From Gemmatimonadota bacterium (GTDB taxonomy: Bacteria > Latescibacterota > UBA2968), in NCBI GenBank assembly GCA_002727195.1, contig PBWH01000005.1:529285-593284 (forward strand): a DNA stretch of 64,000 bases, given 5' to 3'. The position numbers were made by a program, and so were the translations under genes. Below are positions 1-64,000 of the stretch, in pieces; within the stretch, counting starts at the first letter, position 1; the number at the start of each line of letters is the position of its first letter. The notes beneath the pieces were generated by a model, which saw nothing but the letters and a program-made list of their open reading frames with translations, was not told the origin of the DNA and did not search any database.

Positions 1-1
1 C

Positions 2-115
2 GTGGGGAACAAATACCGATTGGTTGTCGCGATCAAGTACGCTTATCAGGTTGTCTATATAAGGTTTGTGGGCACACATCGCCAATACGACGGAATCGAC
101 GTTCACGAGGTCTGA
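2..115 (+). CDS. higB: HigB-family type II toxin (mRNA interferase), C-terminal part; the 5' end lies outside the window
   Basis: The frame starting at nt 2 reads GNKYRLVVAIKYAYQVVYIRFVGTHRQYDGIDVHEV, then TGA at 113-115. This resembles the conserved HigB C-terminus (NKYRL...IRFIGTHxEYD). The stop lies 3 nt before the antitoxin ATG. It is absent from the ORF track because it has no start in the window. Confidence 0.7.
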   Translation: MGNKYRLVVAIKYAYQVVYIRFVGTHRQYDGIDVHEV

Positions 116-118
116 GGA

Positions 119-472
119 ATGAACATCAAACCAATCAAAACGAAATCCGATCATCGAGCTGCTTTGAAGGAGATCGACCGGCTCTGGGACGCCAGGAAGG
201 GCTCCGCCAACGGTGACAGGCTCGATGTCCTTGTTACGCTCGTCAAGGCTTGGGAAGACAAGCACCAGCCGATCGATCCCTCAGACCCCATCGAAGCCAT
301 TCTCTTTCGTATGGAGATGGAAGGACTCACCCGGAAGGACCTCGAACCCTACATCGGACCCAGACAGAGGGTCTCTGACATTCTTACAAGGAAGAGGTCT
401 TTGTCCCTCAAGATGGTTCGGAAGCTTCACGAGGGGCTGGGAATAGCTGCAGAGGTCCTGATTCGCGAATGA
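119..472 (+). CDS. higA: HigA-like HTH antitoxin
   Basis: 117-aa ORF placed 3 nt after the HigB-like stop. It has an N-terminal KSDHRAALKEIDRLWDA segment and a C-terminal HTH-like segment (LTRKDLEPYIGPRQRVSDILTRKRSLSLKMVRKLHEGLGI), typical of HigA-type antitoxins. Confidence 0.7.
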   Translation: MNIKPIKTKSDHRAALKEIDRLWDARKGSANGDRLDVLVTLVKAWEDKHQPIDPSDPIEAILFRMEMEGLTRKDLEPYIGPRQRVSDILTRKRSLSLKMVRKLHEGLGIAAEVLIRE

Positions 473-606
473 CATTTCTGGCCAACATCCCGATTGTCTT
501 CGCTTGGCTGGCTGGTTCGGCCGCCGCCGAACCGTGTCTGTCGAGACTCACCTTCACCGTCGCTCTAGACAGGAACGATGAGGCTCGTTAGCTCGTTGAG
601 GAGCGT

Positions 607-1928
607 GTGCTTCCCTTTCTAGAAGCCCGTGGGTTCATTCGATCGTCACAGACCCGACGGTACTCTGTGGGTGGGTACGATCGACGCCTTGACGTCCTTC
701 GACGGAAACCGTTGGTCGTGCACTCCGAAGAAGGCCCTCTGGTCGTCAATGCGTGGCCAGGATGGGTCGTATGGTTCGGCAGCACAGCGGCATCGACGTT
801 CTGGACGAAATCGTCGAGAGTCCCTCTCTAGAACACTTCGAGAAGCATCGCTTCCGCTACACGGGCTATGTCATCAATCCATCGGGTGTTGTCACCACTG
901 AGCGGAACGACGTAGCCGCCACCTTCCAGCCGGTGACACGGGAAGCCATCGAACGCTTCATCGCGGGCGAAGCGTGGGCGGAGTGGGGACAAGGCGATTG
1001 TCGAACTACGGACGACTGCGACTCACCGCTCCAGATCGGGAAACATTTACCCGCGAAGAGGTCGACACACTCCGACAATTTGCCTCAGCGATGGCACTGG
1101 GCTCGGCCCGCTATCTCGACATCAAAACCATCCAGGAAAACACCGAGCGCACATCCGCATTCCTGGCCTCGGTCGCTCGTGAGCTCCGCACCCCAATGAA
1201 TGCCATCAAGGGCTTCACGAACTTCGTCATCCGTCGCGGAGCCAATGAGTTGTCCGACCGCAATCGCGAGAACCTTAACAAGGTCGATCAGGCGTCCGGC
1301 CATCTCCTGGCCATGATCAACGACCTGCTCGACCTGTCAAAAATCGAAGCCGGTCGCATGGACGTGAATGCTGCAACGTTCAGCGTGCGCGAAGCAGTCA
1401 CCACGGCGTGTGACTTAGTCAATCCACTGGTCCAGAAAGGCGTTGAGCTCAGGCAGGTAGTCGGACCGGAAGTAGGCGAGGCACACACCCCTCAGCAGCG
1501 TCTACATCAACCTGCTGAGCAACGCAATCCAGTTTACAGATGAGGGGGTGGTCACTGTCACTCAGGCCGAGGATGACCTGGTCATTGCTGTGGCAGACAT
1601 AGGCAAGGGTATACTCGCAACCGATCTATCCACCTTGTTCGACGAATACCGTCAGGTGGAGGGTGCATCAAGCTCGGTTCAGGAAGGTACCGGGCTGGGA
1701 CTCTCGATCACGAAGCGATTCGCGGAACTGCTTGGCGGGTCCATCGACGTGGAAAGTGAAGTCGGTAAGAGCTCAACCTTCACAGTCAAGATACCCTTCC
1801 GCTACCATGCTGCTAATGAGTGGGAGACACGGAGTGATTCGACACCCTGCCTTCCAGGCCGGACCTTCGGAATTCCCCTCGGTGTCTTCCGTGGTTCCAA
1901 CACCATTGCAGTTGATTACGCGAAATAG
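607..1928 (+). pseudogene. Sensor histidine kinase remnant (Reg_prop-like repeat, HisKA, HATPase_c) broken by several frameshifts
   Basis: Pieces of one kinase lie in different frames. A propeller-type repeat (DGTLWVGT..FDGNRW) is in the frame of 629. FTREEVDTLRQFASAMALGSARY and an H-box-like ASVARELRTPMNAIKGF are in the frame of 974. The N-box INLLSNAIQFTDEGVVTV and G-boxes DIGKGI and GTGLGLSI are in the frame of 1548. The H-box reads ARELRTP where SHELRTP is expected, so the phospho-acceptor His is Arg. Confidence 0.6.
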
Positions 1929-3142
1929 TGCCCAAACACCTTCCGCACGGCCTCGATCGTCTGCGAAATATCCTCGTCGCTATACCGCTCGTCGACGGGC
2001 AGCCGAATCACACCGTCCTGCAGGGCGTCCACGTTAGGACAACTGTCCGGATCGTATTCGACATCCTTCCAGAAGCTCGGTGGCTCCTCGGCGAACGGAT
2101 AGTATTGACGGTTCTGAATCATCTCCGTCCGCAAGATGTTTCGCACGGCCGACATGCAATGTCCCGCCGGCACGCCCTCCGCTTTTAACGCCTCCACGAT
2201 CTCATCCTTGGATGGATTCTCACCCGTATACCTCACACCCAGCGGCCACCACGACGCCTCACCCTCATCCACCAACGTAGGAAACTCGAGATTCGGTACA
2301 TCGGCGAGTTCATTATAGTATCGCCTGACGATCGCTTCACGCCGCTCAACCAGGCCTTCGAGCTTGTGCAGCTGAGCGATCCCGACGGCTGCCTGCAGAC
2401 AGGTTGGCCGGTAGTTCATGGCGAAGAAGGGTACTGGCTGCATTCCGTGACGCAATCCCCCGCCGCGCACGTACGTCTTGTCCCGATACAGCGAAGCGAC
2501 TCGTGCGACCTCCTCATCGTTTGTCAGCACGAACCCGCCGTCTCCCGTCGACATCTGCTTCGACTCGTTCATGCTGAAGCCGGACGCATCCCCAATGGTG
2601 CCGACGAGCTGTCCCTTATATCGGGCGCCGTGCGCCTGGGCGCAGTCCTCGAGAAGCCGAACGCCCGTCTCTTCACGAATCTTCAGAAACTCGTCGACGG
2701 GGCAAGGCAACCCGGCCATATGGACCGTGATCATAGCCTTCGTGCGGTCGGTAATCCGCTCTCTCACGGCCGTCGGTGAGATCAACCTCGTCTTCGGGTC
2801 GATATCCGCAAAAACCGGCACTGCGTGCAGCGCAAGAATCGCCGCGACCGTTCCGATGTCCGTCATCGGATTGGTGATCACTTCGTCACCCTCTGACACG
2901 CCCAGGGCAGCCAGCGCCACGTGCAGAGCAGCTGTACCTGAGGTGACCATCACGCAGTACGGCACCCCGAAGAACCTCGCCGTCTCCTCTTCGAAATCCT
3001 TCACTTTGCCGTCGACACCCATCAATCGGCCAGACTCCAGAACCTCCTGGATCAGCTTCATCTCTTCATCGCCGTAGCGATTGGTCACCTGGTAGGGCGT
3101 CGGCTTCGCTTTGGGACCTCCATCAATTGCCAACCTGCTCAT
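1916..3142 (-). CDS. DegT/DnrJ/EryC1/StrS-family PLP-dependent sugar aminotransferase
   Basis: Motifs present: LAIDGGPKA, SGTAALHVALAALGVSEGDEVITNP, and a PLP-Lys region SMNESKQMSTGDGG. The start is taken at the internal ATG (MSRLAIDGG, cat at 3140-3142), which is preceded by an AAAGAGGA RBS. The 61 codons upstream in the track ORF are Arg-rich and unlikely to be coding. Confidence 0.85.
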   Translation of the reverse strand: MSRLAIDGGPKAKPTPYQVTNRYGDEEMKLIQEVLESGRLMGVDGKVKDFEEETARFFGVPYCVMVTSGTAALHVALAALGVSEGDEVITNPMTDIGTVAAILALHAVPVFADIDPKTRLISPTAVRERITDRTKAMITVHMAGLPCPVDEFLKIREETGVRLLEDCAQAHGARYKGQLVGTIGDASGFSMNESKQMSTGDGGFVLTNDEEVARVASLYRDKTYVRGGGLRHGMQPVPFFAMNYRPTCLQAAVGIAQLHKLEGLVERREAIVRRYYNELADVPNLEFPTLVDEGEASWWPLGVRYTGENPSKDEIVEALKAEGVPAGHCMSAVRNILRTEMIQNRQYYPFAEEPPSFWKDVEYDPDSCPNVDALQDGVIRLPVDERYSDEDISQTIEAVRKVFGHYFA

Positions 3143-3342
3143 AATCCTCTTTCTCAATGATCGATCCCGTTTCCGAGGGACCCTCCCACGCTTTCCTTCG
3201 CATATTCGAGTCTTCGTGCTGGGAGTTTTGTGCCTTTGTGGTTGGATCTCGTACTGCGGCCATCTCACTGACTGGTGTGGCCGATGCGTGCGCCGTATCA
3301 TGGTGAACCTTTCCGTCAGGATCAACCAGCAAGCTGATTCAA

Positions 3343-4696
3343 GTGGCCGTGGACTCCAGTCAGATTGACCCGATCTTCAGCCATCTCGTTGATACAGACC
3401 GGCCGGTATGTGCGGTCTCCGTCGTATTGAACGGCAAGATGGTCCAGGCAGCCGGCTATGGCTCAGCTCGATTACGCGATTCCCATCACGCCGTTCACAG
3501 TTTTCCACGTCACGTCTGCATCCAAGCAGTTCACTTGCTACACCATCCTCCTACTCGCCGTCGACGACAACATCCGCAAGCACATCCCCGAGCTGCACGA
3601 CTTCGGCTACACGATCACGATTCGCCATCTCGCCCATCACACGAGGGGTATCAACGATCACTAGACGCTCCTGCAGATGGCCGGATGGCGGATGGACGAC
3701 GTCATCACCCAGGAACACATCCTCACAATGCTGTATCGGCAGCGGGACCTGAACTTCGTGCCCGGCGCCGAACACCTTTACAGCAACTCCGGCTACGCGC
3801 TGTTGGCCGATCTTGTCTCCCGTTTCGCCGGCACCCTGTTTTCCGAGTTCTGTCAGCGCGAAATCTTCGACCGGATCAGCACGTCGACTACCCACGTCCA
3901 CGATGTCCATCAGCGGATCGTACTGAACCGGGCCTATTCATACGATGACGTTGATAACGTCTACGAGATTCGTGTGCTGAGTTTCGCCAACTGTGGCACG
4001 ACCAGCCTGTTCACCTCGGTCGAGGACCTTGCCACGTGGATGATTCATTTGCAGGAGCAACGCGCGAGTGGGGATCCTGCCCTGAAACGGTTGACTGAAC
4101 GCGAGGCGCTAAACGACGAGGTGGAGAACGCCTACGGGTTCGGGCTGACCGCTCGCGAATGGCGCGGCTCAGATGCTATCCAACACAGCGGAAGCGACGC
4201 CGGTTTCCGGAGTCACCTGCTGATGATACCGGAGCATGGCTTCGGCGTCGCCGTTCTGTGCAGCGTTCCGTGCGGTCCTCAGCGCCTGGCCTTCGAAGTG
4301 GCTGACCACTGCCTGGCGGACCACCTTGATCCGGCTGAAGAAGAAAAATCGAATAACCAAGGCCACCAGTCAGAGACCCAACCGGATCCGCTGGCCGAGG
4401 ACGTGATGTCCCAGTACCTTGGCGAATACGAGAGTCAGGAACTTCAGACGCGTTATTGGCTTCTAATGAAAGGCGGCCATCTCCGTGTGCGTCACCAGAG
4501 ACATCGCGATATGGAAATGACCTGCCTGGGTATCGATCGATTCAAGGGATCACAGCGATTCCTCAACGCGATCAGGTTCACGCGCAACAACGGGCAGATC
4601 GACGGATTTCTGGCCGATGGCGGCGATCGAGTCCGAAGTTTGAGGTTCGAGAAAGTCGAGGGCAGGAGAGAAAACACAACCGGAGAACATGCATGA
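3343..4696 (+). pseudogene. Serine hydrolase / beta-lactamase-family (class C / PBP-like) gene, disrupted
   Basis: The SxxK motif (TSASKQF) and YSN motif (HLYSNSGYALL) are present. The N-terminal 40 codons (frame of 3343) are out of frame with the SxxK segment (frame of 3458), giving a frame change near 3440-3470. An in-frame TAG at 3662-3664 (RGINDH*TLLQMAGW) separates ORFs 3458..3664 and 3677..4696, which share one frame. Confidence 0.7.
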
Positions 4697-6039
4697 AGCT
4701 CAAGACACTTATTTTGACGATGTGCCTGACACCGACCGCACTGTTCGCATCCGACTGGCCGCAATGGCGCGGATCAGACATGAACGGCATCAGCCAGGCG
4801 ACGAGACTCCCGGCGGAATGGAACACCGAGTCCAACATCATCTGGAAGGTCGACCTGCCAACCTGGAGCGGTGGAACACCGGTCATCCACGGCGACTACA
4901 TCTTCCTGACATCACCATCAGCACCTGAAGCGGTCGAGCAGATGCCCGAGCCCGAACGGCAGGGCAGACGTCGGCGGCGCGGGCCAAGGCGTAACCCGGG
5001 CGGTGAAGACCTGATGCTCCTGGCTTTCTCGCGTGAAACCGGCAAGGAACTCTGGCGAACAGTCGTCGATCAGGGCAACCACTTGTGGCGAAAGCACAAC
5101 AACACTTCGCCCTCACCTGTCACGGACGGTGAGCACGTTTGGGTCGTGACGGGAACGGGACAGGTCGCGGGCTACACCGTCGAAGGTAAGCAGGTCTGGT
5201 CGTTCAACCTGCAGGACCTCTACGGCGAGTTCGGCCTCCTCTGGGGATACGCGTCCTCTCCCCTGCTCTACAAAGACCGACTCATCTTGCCGGTACTGCA
5301 CGGCATGCACACGGACTGGCCGTCGTATGTCGTCGCTTACAACAAGTTGACCGGTGAGCGGATTTGGAAGCAGATCCGCAAGACGGATGCGCTGCGGGAG
5401 TCACCCGACGCCTACACGACCCCCGTCGTGCTCACTCACGGTGGCAAGGACCAGATCGTCATCTCCGGCGCAGACTATGTCACCGGCCACGACCCAGATA
5501 CAGGTAAAGAGCTGTGGCGTGCGGCGGGTCTGAACCCGAACCAGGAAGGCAACTACCGGATCTGCGGGTCCCCCGTTGCCGTGGACGGGATCGTCTATGC
5601 CACCTCTCGGCGGAAACCGATCATCGCGCTGAAGGCCGGCGGAACGGGCGACATCTCGGAAAGCCACCTAGCATGGAAATGGGACGGCGCGGGCGCGCCT
5701 GACGTCCCCTCCGCAGTCACCGACGGCACGCACTATTTCATGGTAGACGACCGCGGCCTCGTCAGCTGCCTCAACGCCAAGACGGGCGAATCGATCTGGG
5801 GCCCGGAGCGGACGTCGCAGGGCACGGTCAGTTCCTCTCTTGTACTCGCTGACGGTAAACTCTTCATCCTGAACGAGAACGCCGTGACCACCGTCGTGTC
5901 TGCAGGCGCGGAATACAAGCTCATCTCCACGAACGAACTGGACGGCAGCTACACGCTGTCATCTCCCGCCATCGCCGGCGACAGTATCTTCATTCGTACG
6001 GGTCAGGCTCTCTACCGAATCGCAAAGGGGTCATCCTGA
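4693..6039 (+). CDS. Secreted PQQ-like (BamB-type) beta-propeller repeat protein
   Basis: The internal ATG at 4693 gives a signal peptide (MKLKTLILTMCLTPTALFASDWPQWRG). Repeated motifs of PQQ-like propellers are present (W..........P.....V.......G.v.a.d..tG...W). The ATGA overlaps the upstream stop. Confidence 0.75.
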   Translation: MKLKTLILTMCLTPTALFASDWPQWRGSDMNGISQATRLPAEWNTESNIIWKVDLPTWSGGTPVIHGDYIFLTSPSAPEAVEQMPEPERQGRRRRRGPRRNPGGEDLMLLAFSRETGKELWRTVVDQGNHLWRKHNNTSPSPVTDGEHVWVVTGTGQVAGYTVEGKQVWSFNLQDLYGEFGLLWGYASSPLLYKDRLILPVLHGMHTDWPSYVVAYNKLTGERIWKQIRKTDALRESPDAYTTPVVLTHGGKDQIVISGADYVTGHDPDTGKELWRAAGLNPNQEGNYRICGSPVAVDGIVYATSRRKPIIALKAGGTGDISESHLAWKWDGAGAPDVPSAVTDGTHYFMVDDRGLVSCLNAKTGESIWGPERTSQGTVSSSLVLADGKLFILNENAVTTVVSAGAEYKLISTNELDGSYTLSSPAIAGDSIFIRTGQALYRIAKGSS

Positions 6040-6068
6040 GCGTTTAGCGAATGAGCCCTTTGGGATCT
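6030..6068. repeat. REP-like element, family A (gtcatcctgagcg...gcgaa...ccc-loop-ggg)
   Basis: gtcatcctgagcgtttagcgaatgagccctttgggatct. Confidence 0.6.
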
Positions 6069-6147
6069 GGACCAAGGTCGGCGGAGTCTACCAGTAGATG
6101 GTCCAGAGCGCCGAGAGATCCTTCGGCTTCACCTCAGGATAACGTAG

Positions 6148-7140
6148 ACCTATGTCATTACCAGAACTCTGGAAACACAGCGCTTCGACGTCACCGACGA
6201 AGACCTCGGCTTCCTCACTCGGTGCGGCGTTAATGCCATGGCCGCTGACGTGAGGCTTTCTCTGCCGAATATCGACTAGGAAGTCGACGATCTCGGCCGG
6301 ATGAAGGAGAAAGCGGCTGAGTACGAAGTCGATCTTGAGATGGTCGCCCTGCCGCAGAACAAGCTCGGCAACGACGGCGAGTGGACGCCGAACTACATGC
6401 GCGGCAATTTCGAGAAGGGGGAAAAGGAAGTCGAGATGGTCTGCAAGATGGTGCAGGCCGTGGGCGAAGCAGGGATACCCGCGATCAAATACTTCCTGTG
6501 CGAAATGGAGAACCAGCGAACAGAAGCCGTCCCACTTGGACACGGTGGCGTTAGCTACTCAACTTGGGATCTCTCGAAGGCAGACTCGGAGGATCAGCGT
6601 TGGGAAGAACGCGTATCAGCCGAACAGAACTGGGAGCGTGTGACCTTCTTCCTCGAAAGCGTCATTTCCGTCGCCGAGAAGTACGAGGTTCGCGTGGCCT
6701 GCCATCCTTGCGATCCCTGACTGCCGCCCGGCTACCGAGGCGTTGACCGGGTCATCGGCGGATACACCGGTTTCTCCAAGCTCATCGAGACCTGCGAGAG
6801 CCCCTATCACGGACTCAACCTGTGTCTCGGCTGCATGGCGGAAAGCGTCGAGAATCCTAGGTAGGATGTACACAAAAGGATCCGCTACTTCGGCGAAAAG
6901 CAGAAGATCCACCTGATCCACTACCGCAACATCCGCGCCGGCCAGAAAAAATTCTAGGAAGTCTATCCCGACGAATGCGACGTGGACATGCTCGTCCTTA
7001 TGCAGACGCTAAAGGACATCAGTTACCTCCACATGATCGTCCCCGATCACGCCCCGCAACACGACGCTTCCGGCCATCTTGAGCAGGCCTTCGCCTTCCA
7101 GTTCAGCTTTATCCAGGCCATGCTGTTAGCCGTTGAGTAG
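6148..7140 (+). pseudogene. uxuA: Mannonate dehydratase (UxuA)-like TIM-barrel gene with multiple in-frame stops
   Basis: A single frame (phase of 6301) reads UxuA-like sequence: FDVTDEDLGFLTRCGV, EKYEVRVACHPCDP, SPYHGLNLCLGCMAE, KIHLIHYRNI, DVDMLVLMQTLKDISY, IVPDHAP. It is interrupted by TAG 6277-6279, TGA 6718-6720, TAG 6862-6864 and TAG 6955-6957, with a further TAG at 6145-6147 just upstream. No frameshift is needed. No plausible start codon is seen. Confidence 0.6.
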
Positions 7141-7160
7141 CTGAAGACAGAACCCGACCG

Positions 7161-7195
7161 ATCATCCTGAGTGACGGTGTAGCACCGAGGATGCG
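7161..7195. repeat. REP-like element, family A variant
   Basis: atcatcctgagtgacggtgtagcaccgaggatgc. Confidence 0.45.
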
Positions 7196-7378
7196 CTCTG
7201 CCATTCGGGCGCAATTAGAGCCGCCGTATCGAAGGACGATCGCTCATCATCCAAAATCACAGGGCCCTTCGATATGGCTTCGCGAGGCAATCCCTAACAG
7301 CAAAGGCCCGGTCTCCTGGTCAACCGAGCCTACTTAGGGTGAACGGTCTCCCCCTGCCTGTTGCCTATTGCCCCGACT

Positions 7379-9184
7379 CTATTCCCCGTTCTGATACTGC
7401 AACTGATGCAACCGGTAGTAGATCCCACGCTGCTCCAGCAATTCCTCATGCCGACCCTCTTCCCGAATCTCCCTATTATGCAGAACCAGTATCTTGTCCG
7501 CATTCCGGATCGTCGACAGGCGATGGGCGATCACGATTGACGTCCGGAACGACATTAGCCGCTCTACCGCCTCCTGGATCCACACCTCCGTCTCCGTATC
7601 CACGTTCGACGTCGCCTCATCCAGCACGAGCACATCGGGATCCGCCGCTAGCGCACGGGCAAACGACAACAGCTGTCTCTGACCGACCGACAGGGAAACG
7701 CCTCTCTCATGAACCTGTTGCTGATACCCGTCCGGCAGCTTGTCGATAAACCGGTCCGCGTTCACGTCGTGAGCCGCTTGACGAACCCGCTCGTCGCTCA
7801 CATCCGGTGAGCCTAGGCTGATATTCGTCTCGATATCACCTGCGAACAGGAACACATCCTGCTGAACCACCCCGACGCGGCGACGCAACTCTTCCGGATC
7901 CCACTCCCGGATGTCGACCCCGTCGACGAGAATCGCGCCCTTCTGGATCGGGTAAAACCCGCAAACGAGATTGATGATCGTGCTCTTCCCCGCGCCGGTC
8001 GCCCCAACCAGGGCCAGGCTGTTCCCCGCATCCACCCGGAAGGACACATCCTTCAGGATCCAGTCCTCGTCAACATAGGCGAACCACACATTCTGGAACT
8101 CGATCTCACCACGGACTTCCTCCGGCCGATGATCCCCGCCTTCCGGCTCGGGTTCCGCCTTGAGCAACTCGAAGATCCGCTCCGACGATGCCATCGCCAC
8201 CTGGAGCGTCATAAAACGGTCAGCTATGTCCCGGATCGGCATGAAGAAGCGAGGCACATACTGGAGCATCGCAACGAGCACACCCCACTCGATATACCCG
8301 TCGACCACGCGTCCCCCGCCGATCCAGATCACCAGCCCCATCAGCATGACTCCGCTGAGTTCCATAAACGGGAAGTAGAGCGAGTGATACATCGTCCCCG
8401 TCAGTCGCGTTCCGAGGTAGTCGTCGTTCCCCTCTTCGAACTTGTCCGCGCGCCGCTTCTCGAAGCCGAACAACTGCACAACCTCCATACCCGAGATCGT
8501 CTCCTGAAGCGACGCCGCAAAGGACGCAAACTTCAATCGGGCTATCCGGAAGGACTGGAAAGACTTCGCCTGCAGCCAGACCGTCGCCACGCTCCCGATC
8601 GGTATAGCCAGACACGTCACAATTCCGAGCTGCACGTCCATGTAGAAGATGTAGCCGAGAATCGCCACGATCGACAGGATGTCGCTGAGGATGGACACGA
8701 CGCTATCCGTGAACATCTCGTTGAGGGCGTCCACGTCGCTCGTGTTCATCGCCATCAGACGACCGATCGGTGTCCGGTCGAAATACTGGAGGGGAAGCTC
8801 CTGAAGATGGGAGAACAGCTCAAGCCGCACGTCACGCATGGCCCATTGACCGATCATGTTCGTCGCCCAGCTCTGGTAGTAACCGACGATGAACTGAACC
8901 ACGAGTAACGCGACATAGATCAGGATCAGCGTCCCGAACCCATCGACCTTCCCCGGCACGATGTAGTCATCCACGCCGATCTTCGTCAGATACGGACCCG
9001 CCTGCCGCGTCATCGACGCGATCAGGATGAGCACAAACGTGAACGCGACCCACCAGACATACGGCTTCAGGTAGCCGAGCAGACGCCACATCAACCGGAC
9101 GTCAAACCCCTTCTTGTCCTCTTCACCTTCCTGTGCAAGTGGACGACCGGCTACCGTGTGCCGACCACCTCCGCCACTCATCAT
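7379..9184 (-). CDS. ABC exporter, fused permease/ATPase (MsbA/MdlB-like), half of a heterodimer
   Basis: 601 aa with a six-TM ABC_membrane region. Walker A is GATGAGKST, the signature is LSVGQRQ, and Walker B is VLVLDEATS. Confidence 0.9.
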   Translation of the reverse strand: MMSGGGGRHTVAGRPLAQEGEEDKKGFDVRLMWRLLGYLKPYVWWVAFTFVLILIASMTRQAGPYLTKIGVDDYIVPGKVDGFGTLILIYVALLVVQFIVGYYQSWATNMIGQWAMRDVRLELFSHLQELPLQYFDRTPIGRLMAMNTSDVDALNEMFTDSVVSILSDILSIVAILGYIFYMDVQLGIVTCLAIPIGSVATVWLQAKSFQSFRIARLKFASFAASLQETISGMEVVQLFGFEKRRADKFEEGNDDYLGTRLTGTMYHSLYFPFMELSGVMLMGLVIWIGGGRVVDGYIEWGVLVAMLQYVPRFFMPIRDIADRFMTLQVAMASSERIFELLKAEPEPEGGDHRPEEVRGEIEFQNVWFAYVDEDWILKDVSFRVDAGNSLALVGATGAGKSTIINLVCGFYPIQKGAILVDGVDIREWDPEELRRRVGVVQQDVFLFAGDIETNISLGSPDVSDERVRQAAHDVNADRFIDKLPDGYQQQVHERGVSLSVGQRQLLSFARALAADPDVLVLDEATSNVDTETEVWIQEAVERLMSFRTSIVIAHRLSTIRNADKILVLHNREIREEGRHEELLEQRGIYYRLHQLQYQNGE

Positions 9185-9376
9185 ACTAAATACATCCCTT
9201 AAAGAACCTCGTTACCCTGCAACCCTATTCGTTCGTCAACAGCGCGCAGTGCCCGCGTGATGATACGGCCTCCGGCCGCGTCGAAGTGTGCTGATTCTTT
9301 CGCTTACAGGCGCCAACGCGCAACACCTGCGCGACTGGAAGCCGCGCAAACGCACCCCCCGCCCAACCCTTCCGCC

Positions 9377-11179
9377 TTATAACCCATCCAGCTCCTCAGC
9401 CAGATGCTGTCGCCGGAACATCTCCGCGTAAATCCCATCCTGCGCCACCAGACGATCGTGATCCCCCTCTTCCACGATCCTTCCCTCATCCATAACCACG
9501 ATATGATCCGCATCCTTCACAGTCGAGATCCGGTGCGCGATCAGAATCGTCGTCCGTTCCGCCATGATGTCCCGCAGGCCACCTAGGATCGCCTCTTCCG
9601 TCCGTGTATCCACACTTGCCATTGAATCATCCAGGATCAGAATCTTCGGCTCCCGGATCACCGCTCGGGCCAGCGCCGCCCGCTGCCTCTGCCCACCGGA
9701 CAAGGTCACCCCACGCTCTCCGACGATCGTCTGGATCCCGTTTGGCATGATTTCCAGATCCTGAACCAGTTGAGAAGTCTCCGTCGCACGGTCGACACGT
9801 TCGTTCCGTGCATCAGCACTTTCATTGACCTCCGCCACCCCCAAGGACACATTCTCACGGATCGTGTCGGAGAACAGGAACGTATCCTGCGGCACGTAAC
9901 CGACAAGGCTCCGGATCGTCGCGATCGGGATATCCTCGATCGGCTCACCGTCGATCAGCACCTCGCCCTGCGTCGCGTGAATCAAACGTGGGATCAACCG
10001 CGCCAGTGTCGACTTCCCGGATCCGACCCGACCGACAATGGCTAACGTGGAACCTGCCGGAACCTTGACCGACACATCCTCGAGCACCGGGCTCCCATCA
10101 TACGTGAACGCCACGCTCCGGAACTCGATCTCCCCCCGGAACCGACTCGCATCATCGGTCGTATCAAGCACCTGCGGTTTCTCTCGCGTCACACCCTCGA
10201 TCCTGCTCAACGAAGCGACAGCGCGCTGATGCTCGTCCACCATGCGGCCCAACATCATCATCGGCCGGCTCATCCGGATCAGATACGCGTTGAACGCGAC
10301 AAACGCGCCGAGCGACAGCGTCCCCTCGATCACACGCAGACCGCCCAGCCACAGGATCACCACCATCGACACACCGTTCAGCAGGAAGGTGAACGGGTAG
10401 AACAGACTGCGAAGGTTGATCAGCCGACGGTTCCGCTCGACGTAGTCATCATTCAACAGCGAGAACTTGTCGATCTCCAGAAGCCGGCGTGAGAAAGCCT
10501 TCACCACCCGCATCCCAGACAGGTTCTCCTGGATACAGCTGCTCATCACACCGAACTGTTCCTGCACGCTTCGGTAGCCTCGCCGCATCCGGCCGGCCAT
10601 CATCCGTGCGCTCAGCACCATCACCGGCATCGGAATCAAGGACAGCACCGCCAGATACCAGTCGATCGTGCACATCAGGGCAAGACTGAGGAAAAACGTG
10701 AGGATCCCCGTCAGGGACATCCGGAAGGCGTGGTGGAGAAACCGCTGAATGGCCTCGACATCATTCGTGGCGTGGGCCAGCAGGTCACCGACCTGTCGGG
10801 TGTTGAAAAAGGAGAGCGGCAGCTTCACGAGATGGTGAACATACATCGCCCTTACGTCTCGTTCCACGTATCGGGATAAGGCAGTGAAGTTCCACCGCAT
10901 CCCGAAGTTGAAGCACCACTGGATGGTCCCGAGAACGGCGATCACGATCCCGTACCCTGCCAGGTCGCCCATCGGCGAACCGGTCCAGGTGGGCGGGAGG
11001 GTTTCCCCAAGCTGGCGAGCGTCAAGGTAGGCTTTTCCTTCGTCGATCGCCCACTTGAGGAGCATGGGGATCGCGGTCTGAATCGCCTGAACGGAGAGGA
11101 GAAAGAAAAGCCCTAAAACCACCATGCGGCGGTAGGGCTTGAGGTAACGCTGGAAGGGTTTCAGTGGGTTGAGTACCAT
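9377..11179 (-). CDS. ABC exporter, fused permease/ATPase (MdlA-like), partner half-transporter
   Basis: Walker A is GRVGSGKST, the signature is LSGGQRQ, and Walker B is ILILDDSMAS. The start is taken at the internal ATG (MVLNPLKPF, cat at 11177-11179). A 192-nt spacer separates it from the partner gene. Confidence 0.9.
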   Translation of the reverse strand: MVLNPLKPFQRYLKPYRRMVVLGLFFLLSVQAIQTAIPMLLKWAIDEGKAYLDARQLGETLPPTWTGSPMGDLAGYGIVIAVLGTIQWCFNFGMRWNFTALSRYVERDVRAMYVHHLVKLPLSFFNTRQVGDLLAHATNDVEAIQRFLHHAFRMSLTGILTFFLSLALMCTIDWYLAVLSLIPMPVMVLSARMMAGRMRRGYRSVQEQFGVMSSCIQENLSGMRVVKAFSRRLLEIDKFSLLNDDYVERNRRLINLRSLFYPFTFLLNGVSMVVILWLGGLRVIEGTLSLGAFVAFNAYLIRMSRPMMMLGRMVDEHQRAVASLSRIEGVTREKPQVLDTTDDASRFRGEIEFRSVAFTYDGSPVLEDVSVKVPAGSTLAIVGRVGSGKSTLARLIPRLIHATQGEVLIDGEPIEDIPIATIRSLVGYVPQDTFLFSDTIRENVSLGVAEVNESADARNERVDRATETSQLVQDLEIMPNGIQTIVGERGVTLSGGQRQRAALARAVIREPKILILDDSMASVDTRTEEAILGGLRDIMAERTTILIAHRISTVKDADHIVVMDEGRIVEEGDHDRLVAQDGIYAEMFRRQHLAEELDGL

Positions 11180-11280
11180 AGTGAGTAATTGCTCACATGT
11201 ATGCACTCAAACCGTTCAGAAGTCAAGACGGCGTATGAAGATATCCCTCGTTTGACGGTGAAAGTCGCACACCTTGAGGG

Positions 11281-11684
11281 TCAAGCAGGAGCCGTTGGAC
11301 CTTCTCCGATCACGGTTGTCCGATGCATCACGCATTTGTGCTTGGATCGGTCGAACGGACGCGCCCGATGCAGCACACATCGATTGTCCCACATGACCAC
11401 GTCGTCCTGTGCCCAGGCGTGCTCGAACGCGAACTGCGGCTGGGCGATCCGCGTAACGTGATCGCCTCCTCCGGACGGGTCGTTCACCAGCGTCGTTTTC
11501 AGTTCCCCGAATCGTTGACTGAAGGCCACCTGCTGTTCGTCATCAAGCGGCTGTCCGGCAGGACCAGGACCGAATGGTCCAGGAACGCCGTTCGGAGTGC
11601 TTCGAACGCGGCGCCATCCAAACTCTTCAGACGGATCCCAGTTACACGAGCGCCGAAAACCGGATGGATGGGCTCGATATCCAT
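11281..11684 (-). pseudogene. TauD/TfdA-family Fe(II)/2-oxoglutarate dioxygenase remnant
   Basis: The N-terminal piece is MDIEPIHPVFGARVTGIRLKSLDGAAFEALRTAFLDHSVLVL. After a frame change near 11530-11545 it continues QQVAFSQRFGEL. It then jumps directly to the C-terminal motif HAWAQDDVVMWDNRCVLHRA. The total is only about 135 codons against about 280 expected, which implies internal deletions. Confidence 0.6.
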
Positions 11685-12289
11685 GGGTTTCTCCTGAAAT
11701 GTGCTTCGAACTGTCTGTCCTTCAACAAAATACACAAGGTGCCTTGCACGCGGGACGGGAATCGACTAAGCTTGATAGTCGTCGCAGAGAAGTGAGCCAC
11801 TCCCCTTCCCCGTAACCCTGCGACGCGGGCGGGCACCCATATTCCTGCAACACCGCAAGCTCATGCATCTGTCAGAATCAAGACCGAACGATCAGCGTGC
11901 TTTTCTCGAAGCAGTCGTCCCGACGGCTTGGATCAAATCAACCTGTCCACCCGGCGACCACCCGGCTGTGAAGAAGCTCCTGGCCAGGGCCCAGTGGAAT
12001 ATCAAGGTCGAGCACGAGGTGCGACGCGTCCTGTCTAACGTCTCCACCGCGACCGACGACACAGACCTGATGTTCCCCTACATCTGACCGTATTCGCGAT
12101 TGCGTAGGGCCGGAAGGCACCTCAGGCATCATCCTGGACCTGTGCCGGACCCTTGACGCGCCCCCTGAACAGAACCTTTCATACCGGGGTGGCCTACATC
12201 ACCCTGCTTGAACAACGATTACACCCCGTCAGAGGAGCCATCGTGAGCATCTGGTTGTCGCATACGTAAGTGTGTCGAACGCAGAGTGA

Positions 12290-12481
12290 GCAATCGCTTT
12301 CTATGAGCAGGCGGTCGAAGCCGACGCGGAAGTCGACCTCCCTGTCGAGGATCTGTTCTACGGCTACCATTCGGGTCGGCTCAAGGAGGACCCCTTCGGC
12401 CACCTCTGGATCGTGTCCCAGAAACTGGAAGACCTGTCCGAAGAGGAAATGCAGAAACGCTGCAACGAACTCTTCACCTGA
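12290..12481 (+). pseudogene. VOC (glyoxalase / PhnB-like) family remnant
   Basis: The frame reads AIAFYEQAVEADAEV, then directly DLPVEDLFYGYHSGRLKEDPFGHLWIVSQKLEDLSEEEMQKRCNELFT and a stop. The N-terminal and C-terminal family motifs are juxtaposed, so the middle is missing. A TGA lies immediately upstream and there is no start codon. It is not in the ORF track. Confidence 0.45.
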
Positions 12482-12651
12482 AAACAACCATCAACCACGG
12501 ATAGCACGGAACACAGAGAAAAGACACAGCAGGACTGGGTCCTGCCGATGCCCGGGCCATCCTACTGCCAGGATTGTCTGGTCCGGCCCGCCCGCTTCCT
12601 CAGACCCTTCCGTGTTATCGGTGAATTCCGTGGTTCCCAGGTTCTAACGCT

Positions 12652-13116
12652 ATGAACTGGAAAGAAGACGGTGTCCGTGTCATCAAGGCATCGGAGACCG
12701 ATACCAACACGCTTCAGACCCCTGGGATGAACCGGGCAACCGCCATCAACAACGCGATAGCGGGCGCGAACAAGCTCTGGGCCGGAACCGTCGACATCCA
12801 TCCCGACGCCAAGACGGGCGCCCATCACCACGGTGAACTGGAAAGCGTGATCTATGTCGTCAGTGGAAAGGCGAGAATGAGGTGGGGTGAACAGCTGGAA
12901 TATGTGGCGGAAGCGGAAGCCGGCGACTTTATCTACGTTCCGCCGTTTGTCCCCCACCAGGAAATCAACGCCAGCAAAGACCAAGAACTCTCCTGTGTAC
13001 TCGTCCGCAGCGGCCAGGAACCGATCGTCGTCAACTTGGACATCGAACCCGTCGAGAACCCTCAGACGGTCTGGGTCGGCCCAAGCCATCCGAAGGTCAA
13101 ACCGAGTGACGAATGA
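12652..13116 (+). CDS. Cupin-2 domain protein
   Basis: Cupin metal motif GAHHHGELESVIYVVSG and a second motif GDFIYVPPFVPHQEIN. 154 aa. Confidence 0.7.
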   Translation: MNWKEDGVRVIKASETDTNTLQTPGMNRATAINNAIAGANKLWAGTVDIHPDAKTGAHHHGELESVIYVVSGKARMRWGEQLEYVAEAEAGDFIYVPPFVPHQEINASKDQELSCVLVRSGQEPIVVNLDIEPVENPQTVWVGPSHPKVKPSDE

Positions 13117-13241
13117 TGAGTACAAAAGCTTTCCCCTCAAAACTCAACATTCACTACTCGGTACTCGTCATTCGCTTTTCTTAAGGAACTCCTCCGCCGG
13201 AAGGGAAGGGCCACTGGCGCTCCGCCGCTCCCTGCTCCTGC

Positions 13242-14198
13242 TCAGGGTGCGGGGCCGAAGGGCGGTGGCGGCGCCTCCAGCGCGAGGGTATAGTCTCGCT
13301 CCTCCGGATGCGGATGACCGCCTTTCCCATAAGCTCCCGTCGCCTCCGACTCGTACTCCAACGGGACAAACGTCTCCTTGATTCCCTCATCGGAAACGTC
13401 GAACCGGTAGAACCCCAGATCGGGACACGAGTCCGGCCATTGCGTCGACCACTGCCGCATCGCGATCCCAGCACAACGATGGAACGTAATCCCATCGACA
13501 ACCTGCCCCGGTCGCCGACAGTGGATATGTCCGCTCGTCACGATGCTCACACCGGACGCTTTGAACGCATCGAAGATGCGGGACCGGTGCGGCTGGTCGA
13601 TCGAGAAATACCACTTCTTGTACTCTTCTTCCTTCGTGATATCCCAAGTCGGCTCGTCCAAGTCATCGACGAACAGCGTGTAGTGCATGTTCATCACGTG
13701 ATGATCCGCACGATCGAGCTTCGGCAGTTCATCTTCCAGCCACGCCCACATCCGTTCCTCGTGTGGCAGCCCTGACCCTGCCAGCGCCGCGTAGAATCCG
13801 CTGAACCGTACCTTCTTGTGCACAAACGACCACGGGAATTCACCAAAGAATTTCGCGAACCGATCCAGTGGGTCCGTAAGCACGTTGAGCCTCGCATCAT
13901 CGCGACCAGTCGCCCCGCCAACCGACGTATGTTTGTTGCCCGTATCCATGTTCCCCGGCAGCGCGTAGTAGGGATACGGCAACACATCCAGCTTCGCCTT
14001 CGCCTCCTCGAACTCAAAGTCGTGGATCGACCCGTCCCGCGTGAGGTCTCCTCCAACGATTAGGAGATCGACGTCGGTAATCTCCCCGAGCATCCGATAC
14101 GCGGTCATCCCATTCTCATGCTGCGCAGGATTCAGCCGGAACGACCGCCTCGATCCCGGCTGCAAGTCGCTAACGTGTAAAAACGACCACGGCTCCAT
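13242..14198 (-). CDS. Calcineurin-like metallophosphoesterase
   Basis: Motifs present: FLHVSDLQPG, VGGDLTRDG, LPGNMDTG, SGHIH. Confidence 0.75.
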   Translation of the reverse strand: MEPWSFLHVSDLQPGSRRSFRLNPAQHENGMTAYRMLGEITDVDLLIVGGDLTRDGSIHDFEFEEAKAKLDVLPYPYYALPGNMDTGNKHTSVGGATGRDDARLNVLTDPLDRFAKFFGEFPWSFVHKKVRFSGFYAALAGSGLPHEERMWAWLEDELPKLDRADHHVMNMHYTLFVDDLDEPTWDITKEEEYKKWYFSIDQPHRSRIFDAFKASGVSIVTSGHIHCRRPGQVVDGITFHRCAGIAMRQWSTQWPDSCPDLGFYRFDVSDEGIKETFVPLEYESEATGAYGKGGHPHPEERDYTLALEAPPPPFGPAP

Positions 14199-14280
14199 GT
14201 CCTATTCCTTTTGTTACCAGCCAATCTGCTGAGTTAGCGTCCTTGCAAATTCCCAACTCGTGGTGGATGGAGAACGGCAC

Positions 14281-14353
14281 CGTCATCCTGAGCGCGAGTC
14301 GAAGGGCGGCCAAGTTACACCGACCGACACTTCGACTCACGCTCAGCGTGACG
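14281..14353. repeat. REP-like element, family A, as a long inverted repeat
   Basis: cgtcatcctgagcgcgagtcgaag (14281-14304) pairs with cttcgactcacgctcagcgtgacg (14330-14353), with 22 of 24 positions complementary. Confidence 0.7.
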
Positions 14354-14384
14354 GTGCCTTAGGAAAGTTAGACGTGACTGATCC

Positions 14385-15569
14385 CTACATTCCCCAAATC
14401 TTGATCTCTTGTGGCTTCTTCCGCCGCTCACCAATCCACGCCTCATCGATCTCAATCCCGAACCCCGGCGCATCACTCGGCACCAGATACCCGTCCGTGA
14501 TCACCGCCGTCCCGGGCAGCCGCACCATATCCTCGAGCGGCACACCTGGCGCCGCCACCCCATCCGACCGCTCTCCCCACGTCGTCCCGCTCGTCCCGTA
14601 GATCAGGTGCTGGGCATACGGCCAGTTCATCCCCCCGTGCGGAATCGACTGAATCCCGTTCGCTTCGGCAATTTGCGCGATGCGTAGTTGCGACGTCAAA
14701 CCACCGCACCACAGCGTATCCGCCTGAAAGATGTCGACCAGCTTGCGCTCGGCTGCCACCGCGAACGTGGGCGGCAGATACCAGTGCTCACCCGTCGCCA
14801 GTCCCTGCCACGGGATCCGCTTCCGAACGTCCCCGAACCCGTTCATCTCCTCCGGCAACAGGTAGTCCTCGATCCACCGCAACCCATACGGCCGTAGCCG
14901 TTCGGCTAACTTCACGGTATAGTCGACGTCGAGCGCCAGCCAGCAATCCAGCATCAACTCCGCGTGATCGCCGATCTTCTCACGCGCCTCGGCTACCAGC
15001 TTCTCCGCTTCATTCAGCCCGGCCACCCCGTCAATCGGCCCGTGCGTCATCGGCAGCTTGAACGCCTGGAATCCCAACTCCTGATACCAGTCGATATCGA
15101 ACCCAGTCGCATAGCAGAAGATCCGCTCCTTCTGCGGCCCACCGATCAACTCGTATACGGGCCTCTCAAGCAGCTTCCCCTTCAGGTCCCACAACGCCAG
15201 GTCGACGGCACTGATCGCATAGCTCGCCAGTCCCACGCTCCCATAGGGCGCACTGATCCGCATCATCACATCAAAATGACGCTCCGTCGCAAAACAGCTT
15301 TCCCCCACAAGGTGCTCGGCAAAGTGCTCGTTGATGATTGGACACACAGGCCCACTGAACCCCCCGACCCCAAACCCGAACTTCCCATCCTCCGCCGTAA
15401 TCACACATCCCACGTTCGGCCAGTTCGCCATCCAAGACGACCGCTTCCCTTGATACTTAGGATACCGCGCCATCGGCGACGCCGGCTGTCTCCCCTCATT
15501 CTGATATACTTGCCGCTGCACCTTCGGCGAGAGATCAACCGGAAACGCCTCTATAGATTTGATCCTCAT
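14385..15569 (-). CDS. Enolase-superfamily acid-sugar dehydratase, L-rhamnonate dehydratase-like
   Basis: Mandelate racemase/muconate-lactonizing N- and C-domain motifs are present (AISAVDLALWDLKGKLLERPVYELIGG, LMLDCW, WIEDYL, ATGEHW, FQADTLWCGG). It is homologous along its full length to the paralog at 28063..29232. Confidence 0.8.
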   Translation of the reverse strand: MRIKSIEAFPVDLSPKVQRQVYQNEGRQPASPMARYPKYQGKRSSWMANWPNVGCVITAEDGKFGFGVGGFSGPVCPIINEHFAEHLVGESCFATERHFDVMMRISAPYGSVGLASYAISAVDLALWDLKGKLLERPVYELIGGPQKERIFCYATGFDIDWYQELGFQAFKLPMTHGPIDGVAGLNEAEKLVAEAREKIGDHAELMLDCWLALDVDYTVKLAERLRPYGLRWIEDYLLPEEMNGFGDVRKRIPWQGLATGEHWYLPPTFAVAAERKLVDIFQADTLWCGGLTSQLRIAQIAEANGIQSIPHGGMNWPYAQHLIYGTSGTTWGERSDGVAAPGVPLEDMVRLPGTAVITDGYLVPSDAPGFGIEIDEAWIGERRKKPQEIKIWGM

Positions 15570-15785
15570 ATCAGCTCAAGAGCTTCAAATGTTGTTTACC
15601 ACGCCTGGGCTCACGTGTCCCGACTGGCAAAGGTAGCTGCCAGGTCGGAAGATCCTACTAAGGAAGAATTCCATCCGTACCGCCCTGATCGAGGCGCGTA
15701 GCAAAGCGTTCCTGGACCTCGAATTGATCTGTGTTTATCCGTATCCATCTAGCGAGCCGCAGGCGAGCGGGTGGTTGCCTTTGAC

Positions 15786-16970
15786 TTACCGCCTTTGATG
15801 CGGCGCCACGTAATCCTCCGTCAAACCCGGCAGCGTATCATAATCCCCCACCTCCACCAGATACATATTCGCATACGACGTCAGATCCGAACTGTAGAGC
15901 ACATACTTCCCATCCGGCGTAAACCGTGGATGACAGTGCGCATACTGATCGTTGAACGTACTCCGGTGATACGACAAGATTTTCGGCCCCACATACTGCT
16001 CGCCGTCCCACTTAAACAGCTGGATATACGGCTTCGCATCCGACGCGAAACAGTTGGTCCCGTCACCGACCATCATCGTGTGATCGAAGCTCTGGAAGTG
16101 TGTTGAGTGGAACGGGAAGCTCACCTCGACGTGATCCTCGTTGTTCCACTTGATGTGACCGAAGACGTGCTCGCCACTGTTGTCACGGGGCCGGCCGTGA
16201 TACCCGATCGTCTCCCCGTCGGCGAACCAGTATTCGTGGCCGACACTGTAATCGCCGTGCTGCTCACGGATCTTCCACGCTTCCTTCGTTTGAATATTCA
16301 GCCCCCAGATCCGCTGATCGATCCGATGCCACGGTCCCTCGTGACAGAAGGTCATGATGTCCGGCTGAGTCGGTGACGTGTTGATATGTCCCATACTGCG
16401 ATGGTCCTCGTGAACAACCTCCCAATCGCCATTCTCGACGTTCACTTTGAAGATCAGCGCGTGCGGCTTCCGCGCAAAGTTCTGCACGAAAGACGAGTAC
16501 GAGTACGAGATCGTCTTCTTCCCAGTATCCGGCAAGGGCTCCGTCACGATCGAACAAACATACTTCCCGTCAGCTGTCGGATTGGCCCGGCCGCCCGGTG
16601 GGTACGGCGTACCCACCTCCGATACCACGCGCTCTTCCAGGCTGTCCAGCTTCAATTCCATCAACCGGCGCCCTACGAAGTAGTAAACCGCGTTATTCAC
16701 CTGGCTCACACATCCACCCGGCCGACCCTTCGACTTCAGGTCCGTCATCTGCGTGATCTTGTGATCGTCCAGGTCGTAGCGGAACATATTCCCCTCGTTC
16801 TCCCGCTGCGACGTGAACACAAACGATCGGTCGTTGTTGAACCAGCACGGATCCGTAAAGTAGAAGTGGTTCGAGTGTCCAAGATAGTCGGTCAGCCGGA
16901 TCACCTTTCGTCCGCTGCACGGATCCTCATACTCGAATACGGGATCCTCGTAAATTCTTCCTTTGCCCAT
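15786..16970 (-). CDS. ogl: Oligogalacturonide lyase (PL22-like)
   Basis: Several blocks match my recollection of Dickeya Ogl: the N-terminal RLTDYLGHSNHFYF, then FCHEGPW, MMVGDGT and HCHPRFTPDGKYVLYSSD. 394 aa with no signal peptide. Confidence 0.75.
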   Translation of the reverse strand: MGKGRIYEDPVFEYEDPCSGRKVIRLTDYLGHSNHFYFTDPCWFNNDRSFVFTSQRENEGNMFRYDLDDHKITQMTDLKSKGRPGGCVSQVNNAVYYFVGRRLMELKLDSLEERVVSEVGTPYPPGGRANPTADGKYVCSIVTEPLPDTGKKTISYSYSSFVQNFARKPHALIFKVNVENGDWEVVHEDHRSMGHINTSPTQPDIMTFCHEGPWHRIDQRIWGLNIQTKEAWKIREQHGDYSVGHEYWFADGETIGYHGRPRDNSGEHVFGHIKWNNEDHVEVSFPFHSTHFQSFDHTMMVGDGTNCFASDAKPYIQLFKWDGEQYVGPKILSYHRSTFNDQYAHCHPRFTPDGKYVLYSSDLTSYANMYLVEVGDYDTLPGLTEDYVAPHQRR

Positions 16971-16982
16971 CTGATTGTCTCC

Positions 16983-17020
16983 GTGTCATCCTTCGCGAAG
17001 CGAAGGACCCCTTTGGGTCC
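16983..17020. repeat. REP-like element, family A
   Basis: gtgtcatccttcgcgaagcgaaggacccctttgggtcc. It lies 12 nt from the ogl start codon (16970, minus strand). Confidence 0.6.
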
Positions 17021-17066
17021 TGCACCGCCGCTCGTTTCACTGCCGCAATCTTCACATCTTCTTTCG

Positions 17067-17448
17067 TCACATCTTAAATGCTTCTAGATCAACTTCCACA
17101 ATCGTTGGCACATCCCTATCGAATGCCTGCCCAACAGCCTGCTTCAGCCCATCCACATCCACCACCAGATCACTGGCAACACCAAAGCTTTTTGCCAAAA
17201 GCTGGAAGTCGGGATTGTCCAGTTTCACCGCCACATGCCGTCCCTCACACTGGCGATCCTGCACCCGCTTGATCGCCGAGTAACAGTTGTCGTTGAACAA
17301 CACGATCGGCAGACCGAGTCCTTCCTGCTTCGCGGTCTGGACTTCCTGTGCCGTGAACATGAACCCGCCGTCCCCGCTCGCGCCGACCTTCGCGTCGCTC
17401 AGATTCGCCAGTTCCTGAATCTCGATGGGCGTCTTCTACGTCGCCATC
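17067..17448 (-). pseudogene. Thiamine-diphosphate enzyme (acetolactate synthase-like) C-terminal fragment
   Basis: Only the TPP-binding C-terminal module is present (GDGGFMFTAQEVQTAKQEGLGLPIVLFNDNCYSAIK). An in-frame TAG lies 24 codons upstream of GDGG. There are no N-terminal or central domains anywhere nearby. Confidence 0.55.
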
Positions 17449-17709
17449 CTCATCGCCCGACTGATCGGTTTTCCCAACGGTGACCAACAGTCGAAATAGC
17501 GTATCGCGGAGAGGATACTCACCATTCATCCCGAGTACCCGAAGCCGCATCTAGATGCAGCGACGGGTATATCGAGGCACCGGGTCGTAGAACCTGCCGT
17601 AGACGAGAACCCTCTGCCGCTAGCGGGTCTGCCCTGCCAGTAGCCTTGGCGAAGGCGGGATCAGATGAGAGCTTGCTATTTTCCCTTCTTCTCTATTCAC
17701 ATCCTCTAT

Positions 17710-18804
17710 TCATTTCCCCGCCCGCATCACCTCCGCCAACCGCTCTGCGACAATTGGCGCTTCCCCCGGCTCCATCATATAGGGCATAAACTCCACACCG
17801 GTCTCGTGCGTGAAAACCTCGATCCGCGGTTCACCGTCCGACAACGCCTGCTGGGCCTGCTCAGGCGTCAGCTCCACTCGCGTGGCGTTCCACCCCACCT
17901 TGAGAATCGGCGCGACATTCGATCGCCCCGGCTGCTGGGTCTCCCGGGTAATCGTCGGAACGTGGGTCACTGCGTTCCAGATCTCGTCGAGCCATCCCTC
18001 CCACATCTTCCACTCGGCCTTATGGTCACGCTCAGCCCATTTCTCGACTGCCGCCAACAGCCCCATGACCTCTTCCTTGCCTGCCTTCATCGGCCGGCCG
18101 ATCGAATGATGGGGCGCACCGTGCATAAAAGCCGTCCACAGCAAATCCCGTCTGCCCAGTAAGAGCCCGGAGGCCTGAGGCCCACGCAGACACTTCCCGC
18201 CACTATACGCGACGACATCCGCGCCCTCTTCGAGATACCGGTTCGGCACATCCGGCCGCTCGGCCGCAGCGTCCACAAACACGGGGATGCCTTCCCGCTT
18301 CCCGATCGCAGCCATCTCCGCCACCGACACGTCACCCCGATCGGCCGCGTCGCCGAACACCGCCAGCATCGCCGTCTGCTCACCGACAGCCGCTTCCATC
18401 TCCTCCAGAGTATCCACCTCGATGATCTGCGCGCCCGTCATCCGGATCGCGTGATTGTAGACGTGCTGATGTTTCTTCTGCAGCACGACCTCGTTCTTGA
18501 GTCCAGTTGTATCCGGCAGCTGCCTGATCCCCTCCGGATCATCCCCCGCCATGCAGGCGCTTGTCACCTGACAGATCGCCGCCGCGCATCCATTGGTCAC
18601 CAAGCCGAACTCACACTGCATGATCTCGGAAATCCGTTCACCCACCTTTTCCATCAGTTCATCAAGGTGCACGTATCGTTTCGACGCCTCATCCATCGCC
18701 GCCTTCACCTCCGGCAGCGAAACAGACCCGCTGATTATGGTATACGTCCCACGACAGTTGATCAGCGGCCTGACCCCGATCGATTCATACGTTGGTATGT
18801 TCAT
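17710..18804 (-). CDS. SelA-like PLP-dependent enzyme (DgaE / selenocysteine-synthase-related fold), function unknown
   Basis: 364 aa. The PLP-lysine context YSGGKCLRGPQASGLLLG parallels SGDKLLGGPQ of SelA-family proteins. It lacks the long SelA N-terminal domain. Confidence 0.65.
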   Translation of the reverse strand: MNIPTYESIGVRPLINCRGTYTIISGSVSLPEVKAAMDEASKRYVHLDELMEKVGERISEIMQCEFGLVTNGCAAAICQVTSACMAGDDPEGIRQLPDTTGLKNEVVLQKKHQHVYNHAIRMTGAQIIEVDTLEEMEAAVGEQTAMLAVFGDAADRGDVSVAEMAAIGKREGIPVFVDAAAERPDVPNRYLEEGADVVAYSGGKCLRGPQASGLLLGRRDLLWTAFMHGAPHHSIGRPMKAGKEEVMGLLAAVEKWAERDHKAEWKMWEGWLDEIWNAVTHVPTITRETQQPGRSNVAPILKVGWNATRVELTPEQAQQALSDGEPRIEVFTHETGVEFMPYMMEPGEAPIVAERLAEVMRAGK

Positions 18805-18806
18805 AT

Positions 18807-18843
18807 GTCATCCTGAGCGCAGCGAAGGATCCCTATGGGATCT
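18807..18843. repeat. REP-like element, family A
   Basis: gtcatcctgagcgcagcgaaggatccctatgggatct. It begins 2 nt from the start codon of the SelA-like gene (18804, minus strand). Confidence 0.65.
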
Positions 18844-18902
18844 CCAGTTTGTCCGAGTTCTCCGGTCTTCAATCCTCGATCTTCGATCGTTCATGAGCTC
18901 TC

Positions 18903-19931
18903 CTATAACCTCGTTCCCAGCCTCTCGCCTAGGAACGAACTGGCCCCATACGCCATCTCGATCACTCGCTTCTCCGGCTCAAAAGGTTTGATCTCCCCCA
19001 ATCCCAGCTCATCGACAGCAACCTCGATCGCATCCCGCGAGTCATCCCCACGCAGGTTCGCATAGAACCGACCCGCATCCATAAGAGCATCCCTAGGCAC
19101 CAGCCCGACCAGCTCACTCCCGGTCACGGTGACACCCAGCTCAGCCGCTTCCTCACGACAGGCCTCATACACCCGCGCGATTGGCGTCGTCTGGTAGTCG
19201 AGGATGTTGAACGTGATCTGTACCCGATCGAACTCGTCGATATACCAGCCGTCCCCTTGAAGCCTTCGGAATCTCCCCGGCAGACGGGAACCATCCGATC
19301 GACGCTCACCGGAAGATCTGAGTTTGCGCGCGATCCGCTTCGCGATCGAAACGTTCTTCGTGTCCAGGTTCACATTCCACGCGATCAGAAACCTTCTTGC
19401 CCCAGTCACCGTCGCGCCTGACCGCGCGTTGAATTCAGGTCGTCCAAAATCGGGCCCATTGGCGGGGTCAGCCAGCTTCGCTTCGAGCCCCTCATACTCG
19501 CCCTGGCGTATCGCTGGTAGGCTCTGCCTGGTATCAACCCTAGCAGCCTCCGCATAGAGGTAGACGGGAATCCCCAACTGGTCGCTGACCCGCTCTCCAA
19601 GACGTTGGGCGATGTCTATACAGTCCTGCATGGGAGTCTCGCCGATCGGCACGATCGGACACACATCTGTGGCCCCGATCCGAGGATGCGTTCCGCGATG
19701 GGTCCGCATATCGATCAGCTCGACAGCCGTCTCTATACCCGCGAACGCCGCCCGCTCGACAGCATCAGCTTCACCGACAAACGTCACCACCGTCCGATTC
19801 GCCGCGTCCCCCGAATCGACGTGCAGCACGCAGACATCTCGCCCTGTTCCGATCGCTTCTACGATCGCATCGATCTTCGTTCTGTCGCGCCCCTCACTGA
19901 AGTTGGGCACACACTCTACGAGATTGCTCAC
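18903..19931 (-). CDS. Glutamate formimidoyltransferase
   Basis: The N-terminus LVECVPNFSEGRD, together with HPRIGATDVCPIVP, are hallmark FTCD N-domain motifs. The last ~10 codons (FLGERLGTRL) are supplied by a REP-like element. Confidence 0.8.
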   Translation of the reverse strand: MSNLVECVPNFSEGRDRTKIDAIVEAIGTGRDVCVLHVDSGDAANRTVVTFVGEADAVERAAFAGIETAVELIDMRTHRGTHPRIGATDVCPIVPIGETPMQDCIDIAQRLGERVSDQLGIPVYLYAEAARVDTRQSLPAIRQGEYEGLEAKLADPANGPDFGRPEFNARSGATVTGARRFLIAWNVNLDTKNVSIAKRIARKLRSSGERRSDGSRLPGRFRRLQGDGWYIDEFDRVQITFNILDYQTTPIARVYEACREEAAELGVTVTGSELVGLVPRDALMDAGRFYANLRGDDSRDAIEVAVDELGLGEIKPFEPEKRVIEMAYGASSFLGERLGTRL

Positions 19932-20139
19932 AGCAGACTCGTCTTGAAGACCCTCGCCAGCGGCGGCCTGTCGAGCCGTAGCCTTGGCGAAGGTCGAGAG
20001 AGGCCCGGTTCGTCTATAGACGAACCGAGTGAGGGCTTGGCCTCGAGCGGCCTGGAGCTGCTAGGGCCTCGGATAGACCACACGGTCTCAAATCTTCTGT
20101 CATCAATCACTTGTTTTCCGACACCTTGGCGACGCAGGA

Positions 20140-21519
20140 TCAATTCTCGATCCAAGGGTCTCCCGTCTTCCGCAACCACCCCTCCATCTCTCCCTTCAGG
20201 TCGGACACAACGCCGCTTTGATCCTCAGCCACATTCGCCAGCTGATATGGATCCTCCTGATTGTCGTGCAGAATCTCACACTCGTCGCCTTCCCGCGATC
20301 GCTCGACCACATACGTGTACCTATGAGTCCGAACCCCGCGCCGTCCTCCTTCTGGCCAACCAGGATTCGTCTCCAAATACAGCGCGGACGAAGGCCTATC
20401 GATCTCTTCACACAGCAGTCCTGCGGCATAGTCATTCCCCTGCATCGCATCCGGAATTACATCTTTGTGTCCGATGAGTGACAGGAGCGTGGACGTCAGG
20501 TCGGCGGTTCCGATCAGCAGATCATCTGTTCCCACACCGATGTGACCGGGCCACCGAACCATCAGCGGAACCTTCATCGACTCTTCATACCACACGCTCT
20601 TCCCCATCAGACCGTGGCTGCCCATCATCTCGCCGTGGTCCGACGTGAAAACGACGATCGTGTTCTCCTTCAGACGCTGATCGTCGAGCGCTTGCAGGAT
20701 ACGGCCGAAGTGCTCATCCACGCCGGTGACCATCGCGAAGTAATTCTTCACGTCGCGACGAGCTCGATCGCCGCGCTCATCGGCTGCCACGTTCGGCCGG
20801 GTCAACAGCTCCTCGTGGGTCGCGTCCCCATACCGCTCGACGTATTCGGCCGGCACCTGATCAAACGGCATGTGCGGCGGGTTAAACGCCACGAACAACG
20901 AAAACGGCTTGTCCGGGTCACGCCATCCCGTGCTGTTCTCGATATAGTCGACGGCCACATCCGTCTCGTGCTTCGTCGACCATTCGTGCACTTCGAGACG
21001 CTGATCGATACGTGCGTCCCCGTGCCAGTAATGCGGCTGGTTGTGCCAGTCACAACACCCATACGAATGCCAGAAATCGAACCCGTGTCTGCGTGGACCT
21101 GGAGGCGTATAGGAGTCCCAGACACGACCGTCACCTCGGGGGCCCTCGGTGTAATACGCCTCTTCATTCGGCGGATCCAGGTGCAGCTTCCCGATATACC
21201 CTTGGGCGTATCCCGCTTCGTGGAGCACATCGGAGAAACAGCGCTCATCCTCGCGCAGGAAATTCTCATACTGCACGGTCGACGAGTTCACGTTTCCAAG
21301 CACCCCGTTCGCGTGCGGATACTTACCAGAAAACAGCATCGCGCGATAGGGGCTGCACACCGGCCGATTGCTGATCGCGTCGGTAAACACCAGGCTCTCA
21401 CCGGCGAATGCGTCCAGATTCGGGGTGATAACTGGATCCTCATTCGCCACGCCGACAGCTTGCGGACGATACTCATCGGGAAACACGAACACGAGATTGG
21501 GTCGATCGGGCATAGTCAC
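20140..21519 (-). CDS. Sulfatase (formylglycine-dependent arylsulfatase family), no evident signal peptide
   Basis: RPNLVFVF start and a CxPxR motif (PVCSPYRAMLFSG). Further motifs are GKLH, and DHGEMMGSHG in the C-terminal half. Confidence 0.85.
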   Translation of the reverse strand: MTMPDRPNLVFVFPDEYRPQAVGVANEDPVITPNLDAFAGESLVFTDAISNRPVCSPYRAMLFSGKYPHANGVLGNVNSSTVQYENFLREDERCFSDVLHEAGYAQGYIGKLHLDPPNEEAYYTEGPRGDGRVWDSYTPPGPRRHGFDFWHSYGCCDWHNQPHYWHGDARIDQRLEVHEWSTKHETDVAVDYIENSTGWRDPDKPFSLFVAFNPPHMPFDQVPAEYVERYGDATHEELLTRPNVAADERGDRARRDVKNYFAMVTGVDEHFGRILQALDDQRLKENTIVVFTSDHGEMMGSHGLMGKSVWYEESMKVPLMVRWPGHIGVGTDDLLIGTADLTSTLLSLIGHKDVIPDAMQGNDYAAGLLCEEIDRPSSALYLETNPGWPEGGRRGVRTHRYTYVVERSREGDECEILHDNQEDPYQLANVAEDQSGVVSDLKGEMEGWLRKTGDPWIEN

Positions 21520-21699
21520 CTGGGAGGTAAGCGAGTTGGATATCTAATGCCTCAATGTAACACCCGATGCGTTGAGACGTTACCGCGAGATCTCGATCGC
21601 ATGCTCTGCAGCGAGCCGTTTCAGAGTCGACCGGCCGCAAGGCGGGTTGGCCAGCCTCCATCTGGTGGTAGAACCTCTGCGGAAACCGATACGGATCGA

Positions 21700-22103
21700 C
21701 TACGACGAGGGCGAGGAAGAATTCAGCTGAGCAGGTTGGGATCTGGAGAGTTGGCGGCTATTCTCGCAGTAGTGGCATAGATCCTCGAGCAGAAAGTGGC
21801 AATCGCGATTCTCGCGGTCGATCCCACAGTCGTAAACGGTACAGACGGAAGCCCCCGGTGTCGCGGGTGCCAGGTCCCCATAGAACGTCCATTCGACCAC
21901 ACCCCCACCGAACCAGCCCTCCCGATATGGTTTCAGCATCATGTCGTCGGCCGCTTGAAGAACGCGGCCGACGAGTCGAACGGATCGGTCTCCTCGATCG
22001 AAAGGACTTCTCCCGCTTCCAGAAATCCATTGCGGCTCAGCCGGTCGGTGAGCGACTTGGGGGTCAGCGCATCGACGCTCGTGATCGGGTCTGACAGCTC
22101 CAT
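21700..22103 (-). pseudogene. Aminoglycoside/choline-kinase-like phosphotransferase N-terminal remnant (tentative)
   Basis: MELSDPITSVDALTPKSLTDRLSRNGFLEAGEVLSIEE runs from ATG 22103-22101, which overlaps the upstream stop as TGATG, and then hits a stop. A different frame continues to CHFLLEDL, an APH-like lobe motif. The catalytic C-lobe is absent. Confidence 0.35.
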
Positions 22104-22999
22104 CAGATCTCCTTCCTACCTCGACTTGCGGTTGGCAGGACTTCGTTCACCCAGTCTCTGATCCCCTCTTCAATCGTGAAAGCAGGGACGTAGCCGAAGT
22201 CGCGTTTCGCCAGATCCGGTATACACGGCCCCCTCAGATGCATCGCTGGATCGATCCCGGGGCCGATCTCAATATCCGCATCCGGCAACGTATTCCTGAC
22301 CGCCTGCGCGAAGTCACTTCGCGTCCGATGAACGCCACCTGTCACATTGTAAACGGGTGCGGGAAGATCCGATCGCTCAGCGGCAGAGACGAGTCCCTTC
22401 GCCAGGTCTTTCACATAGGTGAAGTCGCACGGTCCATCTCCACCGGTTTCCACTCGGACCGCTTCGCCACGCGTGGCCGGCTCGACGAAGTACTCACCCG
22501 TACTGTGTCCCGGACCATACACGAATCCCGTTCGTATACAAATGACGTCCACATCGAAGTCCGATCGATAGGATCGACAGATGACTTCCGCGGCATACTT
22601 GGTCGCATCGTAGTGACTGACAGGTGAGGGCGGGTCGGTTTCGTAAAGCGGTTTCAGGTCGGGCCGCATTCCGTAGAGCGTGGCCGTCGAGAGGTAGACG
22701 ACGCGCGCGCCGTGGCGGCGAGCAGCTTCGAGGACGTTGGCCGTGCCGTGGATGTTGACATCGACCGCCAGCCCTGAGTTCTCACGTGCCGGGCCGGGCC
22801 CGACGACCGCCGCACAGTGCACGACGACATCGTGACCGTGAACCGCCCCATCCACCAGCGCAGCATCGCGGATGTCGAGATCGACGTCCGAACGGGTGTG
22901 GTTCAGGTCCGCCGTGGTGACATCTTGTCCACGCGCCGCGGCCTCACGAGCGACCTGGCTACCCACGAACCCGCACCCACCCGTGATCAGCACCCGCAT
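22103..22999 (-). CDS. NAD-dependent epimerase/dehydratase (SDR, extended)
   Basis: The internal ATG gives MRVLITGGCGFVGSQVA (Rossmann GxxGxxG). A YxxxK motif is present (YDATKYAAE). Confidence 0.85.
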   Translation of the reverse strand: MRVLITGGCGFVGSQVAREAAARGQDVTTADLNHTRSDVDLDIRDAALVDGAVHGHDVVVHCAAVVGPGPARENSGLAVDVNIHGTANVLEAARRHGARVVYLSTATLYGMRPDLKPLYETDPPSPVSHYDATKYAAEVICRSYRSDFDVDVICIRTGFVYGPGHSTGEYFVEPATRGEAVRVETGGDGPCDFTYVKDLAKGLVSAAERSDLPAPVYNVTGGVHRTRSDFAQAVRNTLPDADIEIGPGIDPAMHLRGPCIPDLAKRDFGYVPAFTIEEGIRDWVNEVLPTASRGRKEI

Positions 23000-23003
23000 C
23001 CGG

Positions 23004-23384
23004 TCACCCGCCAGATTCCCGACCGGTTTCGTCTTCGACACCGAACCCGTCGATCTTATCCACCGGGAACCTGCCCTCGTTCTTCTCCAGCTTCTTCTGG
23101 ATCGCCTCACTAACGTCGATCCCGGTCTGGTTCGCCAGGCTCAGGCAATAGATCATCACGTCGGCGATCTCTTCCTCGACCTCTCCGCGAACAGACGGAT
23201 TACGCATCGCTTCGATCGCTTCCTCGACGGTCAACCACTGGAAGTGCTCCATAATCTCTGCGGCCTCGATCGAGATCGACATCGCCAAGTTCTTCGGACT
23301 GTGGTACCGGTCCCAGTCTCGGGCACGAATAAAGGATGCCACCTTCTCCTTGAGTTCGCCGACTCGTGTCTTGTCGTCCTTCAT
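23004..23384 (-). CDS. MazG-like nucleotide pyrophosphohydrolase
   Basis: Motifs typical of the small all-alpha MazG/dCTPase family: RDWDRYHSPKNLAMSISIEAAEIMEHFQW and EEEIADVMIYCLSLAN. Confidence 0.75.
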   Translation of the reverse strand: MKDDKTRVGELKEKVASFIRARDWDRYHSPKNLAMSISIEAAEIMEHFQWLTVEEAIEAMRNPSVRGEVEEEIADVMIYCLSLANQTGIDVSEAIQKKLEKNEGRFPVDKIDGFGVEDETGRESGG

Positions 23385-23436
23385 TAACCCGCACCGATCT
23401 AGGTTTTCAATCTTCTTTCATCAATCTTAGATGACT

Positions 23437-24077
23437 CTAAACGGGATGTTCGCGGTCGCCGCCACTCGTCGCCAGCTCTTTGCGACCACCGACAGCCTGT
23501 ACGCGCCGGGCGCATTCGGTGCCGTTAACGAGATGGTGGGACCTGATCTGGGCGCTCAGATCTCGTCCCGCCTCGTCCTTCCGATACACACGCTCCTCGA
23601 TGAGAGACCACGAATAGGTCAGCCGATCACTCTTCCGCGCGCCATCGGGCTCTCCTGCCCGCTTACGAGTGAGGTACACAGACTCAACAGTATGGTGAAG
23701 AACAGGATCAATGGTTTTCCCGCGGTATTTCCGGTCTACGAGATACCCAAAAAGGGTGAAGACCACGCCTAACCCGACAATGAAAAAGAGGACCAGCATC
23801 AGCGGGTCCCCATACATCTGTGTAGAACACGGCAAGCGCCACCAGAATCACAGCCCGAACGAGCAACGTCGACGGATACAGCCGGTCGATCCGGTGCCGC
23901 ACGATCTTCGTTACAGTCATCCCGATCGCCACGCGCATCAGCCCCACCAACCGCACCATCAGATCGGTGTAGTCGCCTGTCGCGCCGAACAACTTGAGCA
24001 TAGTCCTCGGCGCGAACACCCCCACCACCAAGCGTATACCCGATCAAGTAAAACAGACTGACCCTAGTCCTATCCAT
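23437..24077 (-). pseudogene. Small multi-TM membrane protein with C-terminal soluble extension, apparently split by two frameshifts
   Basis: Hydrophobic segments continue across three frames: MDRTRVSLFYLIGYTL, then VVGVFAPRTMLKLFG...AVILVALAVFYT, then MYGDPLMLVLFFIVGLGVVFTLFGYL. The frame changes are near 24020 and 23825. The family is not recognised. Confidence 0.35.
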
Positions 24078-24184
24078 AAGCAAATTCCCCTCCTTTAGGA
24101 GGGGGCGGCTCGCCGTAGCTTGCGAGCGTAGGCGGGCCAGGGGAGGTAGGTGGAAGAGCTAGGCCTCTCTTTGCCCTCCGCTCC

Positions 24185-26968
24185 CTAATGCGCCACCAAC
24201 CAGTTATCCCCCATCCCCAACTCCACCACAATCGGCACACTCAATTCGATCGCCGACTTCATCTCCTCCTCCACCAGCGCCGGCAGCATCTCCGCCTCAT
24301 CCTTGTGCATATCGAACACAAGCTCATCGTGCACCTGCAGCAGCATCCGTGACTTCAGGTCCTCCTCACGAATCCGGTCGTGAATCTTCGCCATCGCGAT
24401 CTTGATCATATCCGCCGCCGACCCTTGGATGGGCGAGTTGATCGCGTTCCGCTCGGCCGCACTCCTTAGCGTCTGATTCCGCGAGTTGATGTCCCGCAGA
24501 TACCGCCTGCGACCTGTCACTGTCTGCACATACCCATTCTCGCGACAGAACTCAACCGTCGTATCCATATAGTCGCGGATCCCCGGATACTGCGCGAAGT
24601 AGGACTCGATCAACTCAACCGCTTGTCCGCGCGGAATGTCCAGCCGATCCGACAACCCGAATGCAGAGATCCCGTACACAATCCCGAAGTTCACCGTCTT
24701 CGCGCGGCGACGCATCTCGGCCGTCACCCCATCCGCGTCCACATTCCACACCTTCATTGATGTCATCTCGTGGATGTCGTCGTTCCGCTCGAACGCCCCC
24801 TTCATCGCCTCGTCACCACTGATATCCGCCACGATCCGAAGCTCGATCTGCGAGTAGTCGGCAGCCAACAACGTGTGGTTCTCATCGCGCGGGACAAACG
24901 CTTTCCGAATCTCACGCCCTTGATCACTCCGGACAGGAATGTTCTGCAGGTTCGGATTGCTGGACTGCATCCGGCCCGTCGCGGTCACGGCCTGCTCGTA
25001 GTTCGTGTGCACACGTCCGGTCTTCTCGAAGATCGTCCCCGGCAGCATATCCAGATACGTTGACTTCAGCTTCGTACTCTCTCGATAATGCAGCACCTTC
25101 TCCGCAATCTCGTGTCGGTTCGCCAACCGGGTCAGCACCCGCTCGTTCGTCTGATACTGCTTGCTCTTGCGGGTCCGTTTCGCGTTCGGGTCCAGCTTCA
25201 GCTTCTCGAAGAAGACTTCCCCGAGCTGCTTCGGTGAGTTGAGGTTGAACTCCTCGTCCGCCAGCTCGTAGATCCGGTCCCGGGTTCCGTCGATCTCCTT
25301 CTGCAGGTTGTCCGAAATCTCGGCCAGCACATCCTTATCCAGCCGGATCCCCTCGTACTCCATGTTGACCAGCACGGGAATCAACGGGATCTCGACGTCT
25401 TCGAACACCCGTGTCTGCTCCATCTGCCCGATCTTCGGCTCGAGCGCTTCCCAGAGCTGCAGCGCGACATCTGCGTCTTCTGCCGCATACTCGGCAACAT
25501 CGGCGACCGGAACATCGCGCATGCTCTTCTGTTCTTTGCCCCGCTCCCCGATGAGATCGGAGATTGGCTTGGTCTTGTATGCAAGCAGCGACTCGGCCAG
25601 TGAATCCATCCGCATCCGCCAGTCCGGCGGCAGCGTAAGATGCGCGGCCAGCATCGTGTCGTGGATGGGGCCCTTCCATTCGAAGCCATGCCACTTCAGC
25701 ACGGACAGATCGTACTTCAAGTTGTGACCGATCACACCGACCGATTCATTCTCGATCACGGGCTTCAGCTTCTCCAGAATGGCCACGCCTGCGTCGCGCC
25801 CCGGCTCCACCGGGATATACGTTCCCGTATGCGCCTTGGACGACACGGCGATGCCGACGATCTCTGAATCCTTCGAGCTGAGCCGATCTGTCTCGAGATC
25901 GAACCCAATCGCCTTCTCCTCCGCCAGGGCCGCCACAAGAGCATCCAGCTTCTCGTCCGTGTCGGCCACGTCGTAGTCGTGCTCTGTGTCCGCCAGCGAC
26001 TTCAGCGACAACTGGTCGACCTCCTCGACGTAAGCCACTTCGCCGTTGAATGACAGGGACTGTTGAGGCCCTGATTCAGTCGGCGCGGCTGCCTCGCCAA
26101 ATACGCGCTGAGCAAGCACACGGAACTCCAGTTCGCTAAAAACCGCCTGCAGAATCTCGTCATCGCGCTCCTGGATCTTCAGATCGTCGACCTTGACCTC
26201 GAGCGGCACATCCGTCTTGATCTGGACGAGCTCTTTCGACATCATGGCCTGCTCGCGAAAAGTCTCGACGTTCTCCTTCTGCTTCCCTTTCAGCTGATCC
26301 GTGCTGTCCAGCAACACCTCGACAGACCCGAACTTGTCGATCAACTTCTGCGCCGTCTTCGGCCCGATCCCGGGAATACCGGGAACATTGTCGCTCGTGT
26401 CCCCCATCAGCCCCAGCATATCGACGACCTGATCCACCTCGGCAATTCCCCAACTCTCGAGCACCTCGTCGACGCCCAGGATCTCTGGATCACTGCCCTG
26501 ACGCCCCGGCTTGAATATGTAGGTGTTGTCGCTCACCAGCTGCGCGAAGTCCTTGTCTGGCGTCACCATATACGTGGTGAACCCGTCTTTCTCCGCCGTA
26601 CCGGCCAGCGTCCCGATCACGTCATCCGCTTCGAACCCATCCACACGAATCACGGGAATCCTGAATCCGGCGAGCATCCGATCCAGATACGGGAAGCCTT
26701 CCCGGATATCCTCCGGCATCGACTCACGCTGCGCCTTGTATTCCGAGTAGATCTCGTCCCGGTACGTCGGCTTATCCGTATCAAACACGACCGTCAGATG
26801 CGTCGGCTGCTCCTTCGTCATGATCTCGAGCAGTGTATTCGTAAACACAAACACCATCGACGTGTTCATCCCCGACGACGTCGTCCGCGGGTTGTTGATT
26901 AACGCGAAATGGGATCTGTAAGCCAGAGCCATTCCGTCGAGGAGAAACAGTTTCTTATCTGTTGCCAT
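24185..26968 (-). CDS. polA: DNA polymerase I
   Basis: It has a 5'-3' exonuclease domain (LLDGMALAYRSHFA), a 3'-5' exo-like region, and polymerase motifs A (LLAADYSQIELRI), B (RRRAKTVNFGIVYG) and C (LQVHDELV). The start is taken at the ATG at 26968 (MATDKK), preceded by GAAAGGGA. An alternative ATG lies at 26983. Confidence 0.95.
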   Translation of the reverse strand: MATDKKLFLLDGMALAYRSHFALINNPRTTSSGMNTSMVFVFTNTLLEIMTKEQPTHLTVVFDTDKPTYRDEIYSEYKAQRESMPEDIREGFPYLDRMLAGFRIPVIRVDGFEADDVIGTLAGTAEKDGFTTYMVTPDKDFAQLVSDNTYIFKPGRQGSDPEILGVDEVLESWGIAEVDQVVDMLGLMGDTSDNVPGIPGIGPKTAQKLIDKFGSVEVLLDSTDQLKGKQKENVETFREQAMMSKELVQIKTDVPLEVKVDDLKIQERDDEILQAVFSELEFRVLAQRVFGEAAAPTESGPQQSLSFNGEVAYVEEVDQLSLKSLADTEHDYDVADTDEKLDALVAALAEEKAIGFDLETDRLSSKDSEIVGIAVSSKAHTGTYIPVEPGRDAGVAILEKLKPVIENESVGVIGHNLKYDLSVLKWHGFEWKGPIHDTMLAAHLTLPPDWRMRMDSLAESLLAYKTKPISDLIGERGKEQKSMRDVPVADVAEYAAEDADVALQLWEALEPKIGQMEQTRVFEDVEIPLIPVLVNMEYEGIRLDKDVLAEISDNLQKEIDGTRDRIYELADEEFNLNSPKQLGEVFFEKLKLDPNAKRTRKSKQYQTNERVLTRLANRHEIAEKVLHYRESTKLKSTYLDMLPGTIFEKTGRVHTNYEQAVTATGRMQSSNPNLQNIPVRSDQGREIRKAFVPRDENHTLLAADYSQIELRIVADISGDEAMKGAFERNDDIHEMTSMKVWNVDADGVTAEMRRRAKTVNFGIVYGISAFGLSDRLDIPRGQAVELIESYFAQYPGIRDYMDTTVEFCRENGYVQTVTGRRRYLRDINSRNQTLRSAAERNAINSPIQGSAADMIKIAMAKIHDRIREEDLKSRMLLQVHDELVFDMHKDEAEMLPALVEEEMKSAIELSVPIVVELGMGDNWLVAH

Positions 26969-27162
26969 ATCCCTTTCCGTCAATCGGCGGCTTCCAGTCG
27001 CCGCTCTTTCTCATATATATTCACGCATCGATGATACCCATTCCCCCAACCCTTTTCAAATCGATTCCCCGCCGTTACCATAGCCTCAACCCTCGCGGCC
27101 ACTTGGGTGCAGTATCTCCGCCACCCCACGTTTTGATACGTAACTCTACGAGGTCCGACGTG

Positions 27163-27941
27163 ATGGATCACTCACCCGACAGACTCCGCGTCCAGTATGC
27201 AACCACCAGCAACCTCGACGCCCGCCTGGCCCTCCACGAACGCTTCAACCGACACCCCATCGGCTGGCTCCGCTGGCTGCTCGACCAGTATGACTTCGCG
27301 CCCGGACCCGACATCCTCGAGGTAGGCTACGGTGCTGCGTACCAGTGGAAGGGCGACAACCACGAACGCATTGACGCTTCATGGCAGGTGATGCTTACCG
27401 AGTTCTCGGTAGGCATGCTCTCGACCGCCCGAGAAGCAACCTCGGGCCTGGGATTCACTTACGCGAACGCCAACGCGATGGCGATCCCATTCCACGACAA
27501 CGCCTTCGGTCGCGTGATCGCCAACCATATGCTGTATCTACGCCCCTGACCGCCCCGCTTGCTTGTAGAGAAATCGCTCGCGTCCTGCGTCCAGGCGGAA
27601 AGCTATTTGCCGGCAAGAACAGCGATAGCAGCGTGGCACGCCTAGCCGAACTCACGAGCCAGGCAGACCCCGAGTTCGCAAACATCAGCGAAGCCCGCCC
27701 CTTCACCACCGAAAACGGAGACGACCAGCTCTCCCCGTATTTCAAATCCGTTGGATGCACGCCCTACGAAGGCGGCCTCGACATCACCGAACGTGATCCG
27801 CTTGTCGACTATGTCCGCTCCGCCGACCGCATGTCCGAGGATGGACTATCCAGATTCTAGAATATCGTTCAGGACCTTCTCGGCCGGGAGGGCGTCATCT
27901 CCATCAACAAACACGGTGGCCAGTTCATCTGCACTATCTAG
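27163..27941 (+). pseudogene. Class I SAM-dependent methyltransferase, disrupted
   Basis: The N-part reads ILEVGYGAAYQW...FGRVIANHMLY and stops at 27547-27549. The motif PDRPA sits in a second frame. LACREIARVLRPGGKLFAG is in a third frame, so there are two indels within about 30 nt, both at CCCC runs. An in-frame TAG at 27858-27860 is followed by 26 more plausible codons up to the TAG at 27939-27941. Confidence 0.6.
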
Positions 27942-28062
27942 CCGGCCGAAGCCACTTTCGCCCCTCCCCGCTGCGCCCTAATTTACCCGTACGATTGCTC
28001 CAAACCCCAAGCGCTTCTCTGCACCTTAATGTCCCTTCACGCATTCCTGAATCAGGCCTGAA

Positions 28063-29232
28063 ATGAAGATCAAATCCATCACCGCCTTCCAAATCAACAC
28101 CAAGCCATCACCAAAGACGGCACCGCGCCCGTCCGAGCCCTCCAAGCACGCCCGGAAGATGGCCCGCCCCATCTTCCGCTATGACCGTTTCAAGCGTGAC
28201 AGGAACTGGACGGTCCCCTCGAGCTGGAACCGACCTGCCTGCATCGTCGAAGCTGAGGACGGCACCTGGGGATTCGGCATCTCCCTGAACGGCACCCCAG
28301 TCGTCAACCTCATCAACGACCACTTCGCTCCTGTCCTGGTCGGAGAGGACTGCATGGCTGTCGACAAGCTCTACGACATGATGGTCCGGATGTCCGCCCC
28401 CTACGGCATGGGCGGCCTGACCAGCCACGCGATCAGCGCGGTCGACCTGGCCTTGTGGGACTTGAAGGGAAAGCTGTTGGGAAAGCCGGTCTACGAACTG
28501 CTTGGCGGCCCCCAGAAGGAGAAGATCTACTGCTATGCGACCGGCGGCGACACAGCGTGGTATATGGAGTTGGGTTTCAAAGCGGCGAAATGCTTTTCCG
28601 CCTATGGTCCTGAGGAAGGCCTCGACGGCATCAAGAAGAACGAAGAGATGGTCGCCGAAAAACGCGAGATAGTCGGCCCGGATCGCGAGCTGATGTTCGA
28701 CTGCTGGATGTCCTCCGATGTCGAAACCGTCGTTCGCCTATCAGAGACCCTCAAGCCCTACAACCTCAAGTGGATTGAGGAGTATCTCCTCCCCGATGAT
28801 TGGGAAGGCTACGCCCAGGTCCGTGAACGCTTACCCTCACAGACCCTGGCCAGCGGCGAACACTGGTACTTCACGAACAGCTTCGCCTCCGCCGCCAAAC
28901 GCCGCCTCGTCGACATCTTCCAACCCGACGTCCTATGGTGCGGCGGGATCTCACCGGCCGTCAAGATCTGCGCCATCGCCGAAGCCGCCGGCATCCAAGT
29001 CATCCCCCACGCCAGCATGAACTACCCCTTCGGCCAGCACCTGGCCTTCGCCATGCCCGCCGTCATGTGGGGCGAACGCTCCGAAGGCGTTTCCCCACCC
29101 GGCGTCCCGCTCGAAGAAATGGTGCAGATCCCCGGAACCCCAGTGATCAAGGACAGCTACCTCATCCCCAGCGACGCCCCCGGCTTCGGCATGGAAATCG
29201 ACCAAGCCTGGATCGACTCCGTCATGACCTAA
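28063..29232 (+). CDS. Enolase-superfamily acid-sugar dehydratase, L-rhamnonate dehydratase-like (paralog)
   Basis: It shares the same motif set as 14385..15569 (AISAVDLALWDLKGKLLGKPVYELLGG, LMFDCW, WIEEYL, ASGEHW, FQPDVLWCGG). By eye, roughly half of the positions are identical. Confidence 0.8.
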   Translation: MKIKSITAFQINTKPSPKTAPRPSEPSKHARKMARPIFRYDRFKRDRNWTVPSSWNRPACIVEAEDGTWGFGISLNGTPVVNLINDHFAPVLVGEDCMAVDKLYDMMVRMSAPYGMGGLTSHAISAVDLALWDLKGKLLGKPVYELLGGPQKEKIYCYATGGDTAWYMELGFKAAKCFSAYGPEEGLDGIKKNEEMVAEKREIVGPDRELMFDCWMSSDVETVVRLSETLKPYNLKWIEEYLLPDDWEGYAQVRERLPSQTLASGEHWYFTNSFASAAKRRLVDIFQPDVLWCGGISPAVKICAIAEAAGIQVIPHASMNYPFGQHLAFAMPAVMWGERSEGVSPPGVPLEEMVQIPGTPVIKDSYLIPSDAPGFGMEIDQAWIDSVMT

Positions 29233-29692
29233 CGAGAACGTTGTTCCCCAAACCGGGATGACGCTTGCTGACCCCCTTGTGTGGCTTGACACCCAGGAAC
29301 CGGTTGACCCACCTAGAAATACCTTCGGCTGTCAGGTTGGCTGGAAGAACCACCATCCCCCGTTGGTCGATCAGCGCCGATTGGGGAACCTTGTTCCGAA
29401 TCACGATGATGTGATTCTGGTGCAGGTACCGGTTGGGTTTGAAGGAACCGGGGTTCAACAGGCACGTCAGGACCTCCGCCTGATCCTTCGTCCGCCTCGC
29501 CTGTGTCCGGTCACGCCGCTTCGCATAGCCTAGGTTGGTCGTAAACCAGACCCGGCCACGCCGAGGTACAAATCCGACCATCCGAATTCGGGCCGCCCGC
29601 CGTTTCGTTGTCCAGAGGTAAACGCGCACGTCATACCTCCGATCGTTGTCCCATAGACATTGAGACATTGCTCGGACAGAGCAAGTTTCCAA
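29222..29692 (-). CDS. Hypothetical basic protein (unrecognised family)
   Basis: The ORF begins 5 nt after the Clp_N gene stop, which suggests an operon. It is Arg/Lys-rich and I recognise no motif. The start is uncertain: TTG at 29692 or ATG at 29668. It could be non-coding. Confidence 0.3.
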   Translation of the reverse strand: METCSVRAMSQCLWDNDRRYDVRVYLWTTKRRAARIRMVGFVPRRGRVWFTTNLGYAKRRDRTQARRTKDQAEVLTCLLNPGSFKPNRYLHQNHIIVIRNKVPQSALIDQRGMVVLPANLTAEGISRWVNRFLGVKPHKGVSKRHPGLGNNVLVRS

Positions 29693-29697
29693 TCTGA

Positions 29698-30111
29698 CTA
29701 GACCAAGAACCTGCGGATCGACGCATAGTCGATTCCGAACACCTCGAGAACACGGGCCGCTACCCCATCCTCATCTTCGGCCAGCATCAGCAGGACGTGC
29801 TCGAGCATCGGCTCTGGCGCTCCCAATGCCTGCGACTCCTCAATCGAGCGAGCGAGCGCTTTCAGAGCGCGCGGGCTCACCGGTATATGCTCCTCCGACT
29901 TCAGCGGGTCAGATTTGATCACGAACGCGTCGACCTGACTCCGAAGGTCCAACGGATCCAGATCGAGTTCGACCAGGATCTCCCGTACCTTCGCCGGGTC
30001 CAGACAGACGGCCAGCAGCAGGTGTTCGGTCCCCACATAGCGGTGCCCGAGGCGCTGCGCCTCCAGCGTGGCGGCCTCGAGAACGGTAACCAGCGACTCG
30101 GGAAGGCCCAC
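29698..30111 (-). CDS. Stand-alone Clp N-terminal (Clp_N / R-domain) repeat protein
   Basis: Two Clp_N repeats are present (LEAQRLGHRYVGTEHLLLAV, ESQALGAPEPMLEHVLLMLA). There is no AAA+ module. It starts 9 nt after the upstream methyltransferase stop. Confidence 0.7.
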   Translation of the reverse strand: MGLPESLVTVLEAATLEAQRLGHRYVGTEHLLLAVCLDPAKVREILVELDLDPLDLRSQVDAFVIKSDPLKSEEHIPVSPRALKALARSIEESQALGAPEPMLEHVLLMLAEDEDGVAARVLEVFGIDYASIRRFLV

Positions 30112-30120
30112 GTCTATACC

Positions 30121-31662
30121 TCACTTCTTTTGGCCATAGCAGCCCTTGAAGACGCCCGGCTGCAGTCCGCCGACGTCGACACGCGCAACGTCGTCCAGGT
30201 GAACATCCCGTCGGTCGCGGAACAGTCGAGTCATCATCTCGATCTCCTGGGTGACCAGCGTCAGGCGAGCCTCTGGCTTCAGCCACTCACTCAACCGATC
30301 GAAGAGGGCTGCATAGGAAGCAATGTTCTTCTGGTGCGAACCGGTCCGAATGCCGTACGGCAGATTGCTGATCAATTCGTCAAACGGGCCATCGTGCGTG
30401 ACCGACCCAACATCACCCCGACGAAACGTTAAGGGAAGGTCTTCGAACTGGCGAAGATTCGTCCGTGCAGCATCGATCGCGCTACCGGAGATGTCGCTCC
30501 CGACAAGGTAGCCTGCAGCCGTGCTGCATTGCGCTCGCTCAAACAATAAAGTACCGCATCCACAGAAAGGGTCCAACACACGACCCTTGGACACTGGCCG
30601 AGAATGGGCGACCACGCCCGCCGCCACGGCAGGATGCATCGACGCGGGCACATCCTGCACACGGTAGCCGAAGCGACTATCCGCTTCTTCCGTCAGCTTG
30701 AGGAACACACCGACCTTCGTCTTCGCGAGCAGGATCCGCGTCTCCACCTCGTAATGGCTGGGGCTGTTCACGTAAGCCGGCGCCCGCGCCTTCAGGCCTT
30801 CCGACCAGACTTTGATCCGTCGTTTACGTTGTCGGTGCGAGACCGACTTCCCACGTATTTCGAGCCGGTATCGCGTGAGAGGATCTTCCCTGTAGATCTC
30901 TGAGACCAGAGCCAGACCATCGGCCAGCAAGTCGAGTCCAACTCGATCGACTGAATCCGCGTCGATGGGTCGTTCACCTACGCAGACAAGCCACTCGCGC
31001 CAGGTCCGAATCTGCTGCAGGTCAATCAGCTCCTGGAGACGAACCCGGACAGCCCCATTCTGGACGACCGAAGGTCTTTCGCCTACAGAGCGCTCGATCG
31101 CATCGCACAGCAGGTCTTCCTGTCCGGGCGCACAATGGAGCTCGAGCAGCCGTTCCGCGCCGAGCGTACGGATCGGAGGACGAGGTTCCCGCTCGGTCCC
31201 GCCCACACGATCCATCGCCTTGACGTGTGCCTCGACCTCGGCTTGACACTCTGGTTTGTAGTCGCCCAGGAAGGCGATGCTCTCGCTTCCCCCAATCTGT
31301 CCGAGCGCGAGGATGAGTGACGGCCTGACCCAGTCGAAGGACTCCGCTTCGAGCGCAACGATCAGGGCACCAGTTGCAGATTCGCTTTCCAGCGTCCCCA
31401 AAGCAATGGCCGCGTTCCGGCGTGTCTTGGGGTCTTCATCCTGGAGGACACATTCCAACACCTTCTTGACCGGAGCCAGACGCGCCTCGTCGAGCCGTCG
31501 GCCGATCTTCCCGAGAAGATGGGCAATACTCCGCCTGTTCTCCTCCGGGGCGGTTTCGGCCGCCTCCAACAGGGCATCCAACGCTCCTTTCGCGTTCCGG
31601 ATGATCAGATCACCCACAAAGAACCGGAAAGGAATGTCAGGATCCCCCAAGAGGTCGACCAA
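30121..31662 (-). CDS. HEAT-repeat + THUMP + class I SAM-dependent RNA methyltransferase fusion
   Basis: The N-terminus has HEAT/PBS-lyase-like repeats (DEDPKTRRNAAIALGTL). The C-terminus has UPF0020/Trm14-RlmL-like motifs (ASMHPAVAAGV, VLDPFCGCGTLLFE, ISNLPYGIRTG). The 5' end is uncertain. The first in-frame start is TTG at 31662, yet the frame stays open with protein-like sequence (LADLEKRVRRLFEDRRIVGLANEDARQ) for more than 170 nt upstream without ATG, GTG or TTG. Confidence 0.7.
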   Translation of the reverse strand: MVDLLGDPDIPFRFFVGDLIIRNAKGALDALLEAAETAPEENRRSIAHLLGKIGRRLDEARLAPVKKVLECVLQDEDPKTRRNAAIALGTLESESATGALIVALEAESFDWVRPSLILALGQIGGSESIAFLGDYKPECQAEVEAHVKAMDRVGGTEREPRPPIRTLGAERLLELHCAPGQEDLLCDAIERSVGERPSVVQNGAVRVRLQELIDLQQIRTWREWLVCVGERPIDADSVDRVGLDLLADGLALVSEIYREDPLTRYRLEIRGKSVSHRQRKRRIKVWSEGLKARAPAYVNSPSHYEVETRILLAKTKVGVFLKLTEEADSRFGYRVQDVPASMHPAVAAGVVAHSRPVSKGRVLDPFCGCGTLLFERAQCSTAAGYLVGSDISGSAIDAARTNLRQFEDLPLTFRRGDVGSVTHDGPFDELISNLPYGIRTGSHQKNIASYAALFDRLSEWLKPEARLTLVTQEIEMMTRLFRDRRDVHLDDVARVDVGGLQPGVFKGCYGQKK

Positions 31663-31836
31663 CTGTCGGGCGTCTTCATTGGCAAGCCCAACGATGCGTC
31701 GATCCTCAAATAACCGGCGAACGCGTTTCTCTAGATCGGCCAGGCTTGGGCTCCGTCTTCGCGGTTTACATCGAAGCGTTGTCGCTTCATCATGACGATC
31801 ATTCGTAACTCCATACTCCGAACGACAGGCACAGCC

Positions 31837-32820
31837 ATGAAGATTCTCGTCAGCCCCTCGCTAAACGTCCCTGATTTCGAATCGCAGACACGAACCGACG
31901 GGCTCGAGTCTTTGAAGCAGTTCGGTGACGTGGAGTTCTACCCCGGCGACCTCACCGCAGCAGAAGCGGACGACGTACTCGGTGTCATCGCCAACTCCAG
32001 GCCCATTCACACCGAATTTTACCAGCAGGCGAAGGATCTTCGGATCATCGCTCGATGGGGCGTTGGGTTCGAGAACGTGAATCAGCCGGCCGCGAACGAG
32101 GCTGGCGTGCTCATCACGACATCACCCGTGCACATGGCGACAGTAGCGGAATATGCGATCGCGCAGTGGATGGCAACGCTGAAACGGACCTACACGCTCA
32201 ACCACATGTCACACGGCGGCGACTTCTCTCTGATCAGAACCTACGATGCCGAGGGGTCGACGCTCGGGCTATACGGCTTTGGCCGCATCGGCCAGCAGAT
32301 GGCGAAACGGGCAAAACCGCTTCTCGGCGACTCCGGCCGTCTGCTCATCTACGACATCCGACCTGACATCGCCGAACTGGCCGCGGAGTATGGCGGCGAG
32401 GCCGTCAACGACCCGGCTACGTTGTTCGAGCAATGCGACGCTGTCTCGCTCCACGTCTCCGGTGACGACACGATCGTCACCTACGACCTCCTCGAGCGGA
32501 TGCAGCCACACGCCTCGCTGATCAACCCGTCACGGGGCAACCTGGTTAACGACGAGGATGTCAACCGCGCCATCCGTGAAGAGAGGCTCTTCTACTACGT
32601 CGTCGACGATCCCGTCAACGACAGCCGCGCCATCCACGAGGGTAATCCGAGGATCATCTGCACGAACCACAACGGCGGAATCACCACCGCTTCCGTCGCC
32701 CGTCTCGATACCTGCTGCGTCAAGCAGGTAACCGACGCCATCGAAGGCCGCCAGCCCGAGCACATTCTTAATACGCCGGCCCTAGATCACCCCCGCGTAA
32801 AGCAGTTCCTCGGCCTCTAA
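31837..32820 (+). CDS. D-isomer-specific 2-hydroxyacid dehydrogenase (NAD-binding)
   Basis: Motifs present: LGLYGFGRIGQQMAKRA (Rossmann), RGNLVNDEDV, and a catalytic His context (TNHNGG). The start is taken at MKILVSP; an alternative lies at 31792. Confidence 0.8.
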   Translation: MKILVSPSLNVPDFESQTRTDGLESLKQFGDVEFYPGDLTAAEADDVLGVIANSRPIHTEFYQQAKDLRIIARWGVGFENVNQPAANEAGVLITTSPVHMATVAEYAIAQWMATLKRTYTLNHMSHGGDFSLIRTYDAEGSTLGLYGFGRIGQQMAKRAKPLLGDSGRLLIYDIRPDIAELAAEYGGEAVNDPATLFEQCDAVSLHVSGDDTIVTYDLLERMQPHASLINPSRGNLVNDEDVNRAIREERLFYYVVDDPVNDSRAIHEGNPRIICTNHNGGITTASVARLDTCCVKQVTDAIEGRQPEHILNTPALDHPRVKQFLGL

Positions 32821-32907
32821 CTCGTTCCCGGCTCCTCGTTGGGCTTCAGCGAAGGCCAACAGCCTAGGAACGAAAGTGCCCTTCGCCCTGCGCTCCCCAT
32901 TCTCTGC

Positions 32908-33390
32908 CTACAACCACCGAAACATCACATACGCGTCAACCCCACCGAGCACGTGGTGACGAAACGCCCCCGGTAGCGTCCCGACGATCTCGAAGCCCAG
33001 CGATTCCCACAACCGGATCGATCCCTTGTTCGTACTCACGACAAAGTTGAACTGCATCGCGTGATATCCCGCGGCCCGAGCTTCCATAAGCGCGTGCTCC
33101 GCTAAACTGCGGCCGATCCCCTGTCCTCTCGCTTCAAAGGCGACCATAAAGGCAGCATTGGCAACGTGGTCGCCCAACCCGGGATGGTTGGCCTTCAGGA
33201 TATACGTCCCGACAGCGATCTCCTGATCGACAGCAACATAGGTCGTCACGCCGTCACCCTGCCAGATTCGTCTAGCCTCATCCTCCGACGTGTCTGGGCT
33301 GAATGCGTACGTGTCGCCGGCCCGGACGACTTCCCGAAAAATCGGCCAGATCCTAGGCCAATCCTGGTCTTCAGCTTTTCTGATATTCAT
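32908..33390 (-). CDS. GNAT-family N-acetyltransferase
   Basis: 160 aa with acetyl-CoA motif A (RGQGIGRSLAEHAL). Confidence 0.8.
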   Translation of the reverse strand: MNIRKAEDQDWPRIWPIFREVVRAGDTYAFSPDTSEDEARRIWQGDGVTTYVAVDQEIAVGTYILKANHPGLGDHVANAAFMVAFEARGQGIGRSLAEHALMEARAAGYHAMQFNFVVSTNKGSIRLWESLGFEIVGTLPGAFRHHVLGGVDAYVMFRWL

Positions 33391-33435
33391 TCCACGATTT
33401 CCCTGCTTGCCTGAGCGGGCGCGCCCCTTACTGAG

Positions 33436-34707
33436 TCAGTGATCTAGGCCCTTCCTTTGAGCGGCATATGCCACTTCCCCACCCGCTGCCCACCGAATGA
33501 CACCCAGCGCCAGCAGACTCAGAAACCCGAAGCCACCCACGAGGGGCAGAATCGTGCCGTCGTAGCTTTGCCCGATCCACGTGCCCAGCATTGCCGATAT
33601 GGCGAGAGAAAGAGATGCCACAACAGCTGCTCCAAGCCCGGCCATATGGCCCAGGGGCTCCATGGCCAGCGCATTCAAGTTGCCGAACAGGATACCAATG
33701 CAGAAAAGGGTGAGAATCATGTAGACCATGAAAGACCAGAACGTGGGCAAGCCCTCTTGGACCGAAGCAAGCACGAAGAATAAAGCTGACAACAGAACGA
33801 CTGCACGGAGGGACCAGGTGGACATGCACCGCATGCCATATTTCATAACCATCTTGCCATTGGCGAAAGTGGCTGCCCCCATAGCCGCAGCTAGGATAGC
33901 AAAGTACAGTGAGAATCGATCACCAACGGCATAGACGTCCTGAAAGATCTGTTGCGATGAGTTGAGGTAACCGATAAAGCCACCGGAGACGAGACCGGCC
34001 GTCACTGTGTATCCGAGGGTCGGACGCGTCTTCAGGACTTCGCGCCCCGCCAAAAGAACGCGCCCGAACGAGAACGACGGTCGCCGTGCCGACGGCAACG
34101 TCTCCGGCTGACGAATGCCGAACCAGGCCATTGACATAACGGCGAGGACCAGGAAAGATCCAAAGATTGCAGGCCACTCAGCCACCAGAAGGATGCCCTG
34201 CCCCATAGCCGGAGCGATGATCGGCACCAGAATGAAAACGGTCATCACAAACGACATCACGCGAGCCATCTGACGACCCTCGTGGAGATCTCGAATCAGG
34301 GCCAAGCTGACGCTTCTGGGTCCGGCTATTCCGAAACCCTGGAGGAACCGTCCGATCAACATCATCTTGAGATGGGTAGAGAAAATCGAAAGCAGGCAGC
34401 CCAACCCAAAGAGGACATAGCCCGCATATACGGGCGGCTTACGTCCGATGCTGTCCGATATGGGCCCGAACAAGACCTGTCCTAAAGCCATGCCCAGAAG
34501 AAGTATGGAGATGATTAGCTGGGCATCGTTCCTGCGGTGCAGCGCAAGGTCCTCAGCGATCGTGGACAGAGCCGGGAGGATCGCAGCAGTCGAGAGTGCC
34601 GCCAGAGAAGAAACCATTGCCATGAGCGCTACGAACTCACCGAAGCCAATGCTTGATGTATCCTGAACGCCGGCATCTCCCTGGCTGCTCCCTGATCCCT
34701 GCTTCAT
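33436..34707 (-). CDS. MFS transporter (Bcr/CflA-like drug efflux type)
   Basis: Twelve hydrophobic segments and the MFS motif GPISDSIGRKP. It has a 4-nt overlap with the upstream gene. Confidence 0.85.
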   Translation of the reverse strand: MKQGSGSSQGDAGVQDTSSIGFGEFVALMAMVSSLAALSTAAILPALSTIAEDLALHRRNDAQLIISILLLGMALGQVLFGPISDSIGRKPPVYAGYVLFGLGCLLSIFSTHLKMMLIGRFLQGFGIAGPRSVSLALIRDLHEGRQMARVMSFVMTVFILVPIIAPAMGQGILLVAEWPAIFGSFLVLAVMSMAWFGIRQPETLPSARRPSFSFGRVLLAGREVLKTRPTLGYTVTAGLVSGGFIGYLNSSQQIFQDVYAVGDRFSLYFAILAAAMGAATFANGKMVMKYGMRCMSTWSLRAVVLLSALFFVLASVQEGLPTFWSFMVYMILTLFCIGILFGNLNALAMEPLGHMAGLGAAVVASLSLAISAMLGTWIGQSYDGTILPLVGGFGFLSLLALGVIRWAAGGEVAYAAQRKGLDH

Positions 34708-35339
34708 TCAGGCACCTCGATCTCAAGTGCCCGCCACATATACCAACTGCCCACACTCCGATACGGTCGCCACCGGTCTCCGTACTCCCCGAGCGCATCG
34801 CCCTCAGGAACGTCGTCGAGTCCGTAGGTAGCGGCGATGCCCTTCCGCACACCCAGATCCCCGACAGGAAACACATCCGGCCGCCCAAGGTGGAACATCA
34901 GGAGCATCTCTACCGTCCACCGCCCGATACCCCGCACCTGAGTCAGTCGATCGATAACTTCTTCGTCGCTCAGTCGATTCAGTGTGCGCCGAGTCGGAAC
35001 CACACCCTCGATCGTTTTCCGAGCGAGATCCCGAACGGCTAGCGTCTTGTTATTAGACAATCCGGCTGCCCGCAGTGTGTCGTAGTTGACGTTGACCACT
35101 ATATCAGGCTTGGGAAGACCCTTGCACGGGCATGCCTCGACAACCCGACCCCAGATCGTGCCAGCAGCACGACCGCTCAGTTGCTGATACACGATGCTTC
35201 GCATCAGAGCCGCGAACGGCGTCATGCGTCTACGGGACAGGATATCGCACGGACCAACCTGTCGAATTACGCGAGCGAGCGCCTTGTCTTTTCGGCAAAG
35301 GTGCGCACACGCCTCTTCGGGGTCGTAAGGGTGGTTCAT
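34704..35339 (-). CDS. HhH-GPD DNA glycosylase (3-methyladenine glycosylase II / AlkA-like)
   Basis: HhH-GPD hallmark: VRGIGRWTVEMLLMFHLGRPDVFPVGDLGVRKG. Confidence 0.8.
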   Translation of the reverse strand: MNHPYDPEEACAHLCRKDKALARVIRQVGPCDILSRRRMTPFAALMRSIVYQQLSGRAAGTIWGRVVEACPCKGLPKPDIVVNVNYDTLRAAGLSNNKTLAVRDLARKTIEGVVPTRRTLNRLSDEEVIDRLTQVRGIGRWTVEMLLMFHLGRPDVFPVGDLGVRKGIAATYGLDDVPEGDALGEYGDRWRPYRSVGSWYMWRALEIEVPE

Positions 35340-35369
35340 CGACGCATCAGGTGAGGGGGTCTCAACGAA

Positions 35370-36326
35370 TCAGGCAGCGGGAAAATCCTTCGTGTGGTTC
35401 CCCTCAGCCTGTGCCATTTCGTCGTCAGTATAGGAGGGCGAATGCGGTACGCTCAACACATCCTCGAGTTCCGCAACGCTCCTCGCACCGCTCAGGACGA
35501 GTGATACGTTCGGGTTGTCGAGCACCCAGCGAAAGGCCGCCTGCGGCATCGTGGTAATCTCGTCCCGAACCAGACACTTCAGCCTGGCCACGTAGTCCAC
35601 CCGTTCGGCGAGCTCCTCCGGGCCGTAGCGTTTGTTCAGGTTGTTCTGGGGGAAGACTGTCTCTCGGGTGATCGCACCAGAGAGGAATCCGTTCGCCAAA
35701 CTCTCTCTGGCCACAACGCCTCCATCGCTGGCGCCCAGGCTCGAGATCAGATCGGATGACTCCCGGTTCATCAGGCTGTAGACGACCTGAACAAAGTCGA
35801 TCTTCCGCTCATCGAACCACGCTCGGGCCATCGACTCGGTGTCGGAGAACTTCGAGATGGAGTGGCCGACGAACCGAATCTTGCCCGACGCTTTGAGCGC
35901 GTCCAGCGCTCCCCAGACATCGTTGGCGATCTCATCCGCTCCAAAAGGGGAGTGGAAGAACAGCACATCGATGCGGTCTGTTGACAGACGGCCCAGGCTC
36001 GCTTCAACGGATGACCGAACGCCGGCTGCGTCGAAGGAAGTCCCCTTCTGAGCCGACCCTCGGCCAAACTTAGTCGAGATCAGGACATCCTCCCGACGAG
36101 CGCCCAACGCCTGACCCAGAATTTGCTCGGAAATCCCATTCTCGTCGGAGGAGCCGTAGAGAGGCGCGGTGTCGAACAGTGTCACCCCACCATCCAGGGC
36201 AGCACCGACAACTGTCTCAGCGTCTGTTCTGTCCACGTCGCCGTACGCTCGGGACGCGAACGACCACGTTCCCAGCCCGATCTCACTGACGTCGAGGCCG
36301 GTCCTGCCGAGCTTCCGATACTTCAT
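35370..36326 (-). CDS. Aldo/keto reductase
   Basis: MKYRKLGRTGLDVSEIGLGTW and FDTAPLYG are present, with AKR architecture along the full length. Confidence 0.85.
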   Translation of the reverse strand: MKYRKLGRTGLDVSEIGLGTWSFASRAYGDVDRTDAETVVGAALDGGVTLFDTAPLYGSSDENGISEQILGQALGARREDVLISTKFGRGSAQKGTSFDAAGVRSSVEASLGRLSTDRIDVLFFHSPFGADEIANDVWGALDALKASGKIRFVGHSISKFSDTESMARAWFDERKIDFVQVVYSLMNRESSDLISSLGASDGGVVARESLANGFLSGAITRETVFPQNNLNKRYGPEELAERVDYVARLKCLVRDEITTMPQAAFRWVLDNPNVSLVLSGARSVAELEDVLSVPHSPSYTDDEMAQAEGNHTKDFPAA

Positions 36327-36344
36327 CGAATATTCTCCCGTCGA

Positions 36345-37238
36345 TCAGGTTTCTTCATTCAACCGGCTGCCCAGCGCGGCCGGGGGACGCGACTTTCCTA
36401 CGAAGCCGGCGAGCACGACCATGGTCAACACAAACGGCATCGCGAGGAACAATTGTGGTGGTATACGTGAGGATGTACCCTGGAACCCGTCAGCCAGTGC
36501 TTCGGCACTCCCGAAGAACAGACACGCGAGCAAGACCCCCCTGGGAGACCATTTGCCCAGAATCAGCGCGGCGAGCGCAATAAACCCGCGACCGGCGCTC
36601 ATCCGCTCGACAAACTGACTCAGATCCGCGAGGGCAAGATGGGATCCGGCCACACCCGCTAGGAATCCGCTCGCAATGACGGCTCCGTATCGGATGGCCT
36701 GGACAGACACGCCAACCGAGACCAGTGTTTGCGGTTGCTCCCCTGCCGCCCGTAGACGGAGCCCCCAGGTCGTTCGGTGGATGAGTATAGAGATGACAAG
36801 GACGGTCAGAAAGGCGAGATAGGTCGTTGGATGGAACGCGACGCTCCCGACACCCAGGAGCGGGAGCTTGGTCACCGATACGGTGCTCCCGTGACTGCCA
36901 AACCACGAAACTAGGAGGACCTCGGTCCCGCCAATTGCGAGAAGGTTGACAGCCGTCCCGCTGATGATGGCGTCAGTCCTATATCTCACAACGCTCAACG
37001 CATGGACGATTCCGAGCGCAGCCCCCGAAACCCCGCCCATCAAAAGCCCCAGCCACGGAGACCCGGTCGCCATTGCCCCTGATATGCTCCCAAATGCTCC
37101 CGCAAGCATCATGCCCTCAAGGCAGATGTTGATCACTCCGGACCGTTCAGATAGCAGGCCCCCCAAGCCAGCCAGCAAAAGAGGAACGGCTTTCGTCACC
37201 GCAAGCTGGACCAGGATGATCCAGCCCGCTTCGGTCAA
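36345..37238 (-). CDS. ABC transporter permease (BPD_transp_2, nucleoside/simple-sugar type), orphan
   Basis: 297 aa and multi-TM, with LSERSGVINICLEGMMLAGAF typical of this permease family. No cognate ATPase, second permease or binding protein is adjacent. Confidence 0.75.
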   Translation of the reverse strand: MTEAGWIILVQLAVTKAVPLLLAGLGGLLSERSGVINICLEGMMLAGAFGSISGAMATGSPWLGLLMGGVSGAALGIVHALSVVRYRTDAIISGTAVNLLAIGGTEVLLVSWFGSHGSTVSVTKLPLLGVGSVAFHPTTYLAFLTVLVISILIHRTTWGLRLRAAGEQPQTLVSVGVSVQAIRYGAVIASGFLAGVAGSHLALADLSQFVERMSAGRGFIALAALILGKWSPRGVLLACLFFGSAEALADGFQGTSSRIPPQLFLAMPFVLTMVVLAGFVGKSRPPAALGSRLNEET

Positions 37239-37771
37239 CGTGAGACCTTGGGAAGATGGTCGGCGAAATCGAACACCCGCTGCTCCTGTTTCCGCGTCTC
37301 GATGGATCCGGGACGAAGAGAACGAATCTTAGCGATCGCCGTGTCTGGAGCGGAGCCCTGCCGGACGAGCCAACAGGCGAGGATGGTTCCAGTTCGGCCA
37401 AGCCCGGCCGTGCAATGGATGACGGTGGGTCGACCGTTGGTGAGGTTGGATTCGATAAACGTGATGATGTACCGAATGTCTTGAAGGGCGGGCGGATGAA
37501 AATCCGGAACCGGCACTGTCAGGTAGGTCAACCCAGTTGATCTGACAACGTCCGGGTCGAGCGCGATCTCGGTCAGGCTCACGATGGCCCCGATGCCAGT
37601 GTCGCGCAGCGCCTGAAGATCCTCTTCGAGCGGCCGGAGAGAGCCGGGTCTGCGCATGCCCGCGACGCGGCCTTCATCGATCCAGCCGAATCCGTTCAAC
37701 ACGGTCTGGCCTCGCTCGACAGGGTCTTCATTCTGCAACCGCTTCGGGCGGCGACGATGACGGATCACCAT
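37235..37771 (-). CDS. Dual-specificity / Cys-based protein phosphatase
   Basis: CX5R P-loop HCTAGLGRTGT. The start is taken at the internal ATG (MVIRH), which overlaps the moaE 3' end by 44 nt. Confidence 0.7.
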   Translation of the reverse strand: MVIRHRRRPKRLQNEDPVERGQTVLNGFGWIDEGRVAGMRRPGSLRPLEEDLQALRDTGIGAIVSLTEIALDPDVVRSTGLTYLTVPVPDFHPPALQDIRYIITFIESNLTNGRPTVIHCTAGLGRTGTILACWLVRQGSAPDTAIAKIRSLRPGSIETRKQEQRVFDFADHLPKVSR

Positions 37772-38177
37772 CGATCCACGCCTCTCCGTCCGTCCAGACC
37801 TCCTTCTTCCAGATCGGGACAGTCTCCTTGAGACGGTCGATTGCAAAGTGACAGGCCTCGAGTGCGGCCTTTCTGTGTGGTGACGAAACAGCAATCAAAA
37901 CGCTGATATCCCCGATCTCCATCCGACCCTTGCCGTGGAGAATGCCAACCGCATCGACCTCCCACCGAGCCTTGACCTCTTCGCCGATTGCCCGCATCTC
38001 TTTCTCGGCCATCTCGGCATAAACGTCGTACTCGAGATACCGGGTCGCCCGCCCCTTCGTGTTGTCCCGCACGACCCCCGCAAACGAAGCAACCGCCCCA
38101 TCCGAATCCGCCAACACCACATCATGCAGATCCGCTGCCCCGATCAGCTCATCCACAATCTTGAACAGATCAGCCAT
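37728..38177 (-). CDS. moaE: Molybdopterin synthase catalytic subunit
   Basis: MoaE motifs: GAVASFAGVVRD, the SVLIAVSSPHRKAALEAC context, and PIWKKE. Confidence 0.85.
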   Translation of the reverse strand: MADLFKIVDELIGAADLHDVVLADSDGAVASFAGVVRDNTKGRATRYLEYDVYAEMAEKEMRAIGEEVKARWEVDAVGILHGKGRMEIGDISVLIAVSSPHRKAALEACHFAIDRLKETVPIWKKEVWTDGEAWIDGDPSSSPPEAVAE

Positions 38178-38196
38178 GTGGCCTCTGCCCGGGCTT

Positions 38197-38224
38197 CATT
38201 TTGCATTTTGCATTTTGCATTTTT
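38197..38224. repeat. Heptanucleotide microsatellite (CATTTTG x3 plus CATTTTT)
   Basis: Read directly as cattttg cattttg cattttg cattttt, in the 56-nt spacer between the moaD stop (38234) and the moaE start (38177). Confidence 0.9.
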
Positions 38225-38233
38225 ACTTGTTGC

Positions 38234-38479
38234 CTACCCACCACTCACCGGCGTAATCACCGCAACCTCATCCCCATCTTTGAGAAGTTGCTCCCGCTCA
38301 ACATACTCCTGGTTCACGGACAGCATGATGCTCCTGTCCAGCTTCTTCATGGGCGGGTATTTGGCGCTGAAGTGATCCATAAGGTCCTGAACCGTGCTCC
38401 CATCGGGCAGGTCCAGATCCACCTTCCTGCTCCCGACGATGTCGGAGCATTGCGCAAACAGCAGAACGCGTAATGTCAT
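38234..38479 (-). CDS. moaD: Molybdopterin synthase sulfur-carrier subunit
   Basis: 81 aa with a ubiquitin-like fold signature and a C-terminal GG (VITPVSGG). ATGA overlap with the upstream PHP gene. Confidence 0.8.
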   Translation of the reverse strand: MTLRVLLFAQCSDIVGSRKVDLDLPDGSTVQDLMDHFSAKYPPMKKLDRSIMLSVNQEYVEREQLLKDGDEVAVITPVSGG

Positions 38480-39312
38480 TGAGATCCACTCGTTTGTGCA
38501 CGGCCCGCTTCCAGTGCCTCGAAGACTGAAAGGGGCACATCTACTTTCCCCATCACCGCATCACCCCGGCCATCCCCGTGACAGTCCGAACCGCCGCTTT
38601 TCAGGAGGCCGTGCTCATCAGCGAAGGCGGAATACCGTCGGACATCGTCGGGCTTATGCTTGATGTGCCAGACCTCTATCCCGTCCATCCCCTGCTCGAC
38701 CAGCGCGGGCAGGATGTCGTCCGATCGGTAGAGGACGGGATGGGCGATCACAGCAATGCCTCCGGCTGAGTGAATCACTTCCACCGCCTCGGGCGGTCCC
38801 ATCACATACTTCTCCTCGTAGGCCGTCTTCCCATACCCCAGATACTTGTTGAACGCCTCGTTCGGAGAGAAGCAGAAGCCTTCCTCTACGAGAACGTCTG
38901 CGACGTGCGGCCGTCCGATCGCGGCGCCGTCCGCCTTGGCCAGCACCTGCTCGAACGTGATGCGGATCCCGAGCCGGTTCAGTTTTCGGACGATTCGTTC
39001 TGCCCGATTCCGGCGCTCGTCCCGATACAGGGCCAGCGAGGTATTGAGTTGGTCGTTCTCGATATCCAGAAAGTAGCCCAGGATGTGGATGTCGTGATCC
39101 TTGAGCTTGATGCTCAGTTCTGACCCCGGCACCACCCGGACCCCGTACGCTTCACCGGCCGCCTGAGCCTCTGCCACACCACTGACTGAATCGTGGTCCG
39201 TCAGGCTGATGACGGACAGACCGCGCTCGGCTGCGCGCTCAGCGACTTCCGTCGGCGTGGAGGACCCGTCGGAACACGTCGAGTGCAGATGGAGATCGAC
39301 GCCGTCTTCCAC
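38476..39312 (-). CDS. PHP-domain phosphoesterase (TrpH/YciV-like)
   Basis: Motifs VDLHLHSTCSDG, LTDHD and AHP. GTG start that overlaps the def stop by 1 nt. Confidence 0.8.
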   Translation of the reverse strand: MEDGVDLHLHSTCSDGSSTPTEVAERAAERGLSVISLTDHDSVSGVAEAQAAGEAYGVRVVPGSELSIKLKDHDIHILGYFLDIENDQLNTSLALYRDERRNRAERIVRKLNRLGIRITFEQVLAKADGAAIGRPHVADVLVEEGFCFSPNEAFNKYLGYGKTAYEEKYVMGPPEAVEVIHSAGGIAVIAHPVLYRSDDILPALVEQGMDGIEVWHIKHKPDDVRRYSAFADEHGLLKSGGSDCHGDGRGDAVMGKVDVPLSVFEALEAGRAQTSGSQ

Positions 39313-39869
39313 TAGGACTCCAGGGCCTCTGCCGTGATCTCGACGGGCCCGGGCGATTGCTTCACACCCTCGCGACGCAGCTTACGCAACTGGTTGCGCA
39401 GCAGGTTCCGTCGGATCGTGCTGAAATGCTCGATCACCAGCACACCGTCTAGATGGTCGATCTCGTGCTGAGCGGCCCGTGCCGCGATCCCGTCGAACTC
39501 CATCGTTTGCAGGTCGCCGACCTTGTCGAGCGCTTCGATTCGCACCTGAGCGGCACGCTTCGCGTCGCCCGCGACACCGGGCAGGCTGAGACATCCTTCC
39601 TCCCCAACCACCTCACCGGCCGTCCACACGATTCGTGGGTTGATCAGCACCCGTGCCTCGAAACCGGGATCACTCGGGCTCACATCGAGAACGATCACAC
39701 GATGCAGCGCACCAACCTGTGGGGCGGCCAGACCAATCCCTTCAGCCGCATACATCGTTTCGAACATGTCATCCACGAGCTGTTTAATCTCGTACGACAC
39801 TTCCTCGACCGGATGGGCCGTCTGCTTGAGCGTGTCGCACCCCAGCTTCTTGATTTCGAGCAACGCCAT
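39312..39869 (-). CDS. def: Peptide deformylase
   Basis: The three def motifs are present: GIGLAAPQ, EGCLSLPG, QHEIDHLDG. Confidence 0.9.
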   Translation of the reverse strand: MALLEIKKLGCDTLKQTAHPVEEVSYEIKQLVDDMFETMYAAEGIGLAAPQVGALHRVIVLDVSPSDPGFEARVLINPRIVWTAGEVVGEEGCLSLPGVAGDAKRAAQVRIEALDKVGDLQTMEFDGIAARAAQHEIDHLDGVLVIEHFSTIRRNLLRNQLRKLRREGVKQSPGPVEITAEALES

Positions 39870-40735
39870 CAGGATGCCTGTATCGACAGAAGACCCTCGT
39901 TCAGGCTGCCCGTGCGATAGCCTTGGAGGTCGAGTGTCACGTAGCCGTATCCGATTGCTTTCAACTCGGCCGACACACGCGTGTATAGGTCGTTTTCGAA
40001 GAATCGCGGAATCTCTTCCGGTGCCACTTCGATCCGTGCGATGGTCTCGTGATGCCGGACGCGAACCTGCACAAACCCGACGGACTTCATGAACGCTTCC
40101 GCTCGGTCAATCATGCGCAGGGCTTCGACCGTAACCGGCGTCCCGTAGGGTATCCTCGACGACAGACACGCCGCCGCCGGGTCATCCCACGTCGACAGTC
40201 CCCATGCCTTGGAGACCGCACGCACGTCATCCTTGGTGAATGCGGCCTCGATCAGGGGAGCCAGAATCCCACGCGACTCTGCCGCCGACATCCCCGGACG
40301 GTAGTCGCCGACGTCATCAGCGATCGCCCCATACAAGAGATTGTCGTACTTGCCGCCGAAGTGGCGCACCACATCCTCGAGCTTGTCTGCAAGCGCGGAC
40401 TTGCAGTGATAGCATCGGTCCGGGTTGTTCTGTACGTAGTCCGGATTGCCGAGTTCCTCAGTGTAAACCGTCTCCAGCTGTATCCCGATCTCATCCGCCA
40501 CCGCCCTCGCCCGATCGATCTCGCCATCCGGGTAGCTTGCGGACACTGCGGTAACGGCGATCGCCTGATCGCCGAGCACGCGATGCGCGACTGCAGCGAG
40601 CAACGTGCTGTCCACCCCGCCGGAGAAAGCGACCACGGCATTCCCCAAGTCCCGGAGAATCGACTCCAGGTGCGCCAATTTCTGTTCGGGAAGGTCCAAG
40701 GAAAGGCCTAGGAAGATGGGGGCATCGGGCCACAC
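39869..40735 (-). CDS. PP-loop ATP pyrophosphatase, LarE-like (TIGR00268-type)
   Basis: PP-loop AFSGGVDSTLL and Cys-containing central motifs. Its stop overlaps the def ATG as TGATG. Confidence 0.75.
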   Translation of the reverse strand: MWPDAPIFLGLSLDLPEQKLAHLESILRDLGNAVVAFSGGVDSTLLAAVAHRVLGDQAIAVTAVSASYPDGEIDRARAVADEIGIQLETVYTEELGNPDYVQNNPDRCYHCKSALADKLEDVVRHFGGKYDNLLYGAIADDVGDYRPGMSAAESRGILAPLIEAAFTKDDVRAVSKAWGLSTWDDPAAACLSSRIPYGTPVTVEALRMIDRAEAFMKSVGFVQVRVRHHETIARIEVAPEEIPRFFENDLYTRVSAELKAIGYGYVTLDLQGYRTGSLNEGLLSIQAS

Positions 40736-42156
40736 GGAAGGACGACAGCGTCGACCATCCCGTGGAGCAGCTTCTTGTCAGGTGGACAAACCGTGGCTTG
40801 GATGCCAGACAGAACCGGCTCATCGCCCACTACGAAGTAATAAGGCTGCAGACGGACCCGACCACGGAAACGATTCATCGACGACGAAGCGAAGTCGTAA
40901 TGCTCGACGGGGAAAGTTGCGCCGTTGTGGAAGATCTGCAGGATGTGTGGGTTGGCATCAAAGCTCTGAAGAGCGTGGTCGATCGTCTCCTGCCAGTCGG
41001 TCTCGGACATATCATGACCGATCGCGACGCCACGACCGCCCCACGCCATCTCCGAGAAACCCGACGGCTTGATCACCATCTGTCGGTCCTTCTGTCCCAG
41101 TGAACCGAGCTCACGCCAGTCCTGGAAAGGTCGACCCTTGACCTCCAGCCCGTGGATCGTGGCGTGCGGGGGCAGGGGAGTGGGATCCATCACCCACGTC
41201 TTCGGGAACGTCCGCTCCAGGAACGCTACGGTGCCCGAGCCCAGCTGCTGAGACCAGAAATTCTGGAGAGCCGGATGCTGGAACAGGGCCATCAGCATCT
41301 TCTCTTCCATCACATTCTTCAGCGGCGGTGTGATCTTGACGGCGTTCTTCTTGGCCGCATACAGGATCAACTCCATCTTGGGGATGTTCTTCAGATCGAA
41401 AAGCTCGAAGAACCGGTAGATCAAGTCGATACGACGCGGCCCGGTTTCAGACGGCGCATACAGGCCGTCCTCCCGAAAGATGATGTCATCCGGACCCATC
41501 ACAACCGTTTCGAGACCGCGTTCGTTCAGGCGATCGGCGACCCATACCATTTCAGGGCGCCAACTGGCGGATTCCTCCGAAACGACGACGGCCACCACGG
41601 GTGCCGCGGTATCAGCAAAGGAGCGGAGCATCCGCTCGAAGCCGTCGATCATGCCGTCCGGACCGCCGGTGATCGGTTCGTCCAGCGACCCGTATCGCGC
41701 CCCCAGGCTGGCCGTAAACCCGATGCCGCCCGGAAGAGAGTCCAGCTCGGTCGCGATCATGCCTTCTTTAGTGGGAATCATGTCGGGACGGATCACGAGT
41801 GGAACGTGCTGCTTGATCCGGTTCATCCGTCCAAGCGCGACCACAGACTCGGGTTTCCCACTGTCCAGATATCCCGCGACCCAACCCGGCTGTATCCCGC
41901 GCCAGCTCTGGTTATACAGGAGATTTGCTGCCCTGTAGAAGGCGAGGAAGTGATGGCCGGCCTCCTCGATGTGCCGCAACACACGATCGGGGAGTCGCCA
42001 GGGGTCCGGACCGACCTGCCAGCTGCTGTTCGCTTCGGGATGGACGGGACGCTGGGCGTCCGTATACAGCCCGCCTTCAGGCGTCAGCCGGTCGACATAT
42101 AGACACCGCTCTTCCGGGCTCATGTCTTGCGGGATTTTATCGAGTGTGGCAGACAA
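40708..42156 (-). CDS. Hypothetical protein, possibly ATP-grasp-like ligase (glutathionylspermidine-synthase / circularly permuted ATP-grasp type)
   Basis: 482 aa. Segments such as LVIRPDMIPTKEGMIATELDSLPGG, MVIKPSGFSEMAWGGRGV and RLQPYYF recall ATP-grasp ligases. This is a weak, motif-level impression only. Confidence 0.35.
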   Translation of the reverse strand: MSATLDKIPQDMSPEERCLYVDRLTPEGGLYTDAQRPVHPEANSSWQVGPDPWRLPDRVLRHIEEAGHHFLAFYRAANLLYNQSWRGIQPGWVAGYLDSGKPESVVALGRMNRIKQHVPLVIRPDMIPTKEGMIATELDSLPGGIGFTASLGARYGSLDEPITGGPDGMIDGFERMLRSFADTAAPVVAVVVSEESASWRPEMVWVADRLNERGLETVVMGPDDIIFREDGLYAPSETGPRRIDLIYRFFELFDLKNIPKMELILYAAKKNAVKITPPLKNVMEEKMLMALFQHPALQNFWSQQLGSGTVAFLERTFPKTWVMDPTPLPPHATIHGLEVKGRPFQDWRELGSLGQKDRQMVIKPSGFSEMAWGGRGVAIGHDMSETDWQETIDHALQSFDANPHILQIFHNGATFPVEHYDFASSSMNRFRGRVRLQPYYFVVGDEPVLSGIQATVCPPDKKLLHGMVDAVVLPCGPMPPSS

Positions 42157-42191
42157 ACGACAACTACCTTAAAAACAGGTTCTTAGGATTT

Positions 42192-42234
42192 ACCTTAAAT
42201 AGAAAGAACAGGGATCAAATACTCTTCCCTGTTC
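42192..42234 (-). terminator. Putative intrinsic terminator after the P/A/E-rich protein gene
   Basis: Perfect 9-bp stem (gaacaggga 42206-42214 and tccctgttc 42226-42234) with an 11-nt loop. On the minus strand it is followed by tttctattt. Confidence 0.45.
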
Positions 42235-42313
42235 ATCATCCGACATCGTTTTCAGAATACCGATATCGGTCCATCTCCGCAAGGTTTCGGGATCGTGCCC
42301 GAAGGATGACTGG

Positions 42314-43153
42314 TCAGTTCTGCTTCGACCGAAGATCGATCAACTCACGATCTGCCTCGGACAACCCGCCACCAGCTCCTTCCTTGCTTTTTGGAGCCGT
42401 CACAGGCTCGGGAGCAGCCGCATCGGCAACACTCGCCGTTAGCTCTGGGGACGGGGCCACAGGTGGAGCTGCGTCCGCAGACGCCTGCTCTTTCGCCTTG
42501 TTCTCCAGATGTTGGCGGATCAACTGCACGCTGAAAGAGTCATCACCCGCTGCCTCGCTGTCGACTGCCGCCTCGAATGCCGCAGGAGCGGGTGATTGCT
42601 TGGCCGGAGCAGGCTCTGGCGTCGGCTGGACTCCCGGAGCACCAGACTCGCGTTCAGCCTTGGCAGCCAGATGCTGTCGGATAATATCAAGGTCGCTCGC
42701 GTCCGGCCCTGCTGAGGTTGGCTGCACGGGGTCTGCCGATGGCGCAGGCTCTAGCGATTTGGGAGCAGCGGACACTTCCTCAGGAGCAGAAACAGCTACC
42801 TGCGCGGCTTGTGGGGCCCCGTTTTCCAAGGATTCCGAAGATCGTTGAGGGTCCGCGGGAGCAGCCACACTGGATTCTGGAGCGGAGATTTCAGCGGCGG
42901 GAGGCGGTTCGGGAGCAGGTGTGGGCACTTCTGGGAATGACTCGCCTAACCCGGCGCCATCTGATTCATCCTCCAGGTTCAGGCGGGAAGCTACGGCTTG
43001 GTAGACCGCTTTGGCCGCCTCAACACGCGCTTCGAGCAGTTGGAGAGACTGTTTGATGTCCTCCACCTTGGAGGTCGCCTCATCCATTTCGCGTTTTGCG
43101 TATTCGAGAACCTGTTCATACAGGTTCCCTCGGCCATCGTCGGGCAACAGCAT
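42314..43153 (-). CDS. Coiled-coil plus Pro/Ala/Glu-rich low-complexity protein
   Basis: The start is taken at MLLPDDG. The N-terminal helix reads YEQVLEYAKREMDEATSKVEDIKQSLQLLEARVEAAKAVYQ, followed by a long acidic P/A/E/S-rich region. It carries an internal repeat (IIRQHLAAKAERES and LIRQHLENKAKEQ). It is divergent from the ParA-like gene. Confidence 0.5.
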   Translation of the reverse strand: MLLPDDGRGNLYEQVLEYAKREMDEATSKVEDIKQSLQLLEARVEAAKAVYQAVASRLNLEDESDGAGLGESFPEVPTPAPEPPPAAEISAPESSVAAPADPQRSSESLENGAPQAAQVAVSAPEEVSAAPKSLEPAPSADPVQPTSAGPDASDLDIIRQHLAAKAERESGAPGVQPTPEPAPAKQSPAPAAFEAAVDSEAAGDDSFSVQLIRQHLENKAKEQASADAAPPVAPSPELTASVADAAAPEPVTAPKSKEGAGGGLSEADRELIDLRSKQN

Positions 43154-43292
43154 GGTGTGTGTCCTCAATGGGGGAGGGGACATCGCCGTCGGCACTGTCC
43201 CTTGTTCCGAGCCCAAGAATAATAGGGGTCGACCCGGCCTGTGGCAAGACAAAATTCCCCTTTTTGCGGCCTGCCGCAGGCAGGTCAGGCGT

Positions 43293-43321
43293 TTGACAAA
43301 CTCAAGAAATTACATTAAGTT
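43293..43321 (+). promoter_or_regulatory. Putative sigma70-type promoter for the ParA/GT9 genes
   Basis: TTGACA (43293-43298), a 17-nt spacer, then TAAGTT (43316-43321), about 58 nt upstream of the ATG at 43380. It sits in a relatively AT-rich divergent intergenic region. Confidence 0.35.
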
Positions 43322-43379
43322 ATGGTCGCTTTTGGGTGCCCACACCTCATCCCTCTCAGAGCGGTAGACCATTCGCTAA

Positions 43380-44405
43380 ATGTTCGGACCCGATCCCAAA
43401 GATTCTGCTACGATTCTCCTCGATAACTTTAGCCTGGAGAAACGCACCTGGGCTGTTGCGGGAGGTAAAGGGGGAACCGGCAAGACTGTCCTGACATCCA
43501 ACCTCGGCGTCGGCCTGGCCATCCTCGGCTACAAGGTCATCCTGATCGATGCCGACCTGGGTGGCGCCGACCTGCATCTCTCCTTCGGGATGCCCGTCCC
43601 CAAGCGAAACCTCAACGACTTCCTGAGCGGCAGAGTCGAATCCCTGGAAGACGTGATCCTGCCGACCCCCAGCGCCAATCTCAGCATCATTTGCGGCGGA
43701 AGTGAGCTGATCGGGCTCGCCAACCTGCCCCACCAGCGAAAAGAAAAGCTCAAGCGCCACATCAACAACCTAGATGCCGACTTCATCCTCGTCGATCTCG
43801 GGGCCGGCACCGCTTACAATACTCTCGACTTCTTCGTCATCTCCAACGAGGGTGTGATCGTCTGCAACCCGGAGCCCCAGGCCAAGATCGACGCCTACGC
43901 CTTCGTCAAGAACGCGGTCTACAGGCGGCTGCTCCAGAATTTCGGACGCAACACCATCCTCAAGGACATCATCCTGAAGTTCGGCAACAGCGGACAGCGA
44001 GCGACAAAGATCCGCAACCTGATCGAGATGCTGGGCAACCACATGCCGGAATTCGGGGACAAAGCGCAGACGCTGGTCGATGACTTCCGGCCCAAGCTCA
44101 TCATGAACAAGGTCCGGAAGAAGACTCAGCTGGAGGACGCCGAGCGGTTCGTTTACCTGGTCCGGGAATACCTGAGCGTCGAAATGGAGTATCTGGGCCA
44201 CATCGAGCACGACGAACGGGTCGTGGATGCCTGCGAAAACATGCGGCCCTTCCTGCTCGAGCAGCCGAATTCCAAGGTCTCCCTCAGCATCTATAACATC
44301 CTGTTCAACATGGGGGTGACCGACCGCCAGCTCCGCTACGACCGAACGTCCTACAAGAAGATGTCGAAGGGCGTGCGACTCGAGTCCAAGCTCTGGAAAG
44401 ACTGA
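43380..44405 (+). CDS. ParA/MinD-family P-loop ATPase
   Basis: Deviant Walker A AVAGGKGGTGKT, then ILIDADLGGADL and Walker B FILVDLGAG. An ~80-aa C-terminal extension ends in a basic, amphipathic-looking tail (KKMSKGVRLESKLWKD). Confidence 0.8.
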   Translation: MFGPDPKDSATILLDNFSLEKRTWAVAGGKGGTGKTVLTSNLGVGLAILGYKVILIDADLGGADLHLSFGMPVPKRNLNDFLSGRVESLEDVILPTPSANLSIICGGSELIGLANLPHQRKEKLKRHINNLDADFILVDLGAGTAYNTLDFFVISNEGVIVCNPEPQAKIDAYAFVKNAVYRRLLQNFGRNTILKDIILKFGNSGQRATKIRNLIEMLGNHMPEFGDKAQTLVDDFRPKLIMNKVRKKTQLEDAERFVYLVREYLSVEMEYLGHIEHDERVVDACENMRPFLLEQPNSKVSLSIYNILFNMGVTDRQLRYDRTSYKKMSKGVRLESKLWKD

Positions 44406-44407
44406 AA

Positions 44408-45505
44408 ATGCAGTCAAGCATGACGAACTGGGTGCAGAAGTCCGTCCTCCATCCGCTTGCCCTCCAGATCGCCACACCTCGCAACATTGTTGATGATTCA
44501 CCCGCTTTTTCCGTGGCCGACGCACTGCAGGATCCTAAGCGTATCCTTCTGATCCCCGACAACCAGCCGGGCGGCATCTTCATCGGGGCCTCCAAGTTCT
44601 GGGCGATCCGGGAGCGGTACCCGAACGCATCGCTCGACCTCCTCGCCGACCGGAAAAAGGAATTCATCGCGCGCGAACTCCCGTTTATCGACGAGACGAT
44701 CCTCTACGAGAATTTCGTCCTGCCCTTTGGCCCGAAGAGGAAGGAAGTGGTCGACCGACTGAACGGCCGGGATTACGACCTGGCTTTCTGCTTCAGCAAC
44801 ATCGATGACTTCTGCCCGGCCTACTATTGTTACAAAAGCGGCGCGCGCGTCCGGATCGGCTTCCAATCCGGCGAGAACGCGTTCTTCAACATCCGGATCG
44901 TACCCAAGACAGAGGCTACTTACGAGCCCAATCGACTTTCCCTGCTGCTGGACATACTCGGAATCCCGGAGTCCACAGAGGGCGTGTCGTGGTCCGTCTC
45001 GGAGAAGGGTGCACGTCGGATTCGGGAGCGATACCTCGTCGGCAGCAAATCGGGGGAACGGCTTGTCGGTCTGGATGTCAGCACTGCCCTTGGGGAAACG
45101 CCGTCTACGAAGCAATTCCTCTCGATCGCCAAATCCGCCACACAGACACCCAACACAAGGGTTCTAATCTTCTTCAATTGCGAGGAACGCAAAGCGGCGA
45201 ACCAGATCAAGGAGGCTCTCGGCCCCAGGGCCCTTATGTTCCAGAACGAAGATTTGCCCCGGCTTGTCGTGCTCCTCGAATCCTGCGAACGCATCATTGC
45301 TGGTAAAACGGACATCTTCCACCTGGCCGTATCAATGGGGCGGCCCGTCACGGGACTCCTCACCCAGGATCAGGTGCCTCAGTGGGCGCCGCCTGAACGC
45401 CCGGGCGTTCAGATCGTCGATATAGACGCGCTGAAATCGGTCGGACCGGGTGAAATCGCCCAGCGGATTGGGTCCGAGACCATCGACGAACCCGACAGTA
45501 ACTAA
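44408..45505 (+). CDS. Glycosyltransferase family 9 (heptosyltransferase-like)
   Basis: The GT9 pattern is present: KRILLIP...G, YPNASLDLLA, FIDE, YDLAFCF, ARVRIGF, and the C-terminal GKTDIFHLAVSMGRPVTGL. It starts 2 nt after the ParA-like stop. Confidence 0.7.
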   Translation: MQSSMTNWVQKSVLHPLALQIATPRNIVDDSPAFSVADALQDPKRILLIPDNQPGGIFIGASKFWAIRERYPNASLDLLADRKKEFIARELPFIDETILYENFVLPFGPKRKEVVDRLNGRDYDLAFCFSNIDDFCPAYYCYKSGARVRIGFQSGENAFFNIRIVPKTEATYEPNRLSLLLDILGIPESTEGVSWSVSEKGARRIRERYLVGSKSGERLVGLDVSTALGETPSTKQFLSIAKSATQTPNTRVLIFFNCEERKAANQIKEALGPRALMFQNEDLPRLVVLLESCERIIAGKTDIFHLAVSMGRPVTGLLTQDQVPQWAPPERPGVQIVDIDALKSVGPGEIAQRIGSETIDEPDSN

Positions 45506-45696
45506 ATGGCTGTGTGATATCACGCACAGATATTTGGCAGGTGTTTCGCGTAGCATGTATCGTGCGTGCTTCCTGGTGTTGCAGGGAGCGTCTTTTTTCT
45601 AGTCTAGGCTGTTCTTTTGTCCTTATTTACGCGTCTCGTTCACAAGATAGCCAGGGTCGGCTTAGACCGACCTTCACACAGTTTCGGAGGATCGCT

Positions 45697-48600
45697 ATGT
45701 GCACCAACTGGGCACGTCGCCTGAACAGTTTGTATCGGCAGGGTCTGGCCGCCTTTGTCCTGGCGTTCACAGCAGTTGTTGGAGAGGCGGAAGCACAAGG
45801 ATTTCCTGTCCAATTGTTAGGAGCTGCTAGGGCCTCAGCTGACGTCCAGCTGAATTCTGGCGATCGGACGCTTTCAGACACGAGGACGATCGAGGCCAAG
45901 GTTGGAGACACGGTCGTGATCGAGTACTTCGTCACGCGGTGGGACGGGCTTCAGGGCCTCAATGCTCAGTTCACCTTCAGCGATATCTCGATGCTTAGCG
46001 GAGAACCGAAACTCAGCGCCGGAGCACCCTTCTCGACCCCAATTCCCACTTTGTCCGGCAACACATTTGCGACAAACCAGGTTTCGTTCAGCGGGCCTGG
46101 GTCTGAACCCCTAGACGGATCCTTGAAGTATATGGGTCACATGACCATCGAGCTTTCGGGGTTGTTCACGAGCCTGACCGTCACCTTCGACCAAGTAACC
46201 CTTGGAGAAAAGGTCCTCCAGGTTGGGACCGAGCTGATCATCGCCGACCCTAGTGCTCTTCCCAAAACATTCGGGGCAGACCTGAATAAGGACTACGGGA
46301 ACCAGCGCGTTCTGGATGGTCGCGCGAACCCAGGGGGCCGGTTCGGCGTCCAGACCTTTGCCGGTGGCCTGAGCGATGTCGACGAGGTCGAAATTCGAGT
46401 CGAGGTCGACCCGACACAGATCGATGGTGCGGCGACTGGTTTCATCCCCAGCGAGCACTTCACAGTCGTCCCGCAGGAAGCCGGTGGCCTACCCCCGGGA
46501 AGAGGATCCAGCCTTGAGAATGTCTATGTCGACATTCAGAGAGCAGGAGACAATAACCATACACCTGGTGGGTGGACTATCGAACAACGGGGCGGGTCCA
46601 GTGTTGCAATCGAGATCTTCGCATCGGGCTACGAGGGCGCAAACGGCGCCACCGCCAAGTTCCGAGTGAGCGATCCATCGGCGATCGCAGGTCTCGAACA
46701 CACGGGATCGCCACACTTCAGCATCGCCTCCCTCGGACCACCGGAGTTGGAGGGCAATATCCTGACTACCAACGTTGGGAATCTCGCCGCACCCAATGAC
46801 GCCCCCTTCCAGCTGGTCAACACATTGATCCTCCAGCTTGCGCCCGATTTCAATGGCCTGGTGCTTGAACTGATCGAAGTCGAATTCCCGCCCTCCAGCC
46901 TCTTCGGCAACCCGAATGCCGTCCTGACCGTGACGCCCCCGGGTGGCGTGAAAGGCTCCCTTGTTGGCTTCAGCGGCAACAATATCACGTTACGATTGGC
47001 CGCTCAGATGCCCGTCAGCGGGAACGTGGGACTTGGGGCTTTCGTCTTTAAGACGACCCCCGAGTTTGAGCAGGCCAACCTGACCTTCCGTCAGGTGACC
47101 TTCATTGCCGGAGAGACGACAGCAGGCCTCGAGCCGGACCTGACGGTCTCCTTACGGTCGAACCTGAGCAACGCGCCTACGGTCAGCGAGCCCCCGGTCA
47201 TCACGTCTGTTACTGACACACGGGCTCAGATTCGCTGGGCCACGAACCGAGCGGGTACTGGTAAGGTGCTTTATGGAACCAGCCCGGGGAATCTCGACCA
47301 GGAAGCAATCGTGTCTCAATTGGGACGCGTCCATCAGGTCGCTATCACCGGACTGACTGCCGGAACTCGCTATTTCCTCAAAGTTACCACGACGGACATC
47401 AAAGGGAACGAGTCTAATGCCTTCCCTGAGCGCCCGCTCATTCTGGTGACCCGCCGCAAGCCAGACACTGCGCCACCAAGAGTGGTGCGCGGTCCGGCCG
47501 CGGTCGGTATCACCCGCGAGGCTGCCAACATCCTGGTAGAGCTGGATGAAGCAGCGACCGTGGACGTCCTTTATGGCAACTCGGATACGAATCTCGATCA
47601 AACAATAAGCAGTACGGAAGAGAAGCGTCTGCACGAGCTCAAACTCGCCGGACTGACGCCAGGCGCCACCGTCTTCTTCAAGGCACGGGCGACCGATCAG
47701 GCCGGGAACGTTCGCGAGACAGCTAAAATCCGTCAGTTCACGCTCCGGTCTGTAGCCGACGCATCTGCTCCGCTTATCGTAGGACGCCCCACGATTCTAG
47801 GCGCCACGTTCAACGCTGCGGTGATCCGCTGGTTGACGACCGAGCCCAGTTCCAGCCTAGTCCGTTTCGGGTTCGAAGGGGAGTTCTCGGACTCTTCGGA
47901 ATCCAGCGAACTGGTGAACGAGCATACGATCGCTCTGTCGAACCTTTTGGCTGACACTCTCTACTCTTATCAGGTTGAGTCTGTGGACGCCTCGGGTAAC
48001 GAGATCACCAGCCCCACCTTCACATTCCGCACGCGTGCTGGCGAAGACACGATTCCGCCGCGCATCACACGCCCGCCGGTGGTTGCACGGCAAAGTGAAT
48101 CTGAAGCAGTAATCGTGTTCGAAACCAACGAGCCGGCAACGGTTACGCTCCAGGTGGATACCGATATCGCGGTCGCATCTGACACCACCGGCATCCTCGG
48201 CGACACCTATTCCACGACGGATGCCACAAAGCGACAAGAAGTTTTGATCACCAACCTAGACGCAGCGACGGAGTATTTCTACCGCATTGCCGTCACAGAC
48301 TTGACAGGAAACGGTCCGACATATAACCGCGGCCAAAAATCGTTCGTTACACGGCTTGCGGCAGATACCGTAGCGCCGATTTTGGTCAGGCGCCCTGTCG
48401 CACTCGGGATCTCAAAAGAGGGTGCGAGCATCAACTGGAAGGCAGACGAACCGCACTCGGCAATCATTCGTTACCGCGCGGCTGCCGCGAAAAAGCAGTC
48501 GGCTGGTGATTACGATGAGTTCGTTGAGGATCTCGACTTGTCTCGCAAGCACGCGGTCCCTATTTCCGGACTGCAGGCAGGTACACGCTACGAGTATGAG

Positions 48601-51600
48601 GTCGAGACGATCGACGCAGAGGGGAACTCCAGCACCACGACAAACCTCTCCTTCGTCACCCGACGCGGTGCCGACACAGACGCACCGACCATTGTACGTG
48701 GCCCGCTCGTCACGAACATCACAGCCAGTTCAGCCACAGTCCGGTGGGAGACTGATGAACCTTCAGATACTCGCGTAAGTTGGGGGTCGTCTATCGATTA
48801 CGGTGAGACGATCGAAAAGGCCGAAGGTGTTCGTTTCCACTCGGTCACACTGACAGACCTCGATGCCGGTACCGAGTATCACTATGCCGTAGGCTCTGCC
48901 GACCTCGCGGGTAACGCGGTCACGACAGATGCGAACGGGACCGTCGTCGGGTTGAGTGAGGACCATACCTTCCGGACCCGCTCGACCGAGGACGAGTCAC
49001 CCCCGGTGATCACAGAGGGTCCGCTCGCAGAAATCAAGAACACCCTTGTAATCCTGAAATGGAAAACGGACGAACTCTCCACCTCACGCGTCACAATCGG
49101 TGTTAAACCAGGATCCGATGATGCCGCCGTGGAAGGGACTCCGGTCTTCGGTGAGAATTCGCAGATCGTATTCGACGACAACGACCTAACTCGGAAACAC
49201 ATCGTGACCGTGACCGGACTGAAACCGGGACTGGGCTACCTCTTCCAAGTTAGTTCAACCGATGCAGCGGGGAATACGGTGAAGGGCACGGACCCAACGG
49301 TGAATAAGAAGATCCAGCCGCCAGGAGGGTTCGGCAGCTTCACGACCACGACCGAAGCGGACACGCAGTTCCCGGTGATCACCGGGGGTCCTACAATCGT
49401 AGCCTCCACATCCAGCAGCCTCACGATCGAGTGGGAGACCGATGAAAGTGCGAACGGCACGATCGATTTCGGTACGGCCTCCGACGCGCTTGAGGAACAG
49501 GAAGTCACCGGAGCAAACGATACATCGCACCGCCTAACTCTCACCAAGCTGGCTGCGGGAACGACCTACTCTTACCAGATCGGATCGACGGACGCGTCGG
49601 GGAATGGAGCCACCAAGAGTGCGGTGGTCTCAGGCACGACAGCGGCTTCCGAGGATCTGACCGCACCGGTGATCAACGGAACGCCGTCGGTCATCTACGT
49701 CAACGATCGCCAGGCGACGATCAGTTGGGGAACTAACGAAGCAGCGGACTCCGAGGTCGCATTCGGAACTTCGGCAGAAGAGCTGCTCGAAACACGGAAC
49801 GACTCGGAGTTCAACACGAATCACAGTATCACACTTACGAACCTGAGCGCCGGAACGACGTACTACTACACGGTCAACTCGACCGATCAGAGCAACAACG
49901 GTCCGGCGACCAGTTCCGTTCAGGAGTTCACGACCGAATCGGCGCCGGATACGACGCCGCCGGTCTCGTCAGACATCTCCTCGGCCACAACTTCGACCGA
50001 GGCCCTGATCACCTGGAATACCGACGAGCTGTCCGACAGCGCGGTTCGCTACGGCACGACATCGGGAAGCCTCGACTTCAACACAGGCGACTCGGAAGAC
50101 GTGACGGACCACGCGATTACGCTCACCAACCTGACGCCTGCGACGACATACTCCTTCACGGTGGAGTCGATCGACCGAGCGGGTAACCAGGGTGCGGCGA
50201 GTTCCGAGCTCCAATTCACTACGCTGGCCGATGGTGCGTCACCGACGCTCGCAGCCCCCACTGGTGTGGCGGCGACAGCCGGTAACGCTGCGGTCCAGTT
50301 GAGCTGGACGGCCAGCAGTTCCGGTGGTGTGGTCGGTGTGGTGGTGGAGCGCTCAGCCGATAGTGGTGACTTCGCATCCATTGCCACATTGGACAACGTG
50401 ACCACCTACACGGACAACAACGTGGTCAACGGAACGAGCTACAGCTACCGCATCAGCGCGCTGGGACTCAACCAGTCTCAGGGCGATCCATCGACGGCGT
50501 CTGAAGCGGTGACGCCTGCCGCCGGTATCGGGCCCTCGGCTCCGACCCTCGCGATCAAGCAGGGCAACCCGCTCCAGCCGACGTTCGTGATCAATAACAG
50601 CACGCCGCTGAACGATGGTGACGTGCTGAACTACACGTTCCAGCTTTCATCGTCGTCTGACTTCTCCGACGCCCTCAGCCTCGATTCCGGTCTGGGTGAA
50701 GGCGCGGGAACCGGCGTGTCGGATCCGAGCGGAGTCACCGCCTGGACCGTCAGCCGTGAACTGGATGACGGGGTCACCTATCACTACCGGGTCAAGGCCA
50801 GCGACGGCACGTTCGACAGCGACTTCCTGACCGGGTCGTTCACGGTCAACGCCGCCGATCAGCCATTCCCTGGTGATCTGGACAGCGACTTCAATGTCGG
50901 GTTCGGTGACTTCCTGACCTTGATCGCTACGTTCAACTTGAGCTCGGGTAGCGACGGGTTCAACGCCGACGCGGACTTCGACGGAAGCGGTGCAGTCGAC
51001 TTTACAGACTTCCTGTCCTTCGTCGGGGTCTTCGGTAAGCAGTACGTCCAGGGCGACGGCGCCTCGTCCAAACCGGTCGTCATCACCAACGCCTACGGGA
51101 CGGACACCACGACCCGTCTGGAGCTGGTGGGGCGTCCGACATCCAGCGAAGAGGGTGGCGTGCTGATCGTCGAGGTGATGGCGAAGGATGCCGAGAAGAT
51201 GATGGGTACGGGACTCCGCCTGAGCTACGACACGGACGCGCTCGAGTTCGTCGACGCCTACCAGGGCAATAATGGATTGTTCAGCAAGGATGAGCGGAAG
51301 GCCGAGATCTTCGCCACACTCGAACACGACGCCACAGCCGGTGAACTGTTCGTGGCGGGCGCGATCACCGAAGGTGGTGCGGTGTCAGGTGACGGCGTCG
51401 TTTCGCGTCTGCGGTTCGTCCTCAAGACGGACCATCCGCAGGGCGACCTGATCTCGCTGAACGAGGGCCTGATCATCGACGGTGACCTCGTCGCCAACGT
51501 CGCTCAGAACCTGGGTGACCGTCTGGCGCTGGTCCCGGAGGACTTCACGCTGGGTCACAACTTCCCGAACCCGTTCAACCCGGAAACGACGATCCGCTAC

Positions 51601-51828
51601 GCAATTCCGGAAGCGGCTCAGGTCCGGTTGGTGGTCTACAACATCCTCGGACAGGAAGTTGTCAGGCTCGTTGATCGGGATCAGGTGCCCGGATTCTACG
51701 CACTGCGCTGGGACGGGAAGGATTCGTTCGGGCGTGGCGTGGCAAGCGGCGTGTATCTCTACAAGATCCACGCGGTGGGCGAGACGCGACGCTTCGCGCA
51801 GGTCCATAAGATGTTGCTGCTGAAGTAA
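45697..51828 (+). CDS. Giant secreted surface protein: cohesin-like modules, 10 tandem Fn3-like modules, Fn3, dockerin-like segment, cohesin-like module, T9SS-type C-terminal sorting domain
   Basis: The ATG at 45697 is preceded by GGAGG and yields a signal peptide (MCTNWARRLNSLYRQGLAAFVLAFTAVVGEAEAQ). The protein is about 2043 aa. The domain calls come from motifs listed in the sub-features. The GTG-start extension in the track (45514) is not hydrophobic or signal-like and is rejected. Confidence 0.85.
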   Translation: MCTNWARRLNSLYRQGLAAFVLAFTAVVGEAEAQGFPVQLLGAARASADVQLNSGDRTLSDTRTIEAKVGDTVVIEYFVTRWDGLQGLNAQFTFSDISMLSGEPKLSAGAPFSTPIPTLSGNTFATNQVSFSGPGSEPLDGSLKYMGHMTIELSGLFTSLTVTFDQVTLGEKVLQVGTELIIADPSALPKTFGADLNKDYGNQRVLDGRANPGGRFGVQTFAGGLSDVDEVEIRVEVDPTQIDGAATGFIPSEHFTVVPQEAGGLPPGRGSSLENVYVDIQRAGDNNHTPGGWTIEQRGGSSVAIEIFASGYEGANGATAKFRVSDPSAIAGLEHTGSPHFSIASLGPPELEGNILTTNVGNLAAPNDAPFQLVNTLILQLAPDFNGLVLELIEVEFPPSSLFGNPNAVLTVTPPGGVKGSLVGFSGNNITLRLAAQMPVSGNVGLGAFVFKTTPEFEQANLTFRQVTFIAGETTAGLEPDLTVSLRSNLSNAPTVSEPPVITSVTDTRAQIRWATNRAGTGKVLYGTSPGNLDQEAIVSQLGRVHQVAITGLTAGTRYFLKVTTTDIKGNESNAFPERPLILVTRRKPDTAPPRVVRGPAAVGITREAANILVELDEAATVDVLYGNSDTNLDQTISSTEEKRLHELKLAGLTPGATVFFKARATDQAGNVRETAKIRQFTLRSVADASAPLIVGRPTILGATFNAAVIRWLTTEPSSSLVRFGFEGEFSDSSESSELVNEHTIALSNLLADTLYSYQVESVDASGNEITSPTFTFRTRAGEDTIPPRITRPPVVARQSESEAVIVFETNEPATVTLQVDTDIAVASDTTGILGDTYSTTDATKRQEVLITNLDAATEYFYRIAVTDLTGNGPTYNRGQKSFVTRLAADTVAPILVRRPVALGISKEGASINWKADEPHSAIIRYRAAAAKKQSAGDYDEFVEDLDLSRKHAVPISGLQAGTRYEYEVETIDAEGNSSTTTNLSFVTRRGADTDAPTIVRGPLVTNITASSATVRWETDEPSDTRVSWGSSIDYGETIEKAEGVRFHSVTLTDLDAGTEYHYAVGSADLAGNAVTTDANGTVVGLSEDHTFRTRSTEDESPPVITEGPLAEIKNTLVILKWKTDELSTSRVTIGVKPGSDDAAVEGTPVFGENSQIVFDDNDLTRKHIVTVTGLKPGLGYLFQVSSTDAAGNTVKGTDPTVNKKIQPPGGFGSFTTTTEADTQFPVITGGPTIVASTSSSLTIEWETDESANGTIDFGTASDALEEQEVTGANDTSHRLTLTKLAAGTTYSYQIGSTDASGNGATKSAVVSGTTAASEDLTAPVINGTPSVIYVNDRQATISWGTNEAADSEVAFGTSAEELLETRNDSEFNTNHSITLTNLSAGTTYYYTVNSTDQSNNGPATSSVQEFTTESAPDTTPPVSSDISSATTSTEALITWNTDELSDSAVRYGTTSGSLDFNTGDSEDVTDHAITLTNLTPATTYSFTVESIDRAGNQGAASSELQFTTLADGASPTLAAPTGVAATAGNAAVQLSWTASSSGGVVGVVVERSADSGDFASIATLDNVTTYTDNNVVNGTSYSYRISALGLNQSQGDPSTASEAVTPAAGIGPSAPTLAIKQGNPLQPTFVINNSTPLNDGDVLNYTFQLSSSSDFSDALSLDSGLGEGAGTGVSDPSGVTAWTVSRELDDGVTYHYRVKASDGTFDSDFLTGSFTVNAADQPFPGDLDSDFNVGFGDFLTLIATFNLSSGSDGFNADADFDGSGAVDFTDFLSFVGVFGKQYVQGDGASSKPVVITNAYGTDTTTRLELVGRPTSSEEGGVLIVEVMAKDAEKMMGTGLRLSYDTDALEFVDAYQGNNGLFSKDERKAEIFATLEHDATAGELFVAGAITEGGAVSGDGVVSRLRFVLKTDHPQGDLISLNEGLIIDGDLVANVAQNLGDRLALVPEDFTLGHNFPNPFNPETTIRYAIPEAAQVRLVVYNILGQEVVRLVDRDQVPGFYALRWDGKDSFGRGVASGVYLYKIHAVGETRRFAQVHKMLLLK
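47167..50230 (+). repeat. Array of ten tandem ~100-aa Fn3-like modules (coding repeat)
   Basis: Each unit follows the pattern DTxAPxIxxGPxxxxxTxxxAxIxWxTxEPSxSxVxYG......H.v.LtgLxxgTxYxYxvxSxDxxGN....xFxT. The units are diverged at DNA level, and no near-identical copies are seen. Confidence 0.8.
50872..51045 (+). other. Dockerin-like duplicated Ca-binding segment
   Basis: GDLDSDFNVGFGDFLTLIATF plus DADFDGSGAVDFTDFLSFVGVFG form two EF-hand-like D-x-D-x-D loops, each followed by a helix. This is the dockerin type-I pattern. Confidence 0.6.
51109..51483 (+). other. Cohesin-like beta-sandwich module
   Basis: The layout GGVLIVEVMAKDAEKMMGTGLRLSYDTDALEFVDAYQG...GELFVAGAI...GDGVVSRLRFVLK matches the cohesin pattern (v.v.v.a..v..l.g....l.YD...L.f). 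Similar modules appear in the N-terminal ~480 aa (for example AKVGDTVVIEYFVTRWDGLQGLNAQFTFSD). Confidence 0.5.
51541..51825 (+). other. T9SS-type (Por secretion) C-terminal sorting domain
   Basis: LGHNFPNPFNPETTIRYAIPEAAQVRLVVYNILGQEVVRLV...GFYALRWDGKDSFGRGVASGVYLYKIHAVGETRRFAQVHKMLLLK closely follows the TIGR04183-type CTD consensus as I recall it. Confidence 0.8.
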
Positions 51829-51852
51829 CCGCGAAGCACGGAGGTAGACGAG

Positions 51853-51890
51853 AGCCGGTCGGGAAATATTCCCGGCCGGCTTTCTTTTTT
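51853..51890 (+). terminator. Rho-independent terminator after the giant gene
   Basis: gccggtcggg aaatatt cccggccggc forms a 10-bp GC-rich stem with one G-U or mismatch, followed by tttctttttt. Confidence 0.75.
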
Positions 51891-51958
51891 GCCCTGCTTT
51901 GGTGGCGGGATTGGTGAGCGAACTCACACGTCTTGCCTTTGCATCTCCTTATATTCGC

Positions 51959-51987
51959 TTGACTTCGGAACGAGACACCCATAAAAT
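51959..51987 (+). promoter_or_regulatory. Putative sigma70-type promoter for the FG-GAP / barrel-TGase operon
   Basis: TTGACT (51959-51964), a 17-nt spacer, then TAAAAT (51982-51987), about 58 nt upstream of the ATG at 52046. Confidence 0.5.
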
Positions 51988-52045
51988 TCCGACGCCTGTA
52001 TCGGGCAAGTTTGAGACTGACACTTCCCTTAAGTCGTCGAGGCGC

Positions 52046-55000
52046 ATGACCCTCTTTCCTCCAGCCGGGATCCGACGCACGACTGCGCTCGCTCCCCTCC
52101 TGGCTTCATTCCTGATCGCCGTCTTTGCCGCGCCGGCTCGTGGTCAGACACTGGCCGCATCGCAGCAATTGACCGGCGTTTGGGGTGCATCCACTACGTG
52201 GGCGGATGTCGATGGGGACGGGGATGCCGACCTGCTCCTGACCGGCCTCACCGGTCCTGACGACAACTGTGAACCCGTTAGCCAGCTATATAGAAATGAC
52301 AGCGGTACGCTCGTCGAGCAGGCGACCAGTCTGCCCGGTATCCACCTGGGCGCGGTCGCCTTCGGCGACTACGACGGGGACGGCGACCTGGATCTGGCCC
52401 TGTCCGGAGCAACATCTGACGGGTCAGGAATCCTCACCCTCTACCGGAACAACGGTGGTTCTTTCTCCGAAGACATCAGCCAGTCTGGCCTGCTGTCAGA
52501 GACGCTCCGATATAGCACGCTCGCCTGGGGAGATTATGATGGCGACGGCGACACGGACCTGCTCGCTTCGGGTATGAATGCCGCCGGCAACGCCCGGACG
52601 GTCCTGTTCAACAATGGACGTATCAACGCGGATCGTGTGGGCAGTCCTCTTGGTGGATCCCCGATTCTCACCGAAGACATCCCCAACTCGGAACGAATGA
52701 TCAACCTCAGTCAGGGCAACGCGGCGTGGGGAGACCTGGACGGCGATGGAGACCTGGATCTGGCCGCCACGGGGTATGGCACCGACGGTGGACGCCAGGC
52801 CGCACTCTACATCAATGACCCGCTGGGAACCCTGACGCTGGATACCCGGAACGGCCAGTTGCCGCCACTGTCAGGTGGGGACATCGCCTGGGCGGACTAC
52901 GACGCTGATGGGGACCTGGATCTCGTGCTTTCGGGCTGGAACACCAATTGGGAGGCCACCTTCCAGATCTACACCAACGCTGCCGGAATCCTGAGGGAGG
53001 ACCTCTCTTTCAGCTCCCGGCGCATCGTGGGATCCCTGGCCTGGGGCGACTTCGACAACGATGGCGACCTCGACCTCGCCGCCTCAGGGCAGACGAACGT
53101 ATCCGAGCGACTTTCCTTCATCCTCGTAAATGAGCCTGTGGGGACGCTGACCGAAGACAACGGCCAATCCCTGGCGGGCGCGCGCGGCGGAGATCTCGCC
53201 TGGGCCGACGTCGATGCCGATGGGCACCTCGACCTGGTCATTGCGGGCGAAGTCGATGGCGAGGGACGCGAGACGACCGTCTACCGAAGCCAGGGCGGAT
53301 CCGTCACGAATTCGGTTCCACGGCCTCCGGACCGGCTCGGGAGTCCCTTCGTCACCAGCCTGGGCGTCGCGCTCGACTGGAACGACGGGACGGATGCCGA
53401 GTCCGCATCGACGGCGTTGACCTACAACCTCCGTATCGGCACCTCGCCGGGCGGAAACGACGTGTTCGCTGGATCGGTTCCGGTGGGGACGGGGAACGTC
53501 GGCTCCGCCAAAACGATCAGACTGGCCATACCGCTTGCTCGCGATACCTACTACTGGTCGGTACAGGCCGTAGACCCCGGATATGCCGTCTCGGCTGAGA
53601 GCCAGGAAGAGATCTTCCGCGTTCAGGATCTGGTCAGCTCCGTGCAGAATCTCCGTCCGCTTCGGGAGTCGGGATTCGAGTGGGGAGACTATGACAATGA
53701 CGGCGACCCGGACCTGGTGCTGTTCGGCCGGGACATCGACGGACGCGGCCGGTCGATCCTCTACCGCAACGACGGCGGGATCCTGACCGAGAACGCGAGC
53801 GTCGTGCTCCAGGGCATGCTGAACGGCGATGCGTCCTGGGGTGACTATGACAATGATGGAGACCTCGACCTGGCTCTGGTTGGTCAGGATGCGGGGGAGA
53901 ACCCCTACAGCCACCTCTACCGGAACCGGCTCGAGCTGGGAGACTTCGCGCTGAACATCGCGAACGTCCAGGCACTCGACCAGGTACGGTCCAGCGACGT
54001 GGACTGGGGGGACTACGACAACGATGGGGACCTCGACCTCGCGCTGATGGGACAGGTCATCGGGTCCAGAGTCACCAAGGTCTACCGGAACGACGACGGA
54101 ACGTTCGTCGAAGCCGTCTCGTTGACAGGTGTGGACAACGGAGACCTCGGGTGGGGCGACTACGACGACGACGGAGACCTCGACCTCGCCGTCATCGGTC
54201 AGACCTCCAACGCGTTCGAATCAACCTTGACCGTCTACCGCAACGACCCGGTCGGAACGCTCACCGAAGATACACGGTCTGCCCTATCCGGAGCATTTGC
54301 CGCTGCATTGGCGTGGGGTGACTACGACAGCGATGGCGATCTCGATCTCGGTGTTTCCGGCTTTGACCCGCAGGTTGGTCGGATCACGCGCGTCTACGAA
54401 AACGATGGAACGGGAATCCTTACCGACAGCGGGCAATCTGTTACAGGCGCGGCCGCTTCGGATCTCGATTGGGGCGACTTCGACAACGATGGCGATCTCG
54501 ATCTGGCCGTTCTGGGCAACACGGATGCGGGCCCGATCCTCGAGCTCTACCGAAACGACAACGGCGTCCTGGAAGAAGTGCCGATCGACATCCTTCGCGG
54601 CGTTGACTTCGGATCGCTCGGATGGGCGGACATCGACTCCGACGGTGACCTCGACTTGCTGAGCACCGGCCGCGCATCGGACGACGGCGTGAACTTCACG
54701 CTGACCTCCAGCGCGAACGACAACCTCGAATCTCGCTTCAACCCGAACGCGGCACCGATCCCGCCGGATGGGCTGACCTCCTCTACGGACGGAGCCGATA
54801 TCCAGCTGTCCTGGATGCAGGGGTCGGACGACGGCACATCACCAACGCCCACCGGTGCCCTCACATACGAAATCCGAGTGGGGGACAGCCCTGCGTCGAA
54901 CAATATCCGTTCTGGAGCGGGATCCGTCGAGTTCGGCGCGATCCGAACGACCAGCCTGGTGTTGAGAAACCTGCCGAGCGGGAGCTACAACTGGTCGGCC

Positions 55001-56107
55001 CGAACCATTGACGGGGGTCTTCAGACCTCCGACTGGTCCGGAGAGGAGACATTCATCGTCGACACCGTCAGTCCCGTCATCGACAGCGTTCAGGTGCGGC
55101 CGCGGGTGCTCACCCAGGGTCGCCGGGCATCGGTGGTGGTGGACTTCAACGATGAGCCGGCCGGCATGGACAACGCGGTCTCTCCGCGGGTGACTCTACA
55201 ACTCGCCAATCAGGCGTCCGAGCTCGAGCTTACCCAGCTCAGCTACAGCGGCGATCTCTGGATCGGGGAAGTCGACGTTGAGACCGACGTACCTTCGGGA
55301 AGTTTCGTCGTCCGGGTCTCCGGGGCCGTGGACCTCAAGGGGAACACCATGGAGCCGTTCGAGAGGTCGATCCCTGCGCTGATCGCCCCCGGCGGGGGTG
55401 GCATCGTGGAGAGCCCCGATGGGCTGCTGCGGCTTCGCCTCTCGCCAAACGTGCTGCCGGCTACGTTGTCCGAGAATCCCGATGTACGGATCGATCCCGT
55501 GGTGGTCGGTACAGAACCCTCCGGTGTGACGGCGAGTCACGGCGCCTATGAAATCACATCTGAGCCGGCTCTCACGCTGCGGAAAGCAGCGACCCTTGCA
55601 TTCGACATACCCCAGGGCGCCGCGACAGACCGACTCGCCGTATATCAGCTGAGTGGAACGGCGTGGACCAGGTTGGGAGGAACGGCGGCCGCGATGGTGT
55701 TCCGCGTTCCCGTGACTGAACTCGGGACCTACGGTCTCTTCGAGGACAGCGCTCAGTCGGGTGGTTCGGCAAGCGTGTCCAACATCGACTTCAGTAATCG
55801 CGCGTTCTCTCCACGCGGTGGAGGAGGCGGGCAGGCAGCGGGTCGACCGGCCCCCATTCTCTTACGCACAACCGACATCTCGTTCGACCTGTCCGGCTCT
55901 GCTTCCGTACGGATCGAAATCTACGATCGCTCGGGCCGACTGCAGAACGTGCTGGCCGCAGGCAGACAGATGAACGCCGGACGGAACGTCATAACGTGGG
56001 ACGGGCGCGACGGTGACGGGGATTCCGTTCGAAGTGGACTCTACATCGTTTCGATCGAGGCCGATGGCGAGCGTGAACAGAAGACAGTAGCGGTGGTCAA
56101 TCGATGA
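52046..56107 (+). CDS. Secreted protein with two seven-bladed FG-GAP/VCBS (integrin-alpha-like) beta-propellers, two Fn3-like domains, Ig-like region and FlgD-Ig-like C-terminal domain
   Basis: The ATG at 52046 gives a signal peptide (MTLFPPAGIRRTTALAPLLASFLIAVFAAPARGQ). There are 7 + 7 copies of W[GA]D[YVFLI]D[GND]DGDLDL Ca-loop motifs. Each set is followed by an Fn3-like domain (ALTYNLRIGTSPGGNDV..YYWSVQAVD and ALTYEIRVGDSPASNNI..YNWSARTID). The C-terminus SVRIEIYDRSGRLQNVL...ITWDGRDGDGDSVRSGLYIVSIEA is FlgD-Ig/CTD-like. Confidence 0.85.
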   Translation: MTLFPPAGIRRTTALAPLLASFLIAVFAAPARGQTLAASQQLTGVWGASTTWADVDGDGDADLLLTGLTGPDDNCEPVSQLYRNDSGTLVEQATSLPGIHLGAVAFGDYDGDGDLDLALSGATSDGSGILTLYRNNGGSFSEDISQSGLLSETLRYSTLAWGDYDGDGDTDLLASGMNAAGNARTVLFNNGRINADRVGSPLGGSPILTEDIPNSERMINLSQGNAAWGDLDGDGDLDLAATGYGTDGGRQAALYINDPLGTLTLDTRNGQLPPLSGGDIAWADYDADGDLDLVLSGWNTNWEATFQIYTNAAGILREDLSFSSRRIVGSLAWGDFDNDGDLDLAASGQTNVSERLSFILVNEPVGTLTEDNGQSLAGARGGDLAWADVDADGHLDLVIAGEVDGEGRETTVYRSQGGSVTNSVPRPPDRLGSPFVTSLGVALDWNDGTDAESASTALTYNLRIGTSPGGNDVFAGSVPVGTGNVGSAKTIRLAIPLARDTYYWSVQAVDPGYAVSAESQEEIFRVQDLVSSVQNLRPLRESGFEWGDYDNDGDPDLVLFGRDIDGRGRSILYRNDGGILTENASVVLQGMLNGDASWGDYDNDGDLDLALVGQDAGENPYSHLYRNRLELGDFALNIANVQALDQVRSSDVDWGDYDNDGDLDLALMGQVIGSRVTKVYRNDDGTFVEAVSLTGVDNGDLGWGDYDDDGDLDLAVIGQTSNAFESTLTVYRNDPVGTLTEDTRSALSGAFAAALAWGDYDSDGDLDLGVSGFDPQVGRITRVYENDGTGILTDSGQSVTGAAASDLDWGDFDNDGDLDLAVLGNTDAGPILELYRNDNGVLEEVPIDILRGVDFGSLGWADIDSDGDLDLLSTGRASDDGVNFTLTSSANDNLESRFNPNAAPIPPDGLTSSTDGADIQLSWMQGSDDGTSPTPTGALTYEIRVGDSPASNNIRSGAGSVEFGAIRTTSLVLRNLPSGSYNWSARTIDGGLQTSDWSGEETFIVDTVSPVIDSVQVRPRVLTQGRRASVVVDFNDEPAGMDNAVSPRVTLQLANQASELELTQLSYSGDLWIGEVDVETDVPSGSFVVRVSGAVDLKGNTMEPFERSIPALIAPGGGGIVESPDGLLRLRLSPNVLPATLSENPDVRIDPVVVGTEPSGVTASHGAYEITSEPALTLRKAATLAFDIPQGAATDRLAVYQLSGTAWTRLGGTAAAMVFRVPVTELGTYGLFEDSAQSGGSASVSNIDFSNRAFSPRGGGGGQAAGRPAPILLRTTDISFDLSGSASVRIEIYDRSGRLQNVLAAGRQMNAGRNVITWDGRDGDGDSVRSGLYIVSIEADGEREQKTVAVVNR

Positions 56108-57597
56108 TCAAACGCGCAAGCACCATACTGCACGGCGTATCTGCCGTATTCCTGGCGACGGGACTGGCCTGGGCTCAGCCCAGCTTCACCGATGTCACCT
56201 CGAGTGCGGGTGTGGCCAACTCGGTGCCCTCGACGGGAGCGCCAAGGGTCGGGACGGGCGCGGCGTGGGGCGACTACGACGACGACGGTGATCTCGATCT
56301 GTATGTGACCAATTGGGCGAGCTCCGTGTCGCAGAGCCTGAACAGGCTATACCGGAACAACGGCAACGGGACCTTCTCCGATGTCGCGAGTTCAGCCGGG
56401 ATGGGCAGCGTTGCGCGCAACAGCGTGGCCGCCAACTGGATCGACTACGACAACGATGGCGACCTCGACGTCTACGTCGTCAATTTCTTCGAGCAGGACC
56501 AGCTCTACCAGAACAATGGAAACGGGACCTTTACCCGGGTTACAGGCAGCGCAGACGTGAACGTCATTCGCCAGGGCGACGAAACGAATGCCGCCTGGGG
56601 TGACTACGATGGGGATGGATATCTCGACATCTACGTCTGCAAGCGGCGATTCCGGAACACCCTCTACCACAACAATGGAAACGGGACGTTCTCCGAGGTC
56701 GGCGAGTCCGCAGGTGTCGCCGATAACCGCGATTCAGAGGCTGCTGCGTGGGCGGACTACGACGCCGACGGGGACGTGGACCTCTACGTCGTCAACCGCG
56801 AGCAGAACAACGCGCTCTACAAGAACGACGGGAATGGGAACTTCACTGAAGTGGCCTGCGAGGCGTCTATCGACAACACGGACATCGGCCGGGGTGCGGC
56901 TTGGGTCGACTACGACCTCGACGGAGATCTCGATCTCTACGTCGTGAACGTCGGCGGGAACGCACTCTACCGGAACGATGGCAACGACACGTTCGTAAAC
57001 GTCGCGGACGGAGACATCAAGAACACGGGATCCTCCTGGATCAGCTGGACGAGCTCCTGGGCCGACTACGACACGGACGGAGACCTGGACGTTTTCGTGA
57101 CGAACGGAGCGGAATCGGAATCAGGCCAGGCCAGTGCGCTCCTGACCCAATCCAATGGGACCTTTACTGAGGAAACGGGAACAGGCCTGTCGGCCTCTCC
57201 GACGAACGCGATTGCTTCGGCGGCTGGAGACTACGACGGAGATGGCGACGTCGATCTCTACGTCGTGAACAGCCAATTCCCGAGTTTCGAGGCGTCGACC
57301 CTCTACAGAAACGATTCAGACCCGACAACCTACTTGACCGTGAGGCTACGCCGACAGACGACCGGTGGTGATTTGTCCGCCGATGGGATCGGCCTCAGGG
57401 TGCGTGTGCTCGATGGAGATACGCTGATCGGACACCACGTGATGAGCTCCGCCGAGAATGTCCAGGAAGCAGTGTTCGCCGTTCCGGCCGCTGTCACTGT
57501 CAGGGTCGAGGTTATCGGCCCAACCGGTCGCGTCACGGGATCGGACGTAGAAGTGGGAACTGTTCAACTGACCACCGTCGTGGGACTGACCGATTAG
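56104..57597 (+). CDS. Secreted seven-bladed FG-GAP propeller protein with ASPIC/UnbV-like C-terminus (CRTAC1 family-like)
   Basis: Signal peptide MIKRASTILHGVSAVFLATGLAWAQ and seven WxDYDxDGDLDLYVVN motifs. The C-terminal LYRND....YLTVRLRR...DGIGLRVRV resembles UnbV_ASPIC. ATGA overlap with the upstream gene. Confidence 0.8.
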   Translation: MIKRASTILHGVSAVFLATGLAWAQPSFTDVTSSAGVANSVPSTGAPRVGTGAAWGDYDDDGDLDLYVTNWASSVSQSLNRLYRNNGNGTFSDVASSAGMGSVARNSVAANWIDYDNDGDLDVYVVNFFEQDQLYQNNGNGTFTRVTGSADVNVIRQGDETNAAWGDYDGDGYLDIYVCKRRFRNTLYHNNGNGTFSEVGESAGVADNRDSEAAAWADYDADGDVDLYVVNREQNNALYKNDGNGNFTEVACEASIDNTDIGRGAAWVDYDLDGDLDLYVVNVGGNALYRNDGNDTFVNVADGDIKNTGSSWISWTSSWADYDTDGDLDVFVTNGAESESGQASALLTQSNGTFTEETGTGLSASPTNAIASAAGDYDGDGDVDLYVVNSQFPSFEASTLYRNDSDPTTYLTVRLRRQTTGGDLSADGIGLRVRVLDGDTLIGHHVMSSAENVQEAVFAVPAAVTVRVEVIGPTGRVTGSDVEVGTVQLTTVVGLTD

Positions 57598-60500
57598 ATG
57601 CGCCTGCTCCTGACCATACTACTCTTGATCCCGTGGGCCGTTTCTCCCGCCCACGCGGACCGACCTTCCATGGCAACGACAGCCCGCACGATCGCGCTGG
57701 GCGGAACTGTCACCGCGCTCTCGAACGACGCCTCCACAACCTTCTGGAATCCCTCGGGTGTCGCCACGCTGCAGCGGCAGGAGCTGGTCTTCTCTTACGC
57801 CGACCGGTTCGGACTCGGCCTGAGCAACAGCTACACCAGCTACGTATTCCCGCTTTTCGAGCGCCACGCGGTCGGCGTCGACTGGTTGCGCGAGAGTTTC
57901 GGCGACAACGAACTCGAAGATGCCCTCAACATCATCAACCTCAGCTACGGTATGCAGTTGCACCGGGCATTGTCCCTGGGTGTCGGCTCCAAGGCGGTCT
58001 TCCAGAGCATCGACCTCGACGAGGTGAGCCTGCGCAGTGCAAGCGGCTTCGGCTTCGACCTCGGTCTCGTGCTGACACCGAAGACGAGCCCGTTCGACAG
58101 GCTGAGAGTCGGGCTGACGGTTCAGGACATCGGCGGAACCAAGGTTCGAGACAGCAATACCCAGTTCGAGGAGGAGATCCTCGAGCAGAACATCCGCGGC
58201 GGTATCGCGATCCAGGCGACACGGGACATCACGATCGCGGCGGACGTCGACCAGAACGCGATCCACTTCGGGGCGGAGTACCAGCCGATCGCGTCGCTGA
58301 TCGTACGGGGTGGGCTCAACAAGGCGCTGAGCGAGCCCTCCGGGGGAGACAACTCGCTCGCCTTCGCGCTCGGCTTTGGCCTGAAATACAACTCGATCCA
58401 GCTCGACTACGCTTTCGAGAACCACCCGGTCCTGCCGGCGACACACCACATTACGGCAGCCCTGTCCTACAACGCGTCTGTCATCAGCATCAAGGACGCG
58501 ATCATCCGGCCGGCGCCGATCTTCAAGTCTCTCTACCGGACCTACGAGGCGAGTGAGTTCGCCGACGTCGTCCTCCGGAACTCTTCAGCCGACCCGATGG
58601 ACGTGACCGTCACCATCGAGGTCCCCACGCTGACCGATGCGCCCCACGAAGAGTCGTTCACCGTGCCCGCTCAGACCACTGAGCGATACGGACTGAAGCT
58701 CACGTTCCCACAGGATCTCCTGTCGACCCAACCGTCCTACTACGACAACCTGGTTCAGCCGACCGTCAAGGTCACCTACCAGCAGGGACGACGCGCAAAG
58801 ACGTCGAGCAAGACGCTCAACAGTGTGTATGTCCTCGGTAAAGGGAAGCTCTCCTGGTCGAACCCGCGGAGGATCGCGGCATTCATCACGCCCGAGAGCC
58901 GGACCGTCGACAGCTTTGCCCGTGGGCTCGTGGCTCAGTATGCCGACCAGCTGCGCGACAAGTTCGGCAACAACAACATGGGTAAGGCCGCGCTGATTTT
59001 CGACGCCATCGGGGCGCACGGGCTGCGTTACCAGCAGGATCAGACCACGCCGTATCTCGAGATTTTCGAGGATGACTCGGTATTCGACACGGTCAAGTAT
59101 CCGTATGAGTATCTGGATGCGAAGATCGGCGACTGTGACGACTGTACAGCGCTGTTCTGCTCGATGCTCGAGAACCTGAACATCCCCACCGCCATCCTGG
59201 ACGTCAACGACCCGGAGTATGGCCACATATATATGATGTTCGACAGCGGCATCTCGGTGCAGAACGCCGGTGACTTTTTCCTGAACGAGAAGGAATACGT
59301 CCTCTGGGACAACCGGATCTGGATCCCGGTCGAGACGACGCTGTTCGGCTCCTCCTTCTCGGATGCCTGGCGGAACGGCGCGAAAGAATACTACATCCGG
59401 AAAGAACGCGGCTACATCAACGAGATCCTGGTGTCTGACGCACAGGGGACGTTCCGTCCTGGCGTCGTGCCGGACATCGAGATCGAAGTGCCATCGGCGG
59501 ACAAGATCGCTGAACTCTTCGACCGGGACCTCTCGTTCTTCGATAACCGTCTGGACCGGATCGCCCTCTCGTCTGGCGTGTCGCTCGATTCCGCCGAGGG
59601 TCTGTATGATGCAGGCGCGGCTTACCTGAGGCTGGCGCAGCTGGATCGTGCGGAGACGTCGTTCACCGACGCGATCAAGATGGATCCCGAAATGGCGGAT
59701 GCCTACAACGCGCTCGGCGTGGTAATGACGCGGCAACGCCAGTATGACCAGGCCCTGGAGTTGTTCAACAAGGCACTCGAACTCAATCCGAACGATGCCG
59801 GCTTCCGGATTAACGTCGCCCTGGCCTATCACCTCCAGGGACGGTCCGAGGACGCTGAGCAGGCCTATCAGCTGGCCATCGACACCAACAGCGACTTTGC
59901 CGGCGCGCTCAGTTTCCTCTCTGGCGGCGGAACGGCCGGCGCACAGAAGACGGATCCCCTCAACCGGATCGCCTCGGAAAAGTCATACGAAGATGGTGCC
60001 GCTTTCCTCAGGCTGAACAGGTTGGATCGCGCGACCGAGGCTCTGGACCGAGCCCTGTCACTAAACCCGAACAACGCCGAAGCGTTGAACGCCAAGGGCG
60101 TCATCGCCACGCGTGAACGTCAGTATGACGAGGCCCTCGCGCTGTATCAGCGGGCCGTAAACGTGACGCCGGGGAACGCCGGGTTCCACGCCAACCTGGC
60201 CATTACCTACCATCTGCAGGGTAAGAAGGATCAGGCGATTCAGGCCTACCGCAAAGCGGTCGACCTGGACGACAACTTTGACGGCCAGCTGGACTTCATC
60301 ACCGGCGGGCAACCGATCCAATCGATTGAGATCGCTTCGACGCCCTCGTCAAAAACTGCGGGGCCGCTCCAGAAGATCGCCGCCGAGAAGGCATATGACG
60401 ACGGCGCCGCCTTCCTCAGGCTGGGCCGACTGGATCGGGCTTCGGAGCAGTTCGACCGCGCCCTGTCTCTCAACCCAAACAACGTCGATGCCATGAACGG

Positions 60501-60717
60501 CAAAGGCGTGGCCGCCACCCGGCTACGGAAGTATAACGAAGCCGTCGAGATGTTCAACCGGGCCATTGCCCAGGATCCTGACAATGGCGGATTCCTGATC
60601 AACCTGGCGATCTTGCGTTATCTGCAGGGCGATGGTGACGGGGCCAGGGAGGCCTACGAGAAGGCTGTGATTGCCGATCCAGGCATGGAAGGCCAGTTGG
60701 AGTTTCTCGAAAAATAG
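57598..60717 (+). CDS. Fusion protein: N-terminal outer-membrane beta-barrel (PorV/PorQ- or FadL-like), transglutaminase-like cysteine-protease core, three TPR super-repeats
   Basis: Signal peptide MRLLLTILLLIPWAVSPAHA. The motif TARTIALGGTVTALSNDASTTFWNPSGVA is followed by about 14 amphipathic beta-strands in the first ~290 aa. The transglutaminase-like core is KIGDCDDCTALFCSMLENLNIPTAIL...YGHIYMMF...RIWIPVETT, with the candidate Cys codon at 59134-59136. The ATG comes directly after the upstream TAG. Confidence 0.7.
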   Translation: MRLLLTILLLIPWAVSPAHADRPSMATTARTIALGGTVTALSNDASTTFWNPSGVATLQRQELVFSYADRFGLGLSNSYTSYVFPLFERHAVGVDWLRESFGDNELEDALNIINLSYGMQLHRALSLGVGSKAVFQSIDLDEVSLRSASGFGFDLGLVLTPKTSPFDRLRVGLTVQDIGGTKVRDSNTQFEEEILEQNIRGGIAIQATRDITIAADVDQNAIHFGAEYQPIASLIVRGGLNKALSEPSGGDNSLAFALGFGLKYNSIQLDYAFENHPVLPATHHITAALSYNASVISIKDAIIRPAPIFKSLYRTYEASEFADVVLRNSSADPMDVTVTIEVPTLTDAPHEESFTVPAQTTERYGLKLTFPQDLLSTQPSYYDNLVQPTVKVTYQQGRRAKTSSKTLNSVYVLGKGKLSWSNPRRIAAFITPESRTVDSFARGLVAQYADQLRDKFGNNNMGKAALIFDAIGAHGLRYQQDQTTPYLEIFEDDSVFDTVKYPYEYLDAKIGDCDDCTALFCSMLENLNIPTAILDVNDPEYGHIYMMFDSGISVQNAGDFFLNEKEYVLWDNRIWIPVETTLFGSSFSDAWRNGAKEYYIRKERGYINEILVSDAQGTFRPGVVPDIEIEVPSADKIAELFDRDLSFFDNRLDRIALSSGVSLDSAEGLYDAGAAYLRLAQLDRAETSFTDAIKMDPEMADAYNALGVVMTRQRQYDQALELFNKALELNPNDAGFRINVALAYHLQGRSEDAEQAYQLAIDTNSDFAGALSFLSGGGTAGAQKTDPLNRIASEKSYEDGAAFLRLNRLDRATEALDRALSLNPNNAEALNAKGVIATRERQYDEALALYQRAVNVTPGNAGFHANLAITYHLQGKKDQAIQAYRKAVDLDDNFDGQLDFITGGQPIQSIEIASTPSSKTAGPLQKIAAEKAYDDGAAFLRLGRLDRASEQFDRALSLNPNNVDAMNGKGVAATRLRKYNEAVEMFNRAIAQDPDNGGFLINLAILRYLQGDGDGAREAYEKAVIADPGMEGQLEFLEK
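59591..60714 (+). repeat. Three tandem ~130-aa super-repeats, each of about 3 TPR motifs (coding repeat)
   Basis: The units begin EGLYDAGAAYLRLAQLDRAE, EKSYEDGAAFLRLNRLDRAT and EKAYDDGAAFLRLGRLDRAS. Each ends in a hydrophobic/Gly tail: ALSFLSGG, QLDFITGG, QLEFLEK. Confidence 0.8.
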
Positions 60718-60811
60718 TGCGGTCAAAAGTGTGACGGGCGACACCAGACAGCTCCTCGAGGTCTTCTAACTCATTGTCACACAAATAGATACAATTTTCC
60801 ATTTTTTGGAT

Positions 60812-60863
60812 GAGAAATCCCTCTAAGCGTGTCCAGAATCACGTACACTCTGCGGGATTTCTC
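60812..60863. promoter_or_regulatory. Perfect 10-bp inverted repeat in an AT-rich intergenic region
   Basis: gagaaatccc (60812-60821) and gggatttctc (60854-60863) are separated by 32 nt. They are flanked by cacacaaa (60778-60785) and tttgtgtg (60870-60877). The site lies upstream of the gene at 60955. Confidence 0.4.
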
Positions 60864-60954
60864 GTATGTTTTGTGTGTAAGATGAAGAGCATCTCAACAC
60901 CACCTCAACGACGATAACAGAAGTCGGGACCTGATCACTCTAGGAGGACTGACC

Positions 60955-61452
60955 ATGAAGCGCTTCTTGTCCCTCGCCCTCGCGGGCTTTGTTGCAGCAA
61001 GCATGATCGCCACACCGGCTCTTGCAGAAGAAAAGAAGGACGAAGAAAAGAATGACGACAAAGTCAAGGTGTCGAGCGCCTTTCTGAACCGCTGGAAGAA
61101 GATTAAGAAGGTGGCCGAGAATCGTGGCCACGAAACACAGCAGACACGCACGGTCGCTGGTGTGCGTGGCGCCGAGGCTGAAGATGCCGTCCTGGACCAG
61201 CTCTACTACAAGGGCGGAGTTCGCTACCCCAGCCGTGTCGACCTGAAGAACGCGATTACACAGCTTCAGGAGTCGATCAAGGCCGACCCGAAGGCCGAGA
61301 CGGTACCGGAGCAGAAGTATTTCATCGCACAGTGTCACACCCAGCTTGGCGAGACGGATGCAGCCAACGCCGTGTATACGGACATCGTCGAGAATCACGC
61401 TGATTCCGACTTCGCCGCCCAGGCGAAGGAAGATCTCGAGAAATTCGAATAA
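60955..61452 (+). CDS. Small secreted protein with Lys/Glu-rich region and TPR/YbgF-like C-terminal helix pair
   Basis: AGGAGG RBS and signal peptide MKRFLSLALAGFVAASMIATPALA. The C-terminal segment KYFIAQCHTQLGETDAANAVYTDIVENHADSDFAAQAKEDL is TPR-like. Confidence 0.6.
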   Translation: MKRFLSLALAGFVAASMIATPALAEEKKDEEKNDDKVKVSSAFLNRWKKIKKVAENRGHETQQTRTVAGVRGAEAEDAVLDQLYYKGGVRYPSRVDLKNAITQLQESIKADPKAETVPEQKYFIAQCHTQLGETDAANAVYTDIVENHADSDFAAQAKEDLEKFE

Positions 61453-61500
61453 CGTTCTGATTCCACCCTGGCAACCCCTCCCCGCCAGAGCGATCAACAC

Positions 61501-61536
61501 GAGCAGCGTCGGTTATTCCGGCGCTGCTCTTTTTTG
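61501..61536 (+). terminator. Rho-independent terminator
   Basis: gagcagcgtcgg ttatt ccggcgctgctc forms a 12-bp stem with one mismatch, followed by ttttttg. Confidence 0.75.
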
Positions 61537-61627
61537 TACCCTCTTTGTCGTCACCGTCCCGTGGCGTTATATTGCGGGGCCACATTAGCCACTTCCCCCA
61601 AACCTACCACCCTAACGGGGTTGCCCG

Positions 61628-64000
61628 ATGGCAGACGAAGAGAAGAAAGCGCAGCAGAATGATTGGAGTCACGTCGTACTCGGCGTCGCTTCAGGCGTCA
61701 TAATCGCACTGTTCTCTCTGACCCATTTTTACCAGGACCTCGAGTCCAGCAGCTACGATTTCCGTTTCCTCAAGCGGAACGACTGGCTTGGCATACCTCG
61801 GCAAATGCCCGAGGTCGCGACTGTCGACATCGATGACGCCGCCCTTCAGGAGCACGGGTGGCCGATGACCCGCGACAAGCACGCACGGCTGGTGGAGACC
61901 ATCCATCGGTATGGCGCCCGCATGATCGGCTTCGATATCTTCTTCTATGAACCAGCAGGCCAGGATCTCTCACCTGACGACCTCGAGTCGATAGAAGGCG
62001 AACAACTCGCGCGGTCCGACCTCCTCTCTCTCGTGAAGGACTATGATCGGGAGTTCGTGGAGGCCGCCGAGCAGACCGGGATTGTCTACAACGCGCAAAC
62101 CTTCGAGATCGCTGAGGACAAGACCCTGGACTTCACGCAGGAGAACCTGAGATCTCGGAGCCCGGAGAAGGACGCGGCGGTTACCGAGCTGTCCCGTTTC
62201 TCGGTACCTATGGATCCTTCCCGAGCGGAACGGTTCTACCTGGCCACAGATATAGAGGTGCCGCTCAGTGAGTATATCCGAACCTCGCGCGGGATCGGGT
62301 TCGCGCTGCCTAAGCCAGACCACGACGGGATCGTCCGCCGGTATCGTCTGGCCCTCTACTATGACGGTCGGGTGTATTTCTCGCTAGGCCTAGCCATGGC
62401 CTGCGACTACCTGAACGTTCCCCTCGAACACGTGCGGTTCGAGGAAGGCTACATTGGTCTCCCCAACGCGAAGGTCGACGGACAGACCATCCGGGAGATC
62501 CGAATCCCGACCAAGGGCAAGTACGAGATGCTCGTCAACTGGGCAGGCTCGTTCAACGGCACCTACAGGCACTTCCCATACAACCTGATTCTGGACTTTG
62601 CCGAGACGGAGCCCCAGAATCGGGCGCTCAAGTTTGCCAAACGGATCTTTCACGAGGACGAGGCGCTGTTCGGGGATGACGACGGCTACCTGAAGGCGAC
62701 AGCTGACAACGGTCTCGCAGATATCAGCCCCGATGTGCTGATGGAGTACCGGATGGCCGTTATGGATTGTTCTGCGATCGAGGCCTGGCTGTCCGAAGAC
62801 GCATCCAGACCAATCGAGGATTTCCTCAGGGCAATGGGCGTCCCGGACGAAGAGCTGGCCTACGGGAAGGAGCTGATGGGCCCGCTGTTCCAAGAGGTCC
62901 AGCAGAACGTGCGGATCGCGTCGGTGCTCGAGGCCAGCCCCGACATGCCGACCGCCGACGTGGCATCACACGTCGGCGCACGGATCGCTGACATTGACCA
63001 CAATGTCGGTGTCATCCGCTCGCTCGTGAAGGGCGGGGGAATCCAGGCACACCATCGTCCGCTGTACTTCCTAGACCGGGTCAAAACGGAGGGCATCCTT
63101 GGTGAGAGCGCGGACGCTAGGGTCATGAGCCGAGAAGAGTTCGAGGGAACGGTCTTCTTCTACGGGCTCACGGCAACGGGCACACACGACCTGAACCCAA
63201 CACCCTTTGGTGCACGAGAAGCGATGCTCGGTGCGCACGTTAACGTGTTCAACACGATCCTGACGCGGAACTTCCTGGATAGGATCCCCTACTGGCAGAA
63301 CGCGACGATCATGGTTGTGCTTGGCCTTCTGATCGGTTTTCTCGTTCCCCGTTTCAAGGCAATGTCGGGGGCGCTCGTGGTGCTTGTTTTGCTCAGTCTC
63401 TATGTCGTGGCAGCCTTCGTCTTGTTCCTCAACCTCGAGCTGTGGGTGGATATCTTGGGACCGGTCACAACGTTGACCGTCGGTTACCTGACCATCACGC
63501 TGTATAACTACGTACAGAAAGAAAAGGAGAAGGACTTCGTTCAGGGCGCCTTCGGCCACTATCTGGATCCGAAGGTCGTGGACCAGCTGGTGGAAAACCC
63601 GAACCTCGTCACCCAGTTGGGCGGCGATCAACGGGTCATGACTGTCTTCTTCTCGGATATCGCGAGCTTCTCGACCATATCGGAGAACATCACTGCCGTG
63701 GAACTCGTCGAGTTGCTGAACGAGTATCTCACAGAGATGTGCGAGATCATTGCCATTCACGATGGCACGATCGACAAGTTTGAGGGCGACGCCATTATGG
63801 CGTTCTGGGGAGCGCCGGTACCAATGCACGATCACGCCCAGGCTGCGGTCTTCGCCTGTATCGACATGCAGCAGAAGTGTCGGGAGCTCCGGGAGAAGTT
63901 CGAGCGCGAGAACCGAATGGTGGAGTTGCGTCAGATGTGGGCCGACCAGGGGCGGGGCGAGTTCCTCAGGGTTCGGATGGGTGCGAACACAGGGGAGATG
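61628..64000 (+). CDS. CHASE2-sensor, membrane-anchored class III adenylate/guanylate cyclase (3' end outside window)
   Basis: Open frame from the ATG at 61628 to the window edge, absent from the track because it has no stop. It has an N-terminal TM and a CHASE2-like region (VATVDIDDAALQEHGWPMTRDKHARLVETI..GFDIFF, DHDGIVRRY). TM helices follow, then the cyclase core (RVMTVFFSDIASFSTISE, KFEGDAIMAFWGAP). Confidence 0.8.
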   Translation, partial: MADEEKKAQQNDWSHVVLGVASGVIIALFSLTHFYQDLESSSYDFRFLKRNDWLGIPRQMPEVATVDIDDAALQEHGWPMTRDKHARLVETIHRYGARMIGFDIFFYEPAGQDLSPDDLESIEGEQLARSDLLSLVKDYDREFVEAAEQTGIVYNAQTFEIAEDKTLDFTQENLRSRSPEKDAAVTELSRFSVPMDPSRAERFYLATDIEVPLSEYIRTSRGIGFALPKPDHDGIVRRYRLALYYDGRVYFSLGLAMACDYLNVPLEHVRFEEGYIGLPNAKVDGQTIREIRIPTKGKYEMLVNWAGSFNGTYRHFPYNLILDFAETEPQNRALKFAKRIFHEDEALFGDDDGYLKATADNGLADISPDVLMEYRMAVMDCSAIEAWLSEDASRPIEDFLRAMGVPDEELAYGKELMGPLFQEVQQNVRIASVLEASPDMPTADVASHVGARIADIDHNVGVIRSLVKGGGIQAHHRPLYFLDRVKTEGILGESADARVMSREEFEGTVFFYGLTATGTHDLNPTPFGAREAMLGAHVNVFNTILTRNFLDRIPYWQNATIMVVLGLLIGFLVPRFKAMSGALVVLVLLSLYVVAAFVLFLNLELWVDILGPVTTLTVGYLTITLYNYVQKEKEKDFVQGAFGHYLDPKVVDQLVENPNLVTQLGGDQRVMTVFFSDIASFSTISENITAVELVELLNEYLTEMCEIIAIHDGTIDKFEGDAIMAFWGAPVPMHDHAQAAVFACIDMQQKCRELREKFERENRMVELRQMWADQGRGEFLRVRMGANTGEM

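Follow-up and report, generated by a model that had tools for sequence, protein, structure and literature searches.

A CTD-cargo gene, a PorV/PorQ-type barrel fusion and a CHASE2 cyclase gene form a conserved cassette in at least six bacterial phyla

Six co-oriented genes on a 64-kb stretch of DNA (64,000 nucleotides; hereafter, the window) from an uncultured Latescibacterota-like bacterium raise the question of which of them work together. A preliminary description suggested that all six could be one module, in which a GT9 enzyme would make a glycan acceptor, ParA would provide positioning, a giant CTD protein and the propellers would form a matrix, and a barrel fusion would act as a covalent surface shuttle or sortase-like enzyme. 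We found a conserved unit of a different extent: a CTD cargo and the fusion, together with a small TPR protein, a CHASE2 cyclase and, in many cases, a small propeller. In the window this cassette comprises g4–g8, from 52046 to past the end at 64000, and the genes to its left, g1–g3, are lineage-specific. The six open reading frames are themselves real and mostly as first described, and are listed here with the transcription signals between them.

43380..44405, + strand: g1, MinD/ParA-like P-loop ATPase of 341 aa (Pfam ParA and CbiA above cutoff)
44408..45505, + strand: g2, divergent GT9-like (GT-B fold) protein of 365 aa, beginning 2 nt past the g1 stop
45566..45591, + strand: terminator-like hairpin in the g2–g3 gap, a 10-bp stem then CTTTTTTCTA
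45697..51828, + strand: g3, secreted protein of 2043 aa with an ATG start (maximal ORF from GTG 45514)
51850..51884, + strand: strong intrinsic terminator 3′ of g3, a 16-bp stem with 10 GC pairs, then TTTTTT
51959..51987, + strand: candidate sigma-70-like promoter for g4-g5-g6, TTGACT, 17-nt spacer, TAAAAT
52046..56107, + strand: g4, secreted double-propeller protein of 1353 aa (maximal ORF from TTG 51899)
56104..57597, + strand: g5, secreted single seven-bladed FG-GAP propeller of 497 aa, overlapping g4
57598..58464, + strand: g6 residues 1-289, signal peptide and PorV/PorQ-family (FadL-like) outer-membrane beta-barrel (NF033709, AF2, Foldseek)
58465..59577, + strand: g6 residues 290-660, beta-sandwich and transglutaminase-fold domain, predicted periplasmic (AF2, Foldseek, Pfam)
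59578..60717, + strand: g6 residues 661-1039, three TPR modules of ~115-125 aa

The gene junctions reported earlier were all present in the sequence: TGA-aa-ATG between g1 and g2, an ATGA overlap between g4 and g5, and TAG-ATG between g5 and g6. The strong terminator placed at 51853 was likewise found, with its long stem and T run. Two sigma70-like promoters had been proposed, of which the one at 51959 is promoter-like (10/12 matches), whereas the one at 43293 combines a perfect TTGACA with a weak −10 element, TAAGTT, and failed the promoter scan; the 5 promoter-like sites observed in that scan are no excess over the 4.2 ± 2.3 expected by chance. The hairpin at 45566–45591 did not feature in the first account.

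To the right of g6, the window holds three further features that had been missed, with the terminator setting g7 and g8 apart:

60955..61452, + strand: g7, small secreted TPR-like protein of 165 aa, with signal peptide MKRFLSLALAGFVAASMIATPALA (TPR_19 and TPR_6, E ~1e-3)
61501..61529, + strand: strong terminator 3′ of g7, a 12-bp stem with 9 GC pairs, then TTTTTT
61628..64000, + strand: g8, CHASE2 domain, transmembrane helices and class III adenylate/guanylate cyclase, cut by the window end

From 61616 onwards the g8 frame meets no stop codon before the window ends; it matched CHASE2 at 141.6 bits and Guanylate_cyc at 43 bits. We counted linkage over 80 species genomes or loci from six non-Bacteroidota FCB phyla (Latescibacterota, Gemmatimonadota, KSB1, Handelsmanbacteria, Zixibacteria and Neomarinimicrobiota), with denominators of 63 and 70 denoting evaluable loci. 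A g4-type CTD cargo gene lies 5′ of the fusion in 63/63 loci and g7 lies 3′ of it in 69/70, while g5 is present in 47/63 and missing from the Marinimicrobia-type cassette. A g8 homolog occurs in 67 of the 80 loci, downstream of the fusion in 55 and upstream in 12; one evaluable locus (L052) has no cyclase within 10 kb 3′ of the fusion. The order g8-g4-g6-g7 was also seen, with the cyclase still kept, and the cassette is duplicated within single MAGs. Both g7 and g8 are core members beyond the coordinates first described, and are the most constant partners. The cyclase's apparent tie to the cassette is one of genomic linkage only.

The 1039-aa g6 had been described as a fusion of a beta-barrel, a transglutaminase-like domain and TPRs, an architecture that profiles and the AF2 model recovered. 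Its barrel scored 99 bits against the PorV/PorQ family model NF033709 (cutoff 90) and has 14-16 strands over residues 61 to 291 in the AF2 model (pLDDT 86.3). The best Foldseek match was PorV in the SprA translocon (6h3i_F; E = 8e-12, TMt 0.68, rmsd 3.5 Å), with a further PorV match in 8gl6_F. These results bear out the proposal of a barrel of T9SS carrier type. Against the PorV and PorQ equivalog models, g6 failed (37 bits against a cutoff of 250, and 35 bits against 220).

In the middle domain of g6 (model pLDDT 89.9), the motif GDCDD is invariant and, in the model, places C513 at the N-terminus of a helix; H543 and the acidic residues D549, D559 and E579 are conserved. Foldseek matched the domain to TG2 (E = 5.5e-5, prob 0.98), 3kd4 and 3isr, with low TM-scores (0.24-0.27). 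With the bacterial transglutaminase-like cysteine peptidase structures 3isr (Cytophaga hutchinsonii) and 3kd4 (Parabacteroides distasonis), and with animal TG2/factor XIII, it shares a beta-sandwich followed by a Cys-His core (Foldseek prob 0.97-0.99), but at ~10% identity, low TM-scores and a score under the Pfam cutoff. With Pfam Transglut_core, the window sequence matched at a sub-threshold E = 0.021 and the best homolog at 1.9e-4; DUF553 matched the best homolog at E = 4e-6. Of the original claim, the fold and the invariant Cys stand, whereas the window sequence itself falls under the Pfam cutoff and the assignment rests on fold and homologs; the domain is better called a divergent transglutaminase fold and putative Cys-His enzyme, a weaker statement than the first. 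No other part of g6 is as well conserved (77/59/49/44% identity, versus 56/48/44/34% for the barrel), and the domain belongs to a family without a name that has 2052 cluster representatives and is elsewhere fused to PorZ-like propellers.

The TPR region matched TPR_1 at 178.7 bits and many further TPR models, and is present in the fusion in 80/80 loci with a varying number of modules. A domain that follows an even-stranded outer-membrane barrel over a short linker lies in the periplasm. Because the barrel strands in the AF2 model are even in number and ~4 residues join the barrel to the next domain, we infer that the transglutaminase-like domain and the TPRs are periplasmic, not at the surface. 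This predicted placement argues against the fusion being a surface attachment enzyme, as had been suggested, since a PorU-like enzyme would act at the surface.

The core cargo of the cassette, g4, has two seven-bladed FG-GAP propellers (integrin-alpha-like, with Ca-loops), each followed by an Fn3-like domain; its C-terminal part comprises Ig-like domains and then a conserved ~235-aa module ending in a FlgD-Ig/T9SS-type CTD. FG-GAP_3 matched in 11 stretches. Of 12 strict Ca-loop motifs, the first propeller has 5 and the second 7, and two looser ones in the first bring the count to 7 + 7. With FlgD_ig at 37.8-43.4 bits (cutoff 27), the double propeller and FlgD-Ig-like CTD originally assigned to g4 were both confirmed; against the T9SS type A CTD model TIGR04183, the CTD scored 21.2 bits, just under the cutoff of 23. 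The smaller g5 ends in a beta domain of ~100 aa. It had been called a CRTAC1/ASPIC-like propeller, of which the seven-bladed propeller holds; the UnbV_ASPIC domain was found in the g5 ortholog of one locus (L002), but not by profile search in the window's own g5.

Between them, the cassette genes encode a secreted cargo, a PorV/PorQ barrel fusion, a small TPR protein that is also secreted, and a CHASE2 cyclase of the inner membrane. Judging from sequence, we read the cassette tentatively, at slightly short of an even chance, as an anchor of the PorV/PorQ type that is dedicated to its cargo and whose enzyme/TPR arm lies in the periplasm, with a coupling to cyclic-nucleotide signalling. The g4 cargo would cross the outer membrane by a T9SS-type route, and its C-terminal module would be captured on surface loops of the g6 barrel, much as PorQ holds PorZ and PorV binds CTDs. 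Captured g4 would then be shown on the surface as a Ca-dependent adhesin or receptor. Meanwhile, the C-terminal arm of g6 (enzyme-like domain and TPRs) would extend into the periplasm, where together with g7, and possibly g5, it may process or scaffold partners and may signal to the periplasmic CHASE2 domain of g8. Such signalling would couple surface assembly or ligand state to cAMP/cGMP synthesis, or the reverse. No T9SS core genes were found among the larger ORFs scanned elsewhere in the 64-kb window, in agreement with the preliminary description, and a T9SS outside Bacteroidota has been described merely as possible (PMC11285876).

Parts of this arrangement have counterparts in the T9SS attachment complex of Porphyromonas gingivalis, in which PorQ holds the CTD-retaining double-propeller protein PorZ and PorV pairs with PorU (PMC8545088). 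The cassette likewise has a PorV/PorQ-family barrel and a double seven-bladed propeller with a tethering CTD, as in PorZ on PorQ, and, as in PorU–PorV, a Cys-dependent acyl-transfer-type enzyme, here putative, associated with a barrel (PMC8545088). However, its propellers are of the FG-GAP type and g4 does not match PorZ in sequence; the enzyme-like part of g6 has a transglutaminase rather than a gingipain-like fold, and is fused to the barrel C-terminus and predicted to be periplasmic. The cassette also adds TPR modules, the small TPR protein and the CHASE2 cyclase, occurs in non-Bacteroidota phyla, and has a barrel outside the PorV and PorQ equivalogs. Genes for PorP/SprF-like barrels are reported to adjoin type B CTD cargo genes, the barrel anchoring the cargo at the surface, for example SprB–SprF (PMC9143113). 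The cassette resembles this pairing in having a dedicated outer-membrane barrel gene next to a CTD cargo gene, and differs in that g6 is of the PorV/PorQ family, the CTD is type A/FlgD-Ig-like, the barrel bears large, predicted periplasmic domains and a cyclase is linked.

A second explanation, which we consider unlikely, is that the whole assembly is a trans-envelope sensor, with a propeller receptor on the barrel and a relay through the transglutaminase/TPR arm and g7 to CHASE2 that switches the cyclase. The constancy of the cyclase despite changes in cargo type and gene order fits this idea, and TPR modules plus a secreted TPR protein would suit a protein–protein relay. In surface signalling by the TonB-dependent transducers FecA-FecR-FecI, a barrel with a periplasmic extension relays a surface event to an inner-membrane sensor; by functional analogy, the g6 barrel with its extension could relay a surface event, but the cassette has no TonB box, plug, anti-sigma or ECF sigma factor, and its output would be a cyclic nucleotide. 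There is also a likeness between PorZ-like double propellers and the periplasmic sensor of BT4663, a hybrid two-component system (PMC8545088). Against this, contact between the surface parts and the cyclase is predicted from gene linkage, in the window a terminator precedes g8, a pure relay needs no invariant catalytic-looking Cys/His, and a cargo that varies between propeller and beta-helix is a better fit to adhesin or enzyme display than to a single dedicated ligand.

The six-gene module of the preliminary description is decidedly improbable. All six genes are syntenic in same-lineage relatives, where the order g1-g2-g3-g4 is kept at 48-83% identity; across phyla this synteny does not hold and the g4–g8 set persists. 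The order in relatives is plain collinearity, because the same genomes retain, to the left, a block of unrelated housekeeping genes (def, PHP, MoaE) that is syntenic wherever ParA and the GT9-like gene are. The family assignment of g1 as a ParA/MinD ATPase was upheld (ParA 53.5 bits, CbiA 52.7 bits), although it scored far under cutoff against MinD equivalog models and has a C-terminal extension of ~170 aa of no assigned family, its C-terminal half having no Pfam match. GT9-like similarity was evident in g2, but below curated cutoffs (Glyco_transf_9, 16 bits against 22; TIGR02195, 41.7 against 134.6, over residues 45-340), and its homologs form 62 clusters, nearly all at ≥45% identity, with those named being Latescibacteria. 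The g1-g2 pair is kept in four loci (L005, L006, L007 and L089), g1 is missing in another (L088), and neither flanks the cassette in loci from Gemmatimonadota and Marinimicrobia. Even the most distant g2 homolog is next to the def block, but it has neither ParA nor the giant protein beside it and is followed by DnaK. Thus, g1 is a lineage-specific neighbour, and ParA and the GT9-like protein, which move with the housekeeping block, probably lie outside the envelope machine.

The giant protein fares similarly. From its N-terminus, g3 has a signal peptide, a ~500-aa region without assignment, ~12 Fn3/Pur_ac_phosph_N-type domains, a dockerin-like domain, a cohesin (26.0 bits, cutoff 24.1) and a CTD that matched TIGR04183 (27.9 bits, cutoff 23) and is also FlgD-Ig; of the domains first named, only the dockerin (20.8 bits, cutoff 22.9) fell short. 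Relatives have homologs of 2039 and 2065 aa in the equivalent position, yet g3 lies 5′ of g4 in only ~10/80 loci. It is therefore an accessory cargo restricted to some lineages rather than part of a conserved module. Since its CTD is homologous to that of g4 (34% identity, E = 8e-11), g3 would use the same T9SS-type export route. The PorV/PorQ-family barrel and the invariant Cys of g6 do accord with a six-gene module. Enzymes with a transglutaminase fold transfer acyl groups by way of a Cys thioester, in a reaction similar to that of a sortase. The predicted periplasmic position of the domain counts against it, PorU working at the surface, as do the terminator-like hairpin between g2 and g3, the strong terminator between g3 and g4, and the low GT9 scores of g2.

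It is very improbable that there is no dedicated system, with g6 a housekeeping PorV/PorQ paralog among ordinary neighbours adjacent by ancestry. Every component is a common domain type in FCB genomes and some of the wider synteny is merely collinearity, but adjacency that outlasts six phyla, reordering, cargo swap and duplication within MAGs is unexpected without selection. Least probable of all is exopolysaccharide or matrix export under cyclic-nucleotide control, with matrix-binding propellers and the fusion as a TPR-plus-barrel exporter like PgaA, BcsC or AlgK-AlgE: g6 shares with these a periplasmic TPR scaffold joined to a barrel, its TPRs weakly match those of PgaA, BcsC and PrsT, and a GT9-like gene and a BcsQ/MinD-like ATPase lie close by in this lineage, but the TPR matches are generic, the barrel is of FadL/PorV type rather than a PgaA/BcsC/AlgE porin, the barrel precedes the TPRs, opposite to the order in those exporters, and the conserved cassette has no synthase, polymerase or flippase.

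We found no published description of a CTD-cargo, fusion, small-TPR and CHASE2-cyclase set in the literature, and this set is present in at least six bacterial phyla. A distant cassette (L090; 33% identity) combines the fusion and a CHASE2 cyclase with a small protein and a beta-helix cargo that carries FlgD_ig, and this cargo shares with g4 only the C-terminal 242 aa (35% identity, E = 1e-27). The tie between fusion and cargo holds even with unrelated cargo.

The preliminary description of this region (43154-60717) had named six co-oriented genes. All six were found as ORFs on the forward strand (g1 to g6), with the junctions it had given: TGA-aa-ATG at g1/g2, an ATGA overlap at g4/g5 and TAG-ATG at g5/g6. 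Downstream on the same strand lie g7 and g8, the latter absent from the ORF lists because the gene runs off the window end.

Genes and expression signals from g1 to g8 (signals as returned by the signal scan)
43380-44405, + strand: g1, MinD/ParA-like ATPase
44408-45505, + strand: g2, GT9-like protein
45566-45591, + strand: terminator-like hairpin in the g2/g3 gap
45697-51828, + strand: g3, 2043-aa Fn3 protein (maximal ORF from GTG 45514)
51850-51884, + strand: terminator after g3, 16-bp stem
51959, + strand: promoter-like site, 10/12 matches
52046-56107, + strand: g4, double FG-GAP propeller protein (maximal ORF from TTG 51899)
56104-57597, + strand: g5, single FG-GAP propeller protein
57598-60717, + strand: g6, 1039-aa fusion of barrel, middle domain (290-660) and TPR region
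60955-61452, + strand: g7, secreted TPR-like protein of 165 aa
61501-61529, + strand: strong terminator after g7
61628-64000, running past the window end, + strand: g8, CHASE2 + class III adenylate/guanylate cyclase

Among the expression signals proposed earlier, the terminator after g3 and the site at 51959 were recovered, but the site at 43293, with a perfect TTGACA and a weak -10 (TAAGTT), was not returned by the scan. Promoter-like sites were no more frequent in the window than in shuffled sequence, and tRNA and Rfam scans of the window gave no match.

Residues 25-287 of the fusion g6 matched the PorV/PorQ family model NF033709 (99 bits versus a cutoff of 90), as did the distant homologs P0155, P0161 and P0166 (100-105 bits). 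g6 failed the equivalog models for PorV (NF033710, 37 versus 250 bits), PorQ (NF033711, 35 versus 220) and PorV2 (NF052325, 51 versus 325). AF2 modelling of residues 1-660 (pLDDT 86.3) gave, at 61-291, a barrel with an even strand count (14-16 by DSSP). For this barrel, Foldseek ranked PorV of the SprA translocon first (chain 6h3i_F with E = 8e-12, TMt 0.68 and rmsd 3.5 A, and also 8gl6_F) and, after it, TbuX, TodX and FadL. The modelled barrel is thus a predicted FadL-like outer-membrane fold nearest PorV. The earlier reading of g6 as barrel, transglutaminase-like and TPR regions was right; NF033709 and Foldseek now place the barrel in the PorV/PorQ family, and the transglutaminase-like assignment is a fold match with sub-threshold Pfam hits. 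In databases, g6 homologs are named only 'tetratricopeptide repeat protein' or 'PorV/PorQ family protein'.

The middle domain, the best-conserved part of g6, had no Pfam match at E <= 0.01. At E <= 10, it matched only Transglut_core (PF01841, 15.6 versus a gathering cutoff of 23) and DUF553 (PF04473, 14.8 versus 20.5), both on the helix that carries the candidate catalytic cysteine; its best homologs reached E = 1.9e-4 and E = 4e-6 with these two families, respectively. A profile of the domain alignment searched against PDB sequences returned only spurious LpxC matches at E ~1. The AF2 model of the domain (pLDDT 89.9) consists of a beta-sandwich and a transglutaminase-like core, and Foldseek matched it to TG2 (E = 5.5e-5, prob 0.98-0.99) and to 3kd4 and 3isr, putative bacterial cysteine proteases. 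Across these three the range was E = 5e-5 to 6e-4 and prob 0.97-0.99, with low TM-scores (0.21-0.27) because the model holds two domains. The motif GDCDD, whose C513 starts helix 513-526, was invariant among 38 homologs with identity down to 40%. Candidate triad residues were likewise conserved: D549 was invariant, and H543, D559 and E579 were at least 90% conserved. On the basis of the model, the middle domain has a papain/transglutaminase core fold and is a putative Cys enzyme.

The domain defines a large unnamed family of 2052 cluster representatives (E <= 1e-3; clusters at 50% identity). Its fusion partners in other proteins include PorZ-like propellers and TPRs; in P0147, P0150, P0156, P0174 and P0168, it follows PorZ-like propellers or NHL/TPR regions. 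It also resembles, weakly (27-45 bits), the N-terminal part of the NCBIfam model 'anti-phage protein ProA'.

In the AF2 model, the last barrel strand is joined to the next domain by a link of ~4 residues. This short link and the even strand count lead us to infer a periplasmic location for both the enzyme-like domain and the TPRs of g6. This predicted placement differs from the earlier proposal, in which the fusion would serve as a shuttle or attachment enzyme for a surface layer. An inverse-autotransporter-like topology, in which the C-terminal domains are exported via the barrel, was rejected because the link is only ~4 residues long.

The cyclase g8 scored above Pfam cutoffs for CHASE2 (141.6 versus 26.3) and for Guanylate_cyc (43 versus 21.9), although the window ends within the latter domain. 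Proteins homologous to g6 and sharing its architecture formed 75 clusters at 40-100% identity; where named, they are labelled Latescibacterota, Handelsmanbacteria or Gemmatimonadota. Neighbourhoods inspected at 85, 68, 54, 47 and 40% identity each contained an FG-GAP protein with a FlgD_ig C-terminal domain (CTD), the fusion, a small protein and a CHASE2 cyclase; a marine (TARA) locus had the gene order g8-g4-g6-g7. We then sought relatives of the middle domain in one genome per species and took the best 80 of 166 matched stretches as loci, which came from Latescibacterota, Gemmatimonadota, KSB1, Handelsmanbacteria, Zixibacteria and Neomarinimicrobiota. Scored by tblastn among these best 80 of 166, the TPR region was present at 80/80 loci and the barrel at 77/80, the other three being cut by contig ends. 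A g4 homolog lay upstream of the fusion at 63/63 evaluable loci and g7 downstream at 69/70; g5 was present at 47/63 evaluable loci and the cyclase at 67 of the 80. Complete chromosomes that bear the cassette include OZ240241.1, OZ252228.1, OZ244235.1 and OZ251221.1. Four MAGs carried two cassettes (g4 to g8) on different contigs (L031/L044, L041/L045, L050/L052 and L085/L086); for the L052 copy, no cyclase was found within 10 kb downstream.

One locus with a fusion relative at 33% identity (L090, 4048-15014) had a different cargo, the secreted CTD-bearing protein encoded upstream of the fusion. Here, a 1971-aa beta-helix/NosD-type protein with a FlgD_ig CTD replaces the propeller protein and is followed by the fusion, a small protein and a CHASE2 cyclase. 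This cargo shares with g4 only its last 242 residues (35% identity, E = 1e-27). Across all these loci, three elements of the cassette are therefore constant: the C-terminal module of the cargo, the fusion with its PorV-like barrel, and the cyclase.

The secreted proteins g3 to g5 largely matched their earlier assignments. g4 has 7 + 7 FG-GAP blades with calcium loops, and its CTD exceeded the FlgD_ig cutoff (37.8-43.4 versus 27), but it fell just under that for TIGR04183 (21.2 versus 23). It had no match to the PorZ model NF052228 at E <= 0.01; its resemblance to PorZ is architectural only (two 7-bladed propellers and a CTD). g5, described earlier as a CRTAC1/ASPIC-like propeller, has the seven blades, but the ASPIC/UnbV domain was found in one ortholog and not in the window protein; a Pfam scan gave no family for its C-terminal 117 aa. 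g3, 2043 aa from its ATG, has a signal peptide and ~12 Fn3/Pur_ac_phosph_N domains. Its proposed cohesin (26.0 versus 24.1, segment scanned alone) and CTD (TIGR04183 27.9 versus 23; FlgD_ig 31.2 versus 27) held above cutoff, but the dockerin-like segment fell slightly under (Dockerin_1, 20.8 versus a gathering cutoff of 22.9), and the N-terminal 493 aa matched no family in a Pfam scan. The CTDs of g3 and g4 are homologous (34% identity, E = 8e-11), and both score under the cutoff of Pfam Por_Secre_tail. g3 lies upstream of g4 in only ~10 of the best 80 of 166 loci and, from this distribution, seems to be an accessory cargo of some lineages. The dockerin-like and cohesin segments of g3 sit in one polypeptide just before the CTD (residues ~1725-1960; window 50800-51560), a pair that could mediate self-association into a surface lattice.

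The preliminary description had placed g1 and g2 in the same module. g1 matched ParA (53.5 versus 27.1) and CbiA (52.7 versus 25.4) in Pfam and carries the deviant Walker A motif KGGxGKT (GGKGGTGKT). With 62 bits against the 212.9 set for MinD, it is not a MinD ortholog, and its C-terminal 171 aa gave no family in the Pfam scan; assignment as a BY-kinase or BcsQ was discarded, the scores being far under cutoffs. The GT9 call for g2 stood in that the match spans the full length (45-340), with precomputed PF01075 matches in many g2 homologs, but scores stayed under the cutoffs of PF01075 (16 versus 22 bits) and TIGR02195 (41.7 versus 134.6). By sequence comparison, g2 is a divergent protein of putative GT9-like fold.

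Latescibacterota-like relatives keep g1-g2-g3 in synteny, and they also keep the block left of g1, comprising def, PHP, MoaE and two unknown proteins. As this unrelated block is equally syntenic, conservation of g1-g2-g3 is what collinear chromosomes would be expected to give. The cassette is adjoined instead by a NusG paralog and a cytidylyltransferase-like gene in Gemmatimonadota, and by pilus/secretin genes in Marinimicrobia. At 35% identity, the most distant homolog of g2 remains next to def but lacks ParA and has DnaK after it. g1 and g2 are therefore probably not parts of the cassette machine. Overall, the earlier observation is largely confirmed. Its interpretation is supported in part: the module has other boundaries than proposed, and the enzyme domain is placed differently.

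Divergent from g1 lie two conserved minus-strand genes, 40708-42156 (482 aa) and 42314-43252 (312 aa), whose products had no Pfam or NCBIfam match; every relative examined, even the most distant (L088), keeps them in synteny with def/PHP. In one Gemmatimonadota MAG (L003, 192-1239), the cytidylyltransferase-like gene and the NusG paralog precede the cassette; given the great length of the cargo gene, this paralog could serve it as an antiterminator specific to the operon. The window is otherwise ordinary chromosome (polA, def, ABC exporters, sugar-acid dehydratases), and no T9SS core gene was found among the larger ORFs scanned within its 64 kb. Elsewhere in it, sulfated or acidic sugars may be catabolised, as suggested by two enolase-superfamily genes of rhamnonate-dehydratase-like type, a sulfatase gene and one for a DgaE-like ammonia lyase, at 14385-15569 (-), 28063-29232 (+), 20140-21519 (-) and 17710-18804 (-).

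In P. gingivalis, the barrel PorQ keeps PorZ, a protein with two seven-bladed propellers and an uncleaved CTD, on the cell surface, and PorV holds the Cys-dependent sortase PorU (PMC8545088). Cargo-specific barrels beside CTD cargo genes are known for type B CTDs (PMC9143113), and Gemmatimonadetes are among the other FCB phyla in which a T9SS may exist (PMC11285876). The arrangement here is similar to PorZ-PorQ in that the double-propeller CTD protein g4 is encoded beside a dedicated PorV/PorQ-family barrel. Following the PorZ/PorQ and type B precedents, we propose that g6 would capture the C-terminal module of g4, and here that of g3 as well, and display the cargo on the surface. Such binding of the g6 barrel to the cargo CTD is suggested indirectly by the adjacency at all 63 evaluable loci (among the best 80 of 166) and by retention of the module on an unrelated cargo. 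In the periplasm, the transglutaminase-fold/TPR arm would assemble with g7 and perhaps with g5, and this assembly may communicate with the CHASE2 domain of g8, a link to which genomic context points. A further and rather unlikely possibility is that the cassette is a trans-envelope signalling device of non-Bacteroidota FCB phyla, in which the state of the tethered cargo would be read by this arm and passed to the CHASE2 cyclase. If so, it would give the first defined input for CHASE2 and a case of T9SS-type CTD/PorV pairing reused for outside-in cyclic-nucleotide signalling.

Full-text literature searches found no paper joining PorV with a transglutaminase-like domain, none on PorV with TPR and Latescibacteria, none combining CHASE2 with FG-GAP or with T9SS, and none linking Latescibacteria and type IX secretion. 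To our knowledge, the only PorV/PorQ barrels described so far are stand-alone carriers and anchors of the Bacteroidota T9SS, and we know of no input signal defined for CHASE2. Pairing of a cargo with a dedicated barrel is known; what is new is the fusion and the candidate signalling partner. Here a barrel of this family forms one polypeptide with TPR scaffolds and a conserved enzyme-like domain, and its gene stays linked to those of its own cargo and of a CHASE2 cyclase. One cassette-bearing MAG (L059, CAMAVQ010000018.1) carries the name of a cultured species, Gemmatimonas phototrophica; should that name be correct, experiments on the system would be feasible. The cassette occurs in abundant phyla with few cultured members (Latescibacterota, Gemmatimonadota, KSB1, Handelsmanbacteria, Zixibacteria and Marinimicrobia). 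If our reading is correct, the cassette would be a way in which large adhesins are displayed in these phyla, T9SS-type cargo/anchor logic would reach beyond Bacteroidota, and the CHASE2 sensor domain would gain a concrete set of partners.

Follow-up and report, generated by a model that had tools for sequence, protein, structure and literature searches.

A PorV-family barrel fused to a transglutaminase-fold domain and TPR super-repeats, encoded next to giant CTD-bearing proteins and CHASE2 sensors in FCB-group phyla

PorV (F. johnsoniae, 6H3I and 8GL6; P. gingivalis) is a 14-strand barrel of the FadL type that carries a hatch motif at its N-terminus and is encoded with CTD cargo. An A-R-x-I-A-L-G-G motif at the N-terminus is typical of the PorV/FadL family, and PorU-like enzymes process the CTD at the cell surface. 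The genes of the SprF/PorP shuttles are located directly downstream of type B CTD cargo genes (PMC12618676). Some literature restricts T9SS to Bacteroidota. In PorE, PorW/SprE and BcsC/PgaA-type proteins, the outer-membrane barrels of secretion systems come with periplasmic TPR arrays, either attached or associated. In eukaryotic transglutaminase 2 (TG2) and factor XIII, and likewise in the Bacteroidales 'putative protease' 3KD4, a β-sandwich lies N-terminal to the transglutaminase core. LapG/DvhG (BTLCP) are Ca2+-dependent periplasmic cysteine proteases of the transglutaminase-like kind, releasing giant adhesins under cyclic-nucleotide control.

The window analysed here, a stretch of 64,000 nucleotides from a Gemmatimonadota bacterium, contains a gene encoding 1039 aa. 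Its boundaries match those given in the earlier note exactly, and the following features were assigned to it.

57598..60717, + strand: whole gene, comprising signal peptide, PorV-family barrel, β-sandwich, transglutaminase-fold domain and three TPR super-repeats
57598..57657, + strand: Sec signal peptide, aa 1-20, ending in ...SPAHA and followed by DR (sequence reading; low N-terminal pLDDT)
57658..57777, + strand: N-terminal 'hatch' segment, aa 21-60, with the A-R-x-I-A-L-G-G motif (R30, N51 and P52 invariant)
57778..58470, + strand: outer-membrane β-barrel of the PorV/PorQ family, aa 61-291, read as 14 strands (NF033709, Foldseek, DSSP on the AF2 model)
58483..58857, + strand: Ig-like β-sandwich, aa 296-420 (AF2 model, Foldseek)
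58864..59457, + strand: transglutaminase-fold (papain-like) α/β domain, aa 423-620 (Foldseek, Pfam, conservation)
59131..59139, + strand: D512-C513-D514, predicted nucleophile Cys and possible Ca2+ site (conservation; likeness to LapG/DvhG)
59134-59136, + strand: Cys513 codon
59224..59226, + strand: His543 codon, predicted general base, opening β-strand 543-549 (148/150; AF2 model)
59332..59334, + strand: Glu579 codon, third triad position, directly after β-strand 573-578 (148/150; AF2 model)
59497..59574, + strand: long linker helix into the TPR array, aa 634-659 (AF2 models)
59590..59928, + strand: TPR super-repeat 1, aa 665-777 (Pfam, self-alignment)
59956..60309, + strand: TPR super-repeat 2, aa 787-904 (Pfam, self-alignment)
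60364..60708, + strand: TPR super-repeat 3, aa 923-1037 (Pfam, self-alignment)

All motifs quoted in the earlier note were located in the translated open reading frame: TARTIALGGTVTALSNDASTTFWNPSGVA corresponds to aa 28-56, GDCDDCTALFCSML, containing Cys513, to aa 511-524, YGHIYMMF to aa 541-548 (with His543) and WIPVETT to aa 575-581 (with Glu579). Its three domain calls (barrel, transglutaminase-like, TPR) were correct as judged by HMM, Foldseek and Pfam evidence, but the list was incomplete, the Ig-like β-sandwich at aa 296-420 and the helices of the catalytic domain at aa 423-473 having been overlooked. AF2 models were available for aa 1-660 (mean pLDDT 87.5) and aa 290-660 (mean pLDDT 92.0, pTM 0.89).

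In the AF2 model, a hatch of short helices (aa 25-60) precedes 16 DSSP strand elements at aa 61-291. We read these as 14 strands, since the elements 169-176/181-185 and 191-195/198-206 each resemble one kinked strand, in agreement with the approximately 14 strands ending near aa 290 that had been noticed before. A barrel of the PorV/PorQ kind, as had been proposed, was recovered both by profile and by fold. The NCBIfam model of the PorV/PorQ family (NF033709) was matched with 99.0 bits against a cutoff of 90, aa 25-287 covering positions 9-322 of 326, and the top Foldseek matches of the barrel were the PorV chains 6h3i_F (TM 0.66) and 8gl6_F (TM 0.62), both TM-scores normalised by target length, with E ~1e-11 and an rmsd of 3.5-4.2 Å over 332-352 columns. 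The barrel missed the equivalog cutoffs of PorV (NF033710, 37.1 against 250 bits), PorQ (NF033711, 35.2 against 220) and PorV2 (NF052325, 51 against 325) as well as the Pfam gathering score of PorP/SprF (PF11751, 18.3 against 22.3 bits, E = 0.0018).

Strong fold matches to the barrel were also obtained for FadL, TodX, CymD and TbuX (E 1e-8 to 1e-10), and the Pfam model of FadL/TodX (PF03349, Toluene_X) gave a weak match confined to the N-terminal motif. These matches would suit a FadL-like channel unrelated to T9SS, importing or exporting a hydrophobic small molecule that the periplasmic enzyme then processes. Of all readings considered, this one is the least probable. PorV chains score best and superpose with a much lower rmsd than the 7-10 Å of the FadL-type proteins, the PorV-family HMM passes its cutoff whereas Toluene_X reaches 14.2 bits against 29.7, and the conserved neighbours are genes for CTD-bearing giants, not for lipid or aromatic catabolism.

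Differences from PorV are nevertheless substantial. Solved PorV chains comprise 345-367 residues, whereas the barrel here is smaller (~270 aa) and the AF2 model gives it uniformly short extracellular loops, so that capture of a CTD by the barrel may work differently or not happen. A 750-aa C-terminal extension, predicted to be periplasmic, is present here and in no described PorV. By gene order the fusion is dedicated to one cargo with a variant CTD, whereas PorV serves all type A cargo, and it is found outside Bacteroidota.

For the part following the barrel, the aa 290-660 model was compared by Foldseek. The Ig-like β-sandwich resembles the N-terminal sandwich of TG2 and factor XIII, Asf1 and complement MG domains. 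The best fold match of the segment was TG2 (9bc2_A; E = 9e-5, probability 0.97, ~400 columns across sandwich and core), and further matches included other TG2 entries and 3kd4_A (probability 0.96). TM-scores against TG2 and 3KD4 were low (0.2), because two differently oriented domains were compared together, and sequence identity was ~10%. The order of β-sandwich and transglutaminase core is thus shared with TG2, factor XIII and 3KD4, whereas domain orientation, the Glu at the third catalytic position and the entire genetic context differ. Pfam transglutaminase models were matched solely below curated thresholds, though repeatedly: the window protein scored 15.6 against 23 bits with Transglut_core (PF01841) and 14.7 against 20.5 with DUF553 (PF04473), and among 13 family members DUF553 matched seven (best E = 4e-6) and Transglut_core six (best E = 1.8e-4). 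The transglutaminase-like middle domain claimed earlier was therefore retained, by fold through TG2 and by these weak but recurrent profile matches.

Using hhalign and the partial Pfam matches, Cys513 was placed on the nucleophile of TG2/Transglut_core; its alignment with TG2 Cys277 is weak and only approximate. Cys513 opens helix 513-526 of the AF2 model, and His543 and Glu579 take the positions listed above, on or beside successive strands, an order that fits a transglutaminase-like site by position. Conservation was scored in 150 representatives with a mutual identity of at most 50%. Cys513, His543 and Glu579 are each retained in 148 of these distant relatives, D512 and D514 in 149 and D515 in all 150, G-D-C-D-D being found in 149-150 of 150; counted beside the triad, four invariant acidic residues surround Cys513. 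That the predicted third catalytic residue is Glu and not Asp, as had been suspected, is thereby confirmed. Since the three residues are so widely kept, the transglutaminase-fold domain is probably a live enzyme. In LapG-type proteases, the residues that bind Ca2+ sit on either side of the active-site Cys (D316-C317-E318 in DvhG), and by analogy the acidic residues flanking Cys513 form a possible Ca2+ site.

A purely structural role has to be weighed at this point. In that case a non-catalytic transglutaminase-fold module would bind peptidoglycan or another envelope component and, together with the TPRs, fix the barrel, much as PorE or PorW hold other T9SS components. Inactive transglutaminase folds exist, for example in Rad4/XPC, which provides a precedent; Glu instead of Asp is unusual for the fold; and one natural member, P0071, has lost both His (to Gly) and Glu (to Gln). 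We consider such a tether distinctly unlikely, because the retention of Cys, His and Glu across the representatives, with the invariant acidic residues near Cys, is hard to explain in the absence of catalysis or metal binding.

With LapG/DvhG the locus shares a transglutaminase-fold Cys enzyme, here predicted to be periplasmic, with acidic residues flanking the nucleophile, and the company of genes for giant adhesin-like proteins and for a signalling protein of the inner membrane whose sensor domain is periplasmic. Membership at the sequence level was not found: the Peptidase_C93/BTLCP/LapG model (PF06035) gave no match at E ≤ 1 in 13 members, and LapG structures were absent among the top 50 Foldseek matches of aa 290-660. 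Moreover, the triad is Cys-His-Glu here and Cys-His-Asp in LapG, and the enzyme is part of an outer-membrane barrel protein whereas LapG is soluble. The giant proteins are of the T9SS type with a C-terminal signal, not of the T1SS type, and the signalling partner is a CHASE2 cyclase/phosphatase instead of a c-di-GMP receptor.

The β-sandwich starts ~4 residues after the 14th barrel strand in the AF2 model. Following an even-numbered strand with almost no linker, the cassette of sandwich, enzyme and TPRs should face the periplasm, where it is probably located according to the model. Barrel-less cassette proteins carry a Sec signal peptide and neither a lipobox nor a CTD. PorU-like processing of the cargo, as put forward in the earlier note, would take place at the cell surface and conflicts with this predicted topology and with the Sec-only signal of the barrel-less relatives. 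A fuller version can be formulated, in which the transglutaminase-fold domain replaces PorU as a surface sortase, cleaving the cargo CTD and attaching the cargo by transamidation to LPS or some other acceptor on the surface, with the barrel of the same polypeptide in the part of PorV. Acyl transfer from a Cys thioester, as performed by transglutaminases, is the chemistry a sortase needs, the triad is conserved and the gene directly follows CTD-bearing cargo genes. This version is nonetheless very unlikely: so few residues past the last strand leave no lumen-spanning linker, the lumen itself is probably filled by the N-terminal hatch in the model, the TPR arrays and the Sec-only homologues indicate the periplasm, and PorU gets to the surface via its own CTD, which the fusion protein lacks.

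The triple TPR super-repeat of the earlier note proved real. The three units are 113-118 aa long with a pairwise identity of 44-59%, and their local alignment scores of 247-344 far exceed those of shuffled sequence (31 ± 6). Membership in Pfam TPR_1 (PF00515) was found with 178.7 bits against 27.8 (E = 4e-54), TPR_2 scoring 167.7 bits. Compared with PorE, PorW/SprE and BcsC/PgaA-type proteins, in which periplasmic TPR arrays likewise accompany a barrel, the order is inverted, with the barrel leading and the TPRs closing the chain; the two are separated by an enzyme domain, and an OmpA-like peptidoglycan-binding domain is missing.

The genes surrounding the fusion in the window are as follows; the last four were assigned to its operon.

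45514..51828, + strand: upstream giant Fn3/Pur_ac_phosph_N-repeat protein, 2104 aa, with a canonical type A T9SS CTD (NFPNPFNPET...; TIGR04183 27.9 bits against 23)
51899..56107, + strand: giant FG-GAP β-propeller protein, up to 1402 aa, with a variant FlgD_ig/T9SS-like CTD; presumed cognate cargo
56104..57597, + strand: 497-aa FG-GAP protein with signal peptide, without CTD (orthologues in loci L001, L007 and L008)
60955..61452, + strand: small secreted TPR protein, 165 aa, YbgF/CpoB-like
61628..64000, + strand: CHASE2 sensor carrying a class III nucleotide cyclase; its open reading frame runs past the 3' end of the window

The real start of the propeller gene is probably an internal Met preceding the signal peptide. 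Its CTD scored just below the TIGR04183 cutoff (21.2 against 23 bits) and passed that of FlgD_ig (PF13860, 37.8 against 27). The start of the 497-aa FG-GAP gene overlaps the upstream stop (ATGA), and its own TAG stop abuts the fusion, whose ATG lies directly 3' of it. In the CHASE2 gene, the sensor domain was matched with E = 4.5e-41 and Guanylate_cyc with E = 4.9e-11.

The operon recurs in several uncultured phyla. For a comparison of gene order, 79 loci at GTDB species level were taken from Latescibacterota, Gemmatimonadota, KSB1, Zixibacteria, Handelsmanbacteria and Marinimicrobia. Fusion of the barrel to the cassette is seen in 76 of these; upstream, 64 encode a giant propeller protein whose T9SS-like CTD is a variant forming a distinct subclass, and downstream, 72 encode the small TPR protein. 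The order is identical in relatives at 40-54% identity and in one more distant relative, and in the Handelsmanbacteria locus L007 a gene similar to that of the Fn3/Pur_ac_phosph_N giant occupies the corresponding position. The link to the upstream CTD cargo, which had been suggested before, is strongly supported by this conserved, translationally coupled gene order. As with PorP/SprF and type B CTDs, a barrel gene directly 3' of a giant adhesin-like cargo gene is paired with its own CTD subclass (PMC12618676). The barrel here belongs to another family, its CTD is Ig-like, a FlgD_ig/type A relative and not a TIGR04131 type B domain, and SprF proteins are devoid of an enzyme or TPR extension.

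Sixty-three of the 79 loci have a directly neighbouring CHASE2 gene on the same strand, 50 times downstream and 13 times upstream; its position was rearranged between phyla, yet it was retained. Of the 16 loci without it, 14 do not have enough flank, whereas L054 and L071, both of the barrel type, have enough flank yet carry no CHASE2 gene. What changes is the output domain, a cyclase or, in L012, a SpoIIE phosphatase; CHASE2 itself is constant. Outside the fusion, one NHL-type barrel-less cassette gene adjoins a CHASE2-cyclase gene; three genes for Reg_prop-type barrel-less cassettes have no CHASE2 neighbour, so that contact between cassette and CHASE2 is not a general property of the cassette.

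The gene is best explained as the hallmark of an envelope module that is conserved in FCB-group phyla. Our preferred, still tentative reading is that of a cargo-dedicated adaptor or anchor of the PorV type, whose periplasmic enzyme and TPR part works in functional connection with the CHASE2 sensor. As shuttle or anchor, the barrel would capture the variant CTD of the adjacent giant after its passage across the outer membrane, a role suggested by gene order and modelled on the PorV-type A and SprF/PorP-type B pairs. The cassette would project into the periplasm as a working Cys enzyme, with Ca2+-assisted proteolysis or transamidation as its most likely activity, directed at a periplasmic partner or segment. 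Candidate binding partners of the TPR arms are the small TPR protein, the periplasmic FG-GAP protein and the CHASE2 domain, and such contacts could couple display or release of the surface protein to CHASE2-controlled cyclic-nucleotide signalling, following a logic like that of LapD-LapG-LapA built from other parts.

A stronger form, a trans-envelope system in which a giant T9SS-type protein sits on the PorV-like barrel and the Cys-His-Glu enzyme and TPR arms contact CHASE2 directly, appears rather unlikely. If true, it would represent a trans-envelope system previously unrecognised in FCB-group bacteria, the operon would correspond, on the T9SS side, to the LapA-LapG-LapD adhesin switch, and CHASE2, a domain not known to have had a ligand assigned since its definition, would gain its first physiological input or partner.

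The same neighbourhood can be read with signalling, not secretion or anchoring, as the primary function. The giant propeller would then be a surface receptor whose state passes via the barrel to the periplasmic cassette and TPRs; these would touch the CHASE2 domain and set its cyclase or phosphatase output, in a logic like that of FecA-FecR, the enzyme perhaps cleaving or modifying the CHASE2 sensor or the small TPR protein. The retention of CHASE2 through rearrangement, its persistence while outputs vary and the NHL-type cassette gene beside a CHASE2-cyclase gene are in line with this, as are barrel-less relatives that fuse a propeller directly to the cassette, a link of the Rosetta-stone type. 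Such a sensor is on balance unlikely: its basis is gene neighbourhood throughout, the Reg_prop-type genes as well as L054 and L071 speak against it, and it overlaps the adaptor/anchor reading instead of excluding it.

The earlier note had called the fusion unusual. It is not rare, the full architecture being common to ~70 clusters of a large, phylogenetically broad family, and the cassette of β-sandwich, transglutaminase-fold domain and TPRs is found in 2,429 representatives, some with propellers replacing the barrel. Common as it is, the architecture is not an already characterised one: no member of the cassette/fusion family is known to have been characterised or studied. The operon is also carried by the complete Latescibacterota chromosomes OZ240241.1, OZ244235.1 and OZ242214.1.

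The open reading frame at 57598..60717 (+ strand, 1039 aa; window ORF listing), placed exactly by the earlier note, encodes a fusion of a PorV-family barrel with a conserved, predicted periplasmic enzyme/TPR cassette, and belongs to a conserved, previously undescribed operon of uncultured FCB-group phyla. All motifs quoted in the earlier note are present in its sequence. The gene order in the window, with C-terminal domains of the T9SS type abbreviated as CTD, is as follows.

45514-51828, + strand: giant Fn3-repeat protein of up to 2104 aa, whose CTD is canonical type A (TIGR04183, 27.9 bits against a cutoff of 23)
3′ of the 2104-aa gene: FG-GAP protein of 1402 aa whose tail is of the FlgD_ig type (TIGR04183, 21.2 bits, slightly under the cutoff of 23)
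Between the 1402-aa gene and the fusion: 497-aa FG-GAP protein, CTD absent
57598-60717, + strand: the fusion
3′ of the fusion: secreted TPR protein, 165 aa
61628-64000, + strand: CHASE2 sensor with a class III adenylate/guanylate cyclase, continuing past the 3′ end of the window

The ATG of the fusion abuts the TAG stop of the 497-aa FG-GAP gene with zero gap, and this FG-GAP gene in turn overlaps the stop of the 1402-aa gene (ATGA); the fusion and the two genes 5′ of it are therefore read as translationally coupled. The 2104-aa protein contains ∼8 Pur_ac_phosph_N/Fn3-type repeats and a weak dockerin-like stretch. Its true start probably lies downstream of the listed GTG, as a signal-peptide-like segment starts near aa 62. 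The Handelsmanbacteria locus L007 has a similar gene at the corresponding place. Directly 5′ of the cargo genes, at 43380-45505 (+), lie genes for a MinD/ParA-like ATPase and a GT9 heptosyltransferase-like protein; these probably fall outside the module, because NusG and CTP_transf_like genes take that spot in other lineages. Window genes between 9 and 45 kb are housekeeping or metabolic, and no T9SS core or translocon genes were found in the annotated parts of the window.

The N-terminal part was compared with family models and solved structures. The NCBIfam model NF033709 (PorV/PorQ family) matched aa 25-287 with 99 bits, passing its cutoff of 90. The PorV, PorQ and PorV2 equivalog models of NCBIfam scored far under each cutoff, and Pfam PorV, PorP_SprF, UPF0164 and Toluene_X were all sub-threshold on the barrel. 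The AF2 model for aa 1-660, which drew on 44 homologues (mean pLDDT 87.5), contained a short-helix hatch (aa 25-60) followed by strands at aa 61-291, read as 14 strands. In a Foldseek search of the PDB, the top two matches were the solved PorV chains 6h3i_F and 8gl6_F (E ∼1e-11, rmsd 3.5-4.2 Å, target-normalised TM 0.62-0.66); FadL, TodX and CymD ranked next, with much higher rmsd. The 14-strand PorV/PorQ-like barrel proposed from the sequence was thus recovered by family model, structure prediction and fold search. Since the family HMM passes, the equivalogs fail and PorV chains lead the fold ranking, the barrel belongs to the PorV/PorQ family, yet is an orthologue of neither PorV nor PorQ. 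Two Bacteroidota BAM-complex subunits, 9hjm_F and 9n2d_B, which are PorV/FadL-like barrels from recently solved complexes, also match the fusion barrel in Foldseek (E 3e-8 to 2.5e-7); by analogy with these, some barrels of the PorV family may work in outer-membrane biogenesis instead of T9SS.

A separate model of aa 290-660 (pLDDT 92, pTM 0.89) consisted of an Ig-like β-sandwich (aa 296-420), which the earlier note did not contain, and an α/β domain (aa 423-620). The trimmed cassette profile gave no significant sequence match in the PDB, so that fold comparison was needed; in an untrimmed search, with full-length rows in the alignment, TPR matches dominated. The best Foldseek match in the PDB was transglutaminase 2 (TG2; 9bc2_A, E = 9e-5, probability 0.97), aligned over ∼400 columns covering sandwich and core. 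Further matches were other TG2 entries, factor XIII and 3kd4_A (a Bacteroidales putative protease); the rest covered the β-sandwich only. Pfam Transglut_core and DUF553 reached just E = 0.02 on the fusion sequence. Among 13 family members, DUF553 matched seven (best E = 4e-6) and Transglut_core six (best E = 1.8e-4), in the Cys-helix region every time. Together with the fold match, these member-level hits bear out the transglutaminase-like domain of the earlier note.

Candidate catalytic residues are encoded at 59134-59136 (Cys513), 59224-59226 (His543) and 59332-59334 (Glu579). In the AF2 model, Cys513 lies at a helix start, His543 at a strand start and Glu579 after the next strand; a Cys at a helix start with His and an acidic residue on successive strands is the canonical transglutaminase-fold arrangement. 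An hhalign comparison of the cassette profile with an approximate TG2 core segment gave a weak lead, aligning the nucleophile helix only and with low probability: Cys513 fell on Cys277, while His and Glu were unplaced. Across 44 full-length homologues with identities of 36-83%, G511-D-C-D-D515 never varies, and conservation is at least 90% at H543 and at E579. Among the best 150 of 2,429 cassette representatives, D515 is retained in 150/150, D512, D514 and D497 in 149/150 each, Cys513, His543, Glu579 and Y478 in 148/150 each, and D481 and T581 in 146/150 each. This pattern points to catalysis and, probably, to bound metal. A natural homologue with 41% identity (P0071) retains G-D-C-D-D with His543 replaced by Gly and Glu579 by Gln, and is possibly a paralogue that has lost its activity. 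In DvhG, a protease of the LapG type, the residues either side of the catalytic Cys are Ca2+ ligands (D316-C317-E318; PMC13090378), and Cys513 likewise has acidic neighbours on both sides (D512, D514). Membership of the domain in the LapG/BTLCP family was ruled out at the sequence level and by fold rank. As BTLCP models gave zero match among 13 cassette-family members, the likeness to LapG is one of analogy and not of family membership, with the D-C-D motif as its sole remaining point.

The C-terminal part comprises three TPR super-repeats (aa 665-777, 787-904 and 923-1037), matched very strongly by Pfam TPR models. Pairwise identities of 44-59% and alignment scores far over those of shuffled controls agree with the triple repeat described earlier.

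The spread of the family was determined by searching exhaustively with a cassette HMM, which yielded 2,429 representatives at 50% clustering, 1,254 of them with E ≤ 1e-30. The full barrel-cassette-TPR layout accounts for ∼70 clusters (90% identity clustering; 40-87% identity), and public records give these no name beyond 'TPR repeat protein' or 'PorV/PorQ family protein'. The architecture, called unusual in the earlier note, is not rare. The best 150 of the 2,429 carry a barrel (53), a long different N-terminus (63) or a near-absent N-terminus (20). Sampled architectures included Reg_prop propellers + Y_Y_Y + cassette + TPR, NHL propeller + TPR + cassette + TPR, and cassette + TPR with nothing else. 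Barrel-less proteins (P0086, P0087, P0090, P0094, P0099 and P0116; loci L009, L013, L014 and L095) have as N-terminal partner Reg_prop + Y_Y_Y propellers, CBM9, an NHL propeller or none, and all carry plain Sec signal peptides, without lipobox or CTD. One Latescibacterota MAG (JACPJE01) holds one barrel-type gene (L056) and one Reg_prop-type gene (L095). The β-sandwich/transglutaminase/TPR cassette is a large unannotated family that merits its own family definition. A scan of GTDB species representatives placed the family in Latescibacterota, Gemmatimonadota, KSB1, Handelsmanbacteria, Zixibacteria and Marinimicrobia, all matches being MAGs or SAGs. The closest named relative of the fusion (85% identity) is labelled Latescibacterota, which makes this phylum the most likely source of the window. 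Two operon contigs carry odd MAG labels, 'Thaumarchaeota archaeon' (L073, PAWD01000034.1) and 'Enterobacterales' (L042, CAZSZE010000145.1), most likely binning or labelling errors.

The window gene order is repeated in relatives at 40-54% identity. Neighbours were counted with a local HMM per partner, run on 79 species-level loci with the cassette.

Partners of the cassette in 79 species-level loci
Barrel fused to cassette: 76/79; the other 3 interrupted or cut at a contig end
Variant CTD upstream: 64/79; 20 immediately 5′ of the fusion, 44 one FG-GAP gene farther
Small TPR protein downstream: 72/79
Adjacent CHASE2 gene on the same strand: 63/79; downstream in 50, upstream in 13

Of the loci missing the variant CTD, 11/15 have no upstream flank; for CHASE2, 14/16 have no relevant flank, and L054 and L071 are real absences. 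The variant CTD corresponds in the window to 55820-56104, the C-terminal 95 aa of the 1402-aa protein, and was also found in L001, L004, L008 and L012. Its pattern is roughly DCQPR, F-S/T-P-x-GG, T-x-I-S-F, SGRL, W-D-G, SGLY-I-V, ending V-V-N-R; the PNPFNP motif known from canonical type A CTDs is absent, and the score lies slightly under the TIGR04183 cutoff. By their sequence pattern, the tails of directly linked cargo form a CTD subclass of their own. A more distant barrel-type locus (L012) combines a Reg_prop-propeller/FlgD_ig cargo with a CHASE2-SpoIIE sensor, whose output is a SpoIIE/PP2C phosphatase and no cyclase (L012:10974-13103); the constant element of the sensor is therefore CHASE2, not the output domain. 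A CHASE2 link as a general cassette property was ruled out, three Reg_prop-type barrel-less genes having no CHASE2 neighbour. P0104, a shorter gene of the barrel type, has β-helix proteins as its neighbours instead.

At the translocon, PorV picks up cargo with type A CTDs, and cargo with type B CTDs goes to SprF/PorP-like barrels, whose genes lie directly 3′ of the cargo gene (PMC12618676). Applying this pairing logic, the fusion barrel would most likely be a dedicated shuttle or anchor for the variant CTD of the neighbouring giant protein. The putative enzyme and the TPRs would face the periplasm, as suggested by the 4-residue junction after an even-numbered strand and by barrel-less homologues that are Sec-only, without lipobox or CTD. 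A PorU-like sortase removing CTDs at the surface, as the earlier note suggested, is unlikely for an enzyme so placed; the domains and the link to the upstream CTD cargo, encoded in the conserved operon, stand, whereas the sortase analogy and the rarity do not. From gene neighbourhood, the module would work with the CHASE2 sensor. The closest functional analogy is LapA-LapG-LapD, in which a periplasmic transglutaminase-like Ca2+-dependent protease governs giant adhesin retention under control of an inner-membrane cyclic-nucleotide signalling protein.

To our knowledge, PorV-type shuttles are known solely as bare barrels and in Bacteroidota only; here, a PorV-type barrel is permanently tied to a conserved, predicted periplasmic enzyme and TPR platform and is matched with a CTD subclass of its own. 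The fusion spans six mostly uncultured phyla, in which type IX-like secretion is essentially unstudied. Part of the literature restricts T9SS to Bacteroidota, and in other papers its range takes in the FCB superphylum; the literature searched contained no prior description of PorV + transglutaminase + TPR, of CHASE2 + transglutaminase or of T9SS in these phyla. If the model is true, cargo-specific T9SS-like sorting would be older and more varied than type A/PorV versus type B/SprF, and surface display of the giant propeller protein would be wired to cyclic-nucleotide signalling. CHASE2 sensors, for which we know of no ligand in general, would acquire a specific partner that can be put to the test.

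The module seems to reach beyond CHASE2. In many loci (L001:16816-18917 and some 28-33 further ones from Gemmatimonadota/Latescibacterota), the CHASE2 gene is followed by genes for a TPR protein of ∼231 aa, a protein of 203 aa and a YfiO/BamD-like protein. In Marinimicrobia (L004:1-2889 and 8-9 loci), T2SSB-like and secretin genes lie just 5′ of CHASE2. These neighbours may reflect lineage-level synteny only. In the Handelsmanbacteria locus, DUF5647, methyltransferase and HicA toxin genes and a small ORF (L007:6810-8312) separate the giant FG-GAP gene from a 501-aa FG-GAP gene; an operon that is tight elsewhere thus tolerates a mobile-looking insertion.
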